A stretch of DNA of 63,385 bases, counting the filler, from Chrysochromulina tobinii (taxonomy: Eukaryota): assembly GCA_001275005.1 (NCBI GenBank). It is 5 parts of 5 records of this genome, joined end to end, with 100 filler letters (N's around TTAATTAATTAA, not from the genome) between each part and the next. Parts side by side here need not be neighbours in the genome. Positions count along the whole stretch, not along the records: positions 1 to 24,909 come from JWZX01001303.1; positions 25,010 to 37,431 come from JWZX01001304.1; positions 37,532 to 57,102 come from JWZX01001306.1; 2 more parts are not named here. The stretch is one strand, 5' to 3'. The notes beneath the pieces were generated by a model. It was not told the origin of the DNA, searched no databases, and saw only the letters and a program-made list of their open reading frames with translations. How positions within the stretch are numbered: position 1 is the first letter of the stretch; every line of letters starts with the position of its first letter. Both the position numbers and the translations under genes were made by a program. Below are positions 1 through 63,385 of this stretch, piece by piece.

Positions 1-490
1 TTCACGCCTGGCCCTGCGGAAATGGATCATCTCGTCTCATCGAGCTACGCCGTCGGGCGCAATCTCCTCGTGCGCTTCGTCAATGACGAGATCGATCAGT
101 CGAGCGCCCTCGCGAAACGGTTGCAGGTGCGCTTCCGTGGGCAAGGCGACGAATGCTGAGTGGCCTCCCTCATTGCACGCTGCCCTCCCTCACTCCCCCT
201 GATCCCGGCTGCATCTGTAGGCGCGCTTCACTGACAAGGCGACGGGGCTCGGCGGCCGTCTCGACTTCAAGCGCCTCGACGGGACGCACGTGACACCGAA
301 TGCGCCTTCAGTCGCTGCGTACTTGGACGGCTTCGATTGGGAGGTGGCCGCGCGCCTGGGAGTCGCGGACGTGGCGCGCACGCTGCGCGAAAGCGCGAGC
401 CGCGCTGAGAACGAGCAGCTCGAGGCGGCGCGGTGCGTGACCGACTTTGTACAACGCGAAGTCGCCAGGGCGGCGAAGGCGGGCGGCTGA
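1..490 (+). CDS. 3' part of a DUF1350-like alpha/beta-hydrolase-fold protein (2 exons: 1-126, 221-490; 5' end outside window)
   Basis: Removing GT-AG intron 127-220 gives one frame, FTPGPAEMDHLVSSSYAVGRNLLVRFVNDEIDQSSALAKRLQ|ARFTDK...GTHVTP...*. The FtP.P.E, rNLLv.F.dD.iDqs and G.H.TP motifs resemble DUF1350. Confidence 0.6.
127..220 (+). other. Spliceosomal intron whose 5' end is a degenerate copy of the next exon
   Basis: Intron starts GTGCGCTTCCGTGGGCAAGGCGACG; next exon starts GCGCGCTTCACTGACAAGGCGACG. Intron contains GCCTCCCTCATT. Splicing restores the frame. Confidence 0.7.
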
Positions 491-621
491 GACCGTGAGT
501 TTTGCGACGCGTCGCACAGGTCAGCTTGGCCCTTCTACTAGTTTTCCCCACATTGTGTGGCTCGACATCCTATCGACGTTTCGAGATTGCGATCTGAAAC
601 AGCACACGTAATTTTTGCCCA

Positions 622-1716
622 ATGTTTTTCAGGGCGCCGCCGCCACCACCACCGTCGCCGCCGCCCGATACGTTGGCCTCCGCCTTTTTGTCAGCCATCG
701 ACGCGTGGGCTGTGGTGCAGCCGATACTCCTGAGTACGCTCGACCAGTTAGTCTGTCTCCTTACGTCCTCCACCTTCTGGCTCTGCGTGTTGGGCTTCGC
801 GCCGGTTGCGTACTTTGTGCTGAACAGCGTGATTCCAATGCTGCTCCCCAGCCAAAATCTGAAGAAAAAGTACGGCGCCAAGTGGGCGCTTGTGACCGGT
901 TCGTCCAGTGGCATCGGCAAGGAGCTTGCGCGCACCTTGCTCAAGCAGGAGCTCGACGTGATCCTCGTTGCCCGCGACGAGCCCCTCTTCGGCGACACCG
1001 TCGCGGAGCTGTCGCAGCAGTTCCCGTCACGCAAGGTAGTTCGTGTGAATGCGAATCTTTCGGACGGGACTGGCGTGTGGATGGAGGGCGTCAAGGCCGC
1101 GGTCGGCGACAACGATGTCCAGTGCGTCTTCCTCAATGCTGGCTACATCCTTACTGGCATGTTTGAGCAGAATGCCGTTGGCGCGCACCTCGCAAATCTG
1201 CACTGCAACCTGACGTCGAACATCTGGCTGAGCCACTTTTTCTACGAGCGCATGCTCGCCAAACAGCTCCGCGGCTGCATCGTCTTTACCTCCTCCTCCG
1301 CATCGTATATCCCCAACCCATTCGCCGTCATGTACGGCGCCACCAAGTCGGGCGTCTCGGCCTTTGCCGCCAGCCTCGCTTGCGAAGCGAGGCCGCGTGG
1401 AATCCACGTGCACTCTATCCACCCCTCGCCTGTCAACAGCCGCTTCACCGCCGGCGGAGGCAACCAGGTCCAGCAGCGCAAGATCGAGGCCATGGCCGCC
1501 TTTTACAAGTTCGCCTCTGGGCCGGAGGTGCTTCCCCAAAAGTTCCTCAGCCACATTGGACGCGGAGCAATCGTCGCGGACTTGGGCGGTGTGAGCGTGG
1601 GGCTGCGGCTCGTGATCCAGCTCCTTGGGTACAACACGATGGCCCTTCTGACAGCTCTCACCGCACATCTGACGCCGGACTACCAGACACACGTCAGCAA
1701 AACCAAGAAGGCATAG
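622..1716 (+). CDS. Short-chain dehydrogenase/reductase (17beta-HSD/ketoacyl-CoA reductase-like), N-terminal membrane segment
   Basis: 364-aa ORF with KYGAKWALVTGSSSGIG (TGxxxGxG), NAG, catalytic S and YGATK (YxxxK), and a hydrophobic N-terminal helix. Confidence 0.9.
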   Translation: MFFRAPPPPPPSPPPDTLASAFLSAIDAWAVVQPILLSTLDQLVCLLTSSTFWLCVLGFAPVAYFVLNSVIPMLLPSQNLKKKYGAKWALVTGSSSGIGKELARTLLKQELDVILVARDEPLFGDTVAELSQQFPSRKVVRVNANLSDGTGVWMEGVKAAVGDNDVQCVFLNAGYILTGMFEQNAVGAHLANLHCNLTSNIWLSHFFYERMLAKQLRGCIVFTSSSASYIPNPFAVMYGATKSGVSAFAASLACEARPRGIHVHSIHPSPVNSRFTAGGGNQVQQRKIEAMAAFYKFASGPEVLPQKFLSHIGRGAIVADLGGVSVGLRLVIQLLGYNTMALLTALTAHLTPDYQTHVSKTKKA

Positions 1717-2284
1717 AGCACGCTCCCCCCAGGGGGCAGGGCCAAATTGCGCGCATGATTCGTCATGGCTCATGCGTGGCACTCCGCGGAGTATTGGAGC
1801 GGTCTTATTTTGTCGATCGATGTCTGCGCGTACGGCACACAGGGGAATCCGTAACATTGGGAGCCGGCGAGACCGAGTCGTCGTACGTCGAGTTCGAAGT
1901 ACCGTACGAAGAGCCCACACCCAACGACTAACGACGTAACGCCCAACGGCTCCACACCGTCATATAATCGTCCCGTCCCGCGAACCCCCACATCCGGCGC
2001 GCGTCCCGGGCCCGAAGACGAAAAATTTACGTAATAACTACAAGATCAGCCCTCACTTCAGTCTTCACGAAATCCAAAACGGTTGCGAGACGGCCGCCCA
2101 GAAAACTACCGTCGCGCGGTGAGGCGCGACTTCGAACCTGTTGCAGCCTCCTGGAATGTGGTGGTTTCCGAAGACCACATGCTGTAGTTTGTAGATGTAC
2201 GCTCAAGATCGGTCCTCCATGCACCATGGACACGGCTGGGCGCGCTCGGCTTCCCTGCCCAACTCTGCGATGCTATTAGCACTC

Positions 2285-3460
2285 TCAAGTAAAGGGGTTG
2301 CCGTCGAAGCGATCGTAACCGCCCACTCCGCTCTCTCTCATTCCACCCAGCTGCGAGCCGGTCTCGACGAACTTATTGTTCCATCGCCCCAAGTAGTCTG
2401 TCTTACGCAGTTCCCAATTGAAGACGCGATTAGGTGAGAGCTGGCTGAAGCCAGGGACATCGAACATTCCGTGGTAGTCTGACCAGTAATTCGAGGATCT
2501 CCCCCCTCGCAATTGATAGAGAATCTCGTCCCTCGCCCACGCCTCGTTTGCCTTGTAGAGCCTGAGCCCCTGCAGCGCATTCGGCCTTGAGTAGCTCGGT
2601 GTGCTGTCCCACTCTGGTTGCTGGTTGCTCAAGCTGGGCGCCGAAGACGAAGAACGCATAAAGCGGCTCCCGGTCCCATTACCAGGTGGATGCCTGTCCC
2701 CGCCACTCGAGGCCCCGCCACCAAAGGAGGCGCGCCTCGGATCCCACGCCTCAAATCGAGGCACGGCACTGCCAAAGGGATGCACGATGTTGGAGTAATT
2801 GCCCGCCGTGCGCAAATGGCTACCATACGGTTTCCTCTCCTCAGCCAAGTGTGGGTCCCTCGACGTCAACCCTGCACCGTAAGTACTCTCTGGCGGCGAA
2901 TTAAAGGAAGACTGCTTCTTGAAGCGCGATGAATACTCAGCGTCTGTTGGCCACACAATCCGCTCAGAAGACTCTCCTGATTCTGAGCGGCGCGATGAAT
3001 TGGCTGAATTCTTCCTGCCACTGCTGCGTGCGCTGGCACTCGTCGCACCTGCGGGCCGAAGCCGCCGCGCCGAGGTTGCACGTCTTGGAGTCTTTTTCTC
3101 TCCGGTCGCTTCCTGGCTGGCGACCTGCTTCCTCGGTGTCGCCTTGGTAGCGCTCTGAGCTTCAATTTTCGTGCTCCTGGAGCTCGTTGGAACTGACTTG
3201 TGGATCCTCGGTGGTGTTGTTGCGTTGCGGATCAAGGTGGCAAGCACGTCCGGCTCTTCGAACTTGGGTGATATGGAAGTCTGCGGCATCGTGGAAGGTT
3301 CTCCAGTCTCGAGTGGACCTGGCGTGGCCTGGTCGATCTTCTCTCGAGAGGCTCGGTCTTCTCTCGAGAGGCTCGATGATAGTGGCGCACTTGGTTGGGG
3401 CCACTGCTTCATCAGCGTCAGCGCCGGCGGCAAATTTCTTTGGTAGTCCTCTTTCCACAT
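2285..3460 (-). CDS. Hypothetical Ser/Arg-rich protein
   Basis: Single long ORF (about 390 aa from ATG 3460) with a disordered N-half and a more globular-looking C-terminus. No family recognised. Confidence 0.55.
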   Translation of the reverse strand: MWKEDYQRNLPPALTLMKQWPQPSAPLSSSLSREDRASREKIDQATPGPLETGEPSTMPQTSISPKFEEPDVLATLIRNATTPPRIHKSVPTSSRSTKIEAQSATKATPRKQVASQEATGEKKTPRRATSARRLRPAGATSASARSSGRKNSANSSRRSESGESSERIVWPTDAEYSSRFKKQSSFNSPPESTYGAGLTSRDPHLAEERKPYGSHLRTAGNYSNIVHPFGSAVPRFEAWDPRRASFGGGASSGGDRHPPGNGTGSRFMRSSSSAPSLSNQQPEWDSTPSYSRPNALQGLRLYKANEAWARDEILYQLRGGRSSNYWSDYHGMFDVPGFSQLSPNRVFNWELRKTDYLGRWNNKFVETGSQLGGMRESGVGGYDRFDGNPFT

Positions 3461-4606
3461 GGTCAGGTGCTGATTGTGGAGGTGTTGAACGCACGCTGAC
3501 GCACTAAGAAGCAGCACAGAACCAGGCTGCAGACGGGAGGCAGGAAGAGCCCTGCAACGAAGACCGTGAGGACCGCGAGAAAGCTCGCTCCGAGTGCGTT
3601 TTGGGGAGAATGTCGTTTCACTTATTTCACGCTATTTTTGGAGCCAAAGTTGGGTGCAACGACACGCATGAAGAAAAAACGACAACGCGGCGGCCTCGCA
3701 GCTCGCACCGAGTAATCCCTGTGGACCAACGCGGCCTGGGCCGATGCTAAAAATGTTTAAAATGGCTATCTGTTGATATCTGAGCAAGTTCCAAGGTCCA
3801 AGGAGAATAACGGGGCTCGGGGGTGCTATACGTTGCTTCTTGAGGGCACAATCGTGAAGCCGCACGATGTCCGACCTGTCGCCGGCGCTGTTCGCACTGC
3901 AGGGTGAACGGGCCGATGAACGGGTCAGAAAACGCCCAGCTTTGGGTCCATCTCTCGAGCCACCTCCTTGCTCTTCCGACGCCAGCTATCGCGGTAGCGG
4001 ATTTGCCCGCATTTAATATGATTATTTTCAGATAAGTCCCAGGATTATAACCACACATGAAATGATGGCAGATGGACACGTTTTGACACGTTTTGGCGAT
4101 TATAGCGGTACATTTTCGTCCCGTTTGATTTACGGTTAACGATTCGTGTCGTGTAATAACATCTGTGGTTTCGATTAGGATGACCAGCGTTGTCCGTTGA
4201 ACTTTCCCCCATCACCCCTATTTCGGAGCACAACTTACGTCAATTTACAGACCGTGAACCCCTAGTGCTAGTCGCTTCCGTTCCTCGCAACTCGAACTCC
4301 CCGAGGTGCCTCGAAGTCGAGTTTTTCGGCGGTGCATCCCTCGCGTGTCGGCCTGTGCCTCCTGATCCCCCCCGCTACGCGGCCCCCCGCCTAAGGCCAT
4401 GCACACCATCGATTTGCCGCCGCACCCCACTGCTCATCGACGACGCGCGCGCCTTAGACGAGGGGCACTAGAGGGGCACACCAATGCGCGGTCTCCGCAC
4501 ACGTACGGCTCGAGAAACGAGATCGAACGCATACCCACACGCGAGCCGACGAGCAGTGAGTCAAGCTGCCCGTGGACTTCTCAGCGTGCCTCAAGCGTGC
4601 CCGGTG

Positions 4607-6058
4607 TCACGCCAAAGCTGCCACCGCAGCCGCGAGAGCCTCCGAGGCGCCCGCGAGCTTTTGGCACTTCCCTTGGTAGCGGCCGCCCTTGCCGCCGCCG
4701 CGCCCATCGAGCGCCTGGGCCACCGCGCCACTGGCAACGTCAACCAGTGCCGGCGGCCCAGCGAGGGTGAAGGTGCCCTCGCCCTCGCCCTCGCCGACCA
4801 CCACGAGCAGCAGCGCCTGCTTCGCCGCCAGCGTCTCGTCCAGCGCCGTCGCGAGCGCCTTGACGAAATCGGCGTCGGCGGCCGCGCGGCGCACGAGCAC
4901 CGCCTTCTCGCCCGCGGTGAGCCTCTGGAGGAGACCCTCTGCGAGGAGGCCGACGACCTCGAGCGCGAGCGCCTTGGACGCCTTCTCGTGCTCGAGGGCC
5001 TTCCTCGCATTCTCCTCGTAGCGCTCGAGCATCGACTCGATTGGCACGTTCATTCGGCTAGCGAGGGCGCTTGCACGCTCGTAGACGCCTCCAAGGTACG
5101 AGACCACGCGTCCGCCGGCGACGTAGTGGACACGGCACGCGCCCTTGTTGCCGACACGCTCGACGCGGAGCAGCTTGATTGCTTGCAGCCGTGCAGTGTT
5201 CTGCACATGGGTGCCACAGCATGTGTTCGTGTCGATCCCTTCGAAGGACACGACACGGACGGGCCCCGTGACGCTCGGCGGTAGTGCCTTTGACGACTTG
5301 CGCAGGCCGGCGACGGCGCCCTCGTTGACCGCGACGACCGAGTGCCACGAGGGGGTGACCGGCGTGCCGGCCTTGACCGCCTCATTCGCCGCTGTCTCGA
5401 GCTCCATCATCTGCGCCGACGTGAACTCGGGGGTCCCGAGCTCAAGGAAGGAAGTCTGTTCGCCGAGGCCCCATGAAGTGGTCTCGTAGCCCCATTTCTT
5501 GAGGGCGATGGCCGTGACGAGGTGCTGCGTCGAGTGTTGGGCCATGTGGTCTTCGCGCCGCGCCCACTCGACGGCGACGGTCACGGGCGTACCGGGCGCG
5601 AGCGGCGCGGTGAGCACGTGCTTCGCAAGCCCGTCGACGTTGTCGACGCGCAGGCACGGCACGCCGCCGACGGTGCCGCAATCGCTCGGCTGGCCTCCAC
5701 CCTCCGGAAAGATGACCGTGTTGCCGAGCACCACGTCCCAAAGCTGCTCAGCCGGCACAGCCTCGGCACCGCCCTTCTTCTTGCCCTTGGCTGCAGCCTC
5801 TTGAGCCGCCTTGGGCTCGCAAGAGACGACCACGGTGTCCAGCGTACGAGCGTACGAGTCGTGTTGGCAAAGCAGCTCGCCGCAGCGCACGGGTGTGCTG
5901 GATGCGGGGATGACAGCAGACGCCACGATGGAGGCCACGCGGCTCGGCACCGACGCAAGCACGGGAGTCACAGGCGCGGGTATGGAGGCCACTGCAGAGG
6001 CTGCGCGGCTTCCTTCTAGCCACCATGGGCCTTCACGCCTCCAAACGAAGGCATCCAT
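4607..6058 (-). CDS. Alanyl-tRNA editing protein (AlaX/Aarsd1-like)
   Basis: Motifs TVIFPEGGGQPSDCG, HMAQHSTQH and CCGTHV (Zn ligands), plus C-terminal GRGGGKGGRYQGK (DHHA1-like). Confidence 0.9.
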   Translation of the reverse strand: MDAFVWRREGPWWLEGSRAASAVASIPAPVTPVLASVPSRVASIVASAVIPASSTPVRCGELLCQHDSYARTLDTVVVSCEPKAAQEAAAKGKKKGGAEAVPAEQLWDVVLGNTVIFPEGGGQPSDCGTVGGVPCLRVDNVDGLAKHVLTAPLAPGTPVTVAVEWARREDHMAQHSTQHLVTAIALKKWGYETTSWGLGEQTSFLELGTPEFTSAQMMELETAANEAVKAGTPVTPSWHSVVAVNEGAVAGLRKSSKALPPSVTGPVRVVSFEGIDTNTCCGTHVQNTARLQAIKLLRVERVGNKGACRVHYVAGGRVVSYLGGVYERASALASRMNVPIESMLERYEENARKALEHEKASKALALEVVGLLAEGLLQRLTAGEKAVLVRRAAADADFVKALATALDETLAAKQALLLVVVGEGEGEGTFTLAGPPALVDVASGAVAQALDGRGGGKGGRYQGKCQKLAGASEALAAAVAALA

Positions 6059-6306
6059 GTGTGCCGGCCGCGAGAAAGGCGCGAGAAGGAGGGCGCGTGT
6101 ACAGAGCCTAATGGCGCCGCTACGTGTCGGGGGGATACGCCCGACGACTCGACCATTTCTTGTTGCAGAAACCTCATGTGAAACGCCCATGGCGACGCGT
6201 CCTTAGAGATTCAGCTGTGTCCTAAACCTGGAAAGTTTTTGGAAAAATTGTTCACAGCTGCGTTCACGCAGGCACGCAGCAAAATTCTTCGGAGTCTTTG
6301 CCGCAC

Positions 6307-9300
6307 ATGGCAGCCTTTGCCGAGCTTGGCCTCGACGCGCCGATTGTGCGCGCAGTCGAAGACCTCGGCTGGCTCCTCCCCACGCCCGTGCAGCAGGAGG
6401 CGATCCCCTTAATCCTCGGCGGCGGCGACGTCATGGCTGCCGCCGAGACGGGCAGCGGCAAGACGGGGGCCTTTGCACTGCCCGTTCTCCAGATCTGCCA
6501 CGAGGCACTGCGCGAGCAGGCAGCCGCCTCATCGCAGCCAAAGATCGCTGCGCTCGCGGCGGCGGCCGCACGCGCGCAGGCCGCGGGTGGCATAGGTTTC
6601 GGCAGCGATCGCGACGGTCTGCTTCAGGTGAGCGCGCAAGGGCTCGAGTGCTCGTGTGGGGCCGCGCAGGCGTGGGCGGGCGGGCGGGCGGGCGTGGGCG
6701 TGACGGGCGGCCGTTACTACTACGAGGTGGAGCAGCTGGGCGATGGGCTCTGCCGCGTCGGCTGGGCCACCCTCTCGGCCAAGCTCGCGCTCGGCACCGA
6801 CATGATGGGCTTCGGTTTTGGGGGGACCGGAAAGAAGTCCAACGGTAACCAGTTCGTCGTCTACGGAGACTCGTACTCGCGCGGCGACGTGATCGGTTGC
6901 GAGCTCGATCGCGAGATCGGCTCGATGACCTTCTACAAGAATGGCGTGAGCCTCGGAGAAGCGTTCTCGGTGCCGCCGACGCTCAAGGGCATGGCGCTCT
7001 TCCCCGCAATTTGCCTCAAGGGCGCCGCAGTGCGCGTCAACTTTGGCGCTCAACCCTTTTATGCAAACTTCCTTCCCGGCGGCGTGCATGCACTCTACGC
7101 GATCGCTCCCGAACATTCGGCCACCAACTCGGCCGCCACCTCTAGCAGCAGGGACGCCACTGCCTGTGCCGGTAGCCGCGGCGGCGGCGGCGGTGGCGGC
7201 GGTGCTGATGGCGACGGGCGCGTACCGACTGCCTTGAGTAGGCAAGACTGCATGTTCTTTGCCCAAGGCCGTTGTAAATGGGGCGCACAGTGCCGATACG
7301 CGCACCCGCCACCGACCCAGCCGCCACCGACCCAGCCGCCATCGACCCAACCGCCATGGACCCAGCAGCCTCCCGGGAAGCCGTCACCCACCCCGAAACT
7401 GTCACCCGCCACCTCGCACTCGCTGCTCAAGCAGATCGAGTACTACTTCTCGGACAACCTGCCCAATGACGAGTTTATGCAGGTGGAGATTTCCAAGGAC
7501 GACGATGGCTGGGTCGACCTGACCGTCATCGCCGGCTTCAACCGCATCAAGCAGCTGCTGCCGTCGGGCAGCGTCGTGGCACTCGCCGAGGCTCTGAAGG
7601 CGTCCAAGCAACTGGCAGTGTCGGAGGATAGCACCAAGGTTAGGCGCCGGCCGTCCTATCGGCTCAGGTCGAACATGCGGGTGCTCGTCGGCGCGTGCGA
7701 CGGACGACGCAGTGTTCCCTTCAAACGTGACTTCCCGCCGGGCGAGGATGCCCTACGTGCAGCCTTCGCGAGTTTCGACGCGGACGGCAATGGGCGGCTC
7801 GACACGGTCGAGATCCAGCAGGCGCTCTCTCAGCTTGGCATGGCCGCCAGCTCGTCGGAGGCATTCGCAGTCCTCCAAAGGTACGATACCGACTGCTCGG
7901 GCGGCCTTGAGGTGGCCGAGTTTGCGAGGCTCGTCCATGAACAAGGCCCTGTTCCGATGTCGGTCAGCGTGGACAGCGGCGAGGTGGTCGCCATCCTCGA
8001 CAGCGTGGACAGCGGCGAGGTGGTCGCCATCCTCGACGAGACGCCCAAATTCGACCACATCCTCGTCGCCCGCCAGGACGGCGTGCAAGGCTACATCCGT
8101 GTGCGAAACCTGCACGTGCAAGCGTGGCCGTTAAGACAACGGCAACTGTCGCTTTCAGCCACGCTGACGAGCCACAGGTTTGTTTGGTCCTCGGGCGAGT
8201 TACAGCAGCGCGGCGCTTTCAGCATCGATGGACAATACCTTACCCACGGCTCGTCGCGACACAGGGTGACGGTGCTCGGCTCGCACGCCTTCAGCGTCGA
8301 AGGGTGGGGCGGCTACCTCCTTCTCCTTGATGCCGCGCGCACAGAAATCGTCCTCTGGGACGGCGCGGCCGTCATCAACATCGCACGCGCCAAGGGTGTG
8401 GCCGCGGCGACGGGGGCCGCGCCGGCGCTCGCGCATGGCTGGCAGGGCGTGTTTACATGGGCCAAGCATGATCAACCCGAAAACATGGGGATCCAGTGCA
8501 GCGTAAGTGGCGACGGCAAAACATTCGTGTACTGGGGCAGCGAACCTCCATCTCCGATCGTATTGATCACCCCACACGCGTGGCACCACGGCAACGGCAC
8601 TCGCGTGCACCTGCTGGATGATTCTAGCGACGGCCAATCGACGCAGCGCGCACTCACCATTTGGACACCCTCCGTCGTCGCCGCGTGCATTGCATTCCCC
8701 ACGACCTACGCCGGGCAGTACGGCGCACCGGCGGATGCGTGGCGACTTGCGCCGGGTAGGTGTGTGATTGCGGGCAACGCGACGCACGCTAGCGGCGGCA
8801 TGCTGCTGCGCCGCCGGCCGGACCTCTCGCTCGATGCCGCCAACCGCACGGACATGCAGATCTTCGATGGCGATGTATGCACTGTGCTCGAGGTTGCGGA
8901 TGGTCTCGCGGTACCACCGTCAGCAGCGTCGGCAGGAGCGGCAGGCGAGGGTCTCAGTACCTGCGCCTGGGTACGCGTCCGCAAGACCGGCGTTGGAGAA
9001 GGCTGGCTGAGCACCAACAACGTCCACATCCAAGGCCACGGCTACGCCCCCGCCGTGAAGGTGGCCGCAGCGGAAAAGGCAGGAGCTGAGGGCATGGAGT
9101 GCAGTTTCTGGTTCGTCAACGCGGACAGCCTGCGGAGCGCTTGGCAGTCAAGCCTGCCGATGATGCAGACACTACGCACACAAGAACCACACAGACTCGT
9201 CCAGAAAACGATCAGCTTCATCGAGGGCATCAAGGGCGCCTATAAGAACATTCTCGTCGTGAGCCATCGATGGGAGACGCCGACAGATCCAGATCCGACC

Positions 9301-10087
9301 GGCGCGCAGGCTTTGGCGGTGCAGGCCTACTTGTTAGATCATCCGGAGATCGACGCCGTGTGGTTCGACTTCAGCTCAATGCCCCAAGGGCAGAAGAAGA
9401 CTGAGCGCGAGTCCGCCGAGTTCAAAGAGATGCTCCCCAACATCAACCTGCTCTACCTGACGTGCTCCGTCCTTATTCTCATGGATCGGAGCTACATGAA
9501 CCGATTCTGGACGCAGTTCGAGGCGTACCTGAGCATGCGGGCGATCACGAGCGAGGGTCTGACTAACGCTTTGGATCCAAAGGCGCGTGTGACCATCAAG
9601 ACGGCTGATGACCCCAGATGACCCCTGTTGGCCCCTGTTGACCCCTGATGACCACTGATAACCACTGATGACCACTGAGTGCCTTCCTCATCAGGCGCGT
9701 GTGACCATCATGACGCTCTACAACCTTCCCCCGATCATGGGCACGGCGCTCATGGACGAGTGGTCGAACAAGACGCCTGACGAGGCTCACGCGATCCTCG
9801 CGGGGCAGGATGTGATGGTCACCAACCAGAGCGACAAGGACATCCAGCTCGCTAAGCTCAAGGTGCTCAACAAGCGCCTCCGGTTGCCATTGATAGCCTC
9901 TGATGGCTCATGATTGACTCCAAAATGACTCTGATTCCTTTTGTATGCTCGCTAAGCTCGAGGCGCTCAAAGCGCCTCTGATTGGCCCTGGTGGTTTCTG
10001 AGTCACCTGATGACCACTGAGTACCTCCCTCATCAGGTGCTCAACGAGCGAGCCCAGTGGGCGTACGCGCGCTCTCTCGATGCCTGA
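6307..10087 (+). CDS. Multidomain fusion: DDX1-like Q motif/Walker A + SPRY, CCCH zinc finger, La motif, EF-hand pair, SH3-like segments, C-terminal HET-like domain (exons 6307-9582, 9695-9862, 10037-10087)
   Basis: FAELGL..PTPVQQEAIPLILGGGDVMAAAETGSGKT; SPRY (YYYEV..CRVGWAT..GDVIGC..LFPAICLK); CMFFAQGRCKWGAQCRYAH; LLKQIEYYFSDNLPNDEFM..GWVDL..FNRIK; DADGNGRLD and DTDCSGGLE; VSHRWETPTDPDP..VWFDFSSMPQ..NINLLY..YMNRFWTQFE. Two phase-0 introns restore one frame to a TGA at 10085. Confidence 0.8.
9583..9694 (+). other. GC-AG exon-echo intron
   Basis: AAG|GCGCGTGTGACCATCA...10-nt repeats...CCTCATCAG|GCGCGTGTGACCATCA. The first 16 nt are identical to the next exon start. Phase 0, frame restored. 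Confidence 0.75.
9863..10036 (+). other. GT-AG exon-echo intron
   Basis: AAG|GTGCTCAACAAGCG...CCCTCATCAG|GTGCTCAACGAGCG, with a second internal degenerate copy of the junction (CTCGCTAAGCTCGAGGCGCTCAAAGCG). Confidence 0.75.
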
Positions 10088-10640
10088 GCCATCGATGCCG
10101 TTGTGAAGAGAAGAAAGGGTGGGGGGTGGGTGAGGCGCCGAACATGGCGCTGAAACGAGCCCCCCAACGGGAAACGGCCGCGCTGGGGGCGGGGGACTGG
10201 GGGGGAGGGAAGGGAACCTACGTGGGTGGGTGCATGGGTGCAAGCAGCATGGGTAGGGGGCATCAAGGTGGTGCCCACCATCCTTCTCGAGGGCGACGAC
10301 AACGGCTCCTAGCAGATCGACAAGTAGGTCGCGCGCAACCGCGATCACGCGGCGTTCGGGTTCATCTTCCGCGAAAACGCGCGCGACATTCTGAACAGCA
10401 AAACGTTCCACACCAGTGCTTAGTGTGCGGCCTTCGTGCAGGCGTTGTGTGCCCGCCTCCACACGAAACCGCGCCAATCCCGGTTCCCGCCCCGGTATAT
10501 CCAACCTGTTGAAAGTGGTTGAAAGATCCGTCGTATGGGACTGTCTTGAAGTCGAACGGTTTGTTGATGATTGCGGCTCACACGCATCTCACGAAAAAAA
10601 TTACCACGTGCCGCGAGCTGCGAACAGTCGGTCGACGGCA

Positions 10641-12077
10641 TTATTGTTGAAAACGCGCGCATGGCTTCGCTTCGAGTCGCACCTCGTCCTCTCGCTCGGT
10701 CTCATACACAATGTGCCCTCGGAAGTCCGACTGTACGCGGTGTCGGCGCAGCTTGGTGGCCTTCTCAACCGCCCCAGGCACCCCGACTTCGGTAAACGTG
10801 GGTGCCCGGGCGGAGCACAGCTTGCAAGTCGCATTCATACGCCCCAAGTGGTTCACCTCGTAGCACCCTTGCGCCCACATGCGTGCCCCATCCTCGACGG
10901 CAGCAGGGCGACCTCCGTCGCCGCCGCCTGTGGCGGCAGGCGGCGGCGCCCACGCAGGCAGCGACAGCTTGGGTGCGTGGAGCCACGCAAACTTGGACTG
11001 CGCGAGATGGAGCAGCATCACCTCTTGCTCATTCACCTCGAGGGTAGAACCTCGGAGCTTGAGTCGCATCGCACCGCACGGACAGAACGAGCAGCCACTT
11101 GCATAGTCGGTGCACGTCTTCGCCTCGGCAAAGGGCATCTTGAGTCTCGAGAGCACCGCGCCACCCTCAACCTCGGCGAGCCTCGTGACCACGTCGCCCA
11201 TCGTCTCCCACCCCCGAGAGTAGTGGAACTCGCCCCACCACTCGTCGAAATGAGCGTAATCTCCCGACGAGATGACCCGTTTCCAATGTGGTGAGGTGCG
11301 GAAGAGGGAGGTGCCCCAGCCGACGCGGAAGGCTGTAAACGGACCCCACGCCTTCTTGCGCCATGGGTTGGGGTAGAGCGGGGTCACCACGTTCACCTGC
11401 TCGTCGTGATCGCACGGGCAGTAGTGCTTATGCGAGTACACGTTGACCATGTTGACGTTCCGTGGCTCGAGCTGGCCCGTCTGCTTGCCCTTGCTCAGTG
11501 GGATTTGGCAGCACGTCTGGGGAGTCAGGTTGCCGGCCGCCGCGGCGGCTGCCGCGCACTCCTCGCGCGCCTTGGCCGCGCCACGGCCACCGTCACCCTG
11601 GCGCGGAATGCAGCGGCAGCAAGCCGCATGCTTGCCACGCGAGGCCAGATTCATCCACTTGAGCAGGTTGCCGAAGACGACGTCGAGATCCGACCACGCC
11701 CACCACTCGTGACCGGCGGTGTGCTGCGGGTAGAGCTCCGCGGCGAGAGGCTTGATGTCGTTGCCCTTGTTGTAGTGCCCTGCGTACGTGTCGGCGTAAT
11801 GGACGCTGCTCGAATTCCCCGGCGTGATCAGATCGGAGAGCCGCTGCTGCATGGCCACGAAGCTCGTCTTTTCAAAGTGGACATTGGAAGGCAGCACCGC
11901 CGGCGCGTCCGCGTTTGTGATGACCACGAAGTCGACGAGCGCATTGACGTACATGGATTGCAGAGTGAGCGGCAGCCACGGAGGCAGCGGGCCAAAATAG
12001 ACAATGTAAACCACGAGCGGCTTGGCGGGCGTCATGTGCGCCTGCGCCAAACGTCGGGAGTCCGCGCAGCCCGGCAC
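10641..12077 (-). CDS. DUF6625-like putative glycosyltransferase
   Basis: IVYFGPLPPWLPLTLQSM..N..VDFVVITN, DIKPL, WWAWSDLDVVFGNL (DxD). The first ATG in frame is 12035; the true start is uncertain. Confidence 0.65.
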   Translation of the reverse strand: MPGCADSRRLAQAHMTPAKPLVVYIVYFGPLPPWLPLTLQSMYVNALVDFVVITNADAPAVLPSNVHFEKTSFVAMQQRLSDLITPGNSSSVHYADTYAGHYNKGNDIKPLAAELYPQHTAGHEWWAWSDLDVVFGNLLKWMNLASRGKHAACCRCIPRQGDGGRGAAKAREECAAAAAAAGNLTPQTCCQIPLSKGKQTGQLEPRNVNMVNVYSHKHYCPCDHDEQVNVVTPLYPNPWRKKAWGPFTAFRVGWGTSLFRTSPHWKRVISSGDYAHFDEWWGEFHYSRGWETMGDVVTRLAEVEGGAVLSRLKMPFAEAKTCTDYASGCSFCPCGAMRLKLRGSTLEVNEQEVMLLHLAQSKFAWLHAPKLSLPAWAPPPAATGGGDGGRPAAVEDGARMWAQGCYEVNHLGRMNATCKLCSARAPTFTEVGVPGAVEKATKLRRHRVQSDFRGHIVYETEREDEVRLEAKPCARFQQ

Positions 12078-12549
12078 AGCTCGCCAGCACCAGCCGTGCG
12101 ACGCGCTGCGCAGGCGCGGCCGTGCGACATGAGTTCAGCGCCGTTATGAGCACTTCGAACAGAAGATGGGGTGATTGCCTCGCCATAACTACTGTCCCCA
12201 CCGATTGTGTTACGACTGTGTTGCCGTAGACGGTCCCGTCGGTCACACCTCCGTCTATAGCGAAAGGCTACCCTCATGCTTCTGCTTGCAGGGGTCCGCG
12301 CGGAGTCCGCGGAGACAGTGTACCGCGATGTGACTTGTGTTGAACAGCAGCAGCCTAGACCTCACGCTTTTTTTGATCCCCTCCAAAAACTTCCGACCAC
12401 TGATACTGTCAGCAACACAGCAAGTCGAGCAAGTTGAGTCACGCACAGCGAGACTGACAAGTCCCTGGAGAGAGCCCTTGTTGTGTGCGGCGCGGCAGCA
12501 ATGGCGTTTGGCCGGCCTCCGGTGGGCGCATCGGCCGCCCGCGCCTCTC

Positions 12550-14505
12550 TCAATACGAGTGCCACTCCATGTCGGCGCCTTTGGGGGCGCTCGCGGCCCA
12601 GCGCTCCGCCATCCGTGGCACAAACTTGGTCACGTAGAGCTCGCGCGTGATCGCATTCGGCGCGATGGTCCCGTCGGGTAGGAAGCCGTTGAAGCAGTGC
12701 TCGTACCCCCGGCCATCGTGCGCACCAATGACGATCTCGCCGCCAAAGGGCGGGTCGAGTGTGGCGTTGGTCGCCCAGTCCTGCAGGTCCATGACCGCAT
12801 TCGTCAGGAAGAAGGTGTCCGAGGCGCCCACGAAGACATGTAGCTTGCCGCTCAGCTTTGCGCCCAGCCCGTGAGCCCACTCGCGCTTGAGCTTGTCCGT
12901 CATGTCGAAGTGTTCCTTCCAATACTGCGCGACCTGCGGGTCGATGGCGCCGTACTCACACGTGGTGTCGCGCGGATCCTTGCACCAGAGGCGCTTCGGG
13001 TAGCCATCCTCGCCGCGGGGGCCAAAGACTGCTTCCCAAATGTCCCACTGGCCACACGAGCGACTTCTCGGACCGAGCACGATCTCCCGACGGTTCATTT
13101 CCTCTACGGTGGCAGTCGTCTGGCCATAGGGCGAGCCGTACGTAGGGATCGACGTGCCCGGAATCACGGCCGTGCCCGAGTAGTGATCGCGCTGCCCCGG
13201 GCGCGCCGTCCGTTTAAACGGAGCGTCGTAGAAGTATGCGTTCTTCGCCTCGTAGATATTGACCGTGGTGTACGAGGTGAAACCGATCGGATCCGGGCAG
13301 GCGACGGCCGCGTAGTTGAAGTCGTCAGGGTAGAGGACCTGCACGGCAAAGCTCTCCCAGCCGCCTGTCGAGCCGCCCATCACGCCGCGCGCCCAGCCTG
13401 CCCCGAGCCCGCGGTACTGCCCCTCAATCGCCGGCAGCAGCTCCGTCATGATCGCAGAGCCGTACGGGCCGACGTTGACGCTGTCGACTGCGTAGCTGTC
13501 GTCGAAAAAGGGCACCTGTGCGCATGGGCAGCAGGGGGCGATGGGATGCGAGCGAGCGTCGGCAGGCAGGGAGGCATGGCAAGGGATGGCCACCCTTCCT
13601 CAGCAGAGAACGGTTGGTGGTGTGGCGCACACCGGGTGGTTGATAGTGACCATGAGCGCGCGTGCGCCCTTGAAGGGCCCCTCGGCGGACGTCCAGTTGC
13701 CATAGAGCCAATTAGCATACTGTTGGTCCACGAAGGCGTACCCGGTCAGGTTGGCCGAGGGCGGCGTCGGGTCGAACCGACCGCCAGGATTGAATGTGGC
13801 CGAGTAGTGGCCGTGTGCGATCGCGAGAGGGTACTTGGCGTTTGGATGCTCGTTGAAGCCGAACGGAAGGAGTACGCACGCCTCAAGCACGATGGGTTTG
13901 CCCCAAAACGCGCTGAGCAGCTTCGAGGTCACGCGCACCGTCTTGATCCACTCGGTGTCGGCGCCCTTGCCAGAGCAACCTGGAGAGGAAGGGTGCGGGT
14001 CGGCCAGCTCGGTCAGCGAGAGCGCGACCTCCGCGTCCACGTGGAGCGTCACCGTCTTGGGCTTTGAGTAGAGCGTGCCCGGCGGCAGGCCGTACGCGCC
14101 GTCGCCGCCCCCAGGCGACACGCACGTTGTCGGCAGCGTCACATTGACGCCGTCGCCACGCACAAACACCTCATAAAGGTTGAGGTCCGCTTGCATGCAG
14201 TACTCGCCATCTTCAAGGTTGAGGAGGGAGATGTACGGATAGCCGAGGGAATCGGCCGTAATCTTGACGCTCGCGCCCGGTGCCAGACCGCCGGCGGGCG
14301 TGTCCTCGCCAAAGACCTGTGCGGTGTCCTGATCGTCGCCGCAGCTCGTGATTGGTGGCGAGGCTCCCGGCCTGCACGCGCCCCGGAGGATGAAGACACG
14401 CACCCGGCCGAGGACGTTGCCATCGGACCGGTCGGCGGGCAGCGTGACAGTCACCGTCGATGACGCGGCGATCGCGATGGCGGTGGATATGAGGAAAGGC
14501 AGCAT
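12550..14505 (-). CDS. Secreted putative esterase (alpha/beta hydrolase, enterochelin-esterase-like); intron 13516-13632
   Basis: Signal peptide MLPFLISTAIAIAAS. Spliced INHP|VPFFDDSYAVDSVNVGPYG. Nucleophile motif GGSTGGW; VGASDTFFL; EHCF. Confidence 0.85.
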
Positions 14506-15243
14506 GGGGTACAGACTGTTGGTGCTGGCAGTGGGAGAGCCGAGAGAACTTTGTAACTTACTAAGCTACCTACGCATTGGCAGGACCCCCTGAATTGCGG
14601 TGGGGGAATTTGAAGGGGATGTCGGCGTGGGAGTAAGGCGGCATGCGGCATGGAACATGGAACGGCACCTGGTGACACGACGGGACCCGGGCATGGAAAC
14701 CTGCTTGTTCTCCTCGTTGCTTGTTCTTCCCGTTGCTTGTCGTGGGCTCGGTGCTCGTCGTCAGTCCTTACTGTCGGGGCTTGAGCCCCTCCGGTCTCAT
14801 GTTGTCTGTTTCATATCGTCGTTCACAGTTCTCGCCACGACCTGGAACCATCATTGGCGCTTTTCCATGGACGTGTCGTCCCGCGCACTCTCAAGGCGGC
14901 CGCCGTGTACACGCTGTTCGTTCTCTTCTCCGGACCGTGACGCTCCCCGGGCCTTTGGCAAAGCCCTCAGTCAGGGCACCACCTCTCGCGCTCCGGGGCT
15001 GTTTCCGCCTAATAGTAGGTACTTTCCGCCTCAGGTCGCGGATCATCCCCCCGATTCCGCGAGTTTTGAGACTCTGCCTATGTTAAGTAGGCGATGCGGA
15101 CTCCATAAAGTGCCACTTCACGCACACACACAATGACCGCAAGGTTGACATAGTTGCTCCCCCCGAGCTTGCGCCTCCCTCACGTAGCCAACATTTTTTC
15201 ACCGCATTGGCGCCATACTGGGCGCCTCCGCGGTTTTTCGCAA

Positions 15244-16392
15244 ATGACTGGCTCACTACCAGACGATACGGCGCTGCTCTTGCTGCCGCTGCTGCTGTTG
15301 CTGCTGCTCATCGGGTTTGCCTGCGTCTCCACCTTTGCACGCAACCAACGCGAGACGATCACGGCCGCAACGTTCCGCAGCCGCCACGCCGCAGCTCACG
15401 GTTATGATGTTGCGTTGCTCTCCCACGGGATCACAGCCTTCCAGACAGTTGGCATGCAGAGTGGCGCTTCGCACCAAACGCCCATAATGATCGTGCACGG
15501 TGCGACCATAGCGTCGCTCGCGTACTTGCCCCTCGCACGCGCGTTTGCGACACACGGCTACCGCGTGCTTGTTTATGATGGTTTTGGAAGGGGCTTCTCC
15601 GATCGCCTGGGCCAGTGCAGCCTGGGGTCTCGGCCAGGGCCTCGGCCGGTGAGCATGGATGTGCTCGTGGGTCAGCTGCTCGAGCTGCTCGATCACCTGG
15701 CCATCGAACGCACGGTGCTCTACGGCACCAGCCTCGGCGCCGCCATCATCGCTTGCTTCGCGGCTCGCCACCCAGAGCGCGTGCTGGCGTGCGGCTTCGA
15801 GGCGCCGCTCATCCGGCCGCCGCCCTCCCACAAGCTCACGCTTCTTGCCGTGGCGGCACGCGTGCTGCCGCCGCTTGCGCGCTGGCTCGGGCGCGTTGCC
15901 ATGGTCCCCGCGATGCGTGCGCGTGGCGACTCGTTTGGCGACGACGTGGAGGCGCGTGTACTGTCGGATCGGTTTCGCGATCAGTTCGAGGTGCTCGGGC
16001 ACGAGGCCGACCTCCTCTCACTGCTCACTGGCAACGCGGTGCGCGGCGACCGCACGCAGGACCATGTGGCCATCGGTGCGCGTGCCCTGCCTGTCTCGTT
16101 TGCATACGCCCTCAGTGACGCCGAGATGCCCCGTGCGCTCGTCGAGCGCACCATCGCGCTGCACCCGCAGCCGGTAGTGAGCGCGTATGAGGGCGGGCAC
16201 TTTTTCAGCAATGGGCGGCAGGTTGAGCTTGCAAGGGTCTTTGACGCGTTCCTTCGTGGGGCGCTCCATGCACGTGACTTTATGAAATCACGGTCCGTGA
16301 TTTCGCACTCAGCGCCCCGGCCAGCAGATGCGCCAGTTCCGGTGGCGGCAGTGCGGAGGCGGCTGAGCCGTAGCCCACTCAGATACAAGTGA
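15244..16392 (+). CDS. Alpha/beta hydrolase with N-terminal membrane anchor
   Basis: IVHG, YDGFGRGFSDR, GTSLG nucleophile elbow, GGHFF, and a poly-Leu anchor. Confidence 0.85.
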   Translation: MTGSLPDDTALLLLPLLLLLLLIGFACVSTFARNQRETITAATFRSRHAAAHGYDVALLSHGITAFQTVGMQSGASHQTPIMIVHGATIASLAYLPLARAFATHGYRVLVYDGFGRGFSDRLGQCSLGSRPGPRPVSMDVLVGQLLELLDHLAIERTVLYGTSLGAAIIACFAARHPERVLACGFEAPLIRPPPSHKLTLLAVAARVLPPLARWLGRVAMVPAMRARGDSFGDDVEARVLSDRFRDQFEVLGHEADLLSLLTGNAVRGDRTQDHVAIGARALPVSFAYALSDAEMPRALVERTIALHPQPVVSAYEGGHFFSNGRQVELARVFDAFLRGALHARDFMKSRSVISHSAPRPADAPVPVAAVRRRLSRSPLRYK

Positions 16393-17015
16393 GATCGGAT
16401 GGGGTAGACGCAAGATGGTGGGCCTGCGAGCAATGGCAGCCAGAGCGGTGCGCGGCAGGTACGAGGAGCGCTCAGAGAGAGGCCGAGCGGCGCGGCCAGG
16501 AACGGCGCGCGTATTCAGCCCACCGCACGCCTCACCAGCTAGCAGCTTTCAATGCGTCGGATAGTATCATGTGGGCAAATTAAAGTGAAAGACAGTGTGG
16601 TCTCCCTGAGTATGCTGTATGCTTAAAGTTGTGGCACTTGGAAGAGTTGGCGAACATGGTACATGGGTCATGGGCCCGAGATGCGTGGCGTGAAATGCGC
16701 GTATCCGGAATCCGCTGTCCCGTGTCCGCGGACCGCGCCGTATGCGTATCGTATGTATCGGCAGACTGTCCGCCCGTGCGGTGGGAACCTTCGGCCACGC
16801 CCCACGCGGTCGCGTCCCGACCCTGCTGCAGCAAAGTCGTACATGCCCTTGCGTACATTGCCAAACATGCCATGCATGCCCTTGTCGTACATGCTGTGCG
16901 TACTACTTTGGCGAAATGAGCCGCGCTCTGACCCCGTGCTCGGCGACTCCGGAGCCTATCCCGTTTTCGAAGGGAGGTTGGGATGTGTGTGGAAGCGAAT
17001 CTGCATTCGTCGTCC

Positions 17016-17735
17016 TCATGGCGTCCAAGGCCCCGCCTCAAACGGCTTGGAGTCCCAGCGATCCCTTGGCTTCTTCTTGGGCGTCTTGGCTTCTGTGAGC
17101 CTCGGGGACGATGGGCGTGTTGCGGCGCGGGAGCGGTGCTGAGAGAGGGTGACGGTATCGCCCTTGTAGAAGGTCTGCGCCCACGGCACGAGCGCGTCCG
17201 AGTAGTCTTCGGGCAGCACGCCTGAGTCGAAGGCATAACCGCCGTCGACCGAATACTTGACGATCCGCCGTGCCATATCCACAAACACCTCCACCCTTCG
17301 GGTCACTGCGCACTCTCGGTAGTTGGTGCCACCAATGGTGGCTGGTGGCTTGTCTGTGAGCATACCACCGAGTTGGCGATCGCGCGCTTCAGCGCTGTCC
17401 ATGCCGCGCCCGACATAGACCGCGCACCCATCCACCAGACGGATGCCCCAGCGATCTCGGCCGTCGGAACTCGCAACTCCCACGCGCATGCCGCAGCCGC
17501 TAGAGCGCTGGCTGTTAACCTCGAACACGAAGTGGTGCTCACCGGTCTTCATGATGCGGCCGCCGAAGGCATCGTCGGGCTGATTGACACGCGACTGCCG
17601 CGAGTGCACCAATTTGCTTTGAGGTTTATAGCCCTGTCGCGGATCAGGAATGCTCTCCGTCTTGAAGTGGTTGTCGGCTTCGGCTACCCAGTTGGACGTT
17701 TTAGGCTTCCATGAGTGCGGCGAGGAAAGTGGCAT
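17016..17735 (-). CDS. Hypothetical protein with possible SPRY/B30.2-like beta-sandwich
   Basis: About 240-aa ORF; GEHHFVFEV..GMRVGVA..VEVFVDM..KYSVDG..LVPWAQ pattern is SPRY-like. Confidence 0.5.
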   Translation of the reverse strand: MPLSSPHSWKPKTSNWVAEADNHFKTESIPDPRQGYKPQSKLVHSRQSRVNQPDDAFGGRIMKTGEHHFVFEVNSQRSSGCGMRVGVASSDGRDRWGIRLVDGCAVYVGRGMDSAEARDRQLGGMLTDKPPATIGGTNYRECAVTRRVEVFVDMARRIVKYSVDGGYAFDSGVLPEDYSDALVPWAQTFYKGDTVTLSQHRSRAATRPSSPRLTEAKTPKKKPRDRWDSKPFEAGPWTP

Positions 17736-18063
17736 GGCAAGAGCTGGTACCGGTAAGTTCTGAGTGGGTCGTCTCGACTCACGGCGCTTTCCCGTCGCGA
17801 GGACACGCGCTCGTGAGTGCGCCACACCGCCGTCGAGATTCTTCCGTTTCGCGGGCGCGGAATTTGAGGACTTTGTTTGGTTTGGATTCTCTCAAGGGTT
17901 AGGGTTCGCCTCGAGATACGGGTGCCGGCGCGCAACACTGTGTCCCTCCAGAAGGCGAAAGGGCACACATCAGCGCCCTCATGCGCCCCTCGATCGTGGT
18001 ATGTCGTGTGTGCTGCGCATGCAAAACGTGGAGTGTAGGGCAGCTCGCTTGCCAATGCATGCC

Positions 18064-18623
18064 TCATTTATCCTCTCCCGCTCCTGTTGCGTTGAGCGGT
18101 GCGCTGCTGGCCGCAACCGCCCGCAATGCCCGAACCGCCGTTTCCCACACACTGAGCTTCTCGTCGTCGCCGGCACGGCCGCCCAACGGCAGGTCCCTTC
18201 GGAGCGAGAACGAAGTTTCGTCAAGGAAGAGGCAAGCGCCGAGCTGGCAGGCGAGCTCTCGTGTCTCGAGGATGGTCACTGACGCACCCCCCGCCAAGAG
18301 CGCCTGCTGCTCGCGTGTGGAGCTCGCGCGCGTGTAGATCGGTGCCTCCGGGAAGGCGGCGCGTAGCCGGCTGGTTGCGGCGAGGCAGCGAGCCGGCTCC
18401 TGATACGTCACAATGATGGCACGTGGACTGCTCACGCCCGTTAACCGCACGAGCTCCGCGTTTGCGCCGTCGCCATACATGACGAGAGCGCCATCCCGAG
18501 TGCGGATGCGTGGGAGCCGCTGCGGATTCAAGTCGAAGCAGACGATTGACGCCCCGCCGCTGCCGCTGCCGCTGCCGCTGCTCGCGCTGCTGCGCTCTCG
18601 GGCGCCGCCGCCGCTGCTGCCGC

Positions 18624-18656
<33 letters not shown>

Positions 18657-20753
18657 CGCCATCAGTCGTCGCTGCGATCGTTGCCACGGCCGTGAGCGCC
18701 TCGCCTTCTCCCTCGCGAATGACTGCTTCCGCAGCTTCCAGAAGCGTGTCGCTCACCAACGATCCCACCTCGCCGTAGCCGCAGATTACGATCGCATCGT
18801 GCGCCGCATGTAGCGGCGCCGCCCTCGTAGCTTCGCCGGCGACGTTGGCGGCGATGACGTCGCTGGCCGCCGCCCTCATAGCGCCCTGCCCACGTTCCGC
18901 ACTCGCGTCCGGCAGGTCGGCGGCGAGGGTCCATCCGGGGTAGGTGCGCATCGACTCGAATGGCTCGCTGAGCGAAGCCGCGAGCCCGCCGAGCAGCGGG
19001 GTGATCGACATGGTGATGAGGATGATGGTGGTCAGCAGCGCATTCAGCTCGTCTGGCAGGGCCCCCAGCTTATCGGCTGCGGCGAAGATGACGAATGCGA
19101 ACTCGCCGCCGCCCGAGAGCAGCACGGCAAGGCGCACATTCTCAGCGGGCGACAGGCTGGTCGCGGTGGGCAGCGCCTTGTCGATGTAGCCCGCAAGGAA
19201 GAGGGTGAGCGCCTTGAGCACGAGGAGGAACACGACGCCGGTGGCGATCGTCGGTCCTTCACGCACCAAGAGATCCGGGTCGAAGTTGGAGCCAGCATCC
19301 AAGAAGAAGATTCCTAGCAAGATGCCCTTAAAGGGAAGGATCGACGCGAAGATCTCGTACTTGTAGTTCGAGTTCGCAAGCAGCACGCCAGCCGCAAAGG
19401 CGCCGGCGGTGTCGGTGAGGCCCAAGTCCTTGGCCACTGCACCCATGCCCGCCGCTACAAAGAGAGACAAGGCCACAAACGTGTCCGACGAGCGCGAGGA
19501 CGCGACCACCTCGAAGAGCCGACGGAGCAGCCACGAACCGATGACGAGGACGGACCCAAATCCCAGGGTGGCCTTGGCAGTCAGCTCGGCGACGGCGCCG
19601 GGGTCGGTGACGCCCTGCCCGACGATAAAGGGCAGGAGCACGAGGAGCGGTGCGACGAAGAGGTCCTGCAGCAGCAAGATGGAGGTGGCCGCCTGGCCTA
19701 CAGTCTCCTCCTCCCACCCGCGCTCCTTGATGACGGGGAAGATGAAGGCTGAGGTGGAGAGGGTGCCGGCGAGGGCGAGCACGAGAGCTTCGGACGGGTT
19801 GTTGATGTTGATGAGGCCGGCATCGAGTGGAAGGAAGCGCTCAAGAGCTTGGGCGATGCCGCCAAGGATGGCAAAGCTCAGCACGCCGGAGGTCATCGAG
19901 ATCTGGGCGAGATTCCAAGCGAGATTCCAAGCGAGATTCCATGCGTTACAGCCAGACGCACGAGTCAGACGCATCCTCGGGCGCAATCAAACGCAATCAA
20001 ACGCAATCAAACGCAATCCGCCGCCATCACCTGCGCCAGCCCGAGCGGCACAAAGGTTGCGAGCTGCCCGAGCCTCTCCGAGGTGACCTCGAGTCCCTCG
20101 ATGAAGAGGAGGAAGAGGATGCCAAAGTCGCCGAGCTCGACGGCGGCGCCTGTGGAGGTGAACACGTCCAGGCAGTGCGGCCCGAGCAGCGCGCCGAAGA
20201 GCAGATACGTGAGAATCGGCGTCACCTTGAGCACTCGTGCAAGCGGCGCCGCGACCGAGGCACAGCCGAGGAAGACGAGCATATCGTGGCCAATCGAGTC
20301 CATGACCGCCTTCTCGATGGTCGAAGTGGCGGAGATGGCATTGCGCGAGAGGCCCTCCACGCCACCCTCGGTCACGTCCTCGAGCACGGTGATCACGTCG
20401 CGGTCTAGTATGGAGAGCCCGCTAAGCTCGTTCTGACGCAGGGCGCTGCCCGCGTCGAGCGCCCTGGTGAGCGTCTCGCTCATCGAATTAGCGTTGGCCT
20501 GCACGGCCCCGAGCTTGGCAGCTGCGGAGTCTCCCACGGCGGCGATTCCTTCCAAAAGGACTCCAAACGGACCCCAAGGGTCTGGCCCACCCACCGCGAG
20601 GAGCTGCGTAGGCAGGGTGGCAGCCACGTGCTCCATCGGCAGCAGCGCCTTCGGACGCCGTCCACGCTCGCAGCAGCGTGGGCGCACAGTGCACGGTAGC
20701 GTGGGCGGTGACCACGCCGCCAGCGCGGGCAGAAGCAGCGCGACACCCGCCAT
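18064..20753 (-). CDS. KEA/KefC-type (CPA2) K+/H+ antiporter with KTN/TrkA-N domain, probably plastid-targeted; intron 19903-20030
   Basis: Signal-like N-terminus; many TM helices (GILFLLFIEGLEV, LSTSAF, ILLLQDL, GAFAAGVLLA, GGEFAFVI); C-terminal IVICGYGEVG..YGDG. Phase-0 GT-AG intron joins GLAQ|ISMT. Confidence 0.9.
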
Positions 20754-21923
20754 TGTGGCCTTCGGGCGATGGAAATGCAAAGAGAACTCTTGGGAGATTG
20801 GGAACTCTTATTAGATTCTTCAAGTTTGCGAGCTCGGTCGGAGATGCGTGCGCCGAACCCGCAACCGATAACGAGAACATTGTACAGGCAAAGGATCTTA
20901 CCCCCCACCTCTGTAACACTCCGGTATTTGCTTCAGTACATGAACAAACATTGTTCGGCGGTCTCGCTCACGCGCCGCGCGGCGCCCGGCGGGCCTGTCG
21001 CCTGAGCTCATTGGCCGCGCTCTCGCCATGACTGCACTACATGTATATGGCTCTTCAAGCGGGTTCTCGTGCAGCGCGGCACATTAATTTCGGAGGTCGC
21101 TTTCGTTCGTTTGACTTGAAGTAAGGGTGTGCGTGTCGGTGTCACGGTGAGTTCGAGTGGCTCGGTAATTTTACATTCTGCGGAAGACCCTGAAAATTAA
21201 ATCGACAAATATCGACTAATTTAGGGTGCAGGGTATGGTCTATAGAGTTTGGTCGTTAGGAGCGCTCAAGCTCTGCGACCTGTGCCATGTGAATGGGCAC
21301 AGGGTTAGCATATTACCATGCTATAGGGACATACTCGGTATTGGGCCCAACCGATCCTAGGTACTTGCATCTCGCGCTTCCGGGGTCGCACGCGAACTGA
21401 GCAAGGCCCGAGATGATTGCACCAGGGAGCGCAAGGCGCGTACCAGGGATGCCAAGGAACGCTCGACGCGTCGGATGGCAATGGGCCGCGAGCCTGCGAC
21501 CAACCTTACGACCGCACCTACGGCGAACCTTTCCTTGCCGTACCTCCCGATACCCCCCTGCGGTACTACGCCAATGCCCGCCCTCCACTTGTACGATGTG
21601 GAGCTCGAGTACAGCCGCTCCGCTATGACAAGCGCTCTCGAGTGTATGGTTCCGACGACCAACGCCGCGCTGGTACTCGCCTACGGCCGCCACTACGTGC
21701 ACGTCGCCACCGACCGCCTACGTGCCCTCCGAGTGGAGTGCACCATCGCGAGAGGTTCCGAGAAATGCACTGCGTATCGCCGCTAGGCAGACGCACAGGA
21801 CACTAAGAAACGATCGTTGAAGGCGAGGGCCAGCTGGATTGCGCTGCGCTTCGACGACGGTGCTGGCGTTGTGTTCCTTATAGTACCCGAGTTCGGATTT
21901 GAGGTGCTCGACGACATCTGCTG

Positions 21924-24443
21924 GTCGGCAGTGCCTGACAACCATGGTCCAGTGCTCGTACTCAGTTATAATCATGCTCTATAAGCCCTCCATACTCAAG
22001 CTCATCATAGTCCTAGCATAGGACAGTAACCAGAACCGCCGAGATGATCGCCGAGATTAACAATCTCGGATATTATCTCGACGATTCCCCGGCGAAATAT
22101 CGCCCGCCAAACCCCCAATCTCACGCGAACCGTCAACTCGACATGAGGGGGTGAATGAACCCATAGACAACCCCGCCACTTCCTGCTTAGAGGGGGTGAC
22201 CAACCTAAAGACCAACCTAAACCTCTTCTAAACCTCAGTAAGCAGGACAGTGTTGACGCTCCCTGGATGCGCGTTCCTCGGGGGTCTCGCGGGCAATGCG
22301 ATTTTCTCGCGCCTTGCACGTCTGCCGTGCCTTACGATCTTCGCGCTGACGGAGTTCCTCGTGCTCGCGTACCTTACTCGTACCTTACTCGTGGCGAGGT
22401 CTTCACGTGCTCGGTGCACTCGGTATCTTTGTAAGTATCTTTGCAGCTCTTCGCGCATCTCGCGAGCTGCCCTTGCCTTACGACTCTCGTGCTGGTACTT
22501 GTGGGCTTCCTGTTCGGATCGAGGTCCTTGGGCGCCTCGGAAGGGTCGGTGGGCTGCTCGGGCGCCTTGCGCTCTGTCTTGGGCTCGGCGAGCTGCTCGG
22601 GCGCCTTGCGCTTACCTTGCGCTCGGCCTTGGGCTTGGTGAGCTGTGCTCGGGCGCCTTGCACTCGGTCTTGGGCTCCGTGAGCTGCTCAGGCGCCTTGT
22701 GCTCGATTTCGGGCTCGGTGAGCTGCTCGGACGTCTTACGCTCGGTGAGCTTCTTGCGCATCGCGTGCCGCTCCCGCGCCATGCGCTCCTCGAGCTGCTT
22801 GAGCTCCTTGCGCGCGGCGAGTTCGTTGCGGACCACGCGCGCGGCGATCTCCTTGTTGGTCATCGCAGTCTTCGAGAACAGCTCGAGCTCCTTGAGCTTG
22901 TCCAGCGCCCTGAGCTCCAGGGTGAGGGTGGCGATGGGGTCGAGCTCAGCGAGGTCAGGCTCGCACTCGTTCCTCTCGTCGATGATTGTCTCGGACTCCG
23001 CGGTTCTGCCCTGGGCGATCGTCTCGTGCGGGGTCGTCTTCAGCGGGCGCGCCTCGGTGAGCACGTCGTAGTGATCCGACTCGAGCACAAGGTCGACGGG
23101 GGTGGTAGAGAAGCCTTCCTCTCCGAGCACGGCGCGAAGATTGAAGAGTCCGTCGCCGACATTCACGAAGACGCGGATGGTACGGTGCCAGACCTGCGAG
23201 GCCGCGACGAGCTCTGGCAGACCGGCCCATGTATGCTCATGCTGCATGCGGGCGCAGTATGCAGACCACACCTCGCCCGTCTCGTACATTACGTGCTCAG
23301 ACAGGGTGCATGATTGGAGTGGGGTGTTGGGGTGGGCTTTGAGCCAGGCCGAGATTTTTCCGCGCACTTGCTTCTTGTCCTCGCTGTGCACGATCATCGC
23401 GAGCGATGCTGAGAAAAAGCAATCGCCGTCCTTGTCGACGCGCTTGGGCTTCCCAGTGAAGAGGTCCATGTCGCCGTTGATGATGACCGTGGTCGGCGAG
23501 GTGTTTCTGCGCTGTCTCATCTCCATCGTGCGCACCGCGCGCGACGTGGCGGTGCCTGGCGGCTCGGCTGCCTGCGGCGCTGCAGTAACTGCAGCGTGCG
23601 TCTTGGCGATTGTGTTCTTCGCCCAGAACGCGCTCGAGCGCGCGGAGTCGGTGATGATGGTCTGTTGGGCCGTGTGGTTGGCAGTGTCGCTCAGCTTCAG
23701 TGACTTGCTGACCGCATGAAAGAGAAATGTTCCGTCACCGGGCACCTTGGCGCGCGTGCCGGAGAGATCGTCTGCAGCGTGATGCGTGTCGGCAGCGGCC
23801 TTCAGGTTGGCTGTCGGTGGCGCGCGCGGCTTGGCGACGTCGATGGCGGTGCTCGGTGGGATGGTGCTGCGCTTGATGCTCTCGTCCGTGCGCGTCGCGT
23901 GCAGCGACGTGGCGAGCTTCGGCTGCCCTGCCATCTGCGAAGCTGCTGCGGTGACCGCAGTGTTCGTAAATGTCGTCTTGGCGGTCGTCGCGTGTGTCAG
24001 GTGAGACGCAAAACAGCCCAGCCCCTCCGCGCTTCGACCGCCGCACTGTTCGGGAAGTGCGTACGGCGGGAGACGGGGCACGGTGTTGATTCCAAAAGTC
24101 GTTGTCTGCTTTGCCTGCGGAGCTGCGGAGACCGCAGCGTTCGTAGATGTCTTCGCATCCGTCGAGTTTTTCGACGATATCGGCGCTGAAGGGACCTGCA
24201 GAAAGCTCTCTTTCGTGCGCTTCTGCTGGTGCGAAGATGGCTTGTAGATGCGGTTCGGGTCGTGAGGTCTGGTCGAGGGCGTGGGGCTGCAGGATTTGGC
24301 AGGGATTTGATGGTCACCGGGCACTTCGAGTTCCCCGATTGACCCCGTCCGGCGGCTACCAATGATGAGCTTGAGTATGGAGGGCTTATAGAGCATGATT
24401 ATAACTGAGTACGAGCACTGGTTGGTTGTCAGGCACTGCCGAC
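21924..24443. mobile_element. 2.5-kb segment bounded by about 85-bp inverted repeats (21924-22008 / 24362-24443), carrying an OTU ORF
   Basis: 60-bp perfect inverted match (CCAGTGCTCGTACTCAGTTATAATCATGCTCTATAAGCCCTCCATACTCAAGCTCATCAT) plus an outer 21-bp match (GTCGGCAGTGCCTGACAACCA). No TSD or transposase seen. Confidence 0.5.
22612..24396 (-). CDS. OTU-like cysteine protease (deubiquitinase) domain protein with coiled coil and 13-aa C-terminal repeats; possibly frameshifted near 22645
   Basis: RVDKDGDCFFSA..WAGLPELVAASQVW..IRVF..HYDVL gives the OTU Cys/His motifs. KAPEQLxEPKTE repeats continue in another frame below 22650. Confidence 0.7.
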   Translation of the reverse strand: MLYKPSILKLIIGSRRTGSIGELEVPGDHQIPAKSCSPTPSTRPHDPNRIYKPSSHQQKRTKESFLQVPSAPISSKNSTDAKTSTNAAVSAAPQAKQTTTFGINTVPRLPPYALPEQCGGRSAEGLGCFASHLTHATTAKTTFTNTAVTAAASQMAGQPKLATSLHATRTDESIKRSTIPPSTAIDVAKPRAPPTANLKAAADTHHAADDLSGTRAKVPGDGTFLFHAVSKSLKLSDTANHTAQQTIITDSARSSAFWAKNTIAKTHAAVTAAPQAAEPPGTATSRAVRTMEMRQRRNTSPTTVIINGDMDLFTGKPKRVDKDGDCFFSASLAMIVHSEDKKQVRGKISAWLKAHPNTPLQSCTLSEHVMYETGEVWSAYCARMQHEHTWAGLPELVAASQVWHRTIRVFVNVGDGLFNLRAVLGEEGFSTTPVDLVLESDHYDVLTEARPLKTTPHETIAQGRTAESETIIDERNECEPDLAELDPIATLTLELRALDKLKELELFSKTAMTNKEIAARVVRNELAARKELKQLEERMARERHAMRKKLTERKTSEQLTEPEIEHKAPEQLTEPKTECKAPEHSSPSPRPSAR

Positions 24444-24909
24444 GACGACGGATCTATCGGGACACTCTCGTGGCCACTGCGAACAGGAATCCGTTGGATT
24501 CAAAACATGGCCACGAGCTTGTATACATGCTGCGTGTGCTGCTATGGGATACCCTAGGAGCCTCAGTGGGTATCTCGACCTGAACCCCGTATTGTTCCAC
24601 GGTGTGTCTGTGTCTCAATAACTCACTCACTCACTCACACTCAGCGCTCCTACGTTCGTTCCTACACTCTTGGAGCTCGGGGCTCACTACACATTTGGAA
24701 GTGCAGGGGAAGGTCAACACCTAATCCTGGGGACCGTGAAAAAGGAACGTGTTTGTGTGTTGTGAATGAAAAAGGCGAGCGCTGCAGCCTCTTCAGGGAC
24801 TTCAGGGTACATAGTACTCTGCCACACCACACACAGTGCACAATGCACTGTCTGAGAGACAGAAAAGCGTTGAGATTTGAAAGCACTGTGCACTCAGTGC
24901 ACAAAGAAC

Positions 24910-25009
24910 NNNNNNNNNNNNNNNNNNNNNNNNNNNNNNNNNNNNNNNNNNNNTTAATTAATTAANNNNNNNNNNNNNNNNNNNNNNNNNNNNNNNNNNN
25001 NNNNNNNNN
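24910..25009. other. Artificial contig linker
   Basis: 44 N + TTAATTAATTAA (stops in six frames) + 44 N. Confidence 0.97.
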
Positions 25010-25525
25010 GTTCGTCTTATTGATAAAGACGCAGAATTCGTCGAAGTCGAGGGTGCCATTATTATCTTCGTCAACGGTCGAGAAGATCTCATCAAACATC
25101 GGCTTTGGTATCGTGTAGCCGCACCGAAGGACTGCGTCGGCGAGCTCATCCTTCGTCAGTTTGCCATCACCGTCGTCATACTGGAAGAAGATGGCCCGAA
25201 GCTCGGCCTCCGGGACACCCTTGTCGGGACCCCACTCGAAGATCCCACTCAACTGGCCAGCCAATGCAGCAGATGCCCCCTTGTCCAGCCCGAATGTGGG
25301 CGCGCTTGGTGGTCTATCGGCCATCGCCTTCTCCGCCGCCGCCTTCTCAGCCGCCGCCTGCTCGGCCGCCGCCTTCAAGAGTATGTCGGTGGAAGGCGGC
25401 TGTAAAGGCGAGGCGAACATACGAACTTGACCCAAAGTCGAGTGGCCCAATGCGGAGGGGTGCCCACATACGCGCGTTGGCGACGCGGGTACCCAAGCTA
25501 GCGCAGCAAGGACGTCTGTCCGCAT
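25010..25525 (-). CDS. 5' part of a tandem paralog of the EF-hand/theta-CA gene (truncated by contig end)
   Basis: 25010-25212 is nearly identical to 27354-27556 (EF-hand pair), and the targeting peptide is similar to 27600-27725. It has an extra AAAEKAAAEK-containing insert. Confidence 0.75.
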
Positions 25526-26168
25526 CGACCCGCGGAAAGTGCTCAAGTTCAGTACCGTACATTGTAGAGGATACGTGCACAGTAAAGTACTGTGAATGAA
25601 CTGCTGTTCATTCACACCATACGTAAACAGCAACACAGCACTCTCGAAATACTGTTCATTCACAACACACCAACACATACAACGCAATCTCAAATACGTG
25701 GAAGGCAACACTCTACACTGTTCACATTCATTTATGAAAACACACCACATGTGTGTGAGCCACTGTGAACTGTGCCGCGGAGCGCAATATCGGTCACACC
25801 GCGAGAGTTGCATGCAAACAGACCAACTCGGGTACACCTAGACTTGTGACACCCTTTTTAGGTTCGGTTCTGATAACTGAGCGACCCAGAACAGATCTAT
25901 TTCCACGTTCTTTGCGGCCCCCGGCCCCTAAATCGGAACCGGGTACGGACGTGTGTCCTGTCCCCCGGCAAACTCTGTGAACACAAACCTCGTGTGACAA
26001 GACGTTCGCGGGGATCAAGGAGTCGAGCGTCTCTCGCTCTGGGAATTGGGAGTCGGCTCCGTGGTGCCTGTTTAATGTCACCGGGGCAGCTCCACCACCA
26101 CGAGCTCCGTCTGCACGGGATGGTTCCCGTTAGGCTCGGGTGCTCAACGCGGGTGGAGTGCGCGCTTT

Positions 26169-27725
26169 TCAGCTGCCGAACCCCTTCAATCGAGCTTCTT
26201 CAAGCTTCTTCAAGAGCACCTTGGCCTTTCGAGCATCCGGGTTGCTCCGATCGAGCACCCGTTTCGCGACGTCTTGGGAGCCCAGAATCGGCACGAGGTC
26301 GGGTTTCGCGCCAAACGTCTCCGCAAACAGGTCAGAAGGTGTGAGGTACTGGAGTTGTTTGGTGCGCAGCTCGAAGCTTAGAGGCTGGAAAAAGTCGCCT
26401 CCAGTCCTGCGGTTGATCATGATGCCGCCGACGATGGCGACCTCGGTGGCCCAATCCCACACGTCCGACGTCTCCTTGATGCAGTCGTCGAGGAGGTCCC
26501 GCACGATCGTGTACATCTGATACGTGACATACGTGATCGGATCCCCAGCCTTCTCGATGCCCGGAATGAGCGGTTTGAGGCGGTCGATGATGATGCCAAG
26601 CTCAGGGTCGAACTCATAGTCAGCCTCCTTTGTGTCCAGCATGGTCATCAGCGAGGCCGGCAGCAACTGCGGATTCTTCACGGCCTTCTCCGCTTCGTCC
26701 TTGATCGCCTTGTACGAGCCCACGGCCGCACCGCACGCCTTAGAGACCTGGGACTGGCCCTCTCTCTCCAGAGCGCCTATCACGCCGTACGCATCGATGC
26801 CAACGTGCGGTGCGAAGAAGATGAGCAGTTTGCCGTTGTCCGGCACGTGGTGAAGAAACGCACGGAAGCCGGACTTGCCTGCGAACGGCAGGCCGCCCAA
26901 GCCGCCCAGAGAGAATCCCTCTTGCCATCGCGACACCATCAGATTTACGAGCTCCTCTGCGTTCTGGTTCACCTCGTCCGAGCACACGCTGTGGGCGAAG
27001 AGCGTGTTGGCGGGGGTGAAGCCGCGCCGGTAGAGGGTGCTCGCCACCTTGGCGTCGAGATCACTCGAGAGGAGCGCAGTGGGGAAGTATTTGTTCTGCG
27101 CCGCCTCCGCCTTGGGGTCCACATAGATGCCACGGAAGGTCTTCTGCGCCCAAGCGTATTCGTCGTCGTATCTGCTGACGCCGAAGGCTGCAATAGTTGA
27201 GAGAGCCACGAAGAGAACGGTACGGCGCCGCGCTAGGAGATCCCGATTTGCAGCAAACTGCGCAAACTCAAACTTGTCGACGGACCCGCTGTTGTCCGCG
27301 TCGTAAGTCCTGAAGAGATCCATCGCGTCTATGACGCTCTGCTGTGGCTTCAAGTTCGTCTTATTGATAAAGACGCAGAATTCGTCGAAGTCGAGGGTGC
27401 CATTATTATCTTCGTCAACGGTCGAGAAGATCTCATCAAACGTCGGCTTTGGTATCGTGTAGCCGCACCGAAGAACTGCGTCGGCGAGCTCATCCTTCGT
27501 CAGTTTGCCATCACCGTCGTCATACTGGAAGAAGATGGCCCGAAGCTCGGCCTCCGAGGACTTGGCCTCACCCAAAAGAAGGCGGTCGAAGAGGGGAGGC
27601 GGTGAAGGCGAGGCGGTCATACGGACTTGACCCAAAGTCGAGTGGCTCAACGCGGAGGGGTGGCCACATACGCGCGTTGGCGACGCGGGTACCCAAGCGA
27701 GTGCAGCAAAGACGGCTATCAGCAT
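26169..27725 (-). CDS. EF-hand-containing LCIB/LCIC-family (theta-type) carbonic anhydrase, plastid-targeted
   Basis: Signal plus transit-like N-terminus; three EF-hand loops (DDGDGKLTKDE, DEDNNGTLDFDE, DADNSGSVDKFE); RRR plus hydrophobic helix; LCIB motifs HSVCSDEVN, LGGLGGLPFAGKSGF..HHVP, APHVGI, ACGA, GGIMIN. Confidence 0.88.
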   Translation of the reverse strand: MLIAVFAALAWVPASPTRVCGHPSALSHSTLGQVRMTASPSPPPLFDRLLLGEAKSSEAELRAIFFQYDDGDGKLTKDELADAVLRCGYTIPKPTFDEIFSTVDEDNNGTLDFDEFCVFINKTNLKPQQSVIDAMDLFRTYDADNSGSVDKFEFAQFAANRDLLARRRTVLFVALSTIAAFGVSRYDDEYAWAQKTFRGIYVDPKAEAAQNKYFPTALLSSDLDAKVASTLYRRGFTPANTLFAHSVCSDEVNQNAEELVNLMVSRWQEGFSLGGLGGLPFAGKSGFRAFLHHVPDNGKLLIFFAPHVGIDAYGVIGALEREGQSQVSKACGAAVGSYKAIKDEAEKAVKNPQLLPASLMTMLDTKEADYEFDPELGIIIDRLKPLIPGIEKAGDPITYVTYQMYTIVRDLLDDCIKETSDVWDWATEVAIVGGIMINRRTGGDFFQPLSFELRTKQLQYLTPSDLFAETFGAKPDLVPILGSQDVAKRVLDRSNPDARKAKVLLKKLEEARLKGFGS

Positions 27726-28841
27726 CGACCCGACGGAAGTCGACGTGAGAGAGCTCACGTGACCTGAGCGCGCGTGCTCTGATTTCTTCGTGTTTCTATA
27801 TTTGCTATGTCGGACCCGGAATTACCCGAGATTCCCATATGTGACGAATCTCATGGCTGCCTAATGAAGAGAAGACGAAACCCTGGGAAATGTTTATTTC
27901 TTAGATACCGGGTACGTAAGTGTCAAGTCAAGTCAAGTCAAGCCAAATCAAGCCTTGACTTGTACCGGGTAAGTGCTAACCCATCGTGAGGGAGCGACCG
28001 ACCTCGCACGAGTTTAAGCTTTAACCCAAGACCGGCTGTGTAGATGGCGTCCGTCTGCTCGGCGGTGAGAGCGCCGCTGTGAAACATCTCGGAGTACATG
28101 AAGGCTCGAATTTTGCATTGCCCCATGTATGTACGTACCCTCACCGTCCGCGCGGTGCGGGTGGCACCGGTGGCCCGGCGAGGCGCTCGTGTTGAGAGTT
28201 GACTAACGTGATAACAGTCTTGTCGAGAGAAACGTGCAGGTCGCGATAAAGCAGTGGCGCTCATCATGGCGCAAGTCAAGCAGCTGAGCTCCGTGTGACG
28301 AGATTTCGTACCGGGCAGTCCCGCGAGGCCACCTGCCCCTGACCCCCTGTGCCCCACCTTGACCCAGACGCTTCCCAGCTCCGGCCCTCCGCATAAGCTC
28401 CGCAAATGCACGATACGCCTCCGCCGTGCTCGGGTACCCATGATTAAATGGACGCACTCAGGGCAATTAAATTCGGCAATAGGGTCCATCAGGGACAATC
28501 AGGGAAAATCAGGGAGGATCGGGTAACTGATGAGGGATACAATCAGAGGCATTCCGGTGGGCAATCGGGCACGGGAGCGGATCGGGTGTACCTCATGAGG
28601 GACGCAATCACTTCAGCATGGCAATCAGTCACAGTACGCAGTCGCAGACCGCGGCAGACGTGTCATCACGGGTACGAGGTTTCAGGTTACAGTACGTTAG
28701 TAGTACGGACGAACGCGACGCGTGTGAAGTTCATGTTCCCCCCCCACTCAGTAAAAAATTCCACGCGGTCGTCCACACGCTGCGTCGTTTACGTCCTATA
28801 CTCACATTACTGACTGATGCCGGTATAGGGTATAGTTTCTG

Positions 28842-29507
28842 TCAAGCGTCCCACCTTCTCGCGCCGGCTGACCGCTCGCGCCTCGCGCCGAACTCGAACG
28901 GGTTGCCGCCGCCGGCCGCCGGTGAGGCCGTCGGAGACGCCGCGCCTGGCCTCGCGCTGTTCGACTCCCAGAATCGTCGCATGGCCTCGCTGTAGCCGGG
29001 GACGGCAACGCGCGAGAGCGCGTTGCCGAAGGAAGCAGCCACGCTCGGGCTGGTGCTGAACGACACCCACGAGTGGCCGCTGAGGATATTGTCAATCTCC
29101 TCGACAATCTCCGGCTGCGGGTGGCCGACGCCGACTACAGCCTTCCAGAACGTGATGTACTCGTCCCAAGTGATGCTGTCGTTGCCATCCGCGTCAAGCT
29201 GATCGAACATGGATGAGGCGTTCACACGCGCAAAGTTCGAGCCCCAATATGCGGTCGCCTCTGCTCTGCTGAGCTCTCCGTTTCCGTCAGTGTCGATGGC
29301 CTGGAAGAGCTCCCGCAGCTTCTTCAGCAAATTTTTCTGCAGCGTGACGCCTGCCGCGAGTTGCTCGATGGGTACCTCGCCAATGAGCCGGCCTTCGGCA
29401 GACCACCTGTAGCGCTGCGTCTTAGGCTCGTCGATTTTCTGCCGTTGGGCCAGCAGCGACTCAGCCTGCTGGCGCTCGATTGAAGCCTCGTCCCACTTCA
29501 AGGGCAT
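28842..29507 (-). CDS. Small EF-hand calcium-binding protein
   Basis: DTDGNGELSRAE and DADGNDSITWDE loops. Likely start MPLKWDE at 29507; the ORF is open further upstream. Confidence 0.8.
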   Translation of the reverse strand: MPLKWDEASIERQQAESLLAQRQKIDEPKTQRYRWSAEGRLIGEVPIEQLAAGVTLQKNLLKKLRELFQAIDTDGNGELSRAEATAYWGSNFARVNASSMFDQLDADGNDSITWDEYITFWKAVVGVGHPQPEIVEEIDNILSGHSWVSFSTSPSVAASFGNALSRVAVPGYSEAMRRFWESNSARPGAASPTASPAAGGGNPFEFGARRERSAGARRWDA

Positions 29508-30140
29508 GACTGGAAGCCCAGCGAAGACTTCAAACAGGGCGATGGATGGATGGTTGGTCTGACACGCGCCGCGGCTGCATTCTTGCAAATCCAAACTTTC
29601 AACTTTGGCAAGAAGTTTTGAGAAACAGAGAGGGAAAACGCTATTAAAAACCGGAAATCGCATGAACATCCACGTTGAACGCAAGAACCAGACCAGCGGC
29701 TCACGACACCGAGATTGCAGAGCGATTCCGAGGCGGCTGAATTTGGGCTGATCGTCAAGCGTGAGGTCGCGCATGCTGAGCGGCGGCGGCGCATGCACGG
29801 CGGGAGCAAGACACACCCCCGCAGAGGCAGCGCCGCCGCTCATGAGGGGGAAGGCACGCTTCTTACGGCTGGCCCGAGGGAGGCTCGCGGCTACTTGAAG
29901 CAGGGGCAGCAGCACTCGACCGCTTCCTGAATGCATTCCCCCAGGCAGGGCGGCTGCTCGCAGCAGCGCCACGTCGAGCTGCCACACCTCCACTCCCAGA
30001 AACAGACCCTGAGCATAGCGAGCCGGTCGGAGCAGGCGTGAGGGGCAGGGGGCGCTCAGCGGTGGGAGCACACGAGGGGCGCGCGGGGCGGGGACGAGCC
30101 GAGCGGTGCGAAAGGCTGGGGGTTCGAAAACTTCAGGGAG

Positions 30141-32780
30141 CTACCAAAGGGAGCTATCTTCCTCCTTCTCTTGCGAGCAACAAACAAAGAGATTGAAAAG
30201 CAAAGTGCCGAGGCACAGCCCCTTGCAATCCACGTCCTCGTCGCCCCCCCTCGGATCGCACCCCAGCTGCGGGCACAAGGCCATGTGGAGGTACGCCGGC
30301 AGAAAGTACCACCGATCCGTGGGCACGCAGCCAAAGATCGCCTCGCCGTCCGCCGAGACGCAGCAGCACGGCGCCAGTGGCTTGCAGCAGTCGGCGCAGG
30401 GGCCGCGAAAGTGCTTGACCTGCTCTGGCGTCCCGCATCCAGAGATGCAGGAGAGGCAAGTACCACCGGGCGGTTGCGGGCCGCCGAGACGCACGTATCC
30501 ATGCTCCGTGCACACACAGCATCCAGAGAGGCACGATCCGGCGGCCGAACGCAAGGCTTGCAGCGACGCCGCTCGAGCGGCGGATGCCAGAGCCGCTTGC
30601 GCGGCCGACAGCTCCGCGGCGGTCGCAACGGTGCACGTGAGCGCCGGCTGCGCGGCCCACGCAGAGCCCGTCCACGCTTGCCATGTCGCGGAGCTCGCAT
30701 CCGGGCTGGCAGCAGCTTCGTCCGTGAGCATCAGAGCGCCCCTCTTCTGACCAAGGTCGGCCTCAGGCTGCCCACGCCAGTCAGCTCCGTCGAATGCAAC
30801 CCAGCAGCGTCCGTCCGTGTGCTTCCACGTGGGCCGGCCGTTTACACGCTTATTGCCGTCGAGCATGTAGATGCCCACGTACTCGGCCGCGGCGCCATAC
30901 AGCGAGCCGCCCTCGAGCTTGAGCCCAGGCGGCGGCGGCGGCGTCCACGGGATGCACTTGAGCTGCGGCTGCGCGGCCCCCGCAGCGCCTGGAACCTTGG
31001 CCGCGAGCCACGTCGCAGAACTCGCCCCCGGGCTGGCCGCATCCGCGTCCGGGAGCAGCAAAAGGCCCCACCTCTGGCCAAGGTCGGACTCGGGCTGCCC
31101 ACGCCAGTTGACTCCGTCGAATGCGAGCCAACACGTGAGATGCGCCGTGTGCCGCCACACGGGCCGGCCGTTTACGAGCCTGCTGCCGTCGAGACGGTAC
31201 TCGCCCATGAACTCGGCCGCGTCGCCGGGCAGCGAGCCGCCCTCGAGCTTCAGCCCACGAGGCGGCGGCGGCGTCCAAGGGATGCACTTGAGCTGCGGCT
31301 GCCCAGCCCACGCAGTGCCCATCCACGCTTGCCACATCGCAGGACTCGCGTCCGGGGAGGCGGCCGCTGCGTCGGAGAGCTGCAGATCGCCCCGCCCCTG
31401 ACCAAGCCTCGACTCCACCTGTCCCATCCAGCGAGCGCCGTCGAATGCAAGCCAGAGCGATGCATCCACGGTGTGCTGCCACGCCGGCCGACCGTTGACA
31501 AGCTTGCCGTCGACGAGTAGGAACTTGCCGAGGTACTTGGCACGATCTCCGGCCAGCGAGCCGCCCTCGAGCTTGAGCCCGGGCGGCGGCGATAGGACCC
31601 GCACCTCGTCCCACGCGTGCCCCGCGGTCCACGTGGCTCCGTCGGGCCTCACCTGAAGCGGCGCCACGGAGACCACCGTGCCGACTTGCCAGCTTTCGCC
31701 GCGGTCGCGGCACTCGACGCGTTCGTTGAGCTTGAAGCTGTGCGATGGGGGCTGCGGCGTGGGCTTGGAGGCAGCGGCGTTCCCCGTCGTCGCACCCTCG
31801 CGATCCATGACCAAGGGGTTGATTCCGAACAAGCTCCCCACCTTGTCGCGTGCAGAGTCGAAGAGCTGCGAAAGCGGGCCGTCGGCATTTCGCAGATCTT
31901 GGTCGAAGCACGTACCTAGCTCGCCGGAGCCACGCTCTCCGAGCTCCACCACGTACGCGCCCTTCGCCGCGTCGTACGTCGTCACATGGCCGAGACGCTT
32001 CTCTCCGTGGCCTTGATCCACGTATACGCGGCTGCCGACGGGGAAGCGCGGCCCACCTGACGGCCCACCGGAGGGTTTGGTGGGCGGAGGCGGCTGCGGC
32101 GTGGGCGTGCTCGTGGCAGGGCTCGCCGGTGCCGGAAGAAGTTTCTCGAGCTCCGCCACGATGTCTTCCAGGGCTGTGGCTCTGTTGAGCACCGTGCCGG
32201 GGTTGGGGATGTTATTGAGCTTGTTAAGTTTGGCTTGTGCGCGAAATTTCATCATCTCCCACTCCTGGTCCTCGAGGTTCGTCCACTGCTCCTCTTTGGC
32301 GGGCAATTTGTCCTCAAAGCGCACTGGTAGAAGAGCGATCTTATTCTCGATGGCAGTGCTGATCTCTTTCAGGCACGGCTTGGACTGGAACAATCCCGCG
32401 GTGAGGATGATGATTAGCACCTTCGGCTTCTCACGCTTCCCATTCTCGCCATTCAGGCGCAGCATAAAGGTCTCCCAGTCCACGCCCGGGGGCACTTGTA
32501 GCCCAGAGAAGCACTGCAGGCCGCGCTCGTGGAGGAACTCCATCAGCCCCTTGGCGTATATCACGCCGGGCCCGGAGCCTTCGCAGTCGTCTGCAGCGTC
32601 TTTGCGATTCGTACGGCGACCCGATGCATACGACAGAACAATGGAGGGGAAGTAATCCTTGTACTGGACGCCTTTGGGGAGCTGCATGCGTGCTTGGCGC
32701 TTGCATCCTTCCAACTGTTCGATTGTGATCGCGCGTGGCACAACGAAGCGGTCCCCATGCGCCTCAGGGAGAAATTCCAT
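30141..32780 (-). CDS. TIR-like domain protein with Tudor/Agenet-like segments, three ~110-aa tandem repeats and a Cys-rich C-terminus
   Basis: IVLSYASG..FSGLQVPPGVDW..KVLIIILTAGLFQSKPCLKEI..LLPVRFE (TIR-like, with the conserved Glu); FPVGSRVYV and FKLNERVECRD..WQVGTV; 3x PPPGLKLEGGSL..VNGRP.W.H..WLAFDG..W.GQ..QPQLKC. Confidence 0.75.
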   Translation of the reverse strand: MEFLPEAHGDRFVVPRAITIEQLEGCKRQARMQLPKGVQYKDYFPSIVLSYASGRRTNRKDAADDCEGSGPGVIYAKGLMEFLHERGLQCFSGLQVPPGVDWETFMLRLNGENGKREKPKVLIIILTAGLFQSKPCLKEISTAIENKIALLPVRFEDKLPAKEEQWTNLEDQEWEMMKFRAQAKLNKLNNIPNPGTVLNRATALEDIVAELEKLLPAPASPATSTPTPQPPPPTKPSGGPSGGPRFPVGSRVYVDQGHGEKRLGHVTTYDAAKGAYVVELGERGSGELGTCFDQDLRNADGPLSQLFDSARDKVGSLFGINPLVMDREGATTGNAAASKPTPQPPSHSFKLNERVECRDRGESWQVGTVVSVAPLQVRPDGATWTAGHAWDEVRVLSPPPGLKLEGGSLAGDRAKYLGKFLLVDGKLVNGRPAWQHTVDASLWLAFDGARWMGQVESRLGQGRGDLQLSDAAAASPDASPAMWQAWMGTAWAGQPQLKCIPWTPPPPRGLKLEGGSLPGDAAEFMGEYRLDGSRLVNGRPVWRHTAHLTCWLAFDGVNWRGQPESDLGQRWGLLLLPDADAASPGASSATWLAAKVPGAAGAAQPQLKCIPWTPPPPPGLKLEGGSLYGAAAEYVGIYMLDGNKRVNGRPTWKHTDGRCWVAFDGADWRGQPEADLGQKRGALMLTDEAAASPDASSATWQAWTGSAWAAQPALTCTVATAAELSAAQAALASAARAASLQALRSAAGSCLSGCCVCTEHGYVRLGGPQPPGGTCLSCISGCGTPEQVKHFRGPCADCCKPLAPCCCVSADGEAIFGCVPTDRWYFLPAYLHMALCPQLGCDPRGGDEDVDCKGLCLGTLLFNLFVCCSQEKEEDSSLW

Positions 32781-32988
32781 GCGTGCCGCCCGTCGCGTGC
32801 CGTGGAGAGTCGCCCCCACCCAAAGGGGTCAAAGGCTCGCGCATCATTCCAAATCGCCTTGAACTACGGTATCTGTGCTCAGGGCAACGCGTTTCGTCAG
32901 AGCCACACACGTAACGGTTAGTACGGCGGTGGTCAAAATAGGACGTAGTTAATTGCGCGAATCTAGCGCGAATCGTCATCGCTGGTCC

Positions 32989-35535
32989 CTATCCTCTAGA
33001 GTCCCCCACGCGCGAGTGCATGAGGCGTTCTTGCAGGAGGCTGTTGATCGAGAAGACAGGTGAGCCGTCGCCATCGGGTGGAGCGGTTGTGTTGCGTGTA
33101 TCGCGTACTGGTGTCAACGTGGGCGCGCTGACACCCGTCCGCAGGTTGGCGCGTGATTGCGAAGGACGTAGCCATCGAGCAGGCGCTCCAGCACCATCCA
33201 TCATCTTCTCGATCTGTTCGACCGACAATGCGTCAAAGTCAAAGTGTGGAGGAGCGCGTAGTGGCCTGAGTGGGCGCGGTGGAACGGACTGTTCTCGCTC
33301 AGACTTATCGATGGTCGTACGGAGGGTAGGGTCCATCATGATATTAGCGAGAATGTGCTTCATGTATGGGTCAAGTTCGATGGCCCGACATAAGTTGCCT
33401 AAGCGCTGTTCAAGCAGACGCAGGTCGTGGTCGAGTTGTGCGCCGCCGCGGGCGCCCGTGGCCATGCGAATGTAGCGCTGATCCATCAACTCGAGCACCG
33501 ACGTGATCGTGTGAGCGTCCGGCGCCTCGTGCTTCGCTCCAGGCGAGGGCGCAACCGTTGACGTCGATTGACTGACGATACCTGAGCCATCTGCGGGAAG
33601 AAGGTATTCAGTGGTCACCAGGTGCGAGCTATAGTGTGGCCGAATGCTATCCGCACGCAGCTGCATCTCCTGAAACCATGTTGAGCCCACACTGCGCAGC
33701 CCTGCCAGCAACTGCGCGTCGCGATCTCGCCTCGCCTTGGTCTCGAGCTTCTTCTTGAGGTTGGGCTCGTGCAGTACCTCCCACACTTTCTTCCAACGGC
33801 GCCAGCCCTTTGACAGGCTGACATTCCGTCGCGAGCTTTCCGCGAGCTGCAGCTTTGCATTGGCCTCCTTAACAGCTAGCACCCAGGCCTCGAAGCAGGT
33901 CCACAACGCCCGGAACAGCATGCGTTTGATCACCTGCTTCACGCGCTGCTCATTCTGGCGCTCAGCCTCGCGCTTCAGCCGATCCTCCTCAAGCTTTCGA
34001 GAACGCTCTGCCTCCAATTTGAATTGCTCCAGCATGCGCTCCTCTAGCAATCGTGCCTCTGCCATCCGCTCGTCCAGATCGATGGGTAGCCTCGCCACCT
34101 TTCGCTCGAGGAAGACGACTTCCTTGGTGATCACATCGAGCGCTAGTCCTTTGGCGTCGAGGTACGCCTCGATGTTCGCCGCAAGCCGCGAATCGATGAG
34201 ACCGAGTTGACGCACCTCCCGTACGTGCGCTGCCCAGGTGGAGTACGTGATGAAAAGGATGCGACCTGGGCCGATGGCGTAAGTGGCGCGACGTTTGATG
34301 CGCTTGAGTTCCTTTTCAAAGGCAGTCCATGCGTCGAAGCATTTCCCGAGCAGGCCGTTGATCATTCGAGCGGCATGCTGCTTCGCGCGCGCGATCTGCT
34401 GTTTCTGCTCAACCACCTGGCCCTTCCATCGCTCAAACGCGAGGGTAAGTGTGCGGTTGACCATTCTGTTGCCTACCCTGCGCAGCACCTCTCGGCGCGA
34501 GTTGACGGTTGCCTGCACGTCGTCACGCCAAGCCTCGAAAGACAAAACCACGGCGAGATTGCGAAGACGGGCCGTGACTCGCGCCATCTGCTCACGCTGC
34601 CACTTTGCTGCCTGCGTGGCATGATGCCATCCCTCGAAGGCCACGTGAAGCAGTCGATTGCGCATGCGGACGAGAACCTTCAACACAGCTGCGCGGTGCG
34701 CCTTTGCAGTCTCGACCGCGTCGCGCCAGGTCTCGAAGGCGATGGCGGAATGGCGATTGCGCATGCGCTGTACAGCACGAGCGGCGACTTCCCACTGTCT
34801 TCTCACGTCCTCCCACACGGATTTCCATGCATCGAATGAGCGCGCTACCACGCGATTGCGCATGCGTCCCAGCGCCTTGGCCACAATCTGCCTTTGCTCC
34901 TGCGCTTCCGCCACCACCTCGCGCCACCTCTTCCACACCATGGACAGCTGCGCGTTTAACAAGTGCCGCGCGGTGCGATTGAGAAGCTCGCGTTGTCCCT
35001 TGACTACCTTGCACCATCCATCAAAGGCGACGGAAAGGATGCCATGGTGCCAGCGTCGCACCACTGCCTCCAACTTACGCTCGCGGTCGCGCAAGGATGC
35101 GCCGTGCACCTGGTCCAGCACCTCCTCGAGGCTGGTCACGCGCGCAGAGAGGTAGACCATTCCACCCATCATCTGGCGCAAAATGCCTTCAAGAATAGGG
35201 TCGTATTTGGACTTGAAGTGGTCCGCGATCAGGCCCAGGTCGAGATGCTCATCAGAGTCCGACCTGGGTGAGCCTAGTCGCTCCTGGGGCGCATTGGGTC
35301 GCGTGAGCCCGAAGCGTGAGCGAAGCGAGGCCCACGCAGAATCGCTTGCCTCGTACCCAAGTGCACCCGCATTTACAGTGAACTCCCCGCGTGAGAGCTG
35401 TGCGCTGCCGTCTGTATCAAAAATGCCGAGCAACGCAACCGCCAGCCCCTTCACGCCTGTGGATTCGCATGCGGCCAACATGTCTACCGAAGGTGGGATG
35501 CGCCGTCCCGTTCGCTTCTGCTTCTTGACCGCCAT
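32989..35535 (-). CDS. Sfi1-like (centrin-binding repeat) coiled-coil protein with N-terminal EF-hand-like motif
   Basis: About nine ~33-aa repeats of RMRNRxxxxAFxxW, and DTDGSAQLSRGEF near the N-terminus. Confidence 0.75.
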   Translation of the reverse strand: MAVKKQKRTGRRIPPSVDMLAACESTGVKGLAVALLGIFDTDGSAQLSRGEFTVNAGALGYEASDSAWASLRSRFGLTRPNAPQERLGSPRSDSDEHLDLGLIADHFKSKYDPILEGILRQMMGGMVYLSARVTSLEEVLDQVHGASLRDRERKLEAVVRRWHHGILSVAFDGWCKVVKGQRELLNRTARHLLNAQLSMVWKRWREVVAEAQEQRQIVAKALGRMRNRVVARSFDAWKSVWEDVRRQWEVAARAVQRMRNRHSAIAFETWRDAVETAKAHRAAVLKVLVRMRNRLLHVAFEGWHHATQAAKWQREQMARVTARLRNLAVVLSFEAWRDDVQATVNSRREVLRRVGNRMVNRTLTLAFERWKGQVVEQKQQIARAKQHAARMINGLLGKCFDAWTAFEKELKRIKRRATYAIGPGRILFITYSTWAAHVREVRQLGLIDSRLAANIEAYLDAKGLALDVITKEVVFLERKVARLPIDLDERMAEARLLEERMLEQFKLEAERSRKLEEDRLKREAERQNEQRVKQVIKRMLFRALWTCFEAWVLAVKEANAKLQLAESSRRNVSLSKGWRRWKKVWEVLHEPNLKKKLETKARRDRDAQLLAGLRSVGSTWFQEMQLRADSIRPHYSSHLVTTEYLLPADGSGIVSQSTSTVAPSPGAKHEAPDAHTITSVLELMDQRYIRMATGARGGAQLDHDLRLLEQRLGNLCRAIELDPYMKHILANIMMDPTLRTTIDKSEREQSVPPRPLRPLRAPPHFDFDALSVEQIEKMMDGAGAPARWLRPSQSRANLRTGVSAPTLTPVRDTRNTTAPPDGDGSPVFSINSLLQERLMHSRVGDSRG

Positions 35536-35790
35536 GTTGCCAGTTGAAACGCGGCCTGAGCGACAGGCCAAGAGTCGCCGCAGGGCGCACGATCAGTCCA
35601 ACTTGTAGTACAAGAAAAGCACGAGAGGACTATCGTCGCGCAGTCCGCGCGCGCGGGCGCGGGGAGTGGTTTGTTTCTACAGTACAAATTGAAACCGTTT
35701 TCGGCGCCCGGCATGACGCCTTACATAAGGTAGAAATTGATTCAAAGGAGGGGGTAGGTTCACATCTGAACTGGAGCGTTAACAGCGCGG

Positions 35791-37272
35791 CTAATCCGCC
35801 TGCCACCACTCCGCAACGAAGCCCACTAAGATGAAACGAACGCCCTCGCTCACAGTGCAGCCCCCGTGCAGCAGCTGACCGCAGTGCAGCAAGCAGTCGC
35901 CCTGACCACCGCGCACGAGCGTCGTCACCGTAGTCTCTGCCGCCGACATCGCGTCAACCCCGACCTCTTGCTGCCTCCTTGCTGCCTCGGCACTGGGCCA
36001 GGTGCAGAGCTGCGTGGGCGTATTGAAGCATGTGCCGCCACCTGCAAAGGAGCTCGCGTCGTTTAGTGTGACATTGAAGGAGAACATGGTGCCGTCGCGG
36101 TGCATGGCGAGTGCCGGCTGGCCGGCCGGCTCGTATCGCACGCCGAAGCACTCATGCAACCGGAGCGCCGTGTCGGGCACTCCAAAGCACGAGCTCATCG
36201 TCGGCCCCAAAACGGAAGCCATCCGTTCGAAGACAAATGATGCCGCCGCGGGAGCACGCCACACCGGCACGTCCTCGGTCGCGTAGTGCTTATGGCGCGC
36301 GTGCTGCCACCCATAGTATGCAGCCGCCTGCTGCAGCTGCCCGAGCAGCCATTCACACTCGGATGGTGTGAAGAGCCCTCGCACCAGATGAACGGCCTGC
36401 AGCCGCCGCCGCCCCGCGAGAGTGAGACGCTCCCGCTCCCGCTCCACGTACGTCATCTCGAGCAGCGAGCGCTGCACGGCCGCCTCGCGTGGCTCGCACA
36501 CGCCGCCCGCCGCACGCACGGCGCGCACCATGGCCCGCAGCTGTTCAGCGTCTTCTTCTCGCTCAGCGTCGGTACGTGACGGGTCGACAGCCCGCGCCTC
36601 CTCTTCAGCGGCGTCGGCCACCGCCTCGGCGGCCTGCGCGAGCTCGAGCGCAAGTGCTGCGTGCCCTCGAATCCAGGCCGCTTGGGCCGGGTAGCAGCCG
36701 TCCCAGTCGGCGACCGCTGCGACCACCGGGCACGCCACAAGCAGCCGGCGCACCGCTAGACAAGCGCCGTGTTGAGCCGCCACATGAAGAGGCGTACGCC
36801 CGCCCGCGTCGGCCTTTGTGGTGCCGTCCTGGCTTCGTGCACGCGGGCTCGCGCCTGCATGGAGCAGCGCCTCTAACAAGGGTAAGCTGCGGTCGCTGCT
36901 CGCGGCTCGGTGCACGGGCGAGAGGCCACCGAGATGTGTGCATTCCAATTGATCGCGCTCCACAAGGCCGCTGGAGAGAAGCCTGAGGCCGAGGTCATTG
37001 AGCCCGTGCCTCGCGCAGAAACTAAGTGGATGCTGTTCGTCAGGCCATGGGAGTGCATGCAAATTCCGCTTCGTGCCACCGTCTACCTCATCCACTACCG
37101 CTTTGAGCTGCTCGGCGATCGCTTGGATGGCGTGCGACTCGCTCGAGCACGCCATGCTGGTGTGAAACGCGAGTGCGCGGTCCATGAGACCAACGGCACG
37201 GCCGACGAAGTCCTCGGCAAGAAGGCAGCCGCCGCAGGCGGAGCATGTGCGGATTACTTGGCGACGCGGCAT
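35791..37272 (-). CDS. Ankyrin-repeat + 2OG-Fe(II) oxygenase (prolyl/lysyl hydroxylase-like) protein
   Basis: GLSPVHRAA and GRTPLHVAAQHG ankyrin motifs; HRDGTMFSFNVTLN..GGGT..LLHGG..GVRFILVGF (HxD...H...R). Confidence 0.85.
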   Translation of the reverse strand: MPRRQVIRTCSACGGCLLAEDFVGRAVGLMDRALAFHTSMACSSESHAIQAIAEQLKAVVDEVDGGTKRNLHALPWPDEQHPLSFCARHGLNDLGLRLLSSGLVERDQLECTHLGGLSPVHRAASSDRSLPLLEALLHAGASPRARSQDGTTKADAGGRTPLHVAAQHGACLAVRRLLVACPVVAAVADWDGCYPAQAAWIRGHAALALELAQAAEAVADAAEEEARAVDPSRTDAEREEDAEQLRAMVRAVRAAGGVCEPREAAVQRSLLEMTYVERERERLTLAGRRRLQAVHLVRGLFTPSECEWLLGQLQQAAAYYGWQHARHKHYATEDVPVWRAPAAASFVFERMASVLGPTMSSCFGVPDTALRLHECFGVRYEPAGQPALAMHRDGTMFSFNVTLNDASSFAGGGTCFNTPTQLCTWPSAEAARRQQEVGVDAMSAAETTVTTLVRGGQGDCLLHCGQLLHGGCTVSEGVRFILVGFVAEWWQAD

Positions 37273-37431
37273 CGCAGAGGACCACTCCGACGAGGAGGCG
37301 GCCGAAGGCGTCCACGCACTCGTGAACTTGACGTGAAACAGGAATCACGCCGCGCTCCGCGCGCCGTACCAGGCGTTCACACAACACACACTCGGGTAGC
37401 TCACTGAGCTCTTCCTCACTACGAGGGGATG

Positions 37432-37531
37432 NNNNNNNNNNNNNNNNNNNNNNNNNNNNNNNNNNNNNNNNNNNNTTAATTAATTAANNNNNNNNNNNNN
37501 NNNNNNNNNNNNNNNNNNNNNNNNNNNNNNN
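37432..37531. other. Artificial contig linker
   Basis: 44 N + TTAATTAATTAA + 44 N. Confidence 0.97.
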
Positions 37532-38225
37532 CCCCTTTCCCCCCCCCCCCCCCCCCCCCCCTGGAGGGCTCCTCGGGGCTGGAGTGAGGGGCGTCGGGGA
37601 GCGTCGTATGATCGATCATCTATTTGCGCCTCATTGGCGACTTGTGCGAGTCAGCATCGAACATGCAGGGAGGAGGGTGCGGGGTCTCCACATTATTTGT
37701 GATCCAGCGTTTGGTGCACTCGAACCCGCGTGGTGCCGACGCCAGCAACACAGAGACAGGAGGTGGGCTTTCGCAACCTCTGTCGGCGCGGTAGACGGCG
37801 TTCGCGTTATGTCAGGGGCCGCTTGCTGTGTGGAGGGGCGGTGTGTATTCTCGTTTCTCCTAGCGTTGTTGGAGTAGCGGAGCGTCGCGGCCGTCGCGTT
37901 CGACGCGACGGACCGGCGGCGCGGATCGGTATGATATCTGAGTGTGTGCCTTCGGGTTCGCGCGTGAATTATAAAGCGAAGGAGTTATCATCTGATAAGG
38001 ACCGGGACCCGGACGCCGCGCGCCGCGGGGCGCGAGACACCCGCAAGATGCCGGCCGCAACGCGCACATCGAAAAGACAGGGCGACGTCGCGGGGTAATG
38101 CCGTGGGTCGAGTCAGGCGAGAGAAGGAGAGCGATGCATGGCGCCGAAGCTGGATCGCTGGCTCCCTTGCAGCGCCTCACTTGGGCGGCGCACTGCGTGC
38201 GTAGGGCGCAATCTTTGTGGCGGTT

Positions 38226-39092
38226 TCATGGCGGCGGGGCTTCCTCCTCCGTTGCGGCGAGGTCAATCGCAGTGCTCTCCTCGGGCGCCTGGCTGCTGCT
38301 GCTGAACATCATCTCGAACTCCATCCAGCTGATCTCGCCGTCGCCGTCGAGGTCCATCATCGCGTGCGCCGAGTCCGCGTCAGCGCCCAGCAAGCTCTGC
38401 AGGTCGTAATCCGCAAGGAGACCCGCCTTGAGCTCAGCCTTGCTCAAGGTCCCCATGCCGTCCGCGTCGAGCTGGTCGAAGATGGCACGGGCACGTGCCA
38501 GCATCGGCGCGGCCATGTCGGCCTCCGCCGCCATGTCGTCCAGGTTGTCCTGGTCGTCCGCCGCCGCCTCCTCGCCATCGGCGTCATCCCTGGTCACGGC
38601 CGCCCGGCGCACGGCGCGGCCGCGAATGCCCGCCTGCACCTTGGTGGCGGCTGCATTTTCGGCGGCTATCTGCTTCCGCACATTTCGGCTGCGCTGTACT
38701 GCCTGCAAGCTCGTCGCTGCTTTAGCCTGTTCACCCCTCATAACTTGAGCAGCATGCCTGCGAGCGGAGGCCTGCATGCGAACGGCCGCGGCCTCGCGCG
38801 CGGCAGCCTCCTGCTCGTAGGAAAGATTCGCTTCAATAGCGCTCACATCCTCGAGCGGCGCACGCTCTTCAGCTGCTGCAAGAAACCGCTCAAGCATTGC
38901 TGCGCCCTCCTTACTGTGCGTCGGGTTGTTCCTCATGAGCCACTGGGCCAAGTAGGTGGTGGCGGATGAGTGCATCATGCCCTGCTTTGATTTGTACTCG
39001 CGGAGCGTGGCTTCGAGGCCCATCTCGAGCATCGCGAGCACGCCCTTCTCGGCCAGATACGTGTTGTCAAAGGCGGCATTGGAGCCGATCAT
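38226..39092 (-). CDS. Dpy-30/RIIa-like dimerisation motif + IQ motifs + EF-hand protein
   Basis: YLAEKGVLAMLEMGL..YLAQWLMRNNP; three IQ-like motifs (AAVRMQASARR, ATSLQAVQRSRNVRK, ATKVQAGIRGRAVRR); DADGMGTLSKAE and DLDGDGEISWMEF. Confidence 0.8.
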   Translation of the reverse strand: MIGSNAAFDNTYLAEKGVLAMLEMGLEATLREYKSKQGMMHSSATTYLAQWLMRNNPTHSKEGAAMLERFLAAAEERAPLEDVSAIEANLSYEQEAAAREAAAVRMQASARRHAAQVMRGEQAKAATSLQAVQRSRNVRKQIAAENAAATKVQAGIRGRAVRRAAVTRDDADGEEAAADDQDNLDDMAAEADMAAPMLARARAIFDQLDADGMGTLSKAELKAGLLADYDLQSLLGADADSAHAMMDLDGDGEISWMEFEMMFSSSSQAPEESTAIDLAATEEEAPPP

Positions 39093-39232
39093 CCCCGAGG
39101 CGGGCTCCAAGCAGCGTCGTGGGCGAATCAAGACAAGTCAAGTCAAGTTGTCAGCGATAAGATTATGTCTTGGGAGTCGGTGTTTCGTTATTAACTCCCA
39201 GAGCGTCCCTTCTCCACCTACTTTACCGGCGG

Positions 39233-41836
39233 ATGGCGCCGAAAATGCCGCCCCTCGTCCAAGAGCCCCTCGTCCACCAAGAGCCCTCGGAAGCGTTGGC
39301 TCTGCTCCAACGCTATTTGCTCATAAAGTCCCGTTCCGCGCTGATGGAGTGTACCTCTACGAACTGGTCGGGTCGCAATCTGACCGACGAGCACATGAAG
39401 GGCGTCAGCGGCGTGCTCATGAGCAACACGAAACTGACCATGCTCGACCTCTCCAAAAATCGCATCGGCGACGCGGGCGCACACGCCCTTGAGGTGGCGC
39501 TGGCCGGAGCGGTGGGGCTGCAAACGCTGACGCTGTCGTGTAATCGCATAGGCGATGACGGGGCGTGTGCGATTGCCGCTGCACTGCGAATGGCGATTGC
39601 CATTGGGTGGGCTCCCGGGGCCGCCGGTGGGCTCAAGGAGCTGATGCTTGCGTGGAACCAAATCGGAGATCGTGGCGCCGGCGCGCTTGCAAAGGCACTG
39701 CCGAACAAACTGCGACGACTCGACTTGCGCGCCAACCGCGTGGGCAACGCAGGCGTGGCTGAGCTCTTCCGAGCACTGCCCACCGGTCCGGCCCTCGACG
39801 AGCTCTGCTTACAGGACAATTGGATTTCTTGCGAGGGCGCCAAGGCGATCGCCGCTGCACTGCCCGTGTGTGTGTGGCTGCACGACCTGCAACTCGCGGG
39901 CAACCGAATCGCAGATGTCGGTGCTGCGGCTTTGGCCGAGGCTGTGCGGACGACGCGCTCGCTGCGACGGCTGCGCCTCTCAAGCAATGCCGTTGGCGAA
40001 GACGGTGGCGTGGCCCTCGCCGAGGCGCTCCGGCTCAGCGGCGATGAGGGCGAGGGTGCATTGCAGTCTCTTGAGGTGGCGTACAACCGGCTCGGCGATC
40101 GGACTGCCGCCGCTTTCGCTGTGGCCTTGCGACAGGCGCGACTGCAAGCGCTCGATTTGGAGGGCCACCGCATGAGCCCTGACGCGGTGCAGCACTTGGC
40201 CGTCGCGCTGCTTGGTGCCGCCATCGGGGTCGCGAGTGGTGTTGGGGGCTCGTCCCCGGCTGAGGCCGAGGAGCTCGACAGGGCCTGTGGGGAGGAGGAC
40301 GAGGCGCGCTCGGCGACCGCGGCGGCGCTCGCGGCGGCCCTCGCGGCGGAGGACGTGGCGACCATCCAGCTGACCAACGCAGAAGCGGCCGTTGAGGAGC
40401 TGCACAAGCGCCGTGAGGAGCTCGAAGAGGTCCTTCGTGAGGCCCAGGACCTCGAGTGGGAGCTGCAAGCTGCCAAGGCGCAGGAGGCGGAGCTCAAGCG
40501 GATCGTCGAGCAGGATCAGCAAGCGCTCGACGAGGCACAGAAGCAGGCCGAGAAGGCGAAGAAGTGGAACCTACTCTCGATGGGGACGCAGAAGCAGAAG
40601 GCTCTCCAAGCTCTGAAGGAGCAGATGACGAAACAGGCCGCCGGCGTGGCAAAGGCGGCGGCCGAGAGCCAGCGTGTGACGAGCCTCGGCGGAACGCTTG
40701 AGAAGCAGGCACGCGAGGCCGAGAGGCTCCAGCGCGAGCTCGAGCGAGATACGGCGGCGACGACACGTAGGCTGCGGGAGACTCGCGAAGCACGAGCGCA
40801 GGCAGAGAACGTCCGGCGTGCCGCCGAGGCCGCCGCGACCGAAGCCGCCGCCGCGCACGCCGAGCAAGCGCGCGCACGACCGGCGCCGGCGCCCACGCGG
40901 CCGCCGTGGCTATCGCTTCGGCGGTTGCATGGCATGCGGCTCATGTCGCACGTGCGCGCGCTCGGGGTGATAGGCGAAGACTGGCGGAACGAGCTCGACA
41001 ATGGGGTCCTTCTCGACGAGCTGCGGCGTGCGCGCGAGCTCCTTACCGGCGAGGCCATGCCGCCGTGGTTGCGGAGTGGCGTTCGAAGAAGCACGGAAGC
41101 ACGTACAAATTTGAGTGGATCCCACTTGCCTTTCGCGCTCTCCATGATGGGTGTGGCGGAGCCTCAAGAGCCGAGGGCCACGCAGCCACGCGTGCAAGTC
41201 CAACTCGAGCCGTTGATACTCTTCGCCTCCGACGGCGAGGAGGTCATCATCGACCGCAGGCGGCCAACGAAGCCGCCAGATCCGCCGATAGGGCACCGGT
41301 GGAGGAAGCTGGGTCGGAGAAGGCCGACGAAGGGCGTCGAGCTCTTCAACGAGGCGCTCAGCGAAGCTCTTCGGACGAAGCAGGAGTTCACCCAGAAGGA
41401 GATCGACGAGTTCAGGCTGCCGAATCTCACAGTCGAGAGCTTCATTCAGGTGGGCGATAGGTTTTTTCGTGCTGAAGATGGAGCAACGCCACCGTCGCCG
41501 CCGCCGCCACCGCCACCGCCGAAGCCACCACCACCACCACAGCCGACGCCACCACCACCGCCGCCGCCGCCGCCGCCACCATCGAAGCCATCGCCGCCGC
41601 CGCCGCCGCCTGCAGATGCTCAGATTATGCCTGACCTTGATCCGGAGGCTGTCCGCAGGGCCATTCAGGCTGTCTTCGAGCGGTGGGATCTCGACAGGTC
41701 GGGCCTCTTGTCCATCGACGAGTTCGCCTCGGGCATCACGCGAGAGGCCACGTCGCTCGAGCATCGCGACGACCCCGCTGTGCGTGCCATCGCCGCGGTG
41801 ATGGCGAGAGAGGCAAGAGAGAGGCGAGAGAGGTGA
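39233..41836 (+). CDS. Ribonuclease-inhibitor-like LRR protein with coiled coil, poly-Pro tract and C-terminal EF-hand
   Basis: About ten 28-aa LxxLxLxxNxIGDxGAxALAxAL repeats; E/A/Q-rich coil; DLDRSGLLSIDEF. Confidence 0.88.
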   Translation: MAPKMPPLVQEPLVHQEPSEALALLQRYLLIKSRSALMECTSTNWSGRNLTDEHMKGVSGVLMSNTKLTMLDLSKNRIGDAGAHALEVALAGAVGLQTLTLSCNRIGDDGACAIAAALRMAIAIGWAPGAAGGLKELMLAWNQIGDRGAGALAKALPNKLRRLDLRANRVGNAGVAELFRALPTGPALDELCLQDNWISCEGAKAIAAALPVCVWLHDLQLAGNRIADVGAAALAEAVRTTRSLRRLRLSSNAVGEDGGVALAEALRLSGDEGEGALQSLEVAYNRLGDRTAAAFAVALRQARLQALDLEGHRMSPDAVQHLAVALLGAAIGVASGVGGSSPAEAEELDRACGEEDEARSATAAALAAALAAEDVATIQLTNAEAAVEELHKRREELEEVLREAQDLEWELQAAKAQEAELKRIVEQDQQALDEAQKQAEKAKKWNLLSMGTQKQKALQALKEQMTKQAAGVAKAAAESQRVTSLGGTLEKQAREAERLQRELERDTAATTRRLRETREARAQAENVRRAAEAAATEAAAAHAEQARARPAPAPTRPPWLSLRRLHGMRLMSHVRALGVIGEDWRNELDNGVLLDELRRARELLTGEAMPPWLRSGVRRSTEARTNLSGSHLPFALSMMGVAEPQEPRATQPRVQVQLEPLILFASDGEEVIIDRRRPTKPPDPPIGHRWRKLGRRRPTKGVELFNEALSEALRTKQEFTQKEIDEFRLPNLTVESFIQVGDRFFRAEDGATPPSPPPPPPPPKPPPPPQPTPPPPPPPPPPPSKPSPPPPPPADAQIMPDLDPEAVRRAIQAVFERWDLDRSGLLSIDEFASGITREATSLEHRDDPAVRAIAAVMAREARERRER

Positions 41837-42674
41837 AATCCGCATCCTCCAGCACGCATCTTCCGGTGTGGCTCGTAAGAGTGCGTAGAGCCAGGCTCTG
41901 TGGAGAGGTGAAATCTGCATCCTCCAGCACGCAGCATCCTTCGGTGGCACGGTGGCACGCGTGAGTCGCGGCTCGCGGGGTACAAATGAGCTGGCCCTCC
42001 CTGACTCAGCGCACAGCGGGCGGGTTGTGGTGGGATACGGTAATTGTAAATTGACGTCAATTGTGACTGCGCGCTGTTGCGGCGCTCCGCTGTACAGTCA
42101 CGCCGCTGACCATAGTCCGGTCATAGACCGGATACAGTGATAGTGTTAATAGTGATAGCGTCGCCGTCTGCCTTTCGCTTGACGATGATAGTTCCACAGG
42201 ATGTCCCGCACACTTAATTTAAAGTACCGTTAACGCTATAATACGGCTATACGATAACCCTCCGGCTGCCGTATACGGTATACTAAATTAAGTGCCGGTC
42301 CCGCACACTTAAGGTTTAGCCGGTGCACTCCGTCTCCGCTCGCCTCTCGCGTCTCTGCGACGTAGGTCGTAGCGAGCCCCCTATTCGCTATTCACCGCCA
42401 CCCCTGAGTAACCCTAGTGTGCGGTGAGAAAAAAAATATATCGGCTTCGTAACGACTAACGTCAAACGTGTATACTACAATACAGCTCGTGACAGCGAGG
42501 AACGGGACACTCTCCACTCTGGCAACTGGCACGTAATTATTGTCTATGTCCTCTATCCTCTATCCTCGGCATGCAGCACAGCCCACAGCGAGGGACTGCT
42601 GAAATCAGTACTGATGAAATCAGATGGCGACACAGTGAGACGCGGTTGCCGTGGATGCCGTCACCCCCTGTGCC

Positions 42675-44126
42675 TCACCTGCTTTTCAAGCAAGCTTCAA
42701 TGAGCAGATCAAGCACATCATCAGGAAACTTCATGCTGTATTTGTTCAGCCACAGCAGCAGCAAGACGAATCGCTGTGTGGTATGATTGAACATCAAATG
42801 ATCTTTGCGAGACCAATAGACCATATTCCAGACTTTGATCGTCTGGTCGATCGATCCCGACACGATCTTGGTCCCGTCCGGGGAGAACGCCACCGACATG
42901 ATCCATTTGCTGTGTGCGTTCATCTTCTCGCTCAACAGCTCCAGTTTGCCTGCCAGACAAGCCAACAAGCATCAGTTTTGGCCAAGGAGGGGCGATTTGA
43001 GGGCTGCAGCGCACCCGACTCCCAGACTTTGATCGTCCCGTCGTCCGACCCCGACACAATCTTGGTCCCGTCCGGGGAAAACGCCACTGAGTTGATGCAG
43101 TCGCTGTGGGCGTTCGTCTTCTCGATCAACTGCTCCAGCTTACCTGCCAGACAATCCAGCAGGCGTCAGTTTTGGACAGGAAAGCGCCATTTAAGAGCTC
43201 TGGCGCACCAGACTCCCAGACTTTGATCGTCCCATCAGCCGACCCCGACACAATCTTGGCCCCGTCCGGGGAAAACGCGACCGAGATGATGTCCCCGCTG
43301 TGGGCGTTGGTCTTCTCGCTCAACAGCCCCAGTTTCCCTGCCAGACAAGTCAGCAGGCGTTAGTTTCGGTCAAGGAGGGGTGATTTTGAGGGCTCTGGCG
43401 CACCAGACTCCCAGACTTTGATCGTCCGGTCTTCCGATCCCGAGACAATCTTGGTCCCGTCCGGGGAAAACGCCACCGACCTTATCCATCGGCTGTGGGC
43501 GTCGGTCTTCTCGCTCAACAGCTCCAGTTTTGCTGCCAGACAAGCCAGCAGGCGTCAGTTTTGGCAACGGAGGAGCCATTTGCGTGGCGCACCCGAACCC
43601 CAGACTTTGATCGTCTCGTCGTCCGATCCCGACACAATCTTGGTCCCGTCCGGGGAAAACGCCACCGAGTTGATGTCCCCGCTGTGGGCGTCCATCTTCT
43701 CGATCAACTGCTCCAGCTTGCCTGCCAGACAATCCAACAGGCGTCAGTTTTTGCCAAGGAGGAGTGATTTTGAAGGCTCTGAGGCACACCCGAATCCCAG
43801 ACTTTAATCTTGACCTCGCCTTCCTCCTCATCAAAAGTCTCATCAAATTCTTCCCACGAAGTGACAGCGATGCCGTTGATAGACATAAGTGTGCACCCAT
43901 TCCCATAGGCATCATTAATCGCAGTCTGGTCTTCCTTGGAGGCAACAAAAGTACGTTCTCCGACTGGCTGATCTCTCAATTCCCAGACTTTCATCGTCCC
44001 ATGATCCGATCCCGACACAATCTTCGTGCCATCGGGCGAAAAGACGACCGAGATGATGGCATCGCTGATTGTGTCGGTGTGGGCGTTCGTCTTCTCCGCT
44101 ATACAGTTGATGAGCATCGCGATCAT
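42675..44126 (-). CDS. WD40-repeat protein, copy A (exons 44126-43790, 43721-43593, 43532-43404, 43337-43209, 43143-43015, 42949-~42675)
   Basis: Four internal 129-nt phase-1 exons each encode one [43 protein letters not shown] repeat, separated by homologous 60-68-nt GT-AG introns. Start codon and last exon are uncertain. Confidence 0.85.
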
Positions 44127-44943
44127 CCTGCGGACAAGAGAGAAGAACAGAGGCTCAGGCAGCGTGTGTATTCGGCAGCATGGAGATATGGGACCACAAG
44201 CGACTGCAAGATCGAAGGGCGCTTGAAGGGTCTCGATGCAGACATGCAACAGCCAACAGCGTGCCGCGAGGATGAGGGGAATCGCGTGAGGAGTGTGGCT
44301 CCGAAGCTCATCGCGAACCGGAGAGTCGCATGAGCGGACTCGATCGATTCCGTGTGCGGCGGTGGGCGAAGGCGGAGCGCATGCTGCGAACGATAACGTC
44401 ACCGAGGAGGGACAAGGACGCTGCCTGCCAGATCCGCTGCCGTTCAACACAACGCGCATGCCGACCCCAAAGCACGAGGGCCTCTATCGCTATGGACGGA
44501 GGCATGGCCAACACAGCCTAACACCGTGCCTGAGGGAAAAAAGCGTCTGCCGACAAAAGGGGGATATTCTGCCTCTTCGTCAAGTAAACGCGAACAAATC
44601 TCCACAAACCTTAAAAGGCCCACGTTGCAAAACCCCGAAAGACGTGGGACGCATCATGGCGCTTGTGCGCGTTGCTGCCGGGCTGCCTGGCGTCGTCAGT
44701 CGCGCTCGGGTCGTCCCGTTCGAGCTTTGAGGCGACGTCCGTGGTCGATGCCGACCACGGCGAGAGCGAATCGCGAAGCCGGCGACGCCGAGGCCCGAGT
44801 ACGGCCTGTGAGGTCGCGTTTTGGTCGCATTTCGGTACTTGGACATGCAGAGTGACCTTGAATGGCGTGATTCTCTGTGTTGTATGAGTCCATATAGTCC
44901 CTAGACTCGATCTATGGCCCTCCAGCTATGTGCTGTCTCGCGA
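43020..44943. repeat. 1.9-kb direct repeat, copy 1 (copy 2 at 50460-52383)
   Basis: Sequence is identical at offset 7440 except for one substitution I could see (43121 C vs 50561 A). Confidence 0.92.
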
Positions 44944-47900
44944 AAAAAAAAAAGCCGCCGTACTGGGCATCCTCGGCTCCCTCGCTCGCGGTCCTCTCGC
45001 CTCTACCGGCTCTAACGGCTATGACGACGCGGCGCTGCATGAGCTCGCTCGCCAGCTAGGGATGGCGCCCGGCTCCGCGTCGCAGCTGTTCGAGCCGCTG
45101 CCGCACGCCCGCGACTCGACGGAGGCAGCGAGGGCACGGCGCGCCGCGATGGCACAGATGGCGCACGCGATGGAGGCGCAGGCGGTCGAGGAGCGTCTGC
45201 GCGACCTCGGCCTTCGGGGACTCGATCTCGCGGGGCTACACCCATCCGACCTCCACGCACTCGGGTTGCCGCCTCACCTCGCCACCGGCGCCGGCGCGGC
45301 GGGCCTCGGCGGCGACGGACTCGGCGGGCCCAGCGGCGGCTTCGCGAGTGCCGCCGACGGAGTGGGCGCCTCGGCAGGCGAGCTCTTCGGCATTCCACAG
45401 CGCCACTCGCCGCGTGGGTACGCCTCACGGGTGCCCTACGGCGCACCGGCGGCGGGCGTGGTGGGTGAGAGCATGGAGGAGCCGTTGGGCGAGCTCCACG
45501 TCGCGCTCCACCGCCTCTCCGCGGCTCTCGCAGCTGCTGGCCATGCGGAGAGCCGAACGACCTCACGCTACTCATCGGTGCCTGGATCACTCGCGTCCAG
45601 TCAACTCGTCTCGCCCGCCGGCTCTCCGATGCGGGCTGGCGCGCTCGACCGTTCACCCTACGGCCGGCCGTCACCGTATCGCCAGCCGCCGCGCCATTCA
45701 GCTACCGGCCGCGCCGGCTACGGCGCGACCGACGGCGACAGCTACGGCGACAGCTACGGCGGCAGAGATGGCGGCAGAGATGGCGGCAGCTGTGGCGGCG
45801 GCCGTGGCGGCAGCCGTGGCGGCAGCTTTGGTGGCGTGGCTGCGTGGCATCTCGCACGGCGTGCCAGCGACGCTCCCTATTACGAGCCCAACTCTCGCCC
45901 GCCCTCCTCGCGGCCGGCCTCCTCGCGGCCCGGCTCGTCACGCCCTGAATCGGGAGGCTCCGCGCATTCACATTCACATTCACGTTCACGCCCCGAGTCG
46001 GGAGGCTCCGCGCGCAGCGGCAGCAGCGGCGGCGGCTTCGGCGGCTTCGGCAGTGGCGGCGGATATGATGCCTACAGCGCCGCTGGCTACGCGACGGACA
46101 GCATCATGCGCCCCGGCACCGCCACTGATGCCCAATCCCTTGCGCCGCCGCCCGAGCACGACGAGACGTGGCGCGAGCTGCTGCTCCGCTCAGCCGGCCT
46201 CTTGGCCGAACCGCCGGACGCGCCCGCGCCGATCGCCGTGCGGCAAGTCGGCTACGTCACCGGCTACGAGCGTCGTGCCGAGCGGCCGTTGAGTGGGGCC
46301 CAGCATGCAGGACCTGCAGGGCCCGCCTCCGCACGGGAGGCAGCCTATGGGCGCGGCGACGGCAAGGCGCGCTCACGGCCCGCATCCGCGGGGCGCGAGC
46401 GCCGTGACGAGCGCCCACGCAGTGCCGGCGGCGGCTCCCGCCTCGCTGCTTCCATCGCGGGGGGGCCTGCCCGAGCGCAGAGCGCCCCGCCCCGCCACCC
46501 GTCTTCCCGCGGCTCGTCGCCGCCTCCCGGCGCCATCGGCGCGGATGGCAGCAGTGTGGCCCGTGTGCCCGAGGAGCCGTACTCGGATGTGTACGACGGG
46601 CGCTACGGCGGGCGTTATGACAGCCAGAGCCGGCCAGCGGAGCGCACGCCTTCGGGCTACCGGTCGGTCGTCGAGGAGGAGGCGGAGGGCGGCTGGAGGG
46701 CAGCGGCACGAGAGTGGCAGCCCAAGATGGCTCCGGCGCGCCTCGACCCACGGCTAGAGCGCCCGCCTGCGCCGCATAATGTGCCCGCGCCGCGCTCTCC
46801 AGAGTACGAGCCGTACGACAGTGGCCTACCACCCCCCGGCGGCGGCGCGGGCGCGGCGGCGTCGCGCCGGGCAGAGGCGGCACGGATCGAGGCGGCGTAC
46901 CAGGAGGTGGCACGCGCGGAGGCGGTGCGCGACGCGGTCCGTATGCAGGCGGCCTATGACGAGCTCGCGGTCGCCCGACACGACGCGTCCGCGGCCTCCA
47001 AGTACGAGGCGAGGGTTGTCGGCTTCCTTCCACAGCCCGATCCTCCATCGACCGCCCCCGCCACCGCCACCGGCCCCGGCCCCGCCCCCGCCCGCCGCAG
47101 CGCCTTCGAAGGCGCAGCAGAGCAAGCCACCGCAGAGCATCCCTCGAGGGAGGCCGCCAGCCGCCGCCAAAGCGCTGTGTCGGGCGGCCTGAGCGTGCCG
47201 CCTCCAGTGCGTTTGGCGGTACCTCCAGCTCTTGCCGCCCTGGCGGGGGCTTCGGCCGCCCATGCCGCCGAGGCGCGCGGCCCGAGCTGGAGCGAGCCAG
47301 CACGTGAGCTAACGCGTGAGCTAACACGTGAGCCAGCGCGTGAGTACGAGCCAGCGCCGCCGCCGATGACCTCACGCCAGCCGATCCCTTCACACCTCAC
47401 TTCACGCCAGCCGATCACCTCGGCACACCCAGACCCGTTCCGCGCGCTCGAGCTGCAGGCATGCGACGCGCGCCGCTCGGCCCTCGATGAGGACGTGCGC
47501 CGGCTGCACCGCTCAAACGACAGCGCTGCGGCTGGCGGCGCCGGCGCTGCGTACTCCCTGGGAGCAGCCGCTCGAAGCGGCAGCACGCTCGCCGCCGCGG
47601 CTGAGCCGCCGCCGCCGCGACCGCCCTCGGGCTACGCAGAGTCCGCAGGCCGAGGGATCCCGCCGGCCGTTGGGGGCTACCCGGAGTCCGCAGCCACCAA
47701 CGGCGGCGGTCGCCTCGGTGGGGCGCCGAGCTGGGCGCCCGCGACGGCGCGTTGCGCGGAGGATGCGGCGGCGGTCCGAGCCCGCAAGCATGCATGGGCG
47801 ATGGGTTACGGGGGCGACGCAGTTGGTGCTCGCGGCGGCGCTGCCCCGTCCGGCGCCGCTCGCGACGACGCCTCTCACGCTCGCGACGACGCCTCGTACG

Positions 47901-48661
47901 TGCGCGCCTCTCACGGCGCGTCGCTGAGGAGGCCGACACAGCTCGGAGCGGGCGGCGTCACGAGCGGCGACGCCCTCGGCCGCGCACCGCGCGTGCCCAA
48001 GCCGGCGCTTGCGCGCCCGGCACGGCGCGATCAGATGGACGGGCACGCCCTGTCGGAGCACGCGGCTCGGCAGCAGGCGGCATGGGAGGCTCGGCAGCAG
48101 GAGCTGATGGTCATCGGAAGTAACGGACTGCCTGCCGAGGTGCGTGCTCGGCTCGGCGCGCGCGGGCTTGTGCAAGCTCGCTCGACGCACCCGTCGACAC
48201 GCGCCGAACCGTACGTTTCGCGTCGTGTTGAGCAGTACGCTTCGCGCCGTGTCGAGCAGCACGATTGGCGCCCCGACTCCTCTACCGGTAACGGCTCGTA
48301 CTGCGCGAGCGTGAGCGACGCGGCCATCACGGCCGCCGAGGACATCCGCCGCCGTGGCGTCTACCACAAAGGCTCCACCAAGACGTATCAGCGAGAGCCG
48401 CCGCCCTTGGCTCCGCCCTTGGACCGGAGGCAGCCTGATGGGCGGGCGCGCCAGTATGCGAGCACCCATGAGGCAGAAGGCGGCATGCTCTGGCATGGGC
48501 GGCTCGAGGCCCCCCCCGAGAAACGGCCGAGCGCGGCCATCAAGCAGATGGTCGAGCGCGACAGCCCGGCGCCGCAGCCCGCCAGGGTGATGGACACGAG
48601 CGGGGTGCCACGGGCGGTGTGCTACCCCACGCGCGGCGCGCCCGCGTCCATCTTCCGCTGA
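44930..48661 (+). CDS. Large low-complexity (Ala/Gly/Ser/Pro/Arg-rich) hypothetical protein, 5' end possibly lost at a poly-A junction
   Basis: 1243-codon open frame with coding-like bias and no domain recognised. It begins without a clear ATG at the edge of the 1.9-kb repeat. Confidence 0.6.
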   Translation: MLSREKKKAAVLGILGSLARGPLASTGSNGYDDAALHELARQLGMAPGSASQLFEPLPHARDSTEAARARRAAMAQMAHAMEAQAVEERLRDLGLRGLDLAGLHPSDLHALGLPPHLATGAGAAGLGGDGLGGPSGGFASAADGVGASAGELFGIPQRHSPRGYASRVPYGAPAAGVVGESMEEPLGELHVALHRLSAALAAAGHAESRTTSRYSSVPGSLASSQLVSPAGSPMRAGALDRSPYGRPSPYRQPPRHSATGRAGYGATDGDSYGDSYGGRDGGRDGGSCGGGRGGSRGGSFGGVAAWHLARRASDAPYYEPNSRPPSSRPASSRPGSSRPESGGSAHSHSHSRSRPESGGSARSGSSGGGFGGFGSGGGYDAYSAAGYATDSIMRPGTATDAQSLAPPPEHDETWRELLLRSAGLLAEPPDAPAPIAVRQVGYVTGYERRAERPLSGAQHAGPAGPASAREAAYGRGDGKARSRPASAGRERRDERPRSAGGGSRLAASIAGGPARAQSAPPRHPSSRGSSPPPGAIGADGSSVARVPEEPYSDVYDGRYGGRYDSQSRPAERTPSGYRSVVEEEAEGGWRAAAREWQPKMAPARLDPRLERPPAPHNVPAPRSPEYEPYDSGLPPPGGGAGAAASRRAEAARIEAAYQEVARAEAVRDAVRMQAAYDELAVARHDASAASKYEARVVGFLPQPDPPSTAPATATGPGPAPARRSAFEGAAEQATAEHPSREAASRRQSAVSGGLSVPPPVRLAVPPALAALAGASAAHAAEARGPSWSEPARELTRELTREPAREYEPAPPPMTSRQPIPSHLTSRQPITSAHPDPFRALELQACDARRSALDEDVRRLHRSNDSAAAGGAGAAYSLGAAARSGSTLAAAAEPPPPRPPSGYAESAGRGIPPAVGGYPESAATNGGGRLGGAPSWAPATARCAEDAAAVRARKHAWAMGYGGDAVGARGGAAPSGAARDDASHARDDASYVRASHGASLRRPTQLGAGGVTSGDALGRAPRVPKPALARPARRDQMDGHALSEHAARQQAAWEARQQELMVIGSNGLPAEVRARLGARGLVQARSTHPSTRAEPYVSRRVEQYASRRVEQHDWRPDSSTGNGSYCASVSDAAITAAEDIRRRGVYHKGSTKTYQREPPPLAPPLDRRQPDGRARQYASTHEAEGGMLWHGRLEAPPEKRPSAAIKQMVERDSPAPQPARVMDTSGVPRAVCYPTRGAPASIFR

Positions 48662-49921
48662 TGAGCTCGGGAGGACTCGGAGAGTGGAGGAACGATACGG
48701 TCCAGCAGGGCTCTCAAATCTGCTCCACACACAACTTATAAAATGAAGAGGTCCAAGAGGTGCCAAGAGGGCCAGCCGGTGAGAGAGGAGACTGAAACTC
48801 TGAAGAAGAAAGTGTTGTCCCTGCAATGGCCTCTGGCGTCAAGACGCGCGCGCACATGATACATCTGTTTTCCGGTTTTATACGGGGAGGCACACATCAA
48901 AATGACAAAGTCTGTCAAATGACCGGCTGCAAAGCGGAAACGCGACGCGCGTGCGCGGCGTGGTCGCAGGGCGGGACGTCCCACTGAATCCACTTTCGGG
49001 TATGCGTCGTTTCAAGTCACTATTGTTACACACGACATCATTTCTGTCATCTCACTTCTCAGTTCTCAATCTCACATCACACCGTGTCGCTTGTTGGTCA
49101 ACGCACCCTGAGACGCGAGAGCGAGACCGTGAGACACCACCACCGACACCGCCACGCTTTTATGCCTGGGCGCCGTACCGCCACCCCGCCCTCGCCACGT
49201 GTGCGCTGCCGTTAGCGGGGGCTACGGATACGGTTTAGAGCGGTGGTAGGCCGTGCGCCGTGTTTTTCCTTAACTTACTTTACCGCGCGACCCCGGCGAC
49301 CGGTCCGACACCATTAGAGACACCATCCTTCCGTTTACCTTCCGTTCGCGTAGCAACTTTTCGCAAATCGTCACAGACGTGTAGAGAGAAGAGACTTATA
49401 TACAGCCAAATACGAAATAGCTCTCGGTGTCTCGGAGTATTCGGTACGGCGGCCGGGGCACGTACTTACAGGGTACTTACAGGGTACCACGTCCGTTCAT
49501 AGAGAGTACCGGGAATACTACAGCAAGAGTACAAGGACATGGCGCGAGTACTGCGCGCTGCACCTAGCTGCACCGGCTGCGCCTGGGCCTGCGGCTCGCT
49601 CGTGGTCTCAATTTCCACCAGCTCGTGTCACGATTCCTGAGCTGAACTATTTCGCAACTTCCTCAGGGGGAGTGATGTGTAGGCCGGTCATGCGTGAACA
49701 AAGTCGGCAGGAGTTGGGGGTTGGAGGGTCCAATCCTTGTAATCATCTCGACCTTGATCTCGGTGAGCATGTACCCAGCCGTCTTCATCTCGGGGGACTC
49801 GGCGATTGTGCGCCCAGCCGACTTGGCCTCAAAGCAAGAGATCAAACGTTCACAGCACGCGCCGACCGCCGTGTGGATCAGATCGGATGCGACACACCGT
49901 GCCTCCGTAACCCCACACCTC

Positions 49922-51566
49922 TCACCTTCTTTGCAAGCAAGCTTCGATGAGTAGATCAAGCACATCATCCGGAAACTTCATAGTGTACTTGTTCAGCCAC
50001 AGCAGCAGCAAGACGAGCCGCTGGGTGGTATCCTTGAACATCAAATGATCTTTGCGAGACCACTTGACCATATCCCAGACTTTGATCGTCCCATCAGCCG
50101 ATCCGGACACAATCTTGGTCCCTTCCGGGGAAAACGCCACTGACGAGATCCGTTCGCTGTGGGCGTTCTTCTTCTCGCTAATGAGCTCCAGTTTGGCTGC
50201 GAGAGCCAACAGGCGTCAGTTTTGGCCAAGGAGGGGCGATCTTGAGGGCTCCGGCGCACCTGAATCCCAGACTTTGATAGACTTGTCGTCCGATACCGAC
50301 ACAATCTTGGTCCCGTCCGGGGAAAACGCCACCGACAAGACATAGCTGCTATGCGCGTCCGTCTTCTCGCTCACCAGCTCCAGGCCTACCAGACAAGCCA
50401 GCAGGCGTCAGTTTTGGCCAAGGAGGTGCCATTCATTTGATGGCAAAAGCGCACCTGAATCCCAGACTTTGATCGTCCCGTCGTCCGACCCCGACACAAT
50501 CTTGGTCCCGTCCGGGGAAAACGCCACTGAGTTGATGCAGTCGCTGTGGGCGTTCGTCTTATCGATCAACTGCTCCAGCTTACCTGCCAGACAATCCAGC
50601 AGGCGTCAGTTTTGGACAGGAAAGCGCCATTTAAGAGCTCTGGCGCACCAGACTCCCAGACTTTGATCGTCCCATCAGCCGACCCCGACACAATCTTGGC
50701 CCCGTCCGGGGAAAACGCGACCGAGATGATGTCCCCGCTGTGGGCGTTGGTCTTCTCGCTCAACAGCCCCAGTTTCCCTGCCAGACAAGTCAGCAGGCGT
50801 TAGTTTCGGTCAAGGAGGGGTGATTTTGAGGGCTCTGGCGCACCAGACTCCCAGACTTTGATCGTCCGGTCTTCCGATCCCGAGACAATCTTGGTCCCGT
50901 CCGGGGAAAACGCCACCGACCTTATCCATCGGCTGTGGGCGTCGGTCTTCTCGCTCAACAGCTCCAGTTTTGCTGCCAGACAAGCCAGCAGGCGTCAGTT
51001 TTGGCAACGGAGGAGCCATTTGCGTGGCGCACCCGAACCCCAGACTTTGATCGTCTCGTCGTCCGATCCCGACACAATCTTGGTCCCGTCCGGGGAAAAC
51101 GCCACCGAGTTGATGTCCCCGCTGTGGGCGTCCATCTTCTCGATCAACTGCTCCAGCTTGCCTGCCAGACAATCCAACAGGCGTCAGTTTTTGCCAAGGA
51201 GGAGTGATTTTGAAGGCTCTGAGGCACACCCGAATCCCAGACTTTAATCTTGACCTCGCCTTCCTCCTCATCAAAAGTCTCATCAAATTCTTCCCACGAA
51301 GTGACAGCGATGCCGTTGATAGACATAAGTGTGCACCCATTCCCATAGGCATCATTAATCGCAGTCTGGTCTTCCTTGGAGGCAACAAAAGTACGTTCTC
51401 CGACTGGCTGATCTCTCAATTCCCAGACTTTCATCGTCCCATGATCCGATCCCGACACAATCTTCGTGCCATCGGGCGAAAAGACGACCGAGATGATGGC
51501 ATCGCTGATTGTGTCGGTGTGGGCGTTCGTCTTCTCCGCTATACAGTTGATGAGCATCGCGATCAT
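49922..51566 (-). CDS. WD40-repeat protein, copy B (one extra repeat exon 50385-50260; divergent last exon from 50196)
   Basis: Same exon-intron cassette structure as copy A, with an additional 126-nt exon ([29 protein letters not shown]) and a different final repeat (HSERISS..). Confidence 0.85.
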
Positions 51567-52383
51567 CCTGCGGACAAGAGAGAAGAACAGAGGCTCAGGC
51601 AGCGTGTGTATTCGGCAGCATGGAGATATGGGACCACAAGCGACTGCAAGATCGAAGGGCGCTTGAAGGGTCTCGATGCAGACATGCAACAGCCAACAGC
51701 GTGCCGCGAGGATGAGGGGAATCGCGTGAGGAGTGTGGCTCCGAAGCTCATCGCGAACCGGAGAGTCGCATGAGCGGACTCGATCGATTCCGTGTGCGGC
51801 GGTGGGCGAAGGCGGAGCGCATGCTGCGAACGATAACGTCACCGAGGAGGGACAAGGACGCTGCCTGCCAGATCCGCTGCCGTTCAACACAACGCGCATG
51901 CCGACCCCAAAGCACGAGGGCCTCTATCGCTATGGACGGAGGCATGGCCAACACAGCCTAACACCGTGCCTGAGGGAAAAAAGCGTCTGCCGACAAAAGG
52001 GGGATATTCTGCCTCTTCGTCAAGTAAACGCGAACAAATCTCCACAAACCTTAAAAGGCCCACGTTGCAAAACCCCGAAAGACGTGGGACGCATCATGGC
52101 GCTTGTGCGCGTTGCTGCCGGGCTGCCTGGCGTCGTCAGTCGCGCTCGGGTCGTCCCGTTCGAGCTTTGAGGCGACGTCCGTGGTCGATGCCGACCACGG
52201 CGAGAGCGAATCGCGAAGCCGGCGACGCCGAGGCCCGAGTACGGCCTGTGAGGTCGCGTTTTGGTCGCATTTCGGTACTTGGACATGCAGAGTGACCTTG
52301 AATGGCGTGATTCTCTGTGTTGTATGAGTCCATATAGTCCCTAGACTCGATCTATGGCCCTCCAGCTATGTGCTGTCTCGCGA
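50460..52383. repeat. 1.9-kb direct repeat, copy 2
   Basis: See copy 1. Confidence 0.92.
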
Positions 52384-53794
52384 TCTTTGGAGATGTGCAT
52401 CGAAATCCGACTTCGCCTCGAATATCGACCCGTCGTGAACCATTTGACCCTACAGCTCAAGAATTCGAGCTCCAAAACACATTCTCTCGCCTGTTCTCGG
52501 TAGTGTACCATAGAGTGGTGTGCGATCCTAAGATGAAGAGTGGTTGACGTTATGTATGACGCACATTGCAGTACGGAACCTACATTATGCACACAAGTTG
52601 CCCTGTACGACACACGCGAGTATGCTCTATGCACAGTGCTCCCCTACGCTAGAAGAGTGATGCTCTCCGATCATCAGCCCGGTCGGGATATCTCACGAGG
52701 CGACTCCGGCATGCCGTGAGCCGCCCATGCGACGCTATCTGCGCTGTCCTGGAGCCATCTGCTGTCCTGCGCGTCGTGCGCTGCGGGCGGGGCTGCAGCC
52801 ACATCCGGTTCTGTGACGAGCTGATCGCCGACGCGTTGAGCCCACTGCCCCGAGAATGCGGCGCCTCAGCCCACCAGCTGGCTGCGGCGGATGCTCCGTG
52901 CGCGGCAAGCCGCGCAGATGCCTTCGGGTGCGACACCGTTGCCCCTGTGCTGTTCCCAGATGCCGCAGCACCGGGTCACAATGTGAGTATGTGACATCTG
53001 AGTGGCGACAGTGACTTAATGATGGCTTGATTATCTGTGTTGTACATAACTCATAAGTCCATATAGTCCCCGCCCGCCCCGTCCCCCGCCCGTCCCCCTT
53101 GGCAGTCAGTGGTTCATGTTGGGCCGTAATTTCGAAGATTACACTGATGAGTGCGAGCGGACTAGTACTCGGCCGCCTTAATACGCGGCCGCCTACTCGG
53201 AATCTATCCAAAACGGCGGCTGTGAACTGCGCGCTCTACGGCGCGCACGCGCCCTGACTTTCCGGCTCCGAAGGCCGGCCACCCTCGCAGTATTGCTCGC
53301 TGTGGATACCCCCGCGGCACCTGCCTCTTTTTGGCGCTTCGGGGTGGAATGGCAGGCCACACGAGTGCCGATTAGCGATTTGCGCGCGCGCCTAGGCCGC
53401 GCACCTGTCGAAGTGTCGATATGGCGCTTGGCGGGCAAGGGGCATCGCGGGGTCCTGCCTTCGGACCGGCGCTCGAGCCCGACGCGGCGGAGGCCCGACA
53501 TCGCCGGACGCCTGGGGGCGGGCTGCCGCGCTCGTCCTCGAGAGCCGAGCCCGAGGTGCACGGCGAGGACCCAACACCGCGCAGGTGGGAATCGCGCCGG
53601 CGACGCTGTTCGGTTGAGGCCCACACGCCACAGATGACGAATCTCACACAGAAACCGACCCCTACGCTTCGGACTTCTATCGGACGCGGAGATCGTCTCT
53701 CATTGAAAAGCGGACATGGGGTCACGGTCACTGGTGCGCGAGAAGAGACCCCCCGGGGAGGGGAATGCAGATTGGGGTCGGAGCCGTCGTCTCT

Positions 53795-56700
53795 TCACCG
53801 ATGGATGTCGAGCGCTGGGTACATCTTGCGAGCGCCCTTGCTCTTGGGCACGTCCTCCCGCAAGGGCGGCGCGGTCGGCAGGAGCATCTCGCCCCGTATG
53901 AGCAGCTTGGGCGCCGAGACCACCGGTGCGGCGCTGTGCGGGCACGCATGCGGCATGATCAGGAGCTTGCCGCGCCGCGGCGCCGAGCGCGCAAGCACGT
54001 GGCGTTCCCCGGGGGCCACGCCACCTGATGAGGGATGCACTCAAGCAGTCATCAGAGGCCATCGGAGGTAATCAGAGGTCATCAGAGGGCGCTCTTCGGG
54101 GGCCACGCCACCCGCGGCTGCGAGCTTGGCGTCGCCCGGCTTGGCCTCGAGGAGGAGCGTCTCGCCACCGTACTCGCAGTCGGTCAGGTAGAGCAGGAAG
54201 CTGTGCGTCGTGCGCACCCCCTGGGTATTCACACCCCCTTCAACTTGCCGCGGCTGGTCCGGATGGGTATTCACACCACCCTCGGGTATTAACACCCTCG
54301 GCAGGTCCACATGGGCAGGTAGCGAGCCGCCCGGTGACGGGTAGTGGAGGAATCGCATCAGGGGCAGCGTGCCGTAGCGGCGCGGCGCGGCAGAGCACGC
54401 AGGCTGGCCCTCGTAGAGCGCGCACATCGTCGTGGCATCGTCGTCGATGGCGGGCTTGCGGACTGGCACGCTGGGAGCGCTGGACGGTGCCGGTGCCGGT
54501 GCCGGTGCCGGTGCCGGTGCCGGGGATGGTGATGATGCCGGTGCCGGTGATGGTGATGATGCCGGTGCCGGTGATGGTGATGATGCCGATTTCGGTGATG
54601 CCGATGGTGACATTCCTGCCTGCATGCTCGCCACCCGTACTTGGTACTCCGCGCGGGTGCGACAATCGCTCTCGATGAAGCTCGGCAGGTGCCCGCTACG
54701 GCGCTCGCACTCCCGCGCCTCCTCCTCCGCCGCCCATCGGAGCACTTCGGGGCGACCACCGAGAGTGGCGGCGCCCACGACGACGCTCCAATCCCACGGG
54801 CACCCGTTCCGATGGGCCCACCTGAGCAGGGGCAGGTGCCCCGCCCATGCCGCCGCCTGCCCCACCTCCTCGTTCCAAGGCGCCCCTTCGAGACGAAGCT
54901 GCTGCAGCCGGCCGAGCTCTCCATACCTAATGAGGGAGGCAATCAGATGCCATCAGAGGCCATCAGAGGCAATCAGGGCCGTGAGCCAGCCGAGCTCTCC
55001 ATACCTAATGAGGGAGGCAATCAGATTCAATCAGAGGCAATCAGAGGCAATCAGGGCTGTGAGCCGGCCGAGCTCTCCATACTTGGCAGCGAGTCCGCAC
55101 GGTCGGTAGTCTGGCGGGGGTGGCCGACGGGGCGGGGGGTGCCGATGGCGCGGGCGGCTGCGGGTGCTTCAACTCGAGCGCCGTGTCGAGCGCCGTCCGT
55201 GGCATAAATCGAGCGGCGGCCTTGCCAGCCGCAGCGGCGGCAGGACCCGCGACATCATCACTACTGTCGCCATCATCACCACTGCCGCCATCATCACCAC
55301 TGCCGCCACCATCACCACTGCCGCCGCATCCATGGGCTTGCAGCACGTCATGCTGTACGCCGTCGGCGGCTCGCGCGCCGTCGTCGCTCGCTGCTGCCCG
55401 CTCGGGCATCAGGCCAACGGCCACGAGCGCCGTGTCGAGCGCCGCACAGAGCCAGCCGTCCACGTCCGCATAGTAGCTGCGGTCGATGGGCGACGGCTTG
55501 TCCTTTGGGGCGACGGGCAGCGCGCGCCAGAGCTGCACGATCGCATCGAGGCACGCGGGATGCAGCGCCGTCTCGAGCACGAGCGTTCCCGCGCCGGGGT
55601 GCGGCGCGAGCGAAGCAGGCAGGAGGGTCGTCACCGTGGGCACGTGGCCAGTCGGGACCTCGAGCATCTCGCCATCGCTCGCGCCTGGGCGCCGAGTCAC
55701 CGCCTTATGCGCCAGCAACGCCTTCCGCAGCAGCGGCTGCAACTGGGCAAACGACCGATGCTCCGTCGCCTCGCATGCAGCGTGCAGGCTCGCGGCCAGT
55801 TCCGCGTGCCCCGCCGCCGCCGCGGCCGCTGCCGGTAGCCAGCCGCCGTTGGCCGTGAGGGTGGCGCGCGCTCCAAGGGCCAGCAGCTCGCGCGCGGCCT
55901 CGGCATGCCCATGCTCGGCGGCTAGAAAGAGGGCGGTGCGCCCGTATTCGTCTTGCCCATCCAGCCGAGCGGACCGCTTGCCGATGCATTCAAGGATGAG
56001 CCGCAAGTCCCCACGCGCCGCCGCGGCGCGCAGCCGAGCATCGTCCATCGAGCGCGTCGCATCGCCCGCCTGCAGCGACGCGACGAACTCGGCCCATGCC
56101 GCCGCCGCCGCGCCGTCCGGGCGCGTGATCCGCGCGCACACGCGCGCCACGAGCTCGTCGTGCCGTCGTCGAGCGCAGTGTTGGTCGCTGAGGGCGTCCG
56201 AGCTGCTCACCTGTGGGAAAGAGGGCGGGCGCGCCGTGGTGGGCACTTGCATGCAAGGCAGAGGGCAGAGGGCGTCGAGCTGCTCACCAGAGGCGCATTC
56301 TTGCTCGTCTCTCGGGCCTTGGCCAAAAAGTACGCCTTGCCCGCGCGCACGAGGCCCGGGTTGGGGGCCTGCTTGGCGGCAGGCTTGCTGGCGGCGTCGG
56401 CGCCCTCGAGGAGGGAGCAGCCCACCTGATGAGGGAGGCGATCAGCATGCCATCGGAGATGCAATTAAAGGCCATCCGGAGGCTCGATGCTCGAGGAGCA
56501 TGCAGCCCGCCTCGGCATGCGGCCACTCCTGATGAGGGAGGAAATCAGCATGCAGCCCACCTCGGCATGCGGCCAGTACCAAGCCGCGCGCGTCGCCTCG
56601 GGCGGCGCCGGCATCAGGGGCGGACGCGGCGCTGGCGACGCCGCCGTAGTGGGCGCCCACGACGGCGCTGATGACGACGGCGCTGGTGATGACGCAGTCG

Positions 56701-56836
56701 TGGGCGCCCACGACGGCGCCCGTGGGAGTGGGAGTGGGAGTGGGAGTGGGAGTGGGAGGTAGTCCTCGGCGACGTCCCTCTCGAAGCTGAAGGAGACGAG
56801 CCGTTGGGATTCGGAAGGCGCGAGCGGCGTGGCCAC
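53795..56836 (-). CDS. Multi-exon ankyrin-repeat + 2OG-Fe(II) oxygenase (prolyl 4-hydroxylase-like) gene, 5' end cut by contig end
   Basis: GRTALFLAAEHGH ankyrin; AAAWAGHLPLLRWAHRNGCPWDW repeat; LMRFLHY..HVD..FLLYLTDCEYGGET..PHACPH..KLLIRGE. Introns 54025-54111, 54927-55082, 56211-56287, 56426-56560 and one ending at 56837. The frame between about 55083 and 55200 needs one more intron or a frameshift. Confidence 0.7.
54025..54111 (-). other. Exon-echo intron
   Basis: G|GTGGCGTGGCCCCCG...CTGATGACCTCTGATTACCTC...CCCTCATCAG|GTGGCGTGGCCCCCG. Phase 1, frame restored. Confidence 0.8.
54927..55082 (-). other. Exon-echo intron made of two tandem 78-nt units
   Basis: Each unit is GTATGGAGAGCTCGGCYGGCT (copy of next exon) + (TGATTGCCTC)-like repeats + CCTCATTAG. 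Confidence 0.75.
56211..56287 (-). other. Exon-echo intron with a different 3' module
   Basis: GTGAGCAGCTCGACGCCCTC...TGCATGCAAGTGCCCACCACGGCGCGCCCGCCCTCTTTCCCACAG|GTGAGCAGCTCGGACGCCCTC. Phase 0, in frame. Confidence 0.78.
56426..56560 (-). other. Compound exon-echo intron with two CCCTCATCAG modules
   Basis: GAG|GTGGGCTGC...CCTCATCAG, then an internal copy of the junction (TGGCCGCATGCCGAGGCGGGCTGCATGCTCCTCGAG), then CCCTCATCAG|GTGGGCTGCTCCCTCCTCGAG. Phase 0. Confidence 0.72.
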
Positions 56837-57102
56837 CTGATGAGGGAGGCAATCATGGGTCATCAGAGCCGTTGGGATTCGGAAGGCGCGAGCGGCGTGG
56901 CCACCTGATGAGGGAGGCAATCATGGGTCATCAGAGCCGTTGGGATTCGGAAGGCGCCAGCGGCGTGGCCACCTGATGAGGGAGGCAATCATGGGTCATC
57001 AGAGCCGTTGGGATTCGGAAGGCGCGAGCGGCGTAGCCACCTGATGAGGGAGGCAATCATGGGTCATCAGAGCCGTTGGGATTCGGAAGGCGCGAGCGGC
57101 GT
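56798..57102 (-). repeat. 68-bp tandem repeat (about 4.5 units) = 39-nt exon copy + TGATGACCCATGATTGCCTCCCTCATCAG
   Basis: CTG acceptor complements at 56837, 56905, 56973 and 57041 (period 68). The array runs into the contig end. Confidence 0.92.
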
Positions 57103-57202
57103 NNNNNNNNNNNNNNNNNNNNNNNNNNNNNNNNNNNNNNNNNNNNTTAATTAATTAANNNNNNNNNNNNNNNNNNNNNNNNNNNNNNNNNNNNNNNNNN
57201 NN
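57103..57202. other. Artificial contig linker
   Basis: 44 N + TTAATTAATTAA + 44 N. Confidence 0.97.
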
Positions 57203-59875
57203 ACGCGGTCAGGCTCTGGGCATACTCCTCGAACGCCGGCTTCCGAGACACGATAAGACCTGTGCTGGTAGCACCGCTCGGGCACCAAAACACATCCAGT
57301 GCGTCATTGCGGGGCGGGGCGAACGCATCAAAGCCGCAGGTGCCGCACTTATCCCAGCTTGCATCCGTGGGCGTCGACAGGCCCTGCGGATCCTTCCAGA
57401 CGTAGTCTGCCTCGGTTCGATCGGTGTGAAAGTAGACTGGCGTGTTCTGGATGCCTGTACCGAGAGATGCTTGCAAGTAAAGAAGCCTGAGCTGGCTGTT
57501 GATGATGCGCATATCACTGAGCTTCGCCGCGAGCGCCATGTGCGCGCGCTTGTAGCGAGCCAAGTAGGTCACATCGTGGAAATTGGGCACCGCGAACGCG
57601 GTTTCAGCGCATGCGTGGGGATCTCTCACATTCCATTCCCGATGTCCGCAGACCTCGACATACTTGGTCACATTGAACGGCGACTCAAAGAGCCATTGAG
57701 GGTAGTAGTTTGGACCCGAGAGAAAGGTGATCCCCACTGCGAACGGCATGTTCCTCTTTGTGACATCGAGCACGAGCGAGTCGAATGCGGCCCAGTTGAA
57801 CTCGTCTGGCTTCGGCTCGAAGTCCGACCACCTGACAATGAGGTTGACATTGCGCCACAGCGAGCGGTTCTCTGTCTTTACGGTGCCAATAGGGTCCGTA
57901 CCATACACTGAGAGCCCTGTGGCCAACCCATCCAAGGACCACGCACTGGCGTCCGACGAGGAGCTTCCATGGCACAGCGAGCCGCAGCCCTGGCACTCGG
58001 GACGTGAGCCGCAGCCAGTCGTCATGACAAGGCACGACTCTGGATCGCACGTCGAGAGGAGAGCAACCTCCGCTGTGTCTTCCTCGGCGGTGACGGACCT
58101 GACCTCGCCGCACGTCTGCGCTCGTACAGCCGCCTGCTCCTTCGCTATCTCCTCGAGAGCAGCCATATGGAGCTGCTGCAGAGCAGCCAGACCCTGGGTC
58201 GCACCATATGGTGGTAGGAGGGTTGATGATGGCTGCTCCGCAGGAGGTGGCGGCGGAGGTGGGCCACAATTGTACGCGGTTGCCTGCTCCATGAGCTTGG
58301 ATTTGGTCATCGAGTTGAAGATGAGCTCACGAGATTCGCGCGAGAGGAGCTCGTTGGCTGACGAGCTGTCGAAGCTGCTCTCGGCATCCATCGGCCGGAG
58401 CTTCTTGAAGCGCCAGTTCATTCCCTCGTGGGCGGTGGCATTCCACGGTACGGGCACGCCGAGCATGCGGTCGATCAGGCAGAGCGTCTCGCGCATCAAG
58501 CTCAGGTGCCCGATGAGAGCGAGGCCCACGTCTGCAGTGGCATTCGGACAGTTGCGGAAGAGCACCTCGTTCTCTTGCCAGTCAGTATCTTCAAAGTGCG
58601 CGCAGGATTCGAGAGGATGCTCAGAATGAAGCTGCGTATACACATCCTGGATGGGGACTTTTGACCAAGCAAAGTTCAACTTGTAGAAGGCCCTGAGCTG
58701 GAAGCTGTCCATCTTCGGGTCACGGCAGTTCCGGTTATTCACGCACTCTTCGGTGGCAATCGGTGCAAAGGCCGTCTCGTGTGAATGGTTTGTCAGCCAA
58801 GCCGCGCGCGCCATCTCAGGGTTCTTGTCCTTCGCAGCCCATGTGGCGAAATTCACATATGGGCGGGCGACAGTCTTTCCGGCTTCCAGGTCGGCATGGT
58901 CGTGGCCGTGCGCCTCTGGTCCGATCATTTCGTGGAAGAACGAGACGCGATGAGCGAGGGTATCACGCATCATGAAGATGACTTCGATCTTCCTGTCAGC
59001 TAACTCGGACTGACGAATGATGTCCATAAACGAGCGCACCTGCATGTGGCTGTATGCGAGGAGAACATTTCGTCTCACGGCCACCTCAATTTCTGCCGCT
59101 CTGAAGACCGCTTCGTTGAATGCACCCGAGCGTTCAGACCCGGGCACCTTGTACTTTTGTGGGAGCTGCACAAGATAGTCGCTGAGCGTGGTCCCGCCCG
59201 TTTTCGGCACGTGGTGGAAGTAGTAGAGCGGATAATCGGACGGCAGAAACTCGGAGAAATTGGCCAGTGGCGTCTTCGGGCTTCCGATGAAGCGGGACCC
59301 GCCATCCGGGAACTTGTCGCCAATCGTATCTGATTTGACAGTGCTCAAGGACGCATTGCCGAGTGTGTCTGAGGTGACGGTGCTGCTCCTGTATGAGAGC
59401 GGTCCAGCGCCATACTTTGGTGGCCGCAGGGCCGCCTCTGTTGGCTCCTCCAAGCACCCATACTCCTCCGCAAAGGCTTCGAACGTATCCAGAGCGCGAG
59501 CGACGTAGTAGAACTCTCTCGGCTCCCTGGCGAGCATGGCTGCAACAATGTCCTCGTTGACGTTCGCGAGGAGCTTCGACGGCACTGATATCGCACTTTT
59601 GCTATCTGTGGCAGTCTCATACCGCATCCACGGAATCGGCAGCGAGGTCGAGTGCGCAAACACGCACAAGCTCCGGCGTACATTCTGCGCGTCTCCGACG
59701 GGACCCAGATACACGGAGGCAGTGGAGGTGGTGCCGCCCTGATCTACACCGGACGCAATCGCGGACGCGTTGCGAGCTTTCCAGACGTCGTCGATGGGGA
59801 GGTCGCGAAGAGTGGCGTTCAAGCCGTACATGTACTCGAGCTGAGCATCGCGTGGGTACTCGTCGCTCTGCATCC
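57203..59875 (-). CDS. Internal fragment of a large protein with a sulfotransferase domain followed by a glycoside-hydrolase-like (GH42/beta-galactosidase-type TIM barrel) domain
   Basis: YFHHVPKTGGTTL (5'-PSB) and MRDTLAHRVSFF (3'-PB); later VRWSDFEPKPDEFNWAAFDSLV..YPQWLF..VPNFHDVTYLARYK. The frame is open across the whole contig. Confidence 0.75.
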
Positions 59876-59975
59876 NNNNNNNNNNNNNNNNNNNNNNNNN
59901 NNNNNNNNNNNNNNNNNNNTTAATTAATTAANNNNNNNNNNNNNNNNNNNNNNNNNNNNNNNNNNNNNNNNNNNN
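59876..59975. other. Artificial contig linker
   Basis: 44 N + TTAATTAATTAA + 44 N. Confidence 0.97.
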
Positions 59976-60772
59976 TCAGCGCGCCGATCTGCACCCCAGA
60001 GAGCTTGGCGAGATGTGAGATCGAGCCGACCTGGTGGAAGCCGAGCGACGCGAGTGCCTCGAGGGTCGTCTGAGGGGCAGGAGGCGGCACGCGGTTCGCC
60101 GAGGCGGCAACGTGGGCGCAAGGCACCGCGTTGATTGTGGACAGTGATCGATCCGGGTCGTAGGGGATGAGGCCAGACTGGTTTGGAAGGACGAGCGCGT
60201 TGATGTCACAGAAGCGTGCGTCGATGCCCTGCTCGTTCCACAGCTGCTTGACTGAGAGGAGCGAGAACTTGAATTCGGGCACGCAGCGCACGTTGGTGAA
60301 GGTGAGCTGCACGGCGGCGCCCTGCTTGTTGCGCACGATCACGGGAAGGTCACCGATGGCCTCACATCTCGAGATGTTACCGTTCGCCTGCGAGTAAATC
60401 TCATCGCAGGGGCGACGGTTGGCGAGCAGGTGAAGGTGCGGCGTGTTGCTGCCGGTACAGCCGGAATCGGGGTGGAGCTTGAGAATGCCTATTGGTGACA
60501 CCTGATGCTCGCTGGTGGCGCCGGCCACGAGGGCCTCCAGGGCAGCTGGATCCTTTAGTCTAAGGGCCTCATCTACGGCGGAGCCCTGCGGCACCCATCT
60601 GCCATAGTATGGCAGCTCGATGCGCGTGACGTTTGTCCCTCGAAAGACGGCTACGGCGCTGTGGTAGTCAGAGGCGGCCGGGCCGATGAAAATAGCCGAG
60701 GCGAGAAGGGCCGTGGCGACGAAGATGGGTGCCATGCGCCGGAGGCGCGTAAAGGCGGACGCCGCGGACCAC
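59976..60772 (-). mobile_element. Ty1/copia-like pol fragment (protease/beta-barrel domain), truncated by contig end
   Basis: PDSGCTGS..ANG....CEAIGDL..LTFTNVRCVPEFKFSLLSVKQL is typical of the copia protease region. Confidence 0.7.
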
Positions 60773-62358
60773 GTGGGGATAAGTGTTGTTTTTTAACGAA
60801 AGTGGTGTTGTTTTTTAACATACGCATTCTAATGCATTAATGCATTTTGATGTATTTTCATCATTTTCATTGCATTTCATCAAAATGCATTCTTCACCGG
60901 CTGCATGGTACTGCATATAAATGCATTTATATGCATTCATGTATGATGCATTCTGATATTGATGCATTTTCTTACATTCATACGCATTTTCAATGCTGCA
61001 TTTGGTACAAGGTGCATTCATGTGCATTTAAATGCATCCTATTATGGTGCATTTTCTTAGCTTGTTGCATTCTCGTGCATTCATTGCACAAGATGCATTC
61101 ATGTGCATTCTTTGTATGTTGCATTCTATACATGCCGCATCTTAACGCATTCCAATACATTCTTAGCTTGGTGCATTTTGATTTTTGAATGTGCTGCATT
61201 CTACCTGTGATGCATTCAGTTGCATTATTATGTATTCCGGTGCACTTAGGAGGATTTAACAGGGCAAGTACAAGCTCGTGTGCGACAAGAACGGCGAGGG
61301 CTGGGCGTACCTGTGGGCCTGGGCGGCGACGAGCAACGCCACGAGCCTGACCATCGACGACCTCGACGGAGCGAAGGAGCTCGAAGAGGAGGACGAGGAC
61401 GAGGATGAGGGCCTGGATGATCAGCTGCTCGATGACCTCGACGCGGTCATAGTCTCTGGCGGCAAGACCGTGGACGAGATCAAGGCGATGCACGTCCTCG
61501 AGAAGAAGAAGCACGCCGAGGTGTGCAACAAGAACCGCTCCATCTCGGCGCAATCCGTCAACGAGCTGGCGACGAAGATGGGCTGCCCGTCCGACTACAC
61601 CACGAAGCTGTCCAAGCTGGGCTGGATCTTTCTGCAGCTGCAGGCATGAGAATGCATGCAAATGCATACATATGCATACGAATGCATACGAATGCATACG
61701 AATGCAAACGGATACATATGAATGCAGACGAATGCATACACGAGTGAGCATACACAAGTGAATGCATCTGCGTACACTAGTGAATGCGTGTGTGAATGAA
61801 TGCATCTGAATGCACTTGAATGCGTAAGAATGCGAGTGCGTCAGAATGCAACGTGTCGACAGAATGCACCTTATGTGGGGAGGCATTTGAATACATTTGA
61901 ATGCAACTCATGTAGAATGCAACGCACTGCAAATGCACAATAATACATATGAATGCACCGTAATCGGAATGCACTAAGATGCAGCTATTAAGACTTTATT
62001 AAGACTGCATCGAAATGCGTTACAATGCGTCACGCCACGTATGCATCACGTGGCGAATGCATCAACATGAAGCGGACCTTCTGGATGCATGAAAATGCAT
62101 GAAAATGTAACATGTCGATGTCATGCAGCAGGTATGAAAATGCATCAGAATGCAACCGTCTCGCATCGGAAGAATGCAGCAGCTCAAAGTGGTTGCAAAA
62201 TGCGTTCGAATGCAACTGATTTGTAGAATGCAGCGCGTCTGAATGCATGCAAAAAACAATGAAATGCATATGAATGCACTCGCATGCATACGAATGCACA
62301 TGAATGCGTATGGGAAAAAACAACACCACTTTCGGGGAAAAACAACACTCATCCCGAG
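60773..62358. mobile_element. Non-autonomous foldback-type DNA transposon with 54-bp TIRs, long TGCATT/AATGCA subterminal arrays and a captured coding fragment (61263-61649)
   Basis: TIRs 60776-60829 and 62302-62355 (GGGATRAGTGTTGTTTTT..GAAAGTGGTGTTGTTTTTT..CATACGCATTC). GACCAC direct repeat flanks both ends (60767-60772, 62359-62364). Left arm is rich in GCATT, right arm in AATGC. Confidence 0.8.
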
Positions 62359-63385
62359 GACCACTCAAGCGTTTCAGCAAGGCCGTCTGGGGATGCGACG
62401 CAGTTGTTAACCTCCCTACTCCTGCCGGGGCAACCAAGCTATCACCTACGGGGGGCAGCGATCGGGATGAACTTGTCTTGAAGACATGTCTTGAAGACAT
62501 GTTCATCCCGATCGCTGCAGAACGACGCGCACGAGATTCCCGGGACACACGAGCTCGCTTATGCGCGTTGTCCACCATATGGCTAGTGGCGCCGCTGTCG
62601 ATGAGCATCTCTGCGACTCCATCGTGGTGACCGTGCATCGGGGTCATCAAGCCAGACGCGATCCTGTTGCCAAGGAAGGCAAATTCCGCTGGCATGTGGG
62701 AGGTGTTGATATACGATAGAAGGTGAAGCACGGCTCCGCCTCGAGGTGCTGGTTGAGCAGGGAACCTGCCACGGCACCGATGGCGGCGGCGGTGGCTATC
62801 GACGTCGGGCCCAGGTGACGAGATCCTGGTGTTTGATGTGAAAGGCAGATGCGGGCTCGTCGCACTCGCGCTGGATGACTAACCAGGCAACTCGGCCATT
62901 AGATCTGTCTTGGGGATTGACAGCTAAGGGTCCAGCCTCGGCTCGGATCACAGCCTTGAGCGAGTCGTCGTCCATATGTTGTAGAAGCGCCGAGTAGCTT
63001 TCCCGTCGGCGTTGGGTGCGGCGACGAGTTTGGACAGCAGACAAACCGGCCTGGGGGGCATGCCCCAAGTAGCAGTCAGCCCAGCTTGCGTCTTCATCAC
63101 CCTTTCCTGCCGCAGCATCGAGGTACTCTTTCGCCCACTGAGTAAATTGGGATCCCCTCTGACCAGCGAACTTGGCTGCGATGAGGCGGGGTTGCGTCGT
63201 TGCGACTCTGTAGAACTCATTGGGCAACGTCGTAAAGTATCCTCGGTAGAGGCTCCACTTGTTGCGAGAGTTCGAAAGTAGCTCCTCAGATCCCCCACAG
63301 TAGAGTAGCCTAACGTTAAGGACCAAACACTGTTGAAGTGTTTAACACTAACAACATAACAACAATAGGAACCATTAACAACAAC
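62359..63385 (-). mobile_element. Degenerate Ty1/copia-like gag-protease region, possibly with LTR 3' end near 63331
   Basis: Gag-like ORF 62796-63326 (FTQWAKEYLD..NGRVAWLVIQRE) and LIDSGATSHM protease motif in another frame. AT-rich sequence ending ...TTCAACA on the minus strand. Confidence 0.55.

What the first reader, a model, noticed from the sequence alone, without database searches (positions are those of the whole stretch)
6307..10087. Truncated DDX1 front end fused to RNA-binding and Ca-binding modules and a HET-like effector domain
Seen: the N-terminus keeps the DDX1-type Q motif, Walker A and inserted SPRY domain, but I find no DEAD motif or second RecA domain. CCCH finger, La motif, EF-hands and SH3-like segments follow in one uninterrupted exon, then SH.W..P..PDP / W.D..S.PQ / Y..R.W...E motifs. 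Known: these last motifs characterise HET domains, TIR-related cell-death effectors in fungi, and DDX1 and La are host RNA factors commonly engaged by viruses. Inference: an integrated-decoy or sensor array coupled to a death/NADase-type effector, which could be an antiviral system in an alga.
Basis: partly seen in the sequence, partly recalled or inferred. Interest (0 to 1): 0.72.

Follow-up and report, generated by a model that had tools for sequence, protein, structure and literature searches.

The report
Shuffled TIR-like cassette on gene fragments
In a freshwater alga, a multi-copy module with a predicted immune-enzyme (TIR/HET-like) fold sits behind copied pieces of several housekeeping genes, and near-identical copies sit behind other partners, which suggests a likely mix-and-match sensor repertoire; this copy's function is untested and its first 140 codons are probably an assembly mis-join.

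Summary
The ORF and domains are real: DDX1 homology stops at residue 310, before motif Ia; CCCH, La and EF-hands follow. The C-terminal module fails Pfam HET (relatives reach 20.8 of 22.5 bits). A confident model (pLDDT 96) resembles TIR/NDT folds (best Z 7.0) and keeps a Glu at the TIR catalytic position (93 of 97). It belongs to a large unnamed family (1,541 clusters; nearest Atlas clusters mostly haptophyte) fused to Roc-COR, GBP, ankyrin, ARM, TIR and receptor ectodomains. In Chrysochromulina a ~1.3-kb cassette (from 9057) is copied at ~90% identity behind many partners, dN/dS 0.32. The upstream modules are 87-99% identical copies of other sequences in the same samples, joined in frame. 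Correction: the ATG and Q motif (6307-~6730) probably belong to the intact DDX1 gene. All 7 full-length metagenome versions attach the fusion to a degenerate DDX1 fragment, and RNA contigs carry the window's 5' end and a different SPRY copy. Transcription across the junctions was not shown. Best reading: a young shuffle product in a likely NAD-cleaving sensor-effector repertoire; the antiviral decoy role is unproven.

The parts
4607..6058 (-). AlaX-like tRNA-editing gene, head-to-head with the DDX1 start; likely the neighbour of intact DDX1 rather than of the fusion
   Evidence: Pfam tRNA_SAD E 1e-10; one unbranched DNA contig 5108-6474
6307..6730 (+). DDX1 codons 1-142 (ATG, Q motif, Walker A at 6433-6465); probably the 5' end of the intact DDX1 gene, mis-joined here
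6731..7236 (+). Duplicated DDX1 fragment: most of SPRY (Pfam 6712-7050) and linker, ending at L310 before motif Ia
   Evidence: 94%-identical other copy in RNA contigs
7240..7311 (+). CCCH zinc finger, followed by a Pro-rich linker
   Evidence: Pfam zf-CCCH 25.4 bits; related copies diverge at 7248 and 7305
7408..7640 (+). La motif (Pfam 7426-7596), copied from an expressed La-motif gene; one codon shorter than that copy
   Evidence: RNA contigs about 95% identical that diverge on both sides
7654..8109 (+). EF-hand pair (7744-7932) and weak SH3-like segment (7993-8109) with a small internal tandem duplication
   Evidence: 87%-identical other copy over 7654-7996
8110..8769 (+). Unassigned segment, also present in a second copy
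   Evidence: no Pfam hit; model uninformative; paralogous contigs; P0057
8770..9056 (+). Second SH3-like segment, by eye only; its other copy continues with different sequence after 9055
   Evidence: no SH3 hit; loose end in X8
9057..10405 (+). Multicopy 3' cassette: AEKAAA-type linker, module exons, two introns, 3' end and downstream DNA
   Evidence: 82-96% identical matches; 5' edge at 9057, 9063 or 9078/9079 where the locus reaches it, 3' edge at 10066-10405 where not cut by the locus end
9088..9582 (+). HET/TIR-like module, exon-1 part; putative catalytic Glu E1072 at 9520-9522
9583..9694 (+). Intron 1 (predicted GC-AG, 112 nt); starts with a copy of the next exon's first 16 nt; absent from some paralogues
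   Evidence: 112-nt skip in one RNA contig; absent in L007, L024, L014-16, L018
9695..9862 (+). Module exon 2
   Evidence: family HMM positions 162-227
9863..10036 (+). Intron 2 (GT-AG, 174 nt)
   Evidence: 174-nt skip in RNA contigs of X11 and X12, which carry paralogue letters
10037..10087 (+). Module exon 3 and stop

Best explanation
This is a young chimeric gene in which duplicated fragments of DDX1, CCCH, La, EF-hand and SH3-like genes sit in frame in front of a multicopy cassette whose product has a predicted TIR-like fold and is likely an NAD+-cleaving signalling or death enzyme. Shown: the cassette starts in a low-complexity AEKAAA linker and occurs behind many unrelated partners; its copies keep the frame and the Glu; the upstream pieces have 87-99% identical counterparts in the same samples. 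Inferred: copying happens by ectopic recombination or repair at short homologies, since 5' edges fall in the linker and 3' edges are nested. The result would be a repertoire of sensor-module fusions, in which partner binding (RNA or Ca2+ for this copy) clusters the module and switches on Glu1072-dependent catalysis. This copy is best read as a recent, weakly constrained trial member. Its true start is probably the degenerate DDX1 fragment (Met43 or an upstream in-frame ATG), not the window's ATG.
For: Fold: pLDDT 96, pTM 0.92. VIA best Z 7.0, rmsd 3.9, 110 aligned to the SpbK TIR; the top 11 rows are TIR/SEFIR or nucleoside deoxyribosyltransferase-like entries, one of them titled only 'conserved protein'. 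Foldseek's top 6 are TIR-bearing. Glu145 lies in the helix after the third core strand and is kept in 93 of 97 ungapped rows. HET is the Pfam family matched by most members, 14 of 102, on the motif blocks. Family size: 1,541 clusters at E<=0.001. Of 57 long members scanned, 26 had Pfam partners: Roc/COR 5, HEAT/ARM 5, GBP 3, decapeptide 3, Ank 2, LRR 2, and one each of WD40, kinesin, Tub, DnaJ-like, C-lectin, LamG. Young copies at 85-95% identity carry TIR_2, ARM, DUF6815 or TM-receptor N-termini. 20 complete cores gave 13 distinct sequences in 9 upstream groups, none with a stop, mean dN/dS 0.32. Donor-like contigs diverge at 7248, 7408, 7640 and 9055-9063. TIR genes respond to virus in another haptophyte (PMC12489294, abstract and section 20).
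Against: Fold scores are middling: Z under 8, no Foldseek match at E<=0.001, and NDT enzymes tie with most TIRs. Profile comparison with the window's canonical TIR gave probability 0.1%. No enzymatic or genetic data exist. No transposon ends were identified, so the copying mechanism is inferred. Paralogue cores come from short-read metagenome assemblies that visibly mix copies (5 of 7 cluster members have paralogue letters in the module), so counts and dN/dS are approximate. A sister copy, P0057, is frameshifted in the module.
Confidence: 0.5

Rival explanations
1. One reading: a selected integrated-decoy receptor, in which DDX1 and La pieces bait viral factors and trigger the death or NADase module.
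For: At least 4 junctions are in frame (chance 1/81 if random, before ascertainment). All indels listed in 7453-8944 are multiples of 3 or compensate. The La residues I recall as RNA-binding (Q376, Y379, Y380, D388, F390, F412) are kept. Fast change in decoys is expected: 18 N to 7 S downstream of 7240.
Against: No virus link was tested or found. The DDX1 part probably starts from a degenerate fragment. The architecture was found only in near-identical genotypes. The N:S ratio fits neutrality (p 0.82). An open frame would survive neutral drift of 2-5% with probability 0.24-0.03.
Confidence: 0.18
2. Non-functional by-product: a proto-gene or dying chimera made by a shuffling-prone genome; the functional module copies lie elsewhere.
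For: N:S is neutral-like in La and mid segments. The likely true 5' end has a 25-bp deletion and follows a 209-bp hairpin. A sister copy is frameshifted. The RNA contigs listed over the module carry paralogue letters (27-30 differences in 458 nt).
Against: 3.2 kb of open frame across several junctions; intact Glu and splice sites; window-type RNA contigs exist at 6896-7156 (1 difference) and 7726-7876 (0 differences), though at depth 2-3 and possibly from DNA.
Confidence: 0.22
3. The module is not an immune NADase but a nucleoside/nucleotide-processing (NDT-like) or scaffold domain used in general signalling.
For: NDT structures score Z 5.2-6.0. Partners include kinesin, Tub, ABC1 kinase and topoisomerase. 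How HET domains kill is unknown (PMC10890737, passages).
Against: Partners are rich in Roc-COR, GBP, ART, PARP, TIR, LRR and receptor ectodomains; there is rapid copy turnover.
Confidence: 0.1
4. Separate question, the 5' end: the window's join is real (strain-specific recombination between DDX1 and its partial duplicate), so the fusion does carry the ATG and Q motif.
For: The window and the NCBI model P0002 show it. Assemblers of the metagenomes mix paralogues elsewhere in this gene. I could not see the phased contig over 6707-6762 directly.
Against: P0002 is not independent: its contig is 24,909 bp, the length of the window's first N-free block. 7 of 7 full-length cluster members (17 contigs) carry the other 5' type. 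RNA contigs carry window-type 6277-6660 and other-type 6723-7164. Outgroup DDX1s side with the window at L68 and L105 (7 of 7 each), and partly with the RNA type at 166 and 185.
Confidence: 0.25

Closest known systems
Fungal HET domain (PF06985; Podospora HET-E/D/R and BH1)
   Same: Motif blocks align weakly to the HET model; remote TIR relation with a conserved Glu (PMC4986451, PMC9153377, passages); high copy number and non-NLR fusions (PMC10890737, passages). HET homologues in Haptophyceae were noted in 2014 (PMC4986451).
   Different: Below the Pfam cut-off; C-terminal here; no NACHT/NB-ARC; partner domains are recent copies of housekeeping genes.
TIR NADases (SpbK, SARM1, RUN1, AbTir) and Gephyrocapsa huxleyi TIR genes induced by EhV
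   Same: Predicted alpha/beta fold and Glu position; ectodomain-TM-module receptors among paralogues (L014, L019), like the G. huxleyi receptor-type TIR (PMC12489294, section 20).
   Different: The window's module matches no TIR Pfam family; it has about 50 extra N-terminal and about 40 extra C-terminal residues; activity is untested.
Plant NLR integrated decoys (recalled, no call)
   Same: Host-protein fragments fused to an immune-type module.
   Different: No NLR core; several unrelated fragments in one chain; no pathogen target known.
Drosophila 'tinkering loci' (bioRxiv 10.64898/2026.08.09.743762, abstract and outline) and Pack-MULE-type chimeras (recalled)
   Same: Composite genes from dispersed duplicated fragments by ectopic recombination.
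   Different: Here a fixed effector-like 3' cassette recurs; no transposon was tied to the junctions.
DDX1 RNA helicase
   Same: Residues 1-310, 60% identical to the closest intact relatives.
   Different: Lacks motif Ia onward; cannot be a helicase, despite the NCBI name 'RNA helicase' on P0002.

Membership tests
HET (PF06985) | Score at or above Pfam gathering cut-off 22.5 bits | tested here: not met
   No hit for P0001 at E<=1; best relative 20.8 bits; 14 of 102 members match at E<=0.5
HET (PF06985) | Three conserved blocks ending in R.W..E | tested here: met
   S59, W62, D94, Q100, R139 invariant in 102 rows; W141 101/101, E145 93/97; weak HET matches cover model 1-85; the third block is matched to a recalled HET motif
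HET (PF06985) | Induces cell death | not testable with these tools
   needs expression assay
TIR NADase | TIR fold | tested here: inconclusive
   Best Z 7.0 (rmsd 3.9, 110 aligned); TIR and NDT entries fill the top rows, but Z is under 8 and Foldseek E>0.01
TIR NADase | Catalytic Glu in helix C after strand C | tested here: met
   E145 in helix 140-149 after strand 127-132, conserved 93/97; equivalence inferred from topology, no residue-level superposition seen
TIR NADase | Sequence match to TIR families | tested here: not met
   No TIR Pfam hit on the module; hhalign 0.1% against one single TIR sequence
TIR NADase | NAD+ hydrolysis on oligomerisation | not testable with these tools
   needs assay
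DDX1 helicase | Two RecA domains with motifs Ia-VI | tested here: not met
   homology ends at L310
Integrated-decoy NLR | NB-ARC/NACHT core | tested here: not met
   none in Pfam scan
Integrated-decoy NLR | Integrated domain copied from a host gene that still exists | tested here: met
   Expressed 94-95% identical SPRY and La copies that run on into other sequence; the rest of the DDX1 donor was not read
Integrated-decoy NLR | Integrated domain is bound or modified by a pathogen factor | not testable with these tools
   no data

The most novel reading that the evidence does not exclude
Haptophytes build an innate-immune repertoire without NLRs. A Pfam-invisible TIR-fold NADase cassette is repeatedly pasted behind surface receptors, GTPases and freshly copied pieces of host RNA factors, and this gene is a multi-decoy antiviral sensor caught soon after its birth.
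Probability: 0.22. Interest if true: 0.82.

Novelty: new variant of a known kind. Interest (0 to 1): 0.56.

Why it matters
Antiviral mechanisms of microalgae are largely unknown; a 2025 study states that TIR-based antiviral systems had not been described in microalgae and defined TIR genes by six Pfam families (PMC12489294, passages). This family matches none of the TIR models in my Pfam scans, so such inventories could miss it. It offers a small, well-modelled domain with one Glu to mutate, which also bears on the open question of whether HET-type domains are enzymes. The cassette shows domain shuffling in progress. The case also warns that the public gene model 'RNA helicase' is misnamed and probably mis-joined.

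Tried and rejected
The DDX1 search (607-1932 aa, 7,989 best candidates scored, 120 of 504 listed) returned no near-identical intact copy; closest were 60-68%. A split or intron-broken model would be missed. No relatives of the module in viral contigs or prokaryote genomes (one pattern only); no PADLOC or meaningful NCBIfam hit; no PDB sequence match. BFVD best hit was a TIR/WD40 protein at E 6e-3. Atlas named search gave only a 0.75 lead. Single-sequence model of residues 449-917 failed (pLDDT 31) and was not searched. Homodimer prediction gave no answer (0.24 against mark 0.32). RNA contigs had no cover at 8409-9041 in X11, X12 and X13 or at 8276-9031 in X11 and X14; this is not evidence of silence. 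A helical domain beside the module in L006/L010/L012 looked SAM-like by eye but got no Pfam or PDB support. The intron label printed was wrong (pattern too loose) and was redone. TIR, LRR and ankyrin genes further along the window lie beyond N gaps, so I do not claim a defence island. DNA depth of ~950-1030 on the module against ~75 on flanks is only a weak hint of copy number.
Full report
Observation. The frame from ATG 6307 is open to 9621. Pfam finds DEAD 26-66 (model 1-41 of 167), SPRY 136-248, CCCH 312-335, La 374-430, EF-hands 480-542 and a sub-threshold SH3_3 at 563-601; it finds no HET at E<=1. Similarity to intact DDX1 ends at L310, immediately before motif Ia. Splicing out 9583-9694 and 9863-10036 gives 1164 aa and a stop at 10087. 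RNA contigs skip 174 nt (X11, X12) and 112 nt (X12) at these places; the contigs with the 174-nt skip carry paralogue letters. The C-terminal stretch is 100% identical to P0002, which its sources name RNA helicase of Chrysochromulina tobinii.

The module. Residues 925-1095 found 12 long and 42 short relatives and 1,541 clusters at 50% identity with E<=0.001, 738 at 1e-10 (the best 150 were listed). The three Atlas clusters shown (scores 0.92-0.97) are eukaryotic, commonest Haptophyta, with phylum known for only 6-24 members each and no common Pfam. I folded P0187, a paralogue from L007 that lacks intron 1, with 102 sequences: pLDDT 96, pTM 0.92. VIA-align ranks the SpbK TIR first (Z 7.0, rmsd 3.9, 110 aligned), then MAL, MyD88 and nucleoside deoxyribosyltransferases at about 6; none of 48,161 chains reaches 8. 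Foldseek's first six rows are TIR-bearing, but all have E>0.01. Glu145 (E1072 in the window) sits in the helix after the third core strand and is kept in 93 of 97 ungapped rows. HET is the Pfam family hit by most members, 14 of 102; among 63 short members scanned one by one, 7 hit it at E<=0.05, best 20.8 bits against a cut-off of 22.5. So it works like a HET/TIR domain by prediction, but is not a Pfam member of either.

Partners. Of 139 new representatives I scanned the 57 longer than 480 aa: 26 had Pfam partners and 31 none. Partners were Roc/COR, HEAT/ARM (one with PARP, one with a whole DEAD helicase), GBP, ankyrin (one with ART), LRR, WD40, C-lectin, LamG, decapeptide repeats, kinesin, Tub and DnaJ-like. 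A young subfamily at 85-95% identity has TIR_2, ARM, DUF6815, F5/8-C plus TM, or a long ectodomain plus TM with a second module behind.

The cassette. In 27 metagenome loci DNA similarity to the window starts at 9057, 9063 or 9078/9079, inside an AEKAAA-coding linker, where the locus reaches that far (L024, L026, L027 begin inside the module; L025 gave no row; L001 is the same locus). It ends at nested points between 10066 and 10405 where not cut short. L003 and L009 each hold two copies. 20 complete exon-1 cores (6 more were incomplete and dropped) gave 13 distinct sequences in 9 upstream groups, some related to each other. All are 486 nt, stop-free, and keep FWTQFE; mean pairwise dN 0.048, dS 0.148 (pairs are not independent and assemblies may be mosaics). 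I identified no terminal repeats or target-site duplication by eye, so ectopic recombination is an inference.

The upstream array. Laying contigs of DNA runs X1 and X8 and RNA runs X11-X14 shows second copies of each piece: SPRY at 94-95%, La at about 95% with other sequence on both sides, the EF-hand region at 87%, and 8008-8749 at 93-99%, with loose ends at 7248, 7305, 7408, 7640, 9055, 9057 and 9063. Only 40 of 114 differences were shown. Among them, downstream of 7240 there are 18 non-synonymous to 7 synonymous, as expected without selection (p 0.82) and unlike dN/dS 0.2 (p 3e-4). Listed indels keep the frame. This fits either a drifting proto-gene or fast-evolving decoys.

The 5' end. L001 matches the window at 99.6% from 6348 to 17582, with every difference up to 10700 lying in 6353-6730, including a 25-bp deletion that destroys the Q motif. 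Upstream it has a perfect 99-bp-arm hairpin instead of the AlaX-like gene. All 7 full-length members of the P0003 cluster (17 contigs) carry this N-terminal type; the eighth, P0057, is a partial, frameshifted sister copy. The simplest phasing is AlaX - intact DDX1 at one locus and hairpin - degenerate fragment - fusion at another. P0002 does not argue otherwise, since its 24,909-bp contig equals the window's first block. Against: 5 of the 7 members also show paralogue letters in the module, so these assemblers do mix copies; these samples may be one campaign; and I could not read the donor's continuation. I put the mis-join at about 75%.

Mechanism. Shown: a repeated cassette, purifying selection on it, variable partners and recent fragment capture. 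Inferred: partner binding clusters the module and triggers Glu-dependent NAD+ cleavage, as TIR enzymes do (PMC9153377, passages). For this copy, RNA (CCCH, La) or Ca2+ (EF-hands) would be the inputs. Untested: expression across junctions, activity, and any virus link.

Literature. HET homologues in Haptophyceae and the HET-TIR relation were reported in 2014 (PMC4986451, passages). HET enzymatic activity was not established (PMC10197012, PMC10890737, passages). TIR genes, some receptor-like, respond to EhV in G. huxleyi (PMC12489294, abstract, passages, section 20; supplements not read). Shuffled candidate receptors are known in brown algae (PMC11378527, abstract). Eight searches listed no paper on this family or cassette; most subscription journals are outside the library. 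Earlier scan notes held no look-alike; two analogies came up.

Verdict. A real, young fusion to an unnamed HET/TIR-like family; a new variant of a known kind. The family and its cassette are more interesting than this single gene. Interest 0.56.

Noticed in passing
window 9583-9694 and 9863-10036; L005, L008-L010, L017, L019, L027: Both introns begin with a copy of the next exon's start (16 and 9 nt). Intron 1 is absent in some paralogues and holds up to four tandem copies of the junction in L009, suggesting recent intron gain by exon-edge duplication. Introners are reported for a Chrysochromulina (bioRxiv 10.1101/2022.06.06.494994, passages), but with 4-bp duplications.
   Followed up: partly
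L014:2879-8570 (also L015, L016, L018): Single-pass receptor with a long Gly-rich repeat ectodomain followed by two tandem modules, one young and one about 40% identical.
   Followed up: partly
L001:1-209: Perfect hairpin, 99-nt arms and 11-nt loop, at the contig end upstream of the degenerate DDX1 fragment; element end or assembly artefact.
   Followed up: partly
L012:2860-3087, L010:859-1086, L006:3516-3749; tails of P0005, P0007, P0042: A 75-aa helical domain travels with the module, before or after it; SAM-like by eye, no Pfam or PDB match.
   Followed up: partly
L025:7064-9114: Intron-split distant module followed by a GBP-type GTPase in an environmental contig.
   Followed up: no
window 30144-32828 (-), 35794-37344 (-), 39161-41833 (+), 55044-56441 (-): TIR_2, ankyrin and LRR genes; on other contigs beyond N gaps.
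   Followed up: no
window 42825-44943 and 50264-52383: 2.1-kb direct duplication at 98% with internal ~195-bp tandem units, next to WD40 hits.
   Followed up: no
window 24965-30140 (-): Cluster of EF-hand ORFs, one fused to an LCIB/C-type carbonic anhydrase domain.
   Followed up: no
window 56798-57102: 68-bp tandem repeats, each ending in the intron-acceptor-like motif seen in the module's introns.
   Followed up: no
window 59923-60792 (-): Pol beta-barrel domain of a retrotransposon, flanked by N gaps.
   Followed up: no
P0025 (NCBI model): Another copy of the module is named 'trafficking protein particle complex 8', a probable misannotation that also names an Atlas cluster.
   Followed up: no

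Follow-up and report, generated by a model that had tools for sequence, protein, structure and literature searches.

It has long been an open question how new spliceosomal introns arise when no burst of transposons supplies them, and the question applies to a 63,385-nt stretch of DNA (the window) from the freshwater haptophyte alga Chrysochromulina tobinii, in which introns begin with a copy, here called an echo, of the exon that follows them and end in a shared sequence, here called a module, that contains a branch point and an acceptor. Are these segments spliced, how general is the pattern, and does it record the gain of new introns or the renewal of old ones?

Splicing of the introns in the window

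The eight segments that an initial annotation had claimed as introns of this kind were all found at their coordinates (Table 1). RNA contigs of X12 and X14 skip 127-220, 9583-9694 (112 nt) and 9863-10036 (174 nt), and an RNA contig of X14 has an 87-nt skip at 54025-54111; at the DNA level, a contig of X6 covers 54025-54111 with no differences, and the joints of the first three introns are absent, among the matches listed, from run X10. Four of the eight named introns are removed from RNA, present in DNA and bounded by GT/GC-AG ends; for the remaining four, repeat noise filled the joints listed, and they stay predicted introns. We read the segments as spliceosomal introns that combine the duplicated end of an adjacent exon with a shared branch-point/acceptor module; their splicing is coding-neutral, as had been supposed.

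Most of them begin with a copy of the next exon, but in 56426-56560 this copy is merely 9 nt long, and the 39-nt copies of the intron that ends at 56837 lie inside the 68-nt tandem array as its units. Six of the named introns end in the CCTCATYAG-type module previously ascribed to them. The interior of 9863-10036 contains, between two arrays, a second copy of the exon-1 end and echo at about 9947-9976. The summed DNA depth of the bin overlapping 56211-56287 was 9355, versus about 45 for a single copy, and in run X20 the module was present and gene C absent.

Table 1. Introns and related features of the window
Feature	Position	Strand	Structure	Basis
Intron, gene A	127-220	+	GT-AG; diverged next-exon echo of ~23 nt, then decayed module	RNA skip, alignment
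Intron 1, gene B	9583-9694	+	GC-AG; 21-nt echo at 9583-9603 (20/21), 10-mer array, A-type acceptor	RNA skip
Intron 2, gene B	9863-10036	+	GT-AG; 14-nt echo (13/14), array, A-type acceptor	RNA skip
Ordinary intron without echo or module (negative example)	13516-13632	-	117-nt skip	X11 and X14
Decayed candidate module cluster	28430-28640	-	Short flanking repeats; between two ORFs	Sequence
Intron, gene C	54025-54111	-	GT-AG; 15-nt exact echo at 54097-54111 (about 24 nt with mismatches), array, A-type acceptor	RNA skip
Predicted intron, gene C	54927-55082	-	Two 78-nt units (echo, array, acceptor); 21-nt exact echo	Sequence
Predicted intron, gene C	56211-56287	-	Echo of ~23 nt with one gap; B-type module GCATGC...CACCACGGCGC...CCCACAG	Sequence
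Predicted intron, gene C	56426-56560	-	9-nt echo, short module, 18-nt copy of upstream exon end, array, A-type acceptor	Sequence
Tandem array	56798-57102	-	4.5 x 68 nt (29-nt module with 39-nt exon copy); final acceptor, 56837; donor beyond assembly gap	

Echoes, modules and mirror copies across loci

The census was made on 137 metagenome loci and the window, which together gave at least 222 distinct module-end contexts. The echo test was limited to terminal ends with at least 400 nt upstream and at least 100 nt downstream, 95 sites in all, and the offset control used terminal ends only because tandem copies had inflated an earlier one. In the metagenome loci, an echo score of at least 10 was found before 52 of the 95 terminal CCTCCCTCATYAG ends of module A, against none of 285 permuted pairs and 4/95 and 0/95 in two offset controls; for module B, unselected, echoes were present at 17 of 30 ends versus 1 of 150 controls. 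The expectation that the similarity between exon and intron exceeds that of shuffled controls is borne out for these loci, and about half of the sampled introns ending in either module duplicate the first 11-55 nt of the next exon.

Echo length varies from 11 to 55 nt (median 21, with 23 different lengths among 52), in agreement with the proposal that the donors arise from long duplications of variable length, and half of the echoes (26/52) are still identical to their own exon. The echo footprints are young, abundant and variable among paralogs and strains. Module A has no fixed 5' end: its common boundary is at the 3' end only, and the introns open with exon copies that differ from locus to locus. 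The motif CTGATGA, previously taken for the start of the module, is merely a 10-mer unit, and the idea of a single family with a single module had to be abandoned, since module B behaves alike; the two modules are unrelated, and hybrids of both occur. Modules sit almost solely at same-strand acceptors: same-strand coding-like sequence follows 78 of 91 module A ends (held-out coding sequence, 48/63; intergenic, 4/81), and of 175 pairs of neighbouring arrays only 5 differ in strand. No poly(A) was seen in the module contexts read, an Rfam scan of three loci returned nothing but sub-threshold hairpin matches, and a scan of viral contigs gave no match.

The pattern also has a mirror form. Long direct repeats stand on both sides of 47 of 163 arrays without a module end, compared with 0 of 796 controls, and in the mirror cases among these 47 the acceptor derives from a copy of the end of the previous exon. 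Duplications spanning the donor also occur, and in others the return point lies 5-22 nt within the upstream exon, which means that duplications are not tied to existing junctions; selection against new mini-exons might be the reason why returns into exon 2 reach only a short way. Copying between introns is visible at locus L013, where one intron opens with the start of an exon located 1.2 kb further downstream, and 35 consecutive nt are common to it and the intron preceding that exon; a second case of a captured intron piece links L001 and L112. Array similarity is higher within than between loci (0.196 vs 0.153; permutation p=0.009), the same locus being here also the same strain, and an earlier test of cis-similarity was not significant (p=0.07). 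Twelve candidate copies of spliced junctions inside echo-less introns can all be explained as layered duplications, so they do not prove an mRNA template.

Intron gain, intron renewal and the candidate mechanism

Empty sites, sought with single exons as queries, bear directly on the question of gain. The genomic ORFs P0093, P0100 and P0143 are without intron 9583-9694, yet continue into the next intron, and the site is read through in another 35 domain copies that are more distantly related. On the tree, two intron-less paralogs fall inside the intron-bearing clade and force two changes, a nesting that reads as loss or recombination and not as fresh gain. Distant homologues of gene B are without both of its introns; they were chosen for their long ORFs, and transcripts may be among them. 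Most homologues of exon 2 of gene A read through the site, and the ORF of one, P0292, begins about a codon away from it in sequence that is intron-like; these homologues may be of DNA or RNA origin. When 32 hand-picked direct-echo junctions were used to look for empty sites among the retrieved loci, none was found. Furthermore, three module-filled introns of the AFG3-type gene of L013 occupy positions common to other organisms, which makes part of the pattern a renewal of old introns; in a close relative, P0178, the echo at the same AFG3-type intron is another one. The empty sites in close paralogs of 9583-9694, though nested in the tree, are in keeping with the intron-generating system put forward in the initial annotation, but module-filled introns also stand at these common positions.

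The reading that we favour, with a confidence a little above even, is that microhomology-guided template switching copies the tails of introns and in this way both founds new introns and renews old ones. A polymerase would switch template at short microhomologies, copy the tail of an intron already present and then return upstream; the copied tail would supply the acceptor (a branch-like A at -17, a pyrimidine tract and AG), and the duplicated 11-55 nt would give the donor where they start with GT or GC, leaving the mRNA unchanged, while repeated rounds and unequal exchange would produce the tandem arrays. In fact, microhomology of at least 3 nt occurs at 12 of the 24 junctions, out of 52, in which it could be scored, versus 12.6% of control breakpoints, and this, with the unfixed 5' end, agrees with the earlier view that synthesis or repair fits better than cut-and-paste. 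As for the template, an RNA/cDNA intermediate is narrowly favoured over DNA-only repair: a reverse transcriptase would switch among spliced, unspliced and excised-intron RNA, and recombination would follow. Neither an enzyme nor an autonomous element was seen in the window and the loci analysed. More tentatively, and with less than even confidence, we propose that introns spread without a transposon of their own, their tails being template-switched, probably via RNA, into new exonic sites where a long duplication provides the donor, each new intron becoming a new template. If true, intron gain in this alga would be self-seeding, genome-scale and still active, and introner screens would be blind to it because the 5' ends are locus-specific.

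It is rather unlikely that renewal explains everything, that is, that all sites are old introns of which one end was replaced by exon sequence, with no new positions, either by one switch between unspliced and spliced copies of the same transcript or by tandem duplication across the splice site followed by mRNA-mediated loss resolving in the first copy. A single step of this kind would give the exact register, the forward and mirror echoes and the same-strand genic restriction, and it suits the common AFG3 positions, the repeated events at one junction of L131, the nested intron-less paralogs and the 33 of 51 multi-module clusters in which the exon start is plainly repeated in the interior; alone, however, it cannot bring one acceptor module to hundreds of loci, nor does it agree with the presence of the echo in all 11 intron-bearing paralogs of 9583-9694, with the distant homologues missing both gene B introns, or with the return points lying off the junctions.

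A further, improbable explanation is a discrete non-autonomous mobile element, fixed at its acceptor end and fuzzy at the other, whose target-site duplication is long and variable, either SINE-like (target-primed reverse transcription) or Replitron-like (HUH nuclease). The two unrelated modules and their hybrids, the mirror echoes without a module end, the near absence of intergenic or antisense copies, the lack of a shared terminal direct repeat in the module contexts read and the captured pieces of other introns all speak against such an element, although the duplication of variable length, the one fixed end with a variable opposite end and the microhomology at the truncated end are those of non-LTR/SINE insertions. 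Also in its favour, module ends are followed by GT or GC in 183 of 222 cases among the matches listed, Replitron-1 makes duplications of variable length at a dinucleotide target, and one Replitron locus has been reported in C. tobinii.

A cut-and-paste, MITE-like introner with CTGATGA/TCATCAG terminal inverted repeats is very unlikely, even if elements with terminal inverted repeats form the majority of classified introners and the last 7 nt of module A, being the reverse complement of the start of the repeat unit, can pair with it: the terminal inverted repeat once suspected is not supported, CTGATGA adjoining the echo at just 5 of 52 ends and missing from 26 of 52 modules, the duplication (11-55 nt) is neither short nor fixed, RNA folding was no better than that of shuffles in five of five sequences, and the copies are strand-restricted, with neither the fixed ends nor the either-orientation or extragenic copies of a DNA transposon. 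An origin in misassembly, or in chance similarity where the genome is GC-rich, suggested by gaps inside a tandem array of the window and by a probable 1-nt indel error in gene C, is refuted by the near-zero echo controls and the RNA joints of four introns, and disagrees with the recurrence of the same sites in independent assemblies (L079/L053, L016/L124) and the unaltered X6 contig.

Comparison with known systems

Literature searches returned no description of this echo/module pattern. Known introners are alike in that the acceptor is carried, the donor is recruited from duplicated exon sequence, the mRNA is unchanged and exons start with a strong G. In the passages describing them, however, their duplications are fixed at 3-9 nt and terminal inverted repeats prevail, whereas the C. 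tobinii introns have variable 11-55 nt duplications, an unfixed 5' end, microhomologous junctions, two modules and mirror echoes. Like introners in the broad sense, they have a sequence common to introns of unrelated genes up to the splice boundary, at the 3' end only; they lack the similarity reaching both intron ends required in the passages of Gozashti et al. This may be read alongside the blind spot of the largest introner survey, whose tables give zero families for C. tobinii (PMC12130899). The same tables list in another haptophyte, Emiliania huxleyi, family fam24 (five members, class unknown, '10bp terminal direct repeats', 'co-opt 5' carry 3''), a likeness in table description.

In Daphnia pulex, intron gain has been attributed to the repair of staggered double-strand breaks (PMC4202315), and the passages on these gains describe direct repeats at new introns, repeated events at one site and layered internal repeats, as here; they describe no shared acceptor module, and parallel gains are unrelated in sequence, whereas the filler in C. 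tobinii is the copied branch point and acceptor of another intron. The models outlined in PMC3443670 include tandem genomic duplication of AGGT-containing exon sequence, in which splice sites likewise come from duplicated exon sequence, and, as proposals, reverse-transcription template switching and intron transposition. Plain tandem duplication, as described there, adds no foreign branch point, and an intron of purely duplicated exon (Rogers type) is rejected here because a foreign array or module lies between the exon copies in every case. Template switching, as presented in that paper, is a possible route to intron-homologous introns, and a matching footprint is found here at scores of loci. 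The passages on Replitron-1 of Chlamydomonas reinhardtii (PMC10288648) describe an element that has one end fixed at a dinucleotide target, the opposite end fuzzy and a target-site duplication of variable length; its size (0.9-3.6 kb), terminal direct repeats and HUH transposase were not seen in the module contexts read here, and intron creation is not among the properties that these passages describe.

As C. tobinii is a cultured alga with a public genome, gain versus renewal and RNA versus DNA template are directly testable. Echoes also mislead gene callers, as in the public gene model P0089, which continues into intron 9583-9694 and stops there.

Echo introns in the window

In the introns considered here, the 5′ part carries an echo, a copy of the start of the next exon, and the 3′ tail is a shared module (branch-like A, pyrimidines, AG), often accompanied by arrays of ~10-mer units; this architecture is real, spliced and abundant. 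Re-reading of the sequence upheld the coordinates of all eight segments listed in the initial annotation, and four of these introns are skipped in RNA contigs, the other four being predicted introns. Joints of the first three introns in the Table were absent from the DNA run X10 among the matches listed. Because the echo duplicates sequence, the placement of the 9583 joint is ambiguous across 18-23 nt, and GC-AG is the sole register with an AG end. The spliced model of gene C contains a frameshift; contigs of runs X6 and X13 each show one gap within 55102-55429, and therefore a 1-nt assembly error in this interval is probable. Summed DNA depth in module bins is 70,000-98,000 vs ~45 for single-copy DNA, a value that is not a copy number and that points to a very large family. 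The window consists of five contigs set apart by N spacers. A protein encoded on the first of them matches, at 100% identity across the query, a C. tobinii record named RNA helicase, and another window gene has named relatives in Prymnesium (72%) and Emiliania (66%).

Table. Features of the window and of metagenome loci (L numbers); X numbers are sequencing runs.
Feature	Position	Observation
Gene A intron	127-220	Skipped by RNA contigs of X12 and X14
Gene B intron	9583-9694	Skipped by RNA contigs of X12 and X14
Gene B intron	9863-10036	Skipped by RNA contigs of X12 and X14
Gene C intron	54025-54111	87-nt skip in X14 contig; covered unchanged by DNA contig of X6
Gene C intron, predicted	54927-55082	
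Gene C intron, predicted	56211-56287	Family B type
Gene C intron, predicted	56426-56560	
Gene B	6307-10078	Chimera: DEAD-box helicase start, SPRY, La, EF-hand, C-terminal domain, the last joined to many different N-termini in paralogs; public model stops within intron 9583-9694
Intergenic repeat	14540-15000	High-copy; summed X10 depth ~2,200 in bin 14008-14674
EF-hand coding segments	25010-25240 and 27340-27560 (-)	Near-identical, ~2.3 kb apart
Decayed module cluster	28430-28640 (-)	Between two ORFs; sole window copy without evident host intron
WD40 arrays	42828-43809 and 50072-51249	Period 194-195 nt; each unit seemingly comprises a single repeat and a short intron; introns of 42828-43809 without echo or module
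Candidate transposon	52000-53130; like sequence at ~44550-44930	High-copy repeat with no relation to the intron modules; X6 depth reaching 39,576 when summed; opposite-strand joint; adjoins two similar WD40 gene arrays
Different 10-mer array family	61650-62312	GAATGCATAC-type, last contig
AFG3-type gene	L013:900-2786	No fewer than 8 introns within 1.9 kb, each built from the same modules
Inverted capture	L112:250-490	Intron containing, in inverted orientation, the exon end of another gene together with an echo intron of several units
Mirror echoes (examples)	L012, L013, L043, L047, L051, L136	

Echoes and modules in metagenome loci

A metagenome scan for the module recovered at least 137 loci with at least 294 module ends in at least 222 distinct contexts and, among the matches listed, the module end is directly followed by G in 205/222 contexts and by GT or GC in 183/222. 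At the 95 terminal ends with enough flank among these matches, an echo scoring at least 10 was found in 52 cases vs 0/285 permutations, the offset controls giving 4/95 and 0/95; the 52 echoes measure 11-55 nt (median 21) and half of them (26) are identical to the exon. Many of the 38 ends without a scored echo bear by eye short or diverged echoes, left uncounted, some of which have drifted toward a canonical donor. By eye and among the matches listed, 32 of the 57 sites scoring at least 8 have a direct echo, one in which exon-like sequence precedes an outermost copy beginning with GT or GC; splicing gives an open frame in 29 of these 32, and 25 of the 29 contain stops when unspliced.

An unselected k-mer search revealed, besides the CCTCATYAG-type module (family A), a second type (family B: GCATGC...CACCACGGCGC, variable pyrimidines, CCCACAG) and also A/B hybrids. 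Echoes occur at 17/30 B ends vs 1/150 permutations, and in locus L131 an A-type echo is followed by a B-type echo at one junction; therefore, the echo is the property of a process rather than of one element.

Copying of intron tails as a proposed source of echoes

Echo introns are best read as products of template switching in which intron tails are copied. While replicating a gene, a polymerase would jump at a short match of a few bases to the tail of another, already existing intron, copy through its acceptor and return upstream, duplicating the intervening stretch; a duplicate beginning with GT or GC would serve as donor, leaving the mRNA unchanged, and the same event at an existing junction would rebuild the old intron. 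The steps between footprint and enzyme are our inference. Microhomology of at least 3 nt is present at 12 of the 24 junctions, among the 52, that could be scored vs 12.6% of controls. In 11/51 multi-module clusters the sequence after a module end derives from a point upstream of that end, which in several of them lies within the upstream exon by 5-22 nt; 33/51 contain simple repeats of the exon start. Long direct repeats flank 47/163 arrays without module end vs 0/796 controls; most span a donor, and several form mirror echoes, where the acceptor copies the end of the previous exon. Intron L013:910-976 opens with sequence that also starts an exon lying 1.2 kb downstream, and it has 35 consecutive nt in common with the intron preceding that exon; an L001 intron begins with an exon start present in the overlapping locus L112. 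Arrays are slightly more alike within one locus (permutation p=0.009; p=0.07 in an earlier, smaller test). Among the matches listed, same-strand coding-like sequence follows 78/91 A ends (the score recognizes 48/63 held-out coding and 4/81 intergenic sequences) and 5/175 neighbouring arrays lie on opposite strands.

As for the template, we lean towards a cDNA intermediate, favoured by the exact register, the precise 3′ splice-site ends, the same-strand restriction and the intron-less paralogs; DNA end-joining fits the microhomology, the small templated insertions and the tandem arrays equally well, and a search for spliced-junction copies within echo-less introns found no mRNA-only signature. 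Tested as a terminal-inverted-repeat element, the architecture failed. The proposal that CTGATGA opens the module as an inverted repeat did not hold, this motif adjoining the echo in 5 of the 52 echo-bearing ends among the matches listed and missing in 26; this set showed neither an inverted repeat nor a constant 5′ end. A branch-like A lies at -17 in 88/94 ends among the matches listed.

The echo-intron pattern was not found described in the literature within reach, which excludes subscription journals and some supplements, and the architecture is apparently undescribed. GC donors and repeats of 10-11 nt are reportedly frequent in Emiliania introns. The accessible part of PMC2784329 makes no mention of this. 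In the available portions of the following papers, donor-co-opting introners have fixed duplications of 3-9 nt, often with inverted repeats (PMC9860276; bioRxiv 10.1101/2020.10.14.339549; PMC11282704), whereas the duplications described here are variable, 11-55 nt. Echo introns behave in part like an introner. A Chrysochromulina sp. introner family has a 4-nt duplication and opposite polarity, and the 2022 screen demanded similarity up to both intron ends (PMC9860276), which these introns lack; the 2025 survey lists no C. tobinii family and includes, for Emiliania, one family of 5 members annotated with "10bp terminal direct repeats" (PMC12130899). The same partial view of the literature includes direct repeats at Daphnia intron gains (PMC4202315), template switching as a proposed route of intron gain (PMC3443670), variable duplications generated by Replitron-1 (PMC10288648) and, in the C. 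tobinii genome paper, a single mention of introns (PMC4580454).

Evidence on intron gain and renewal

Gain of introns at new positions and renewal of old ones probably both occur. At the 9583 site, no intron interrupts the homologous ORFs P0093, P0100 (with five cluster members) or P0143, which continue into the next intron and are therefore genomic and empty there; the echo is present in 11/11 intron-bearing paralogs compared. A further 35 domain copies, more distant at 38-54% identity to the anchor and in some cases located on contigs of 8-45 kb, also read through the site; they were chosen for long ORFs and may in part be transcripts. These observations speak for gain; against a clean gain, P0093 and P0100 sit separately within the intron-bearing clade of the tree, forcing two changes.

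For the AFG3-type gene of L013, compared over 34 of 120 homologues, P0181, P0183 and P0190 break where L013 has its intron at 2372, P0201 breaks at the two sites flanking it, and P0191, P0195 and P0199, from contigs of 27-621 kb, read straight through. The same modules have thus come to fill old intron positions. At one intron of this gene, P0178, a close relative, has an echo that differs from that in L013 and is longer. In the window, several long genes are without introns, and introns cluster by gene.

What the first reader, a model, noticed from the sequence alone, without database searches (positions are those of the whole stretch)
42675..51566. WD40 genes assembled from one-repeat-per-exon cassettes with hypervariable surface positions (candidate diversifying immune or recognition receptor)
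Seen: each internal WD40 repeat is one 129-nt (once 126-nt) phase-1/phase-1 exon, and the 60-68-nt introns are homologous (..GGCCAAAACTGACGCCTGCTGGCTTGTCTGGCAG-like), so the exon+intron unit itself is amplified. The scaffold is almost invariant, but residues after AHS (KWIM, DCIN, GDII, RWIR, GDIN, SYVL, ERIS) and around the SxD turn (IDQ, DDG, ADG, EDR, DDE, DDK) vary strongly. Copy A has 6 complete repeats and copy B has 7, with different terminal cassettes. Known: fungal HNWD/HET-E receptors have highly similar WD40 repeats that diversify at comparable positions, and Ectocarpus ROCO/NB-ARC genes use one-repeat exons for shuffling. Inference: a modular binding-specificity generator working through unequal recombination, gene conversion or in-frame exon skipping.
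Basis: partly seen in the sequence, partly recalled or inferred. Interest (0 to 1): 0.8.

Follow-up and report, generated by a model that had tools for sequence, protein, structure and literature searches.

The report
Hypervariable one-blade-per-exon WD40 gene family
Two small WD40 propeller genes of a Chrysochromulina-like alga belong to a family of at least 20 genes in which every blade is its own 129-base exon and five predicted binding-face residues per blade change faster than silent sites, so the family likely serves as an inherited repertoire of binding proteins, although the apparent sharing of four blades between the two copies is doubtful.

Summary
The anatomy is real. Two minus-strand genes (375 and 417 aa) have internal exons of 129 nt (one of 126), all phase 1, separated by homologous 60-69-nt GT..AG introns.

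However, 1,924 bases (43020-44943 and 50460-52383) are identical in A and B except for one base. An independent assembly of locus A carries different cassettes 5' of cassette c4. The "shared" cassettes are therefore either a misassembly or a very recent replacement.

The finding is stronger at family level:
- 80 related loci fall into 47 clusters, and I count 23 distinct genes in culture-type assemblies.
- The usual gene has seven one-blade exons plus an invariant 49-aa, predicted two-helix tail.
- Among 162 unique cassettes, positions 14, 15, 17, 33 and 35 are hypervariable, giving 152 distinct signatures.
- Nonsynonymous divergence at those positions is about 2.3 times the synonymous divergence of the scaffold.
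- Positions 15, 17 and 33 match the known WD40 top-face hotspots R1-2, R1 and D-1.
- Internal cassettes show no positional orthology, and a few are identical at different positions in different genes.

Best reading: a germline repertoire of variable-face propeller adaptors that evolves by gene conversion plus diversifying selection. This is analogous to the fungal HNWD repeats, but without an NLR domain. Exon skipping and an immune role remain unshown.

The parts
43790..44126 (-). Gene A exon 1 (337 nt): start codon, WD40 blade 1 and an atypical ~60-aa second blade
   Evidence: Translation. PF00400 E 7.7e-7 on residues 14-48. A homologous atypical blade is present in P0108.
43593..43721 (-). 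Gene A cassette c1 (129 nt, phase 1; GDIN/DDE)
   Evidence: PF00400 E 1.1e-12.
43404..43532 (-). Gene A cassette c2 (129 nt; RWIR/EDR)
   Evidence: AG/GT flanks.
43209..43337 (-). Gene A cassette c3 (129 nt; GDII/ADG)
   Evidence: The independent assembly L001 diverges from the window inside this exon, 5' of 43232.
43015..43143 (-). Gene A cassette c4 (129 nt; DCIN/DDG)
   Evidence: Also present in L001.
42675..42949 (-). Gene A last exon (275 nt): last blade (KWIM/IDQ), 49-aa conserved tail and stop codon
   Evidence: 100% match in L001.
42950..43789 (-). Span holding the five gene A introns: 43722-43789 (68 nt), 43533-43592 (60), 43338-43403 (66), 43144-43208 (65) and 42950-43014 (65)
   Evidence: GT..AG boundaries and lengths. 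All five match the family intron HMM.
51230..51566 (-). Gene B exon 1 (identical to gene A exon 1)
50455..51161 (-). Gene B cassettes c1-c4: exons 51033-51161, 50844-50972, 50649-50777 and 50455-50583
   Evidence: Identical to A's c1-c4 except for one base, plus the last bases of c4.
50260..50385 (-). Gene B cassette c5 (126 nt; SYVL/DDK), unique to B
49922..50196 (-). Gene B last exon: last blade (ERIS/ADG), tail and stop codon
   Evidence: An RNA contig joint 50196->50260 removes intron 6 exactly (run X13).
50197..51229 (-). Span holding the six gene B introns: 51162-51229, 50973-51032, 50778-50843, 50584-50648, 50386-50454 and 50197-50259 (60-69 nt)
43020..44943 (.). 1,924-bp block identical to 50460-52383 except at base 43121
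   Evidence: Not reproduced in L001 5' of 43232. Block-private unitigs show less than 2x depth.
50460..52383 (.). Second copy of the identical block
42678..42824 (-). Coding sequence of the conserved C-terminal tail of A (the B equivalent is 49925-50071)
   Evidence: 24 invariant columns in 22 paralogues. No Pfam or PDB sequence match. Predicted as two helices in relative P0011.
44127..44730 (-). Family-conserved 5' flank (about 300-600 nt upstream of the ATG; the B equivalent is 51567-52170)
   Evidence: Paralogue homology extends to about -600 and then stops. No homology exists 3' of the stop codon.
49407..49958 (-). Gene B 3' UTR plus the end of the CDS, covered by RNA-library contigs
   Evidence: Contigs of 519 and 545 nt with 1 and 0 mismatches in runs X13 (polyA library) and X15.

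Best explanation
These are two members of a lineage-specific family of small stand-alone WD40 propeller proteins, each blade on its own 129-nt phase-1 exon, that likely acts as a germline repertoire of binding adaptors.

Shown:
- The family has an almost invariant scaffold.
- Five positions per blade are hypervariable: 14, 15, 17, 33 and 35.
- Those positions diverge faster than synonymous, four-fold-degenerate or intron sites.
- The 49-aa C-terminal tail is invariant.
- Complete genes most often have seven blades.
- Internal cassettes are not orthologous by position, and some share identical tracts across genes and positions.

Inferred:
- The hypervariable residues line the top (ligand-binding) face. 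Positions 15, 17 and 33 are in register with the hotspots R1-2, R1 and D-1.
- Short gene-conversion or unequal-exchange events spread and reshuffle cassettes, keeping scaffold and introns alike.
- Diversifying selection keeps the binding-face residues different.
- The constant tail would dock every member onto one common partner.

What the ligands are (viral, self/non-self or endogenous) is unknown.
For: Gene structure:
- Gene models and intron phases.
- The same structure holds across the family. 127 of 197 129-nt hits are internal AG..GT exons, and the 169 introns are mostly 65-66 nt.
- All 24 complete spliced models keep an open frame ending in the tail.
- Repeat hits per gene: 7 in 17 of 24, 6 in 4, 3 in 2 and 8 in 1.

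Hypervariable sites:
- 162 unique cassettes give entropy 2.3-3.8 bits at positions 14, 15, 17, 33 and 35. Most other positions are at least 0.85 conserved; positions 1, 3, 4, 16 and 42 are 0.65-0.77 conserved.
- There are 152 distinct five-residue signatures.
- All-pairs Nei-Gojobori estimates: hypervariable pN 0.577; scaffold pN 0.064 and pS 0.256.
- Held-out design: hypervariable pN 0.483 against pS 0.214, ratio 2.28, range 1.84-2.75 over 20 splits.
- Register with R1-2, R1 and D-1, which are G-beta positions 16, 18 and 34: passages of PMC3419727.
- The spacing is the same as the four selected codons 7, 9, 25 and 27 of the Podospora HNWD repeats: PMC1805685, section 9.

Cassette exchange:
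- Identity between positions i and j (2-6) is 0.87-0.90 whether or not i equals j. The nearest neighbour lies in another gene at another position for 75 of 105 cassettes.
- Collinear minus non-collinear identity is -0.001 +/- 0.009 over 136 gene pairs.
- L029 exon 3 equals L058 exon 5. L062 exons 3 and 4 are identical. The shared tracts run into flanking introns and exons.
- Intron identity is 0.835, above four-fold-site identity of 0.773, while 3' flanks cannot be aligned.

Structure and expression:
- The AlphaFold2 model of relative P0011 gives a propeller with pLDDT above 90 and a two-helix tail with pLDDT about 70. The best structural matches are 7-bladed WD40 propellers.
- An exact splice joint and 3' UTR contigs occur in RNA libraries, and the spliced contigs L052 and L068 exist.
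Against: - No ligand, partner or phenotype is known.
- The tail matches no family. Pfam at E up to 10 gives only DUF7703 (E 0.07). The PDB profile search has a best E of 0.046, a colicin immunity protein. The protein atlas returned no usable hit.
- The top-face location rests on sequence register with published hotspots. It was not measured on model coordinates.
- The lack of positional orthology could also come from one ancient burst of amplification. Only 11 cassette pairs reach 96% identity, and 4 of those are the doubtful A/B block.
- Synonymous sites in a GC-rich genome may be constrained, which would inflate pN/pS.
- The loci come from several assemblies and possibly several species.
- Blade number is mostly fixed at seven, unlike known diversifying WD arrays.
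Confidence: 0.6

Rival explanations
1. The family would be substrate receptors of a cullin-RING ubiquitin ligase. The variable propeller face would pick the substrate, and the constant tail would be a degenerate F-box- or SOCS-box-like adaptor motif that docks on Skp1, Elongin C or a similar protein. This refines the best explanation rather than excluding it.
For: - Divergent tails from the exhaustive profile search keep [LF]P[DE][DE][VIL]LD[LM][LI]I preceded by a hydrophobic helix (P0131, P0136, P0138). This resembles the start of the F-box consensus as I recall it. That is a recalled motif, not a test.
- The tail is predicted as two helices.
- Pairing a WD40 propeller with an adaptor box is the architecture of F-box/WD and WSB proteins (recalled knowledge).
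Against: - No F-box, PRANC or SOCS_box hit at E up to 10 in 2 window tails and 8 divergent tails.
- No such PDB chain appears in the profile search.
- The motif lies about 12 residues from the C-terminus, so the second and third F-box helices are absent.
- The domain order is the reverse of F-box/WD proteins.
Confidence: 0.15
2. These are ordinary young paralogues of a highly repetitive WD40 protein. The scaffold is conserved by purifying selection, and the five positions are simply unconstrained loop residues with no recognition repertoire behind them.
For: - Highly repetitive WD40 proteins with conserved scaffolds and diverse hotspot sites are widespread in prokaryotes, protists and fungi (PMC5587647 passages).
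- Scaffold pN/pS is 0.25.
- Blade number is mostly the canonical seven.
Against: - Neutral sites cannot diverge faster than silent ones. Hypervariable pN of 0.48-0.58 exceeds scaffold pS (0.21-0.26), four-fold-site divergence (0.227) and intron divergence (0.165).
- There are 152 signatures among 162 cassettes. Only 1 of 21 genes repeats a signature internally.
- All 24 complete genes are intact.
Confidence: 0.12
3. Diversity would be generated within the individual by in-frame exon skipping or alternative cassette choice. One gene would then yield propellers with different blade sets.
For: - All internal exons are symmetric (phase 1-1) and 129 nt, so any skip keeps the frame.
- The RNA-like contig L052 joins exons 6 and 7 of gene L056 exactly but has only three repeats.
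- RNA contig joints that skip 255 nt, the size of one cassette plus two introns, were seen in runs X13 and X15.
Against: - L052's first exon is not present in L056 (best match 70.7%), so L052 probably comes from another gene.
- Three-repeat genes exist in genomic DNA (L034/L035 and L055).
- The 255-nt joints have sides of only 20-28 nt and are offset 6 nt from the splice sites with non-canonical ends. With dozens of paralogues they are likely cross-mapping.
- A propeller with fewer blades would not close.
Confidence: 0.06
4. The two-copy arrangement in the window is partly an assembly artefact. Only one locus carries the exon 1-c4 block, and the assembler copied it onto the other locus through the near-identical c4 cassette.
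For: - 1,924 bp are identical except for one base.
- L001 agrees with the window over 4.5 kb of unique flank and then carries other cassettes 5' of 43232.
- Block-private unitigs have 0.8-1.9 times single-copy depth in four DNA runs.
Against: - L001 is a short-read contig that ends 574 nt further on, and it could be the chimeric one.
- Unitig depth is a weak copy-number proxy.
- A 5,065-nt contig links the sequence just beyond the A-side block boundary to B's last exon.
- A very recent gene conversion would give the same picture.
Confidence: 0.55

Closest known systems
Podospora anserina HNWD/NWD genes (het-e, het-d, het-r): WD-repeat domains of fungal NOD-like receptors
   Same: - Repeats of about 42 residues are nearly identical within and between genes.
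- Paired hypervariable codons flank a conserved residue: codons 7/9 and 25/27 there, 15/17 and 33/35 here, with the same 16-residue spacing.
- Those codons show dN above dS, and many distinct residue combinations exist.
- Repeats are exchanged within and between loci.

Source: PMC1805685, abstract and sections 7-9.
   Different: - The fungal repeats follow a NACHT NTPase and an effector domain, lie in one exon, and vary widely in number (2-15 per locus among isolates).
- Here there is no NTPase or effector domain.
- Here each repeat has its own exon with a conserved intron, blade number is mostly seven, and a unique C-terminal tail is present.
Ectocarpus LRR-ROCO and NB-ARC-TPR genes (one repeat per exon, exon shuffling)
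   Same: Each repeat is one exon of fixed length that keeps the frame. The repeats show diversifying selection, and the organism is an alga. Source: PMC3341825, abstract and passages.
   Different: - The repeats there are 72-nt LRR or TPR exons, not WD40.
- They are attached to ROC-COR GTPase or NB-ARC domains.
- Inactivated and reverse-strand cassettes lie in their introns. None were found here: 431 of 431 locus hits and 13 of 13 window hits lie on the gene strand.
- Repeat number varies in Ectocarpus.
Highly repetitive (HR) WD40 proteins of prokaryotes, protists and fungi (for example PDB 2ymu and 5yzv, and the WRAP-T designer propellers)
   Same: - Internal repeat identity is at least 0.7. 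Here the mean is 0.78 over 26 genes.
- The scaffold is conserved while hotspot sites are diverse (PMC5587647 passages).
- These structures are the best Foldseek matches of the model.
   Different: Most HR WD40 proteins are long multidomain STAND or kinase proteins encoded without introns. This family is a dispersed set of short single-propeller genes with a private tail.
F-box/WD40 and WD40-SOCS-box (WSB) substrate receptors
   Same: A WD40 propeller is joined to a short helical adaptor module. The tail carries an LPxE-like motif (recalled consensus).
   Different: No Pfam F-box, PRANC or SOCS_box match was found. The tail is shorter, and the order is reversed relative to F-box/WD proteins.

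Membership tests
WD40 repeat / beta-propeller (Pfam PF00400) | Each unit matches the WD40 repeat model above the gathering score | tested here: met
   Cassette c1 scores 48.3 bits and the last exons 44.5-44.6 bits, against a cut-off of 27.
WD40 repeat / beta-propeller (Pfam PF00400) | Folds as a closed propeller | tested here: met
   AlphaFold2 model of relative P0011: pLDDT above 90 over the blades. Foldseek E 1e-22 to 7-bladed WD40 structures. The window's own spliced proteins could not be folded.
Highly repetitive WD40 (Hu et al. 2017) | Internal repeat identity of at least 0.7 | tested here: met
   A 0.79 and B 0.74. The family mean is 0.78 over 26 genes, with a minimum of 0.61.
Fungal HNWD/NWD NOD-like receptors | NACHT NTPase domain N-terminal to the WD repeats | tested here: not met
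   The start codon leads straight into blade 1. Pfam finds only WD40-type families on exon 1. 24 spliced family models start the same way.
Fungal HNWD/NWD NOD-like receptors | Four hypervariable, positively selected codons per repeat on a near-invariant scaffold | tested here: met
   The spacing equals that in PMC1805685.
Fungal HNWD/NWD NOD-like receptors | Repeats exchanged within and between loci (concerted evolution) | tested here: inconclusive
   There is no positional orthology and a few identical tracts lie at different positions. A species-level tree test was not possible, and an ancient burst is not excluded.
Fungal HNWD/NWD NOD-like receptors | Extensive repeat-number polymorphism | tested here: not met
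   17 of 24 complete genes have 7 repeat hits. The others have 6, 3 or 8. No strain series is available.
Ectocarpus-type exon-per-repeat receptors (ROCO, NB-ARC-TPR) | One repeat per exon of constant length with symmetric phase | tested here: met
   129-nt phase-1 exons.
Ectocarpus-type exon-per-repeat receptors (ROCO, NB-ARC-TPR) | ROC-COR GTPase or NB-ARC signalling domain | tested here: not met
   None is present in the gene models.
F-box / PRANC / SOCS-box adaptors | Match to the Pfam F-box, PRANC or SOCS_box model | tested here: not met
   No such hit at E up to 10 for 2 window tails and 8 divergent tails.
Introner-like mobile introns (reported elsewhere in this genome, e1-2577349) | The same intron sequence inserted in unrelated genes | tested here: not met
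   The family intron HMM gives 364 hits. None lies outside WD40 gene spans in the window or in the 80 loci.

The most novel reading that the evidence does not exclude
A haptophyte alga carries an NLR-independent, germline-encoded recognition repertoire. It consists of dozens of seven-bladed propellers whose top faces are hypervariable. Their one-blade exons, together with introns kept more alike than silent sites, serve as built-in recombination substrates for moving blades between genes. All members are plugged into one effector pathway through a private C-terminal tail. This would be a third, independent invention of cassette-based receptor diversification, beside the fungal HNWD repeats and the brown-algal LRR exons, possibly aimed at the giant viruses that infect these algae.
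Probability: 0.25. Interest if true: 0.85.

Novelty: new variant of a known kind. Interest (0 to 1): 0.66.

Why it matters
Nothing is known about how haptophytes recognise viruses, bacteria or their own kind. These algae are major bloom-forming plankton and hosts of giant viruses.

This family gives concrete candidates:
- At least 20 intact, transcribed genes.
- An invariant scaffold and tail.
- 152 different binding-face signatures under diversifying selection.

It also offers a clean natural test of whether exon-intron modularity promotes cassette exchange. The introns here are more conserved than four-fold-degenerate sites, while the 3' flanks cannot be aligned at all.

For annotation, the one named public model found for this family is fused to a neighbouring enzyme gene and named after it (P0049). 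The family is therefore invisible in that public annotation.

The case is also a caution. Near-identical cassettes make assemblies of such loci unreliable.

Tried and rejected
- **Whole genome.** None is held, so no genome-wide census was possible.
- **Tail identity.**
  - Pfam at E up to 10 gave only DUF7703 (E 0.07).
  - The PDB profile search had a best E of 0.046, to a colicin E7 immunity protein, which I read as chance.
  - The protein atlas gave no usable hit.
  - A word-index search with the P0011 tail returned only P0011 itself and was uninformative.
- **Exhaustive profile search with the tail.** There were 19 hits at E up to 0.001. Of the 12 I fetched and read, 10 carry the tail directly after a WD40 repeat, P0130 and P0127 carry it without a recognisable repeat, and P0137 looks spurious.
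- **Viral contigs.** Eight loci carry generic WD40 repeats only, and none has the tail.
- **Rfam on the whole window.** No match.
- **Intron RNA folding.** Five introns gave z-scores from -1.35 to +1.32, so there is no special structure.
- **Introner hypothesis.** The family intron is not found outside WD40 genes, and a look-up by sequence found nothing.
- **RNA cover of exon 1.** Next to none at 43804-44104 and 51329-51600 in the four RNA runs. This is not evidence of absence.
- **Apparent exon-skipping joints and A-last-exon-to-B-c4 joints.** Their sides are too short and paralogues too many, so I rejected them as evidence.
- **Nearest-neighbour pN/pS.** Pairs were chosen on the same sites that were then measured, which biases the result. 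I replaced it with the held-out design.
- **Megablast tract search.** It returned nothing, so I replaced it with an ungapped extension script.
- **Literature.**
  - Chrysochromulina + WD40 returned 6 papers.
  - Haptophyte + WD40 + gene family expansion returned 3 papers.
  - By title and start of abstract, none describes this family.
  - The search was badly framed, requiring only two of five terms, and says nothing.
- **Supplements.** The supplementary files of the Podospora and Ectocarpus papers were not opened.

Full report
**Observation**

The region holds two genes on the minus strand.
- Splice-site pattern search and translation give gene A: ATG at 44126, stop at 42675, exons of 337, 129, 129, 129, 129 and 275 nt, 375 aa.
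- They give gene B: ATG at 51566, stop at 49922, exons of 337, 129 x4, 126 and 275 nt, 417 aa.
- Every internal exon starts one base into a codon.
- The introns are 60-69 nt and read GTGCGC..AAAACTGACGCC..CTGGCAG.
- Each cassette is a WD40 repeat (PF00400, E about 1e-12).
As assembled, A therefore has seven blades and B has eight.
- No further cassettes occur in the window.

**The two copies are not independent**

43020-44943 and 50460-52383 are identical except at base 43121. This block covers exon 1, cassettes c1-c4 and 817 bp of upstream sequence.

Locus L001 comes from another assembly. It matches the window from 38678 to 43193 at all but two sites, so it is the same locus. 5' of 43232 it carries different cassettes (SKHIM/YDK, then SNGIN) where the window has c3 and c2.

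In four DNA runs, unitigs private to the block have about 0.8-1.9 times the depth of neighbouring single-copy contigs rather than twice. This is a weak proxy.

The block is either a misassembly through the near-identical c4 cassette or a very recent replacement. I put about 55% on the former.

**Organism and family**

The last exon (one blade plus a 49-aa tail) finds full-coverage relatives only in two places:
- Chrysochromulina tobinii (P0049, where the gene is fused to a UDP-GlcNAc diphosphorylase model) and C. parva (P0011).
- Metagenome ORFs that read through the introns.

A pattern scan of metagenome contigs found 139 relatives, of which 80 were kept. They fall into 47 clusters at 98.5% identity over the last exon plus 3' flank. 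By my hand grouping of contig-name prefixes, 23 clusters, counting window genes A and B, come from culture-type assemblies.

An HMM of the 129-nt exon shows the same architecture everywhere:
- Exons of 129 nt with AG/GT flanks and introns of mostly 65-66 nt.
- All 24 complete spliced models keep an open frame that ends in the tail.
- Repeat hits per complete gene: 7 in 17 genes, 6 in 4, 3 in 2 and 8 in 1.
- Paralogue homology covers about 300-600 nt upstream of the ATG and stops at the stop codon.
- Each of the 80 fetched loci holds a single gene.

**Hypervariable sites**

Among 162 unique cassettes, positions 14, 15, 17, 33 and 35 have 13-19 residue types and entropy of 2.3-3.8 bits. Most other positions are 0.85-1.0 conserved; positions 1, 3, 4, 16 and 42 are 0.65-0.77 conserved. 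There are 152 distinct five-residue signatures, and only 1 of 21 genes repeats a signature internally.

| Measure | Value |
|---|---|
| Hypervariable pN, all pairs (Nei-Gojobori) | 0.577 |
| Scaffold pN, all pairs | 0.064 |
| Scaffold pS, all pairs | 0.256 |
| Hypervariable pN, held-out design | 0.483 |
| Scaffold pS, held-out design | 0.214 |
| Ratio, held-out design (20 splits) | 2.28 (range 1.84-2.75) |
| Four-fold-site divergence | 0.227 |
| Intron divergence | 0.165 |

A nearest-neighbour design gave higher ratios, but it chose pairs on the same sites it then measured and is biased. The held-out design picks pairs on half of the scaffold codons and measures on the other half.

Divergence at the hypervariable codons also exceeds four-fold-site and intron divergence. 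Relaxed constraint alone cannot give this. Diversifying selection is the simplest reading; targeted mutation is a less likely alternative.

**Where the sites lie**

With H12, D34 and W40 as tetrad landmarks, positions 15, 17 and 33 are in register with R1-2, R1 and D-1. These are the residues generally used for top-face binding in solved WD40 complexes (G-beta positions 16, 18 and 34; passages of PMC3419727).

The pairs 15/17 and 33/35 flank conserved residues with the same spacing as the positively selected codons 7/9 and 25/27 of the Podospora HNWD repeats (PMC1805685, section 9).

This is an inference from sequence register. The tools return no model coordinates.

**Cassette exchange**

- For 18 seven-exon genes, scaffold identity between position i of one gene and position j of another is 0.87-0.90 for all i, j in 2-6. 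Only exon 1 is clearly position-specific (0.89 against 0.77), and the last exon weakly so.
- The nearest neighbour is in another gene at another position for 75 of 105 cassettes.
- Over 136 gene pairs, collinear minus non-collinear identity is -0.001 +/- 0.009.
- Eleven cassette pairs reach 96% identity or more. Four of them are the A/B block. The others include L029 exon 3 = L058 exon 5, L029 exon 4 ~ L058 exon 3, and the tandem L062 exons 3 = 4.
- The shared tracts run through the flanking intron into the next exon, roughly 150-300 nt. This looks like gene conversion rather than exchange at intron breakpoints.
- Introns are more alike (0.835) than four-fold sites (0.773), while 3' flanks cannot be aligned. 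This points to homogenisation of the unit or to constraint on the introns.
- The intron type is private to the family. None of 364 HMM hits lies outside WD40 genes. It has no notable RNA fold and no Rfam match.

An ancient burst of amplification is not excluded as the reason for the missing positional signal.

**The tail**

The tail reads [41 protein letters not shown] and has 24 invariant columns in 22 paralogues.
- It matches no Pfam family and no PDB sequence.
- An exhaustive profile search of 1.84 billion representative proteins gave only 19 hits at E up to 0.001. Of the 12 I fetched, 10 are short fragments with the tail directly after a WD40 repeat. P0130 and P0127 carry the tail without a recognisable repeat, and P0137 looks spurious.
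- In the AlphaFold2 model of P0011 it forms two helices (residues 301-318 and 322-334, pLDDT about 70) after a confident propeller.
- Foldseek returns 7-bladed WD40 propellers: the WRAP-T designer proteins, 5yzv, 2ymu, WDR5 and RACK1.
- Divergent tails keep an LPDE(V/I/L)LD-like motif that reminds me of the first F-box helix. That is a recalled resemblance and failed the only available test.

**Expression**

- RNA-library contigs cover B's 3' UTR and the end of its coding sequence (49407-49958) with 0-1 mismatches.
- One contig removes intron 6 of B exactly (50196->50260).
- Contigs L052 and L068 are spliced at the predicted junctions.
- Exon skipping is not shown (see the tried-and-rejected field).

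**Surroundings**

- Between A and B lies a 1,243-codon open frame for an Ala/Gly/Arg/Pro-rich product with no Pfam match.
- Nearby ORFs encode LRR_6 and ankyrin repeats.
- The high-copy sequence next to the block is listed in the noticed-in-passing field.

**Verdict**

- The anatomy is confirmed.
- The A/B comparison is unsafe.
- The family-level evidence supports a germline repertoire of variable-face propellers that evolves by diversifying selection and cassette exchange.
- It works like the fungal HNWD repeat domain and shares the exon modularity of the Ectocarpus receptors. It is a member of neither family, because it has no NACHT, NB-ARC or ROC domain.
- Function and ligands remain inferred.

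Noticed in passing
window 44930-48661 (+): A 1,243-codon open frame lies between the two WD40 genes. It encodes an Ala/Gly/Arg/Pro-rich, repeat-laden product with no Pfam match. It is covered by low-depth RNA-library contigs. All four DNA runs show a rearranged join around 47734-47895 with 40 other letters, which suggests a difference in repeat length from the window.
   Followed up: partly
window 44729-44943 = 52169-52383, and 52363-52700: Summed contig depth is in the thousands, against about 40-60 for single-copy sequence. Many contigs diverge at 44795/52235. A high-copy element therefore abuts the upstream end of the duplicated block.
   Followed up: no
window 24910-25009, 37432-37531, 57103-57202, 59876-59975: There are four pairs of 44-base N runs, each pair separated by 12 bases. 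They look like masked stretches rather than assembly gaps.
   Followed up: no
window 39170-41833 (+), 35794-37272 (-), 55044-56252 (-): Other repeat-protein ORFs lie near the WD40 genes: LRR_6 (E 1.7e-31) and two ankyrin-repeat ORFs. None carries the WD40 family's tail.
   Followed up: partly
P0049 (C. tobinii KOO20820.1); loci L034/L035: The public model fuses a three-repeat family member to the neighbouring UDP-N-acetylglucosamine diphosphorylase and names it after the enzyme. The spliced L034 product appears, by eye, to match the first 199 residues of P0049.
   Followed up: partly
L034/L035, L055, L052: Intact genes or transcripts exist with only three WD40 repeats plus the tail. That is too few to close a propeller alone. 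They could be remnants or could work as oligomers.
   Followed up: no
L081-L088 (viral contigs, several giant-virus bins): Giant-virus contigs encode AFSPDG-type WD40 repeats that are 37-61% identical to the cassette, without the tail.
   Followed up: no
P0011 residues 1-27: The N-terminus of the C. parva model (..LPDNLDLLSECLKQRR) resembles the family's C-terminal tail motif and is predicted helical. This may be a model that merged the end of an upstream gene, or a real second copy of the motif.
   Followed up: no

Follow-up and report, generated by a model that had tools for sequence, protein, structure and literature searches.

An intron of the alga Chrysochromulina tobinii ends in a tandem array in which each unit joins a copy of the start of the next exon to a segment bearing a branch point and acceptor. 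We consider it probable that this array is the 3′ part of a single spliceosomal intron, created by a slip-back duplication and then amplified to about five or six units. The array lies on the minus strand of a 63,385-nt stretch of DNA, called the window in what follows, which is composed of five contigs joined by N-linkers.

Architecture of the array

TRF reports a period of 68 nt with 4.5 copies, 98% matches and a score of 596 at positions 56798-57102. The array meets the end of its contig at 57102, and the N-run that follows in the sequence (57103-57202) links unrelated contigs. Each 68-nt unit consists of a 39-nt ‘echo’, which is a copy of the start of the next exon, and a 29-nt filler that provides the branch point and acceptor; these 29 of 68 nt are the part shared with the wider filler family. 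Two decamer-like repeats in the filler are followed by CCTCATCAG, and its conserved end is CCCTCATCAG. The window contains 15 occurrences of the acceptor motif, where 1.71 would be expected. Echo and filler meet at a microhomology of 3 nt.

The template of the echoes is the first 39 nt (56798-56836) of the true downstream exon (56561-56836, minus strand), where relatives carry the same residues uninterrupted by an intron. Upstream of this exon, on the same strand, the sequence contains three complete units (56837-57040) and one partial unit (57041-57102). The 3′-most unit (56837-56904) comprises an echo at 56866-56904 and a filler at 56837-56865, with its terminal acceptor CAG at 56837-56839 and an in-frame TGA after the echo. 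Unit 2 (56905-56972) and unit 3 (56973-57040) carry one echo substitution each, at 56958 and 57035 respectively, and the existence of unit 3 is further documented by depth in DNA run X1. The partial unit 4 retains 62 of 68 nt, lacking its first 6 nt at the contig end, and further units together with the 5′ part of the intron lie outside the window. The first-pass annotation had described four 68-nt units; the array, the 39-nt echo and the CAG|GT junctions (3/3 internal junctions in the window) were read correctly, but only three of these units are complete. GT at the exon start means that CAG|GT is re-formed at every junction, and each unit therefore possesses a donor, a branch-point-like motif and an acceptor.

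Depth of the array in sequencing runs

Three DNA runs and four RNA runs (X14-X17) were examined, all as assembled contigs rather than raw reads, and contig depth served as a rough gauge of unit number. Words sampled from the gene were recovered at 92-95% in 13 DNA runs and at 30-46% in six RNA runs, and the best-matching DNA run may itself be the source of the window. In DNA run X2, the echo-filler contig has a depth of 263.4 and the pure-echo contig a depth of 243.3, compared with 45.9 for the single-copy exon (5.7x and 5.3x). DNA run X1 holds a separate contig for the variant unit 3 at a depth of 102.8, versus 42-45 for single-copy sequence (~2.3x); DNA run X8 has no single-copy record and so gives no depth ratio. 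These values suggest an array of about five to six units, or ~340-410 nt, which is longer than the version assembled, and the array likely broke the short-read assembly.

An assembly artefact at the contig end might be suspected given that the array runs into an N-linker and that the assembled number of units differs from the true number. However, this is exceedingly improbable, as evident by the 5.3-5.7x depth of the unit contigs, by the unit-specific substitutions that have a DNA contig of their own, and by the many stacks that occur in mid-contig in other assemblies. The same depth excess speaks against a single misassembled unit and for a real array, as the first-pass annotation had proposed.

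Host gene and neighbouring introns

Downstream of the array, the host gene continues on the minus strand through four other introns. Next to the exon that templates the echoes is a compound intron of 135 nt (56426-56560), which begins with a 9-nt echo, contains an internal acceptor (56529) 32 nt from the donor that is followed by GA, and duplicates 15 nt from the end of the upstream exon. Its earlier description as the same kind of stacking does not hold, since the duplication of the upstream exon and the GA after the inner acceptor mark a different event. Introns at two metagenome loci, L040 (+, ~3040-3950) and L018 (+, 7930-8136), likewise include copies of the end of the upstream exon, as well as one intron in which own and foreign units alternate.

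An exon (56288-56425) separates the compound intron from a 77-nt echo intron (56211-56287) of a second filler family, which ends in TTTCCCACAG and whose splicing is deduced from the reading frame and homologues. This family carries an exon echo too, and its summed DNA depth of 10,724, versus ~45, indicates that it has many relatives. An exon with ankyrin repeats recognised by Pfam (55083-56210) follows, and then a second stack (54927-55082, present in DNA run X1), for which TRF gives a period of 78 nt, 2.3 copies and 93% at 54906-55082. Its two 78-nt units have 21-nt echoes, TAG acceptors and an internal TAG|GT, and differ at 5 of 78 positions, which bears out the earlier reading of this interval as true stacking. 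Beyond the next exon (54112-54926) are a single 87-nt echo intron with a 15-nt echo (54025-54111), which is removed in RNA run X14, and the last coding exon (53795-54024), which ends with the stop codon.

Base 55134 is present in the window and missing from the covering contigs of DNA run X1 and RNA runs X14 and X15; it is an extra base of the assembly that creates a false frameshift. Once this base and the four other introns are removed whole, a single frame of 861 codons results. Any 68- or 78-nt unit that is retained introduces an in-frame stop, and so all units must be removed. Homologues of the host gene match PF13640 and carry the source name ‘TruA’, and an Atlas lead (0.86) is ankyrin plus prolyl-hydroxylase-like. 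A further ORF of this contig matches, with 97% identity across 43% of its length, a EukProt protein named as Chrysochromulina.

Elsewhere in the window, echo introns of the array’s filler family are found on the plus strand at 9583-9694, with a GC donor and a 21-nt echo, and at 9863-10036, where the end of the upstream exon is also repeated. The window holds other repeats as well. Tandem repeats of 194-195 nt at 42828-43809 and 50072-51249 (5.1 and 6.1 copies by TRF) presumably each comprise one WD40-type coding repeat plus an intron, and they look like two related copies in which duplication of exon-intron pairs has multiplied an intron. At 30680-31319, TRF reports a repeat with a period of 330 nt (1.9 copies, 80% matches). 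An ATGCAT-rich stretch of ~1.5 kb (~60780-62350), bounded by imperfect inverted repeats of ~40 nt noted by eye and situated inside sequence that resembles a retroelement reading frame, is possibly a non-autonomous DNA transposon.

Stacked units in metagenome loci

A metagenome scan for two acceptors 35-95 nt apart returned at least 133 stretches from at least 131 loci, which represent several assemblies of few strains, so that the counts below are not fully independent. At least 131 loci and the window together contain 265 distinct terminal acceptors with filler, 128 single and 137 stacked, numbers that are biased by the double-acceptor bait. Stacks range from two to ten units, with 102 of the 137 having two, among the matches listed plus the window. 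Acceptor clusters that flank the bait and were thus unselected, counted in full context only and with one bait per locus left out, are single in 71 cases and multiple in 30 (n = 101; 78 flanked loci among the matches listed). Echo length spans 11-46 nt between the 5th and 95th percentiles (147 units among the matches listed), and unit number shows no clear rise with it, stacks of three or more units making up 6/34, 13/45 and 7/29 in successive length classes of the matches listed. The double-acceptor search gave no match in viral contigs. No exact copy of the array’s own filler occurs among the 131 loci listed, and loose ends in runs X14 and X16 suggest a copy elsewhere. One locus, L053, shares its unit and downstream exon with L070 and its upstream sequence with L020, and reflects either a rearrangement mediated by the repeat or chimeric assembly.

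Origin of the stacks

Among the matches listed, the 20 nt that precede the conserved end are at least 95% alike between adjacent units in 80/136 stacks, versus 1.1% of random pairs. When the 11 stacks at locus edges and the 22 in which the last unit has no clear echo are set aside from the 137, 104 classifiable stacks remain among these matches. They divide into 37 whole-unit and 9 near-whole copies (46/104 together), 11 single cis junctions, 19 cases of shared filler with a gap, and 28 with unshared filler, and the filler is common to a neighbouring unit in 76/104. Homologous loci also differ by one unit, as with L062 (three units) and L127 (four units). The proposal of slippage or unequal exchange is supported by these proportions of whole or near-whole copies and shared fillers, and by the one-unit differences between homologous loci.

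The junctions themselves point to copying guided by short homology. At strict echo-filler junctions, microhomology of at least 3 nt is present in 17/48 cases versus a null of 6.2% (121 clean units), and a looser filter yields 28/71 versus 6.4%, all among the matches listed. On the opposite side, 2/11 single cis junctions among these matches are devoid of microhomology. Echoes stop preferentially at points of resemblance between the exon and the decamer. A before-and-after pair is provided by L088, which has a non-echo intron, and L018, which has the same intron plus one echo unit whose filler is copied from the upstream filler.

Units have also been copied between unrelated genes, as evident by three copies that carry the exon letters of the donor gene. 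The copy of L031 in L050 has one mismatch in 61 nt and is joined at a 7-nt microhomology, that of L028 in L131 is exact over 62 nt, and a unit of L072 lies inside L018 with three mismatches in 74 nt. A strict foreign-echo filter gave six matches from 5/110 donor units among the matches listed, versus 2/550 in the null, and these comprise two real pairs, one reciprocal, one low-complexity and one own-locus case; the L072/L018 case was found with a looser filter and then checked. The 130 matches of a loose foreign-echo filter were discarded as mostly artefacts of mis-called exons, and aligning partly overlapping loci globally gave mostly noise.

From these observations, a plausible course for the array can be drawn. 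A filler-type intron with a donor, decamer repeats and CCCTCATCAG would have been gained at a CAG|GT site, leaving the protein unchanged. Copying that continued into the exon and then slipped back onto the filler would then have produced a tandem duplication across the 3′ splice site, and with it the first echo-plus-filler unit. The join would have been made at a short microhomology between exon and decamer, a step proposed for the array by reference to the L088/L018 pair. Whole units were then likely multiplied by slippage or unequal exchange, with the two point changes marking this history; whole-unit multiplication in the array is evident from both sequence and depth. Acting in trans, this template switch is likely to copy fillers from one gene to another, which would explain the spread of the family, and one template-switch process may accordingly be proposed to give stacks in cis and filler spread in trans.

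The alternative is repeated re-insertion, in which a mobile filler (an introner or a retroelement tail) would enter the regenerated AG|GT site with a long target duplication each time. Among the matches listed, 28/104 stacks have unshared fillers, 11/147 fillers have an exact copy at an unrelated locus, and AG precedes the donor of the 5′-most echo in 39/76 cases versus a background of 8.1%; the three inter-gene copies can be read in the same way. Target-primed reverse transcription leaves a fixed 3′ end and a variable 5′ length, and the fillers are likewise fixed at the 3′ end and variable in 5′ length. However, the units of the array share echo length, junction and filler and differ at two single bases, the exon pieces of other genes and the microhomology joins fit template switching better than a defined element, and the AG bias is expected of any working donor. 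Re-insertion is therefore an improbable origin for the array. As a general proposal it finds a place for a minority of stacks, represented by those with unshared filler and by the three inter-gene copies. Echoes that begin at the very donor, found in 31/63 stacks (5′-most unit) and 19/71 single introns among the matches listed, cannot be produced by cis duplication alone and would require either copying in trans or the loss of older sequence at the 5′ end.

Probable gain of the intron, and its 5′ end

Relatives that are 88% identical, on contigs of up to 10 kb, have ORFs that run uninterrupted through the positions of the array, compound, second-family and 78-nt introns. Judged from these ORFs, four of the five intron positions have no intron in these relatives; the position of the 87-nt intron is common to them, and there they run into filler. 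More distant homologues, one of them on a 97.6-kb contig, are also uninterrupted at the array site. No residue is added relative to homologues, and the junctions of the array are zero-length. This pattern suggests that the array intron was gained in the lineage of the window. At the 87-nt position, three relatives (P0010, P0012 and P0014) differ in a three-residue duplication at the start of the intron reading, which is a sign of local duplication there too.

Two further ORFs on 2.1-kb contigs, P0007 and P0008, encode the upstream exon and then read into a non-echo donor and filler-like sequence. Their continuation of seven residues and a stop matches filler readings of other loci, not the echo; their assignment to the strain of the window is based on shared residues, not DNA. 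A contig from the X14 RNA library contains unique sequence that ends in CAG directly before an echo, and its letters, read by hand, correspond to the residues that precede the site in P0007/P0008. On the reading of P0007/P0008, the 5′ end of the intron is probably not an exon copy, and a later duplication across the acceptor likely gave rise to the first echo. The earlier suggestion of a direct repeat created at insertion is thus doubtful for the array intron. A tblastn search found the upstream exon in neither the window nor the metagenome loci.

If P0007 and P0008 derive from the same strain, the join in the X14 contig is a splice to one of the acceptors of the array. In this contig an echo-type start follows directly on the upstream exon, and because the echo exceeds the assembler’s word length and the contig departs from the locus past the filler, use of the terminal acceptor (56837) and of an internal one look alike in it.

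Removal of the array from transcripts

In RNA run X14, contigs skip the 87-nt single intron and the whole stack of two 78-nt units (156 nt), X15 has a contig that skips the 135-nt compound intron, and DNA run X1 holds all three. An exon-derived GT is thereby seen to act as donor for introns that start with an echo, and may do so for internal units of the array. Another X14 contig retains the compound intron, and unspliced array units are present in X14, X15 and X17, which indicates that the RNA libraries contain pre-mRNA or DNA. Among the contigs of X14-X17 (depth 2-6), none has the upstream exon linked to unique sequence of the downstream exon; positions 56762-56797 have no RNA cover in X14 and X17, and this was not counted as evidence. 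Given that whole removal of the neighbouring stacks is seen in RNA contigs, the array intron is presumably removed whole as well. One-step and unit-wise removal yield the same mRNA, and we hold it quite conceivable, if somewhat short of probable, that units are removed one by one in at least some transcripts.

A stricter proposal is that recursive splicing is obligatory, with CAG|GT junctions acting as ratchet points, units being removed singly, and selection keeping units intron-sized. Each unit does possess a donor, a branch-point-like motif and an acceptor, and the junctions conform to the combined acceptor/donor pattern (y)nncag|gt (PMC2773006). Among the matches listed, units other than whole-unit copies fall below 58 nt in 1/47 cases versus 11.1% by permutation (P = 0.001), whole-unit copies do so in 3/37 versus 19.9% by permutation, and single echo introns start at 62 nt. 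This floor in unit length near 60 nt hints at recursive splicing, but could also stem from the copying process or from the filters used, and units as short as 21-49 nt also occur. In one RNA contig the upstream exon is followed by an echo and then by filler, as an intermediate would show, but this contig is a graph path built at k=31, a word shorter than the 39-nt echo, and it departs from the locus beyond the filler, so that it can be a chimera. Moreover, 14/33 internal acceptors of unselected clusters among the matches listed lack a GT or GC directly after them, and the one-unit intermediate of the 78-nt stack is absent among the RNA matches listed. On this balance, obligate unit-by-unit removal appears rather unlikely.

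Comparison with known routes of intron gain

New introns in Daphnia, in work by Li in 2009, are reportedly flanked by short direct repeats from DNA repair; Gao and Lynch in 2009 are said to have treated internal gene duplication, and Read in 2013 reportedly described intronic repeats of 10-11 bp in Emiliania, to which the decamer-like repeats bear a likeness. To our knowledge, none of these describes stacked exon-copy/acceptor units or copying between genes.

The closest precedent is the potato RdRp gene, where a tandem duplication that straddles an intron-exon boundary gave rise to an intron (Ma, Lan and Niu, 2016; PMC4974935). There, too, the duplicate comprises the 3′ portion of an intron plus the beginning of the exon that follows, with an inherited acceptor and branch site and a formerly exonic donor. 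However, the potato gain is one case that left a new exon, whereas here the junctions are zero-length and add no coding base, the donor coincides with the first base of the copied exon start, and many loci are involved, with up to ten units and inter-gene copying too. The array and its relatives are probably a variant of intron gain by boundary-spanning duplication that adds no exon and is found at many loci. As in the Rogers/Hellsten AGGT model (PMC3265369, PMC4974935), duplication regenerates AG|GT and leaves the protein unchanged; the duplicate in that model (PMC3265369) is purely exonic, whereas here each unit includes a family-wide intronic filler.

The family also resembles introners (Gozashti 2022, 10.1101/2022.06.06.494994; Gozashti 2025, PMC12130899) in that its members are numerous, were gained recently and follow the ‘co-opt 5′, carry 3′’ layout. 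Related introns do occur at many unrelated loci, their similarity being limited to the 3′ part, and the ORFs of relatives suggest a recent, lineage-restricted gain. A short target duplication of fixed length, as in DNA-transposon introners, is not found, the echoes being 11-46 nt long. Fam24 of Emiliania huxleyi is described as a small family of unknown class with the co-opt 5′/carry 3′ layout and 10-bp terminal direct repeats (PMC12130899). The introner described from Chrysochromulina sp. brings its own 5′ site and makes a target duplication of 4 bp (10.1101/2022.06.06.494994); here, in contrast, the duplication is variable, only the 3′ end is shared, and foreign exon letters are carried along. 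For C. tobinii, the 2025 survey lists 0 introner families (PMC12130899). The motif is absent from the portion of the introner-survey supplements searched, and overlap with marine Chrysochromulina introner families is possible.

The combined acceptor/donor CAG|GT inside an intron recalls ratchet points, or zero-length exons. These are described in large introns (PMC2773006), whereas here the candidate sites are spaced 60-90 nt apart in an intron of a few hundred bases, and are by-products of duplication. Our literature search, with subscription papers and some supplements outside its scope, found no account of stacked exon-copy introns in haptophytes. The available sections of 10.1101/2020.10.14.339549, PMC7138796 and PMC4580454 hold nothing closer, and those of the C. 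tobin genome paper mention introns once.

Implications

Tandem arrays of this kind break short-read contigs and gene models, and introner screens that require end-to-end similarity could miss such introns. The stacks also offer natural short substrates for asking whether the spliceosome removes abutting minimal introns singly.

We know of few proven intron gains by duplication. The process described here appears to be active at many loci in one alga, and since before-and-after as well as donor-and-recipient pairs can be read from sequence, it is directly measurable. We tentatively raise the further possibility, which we would not yet favour, that Chrysochromulina possesses a transposase-free intron generator, in which microhomology-guided template switching is combined with recursive removal of self-similar 60-90-nt units. 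If this were true, new introns would be made by copying a filler between genes and duplicating the start of the target exon as the donor.
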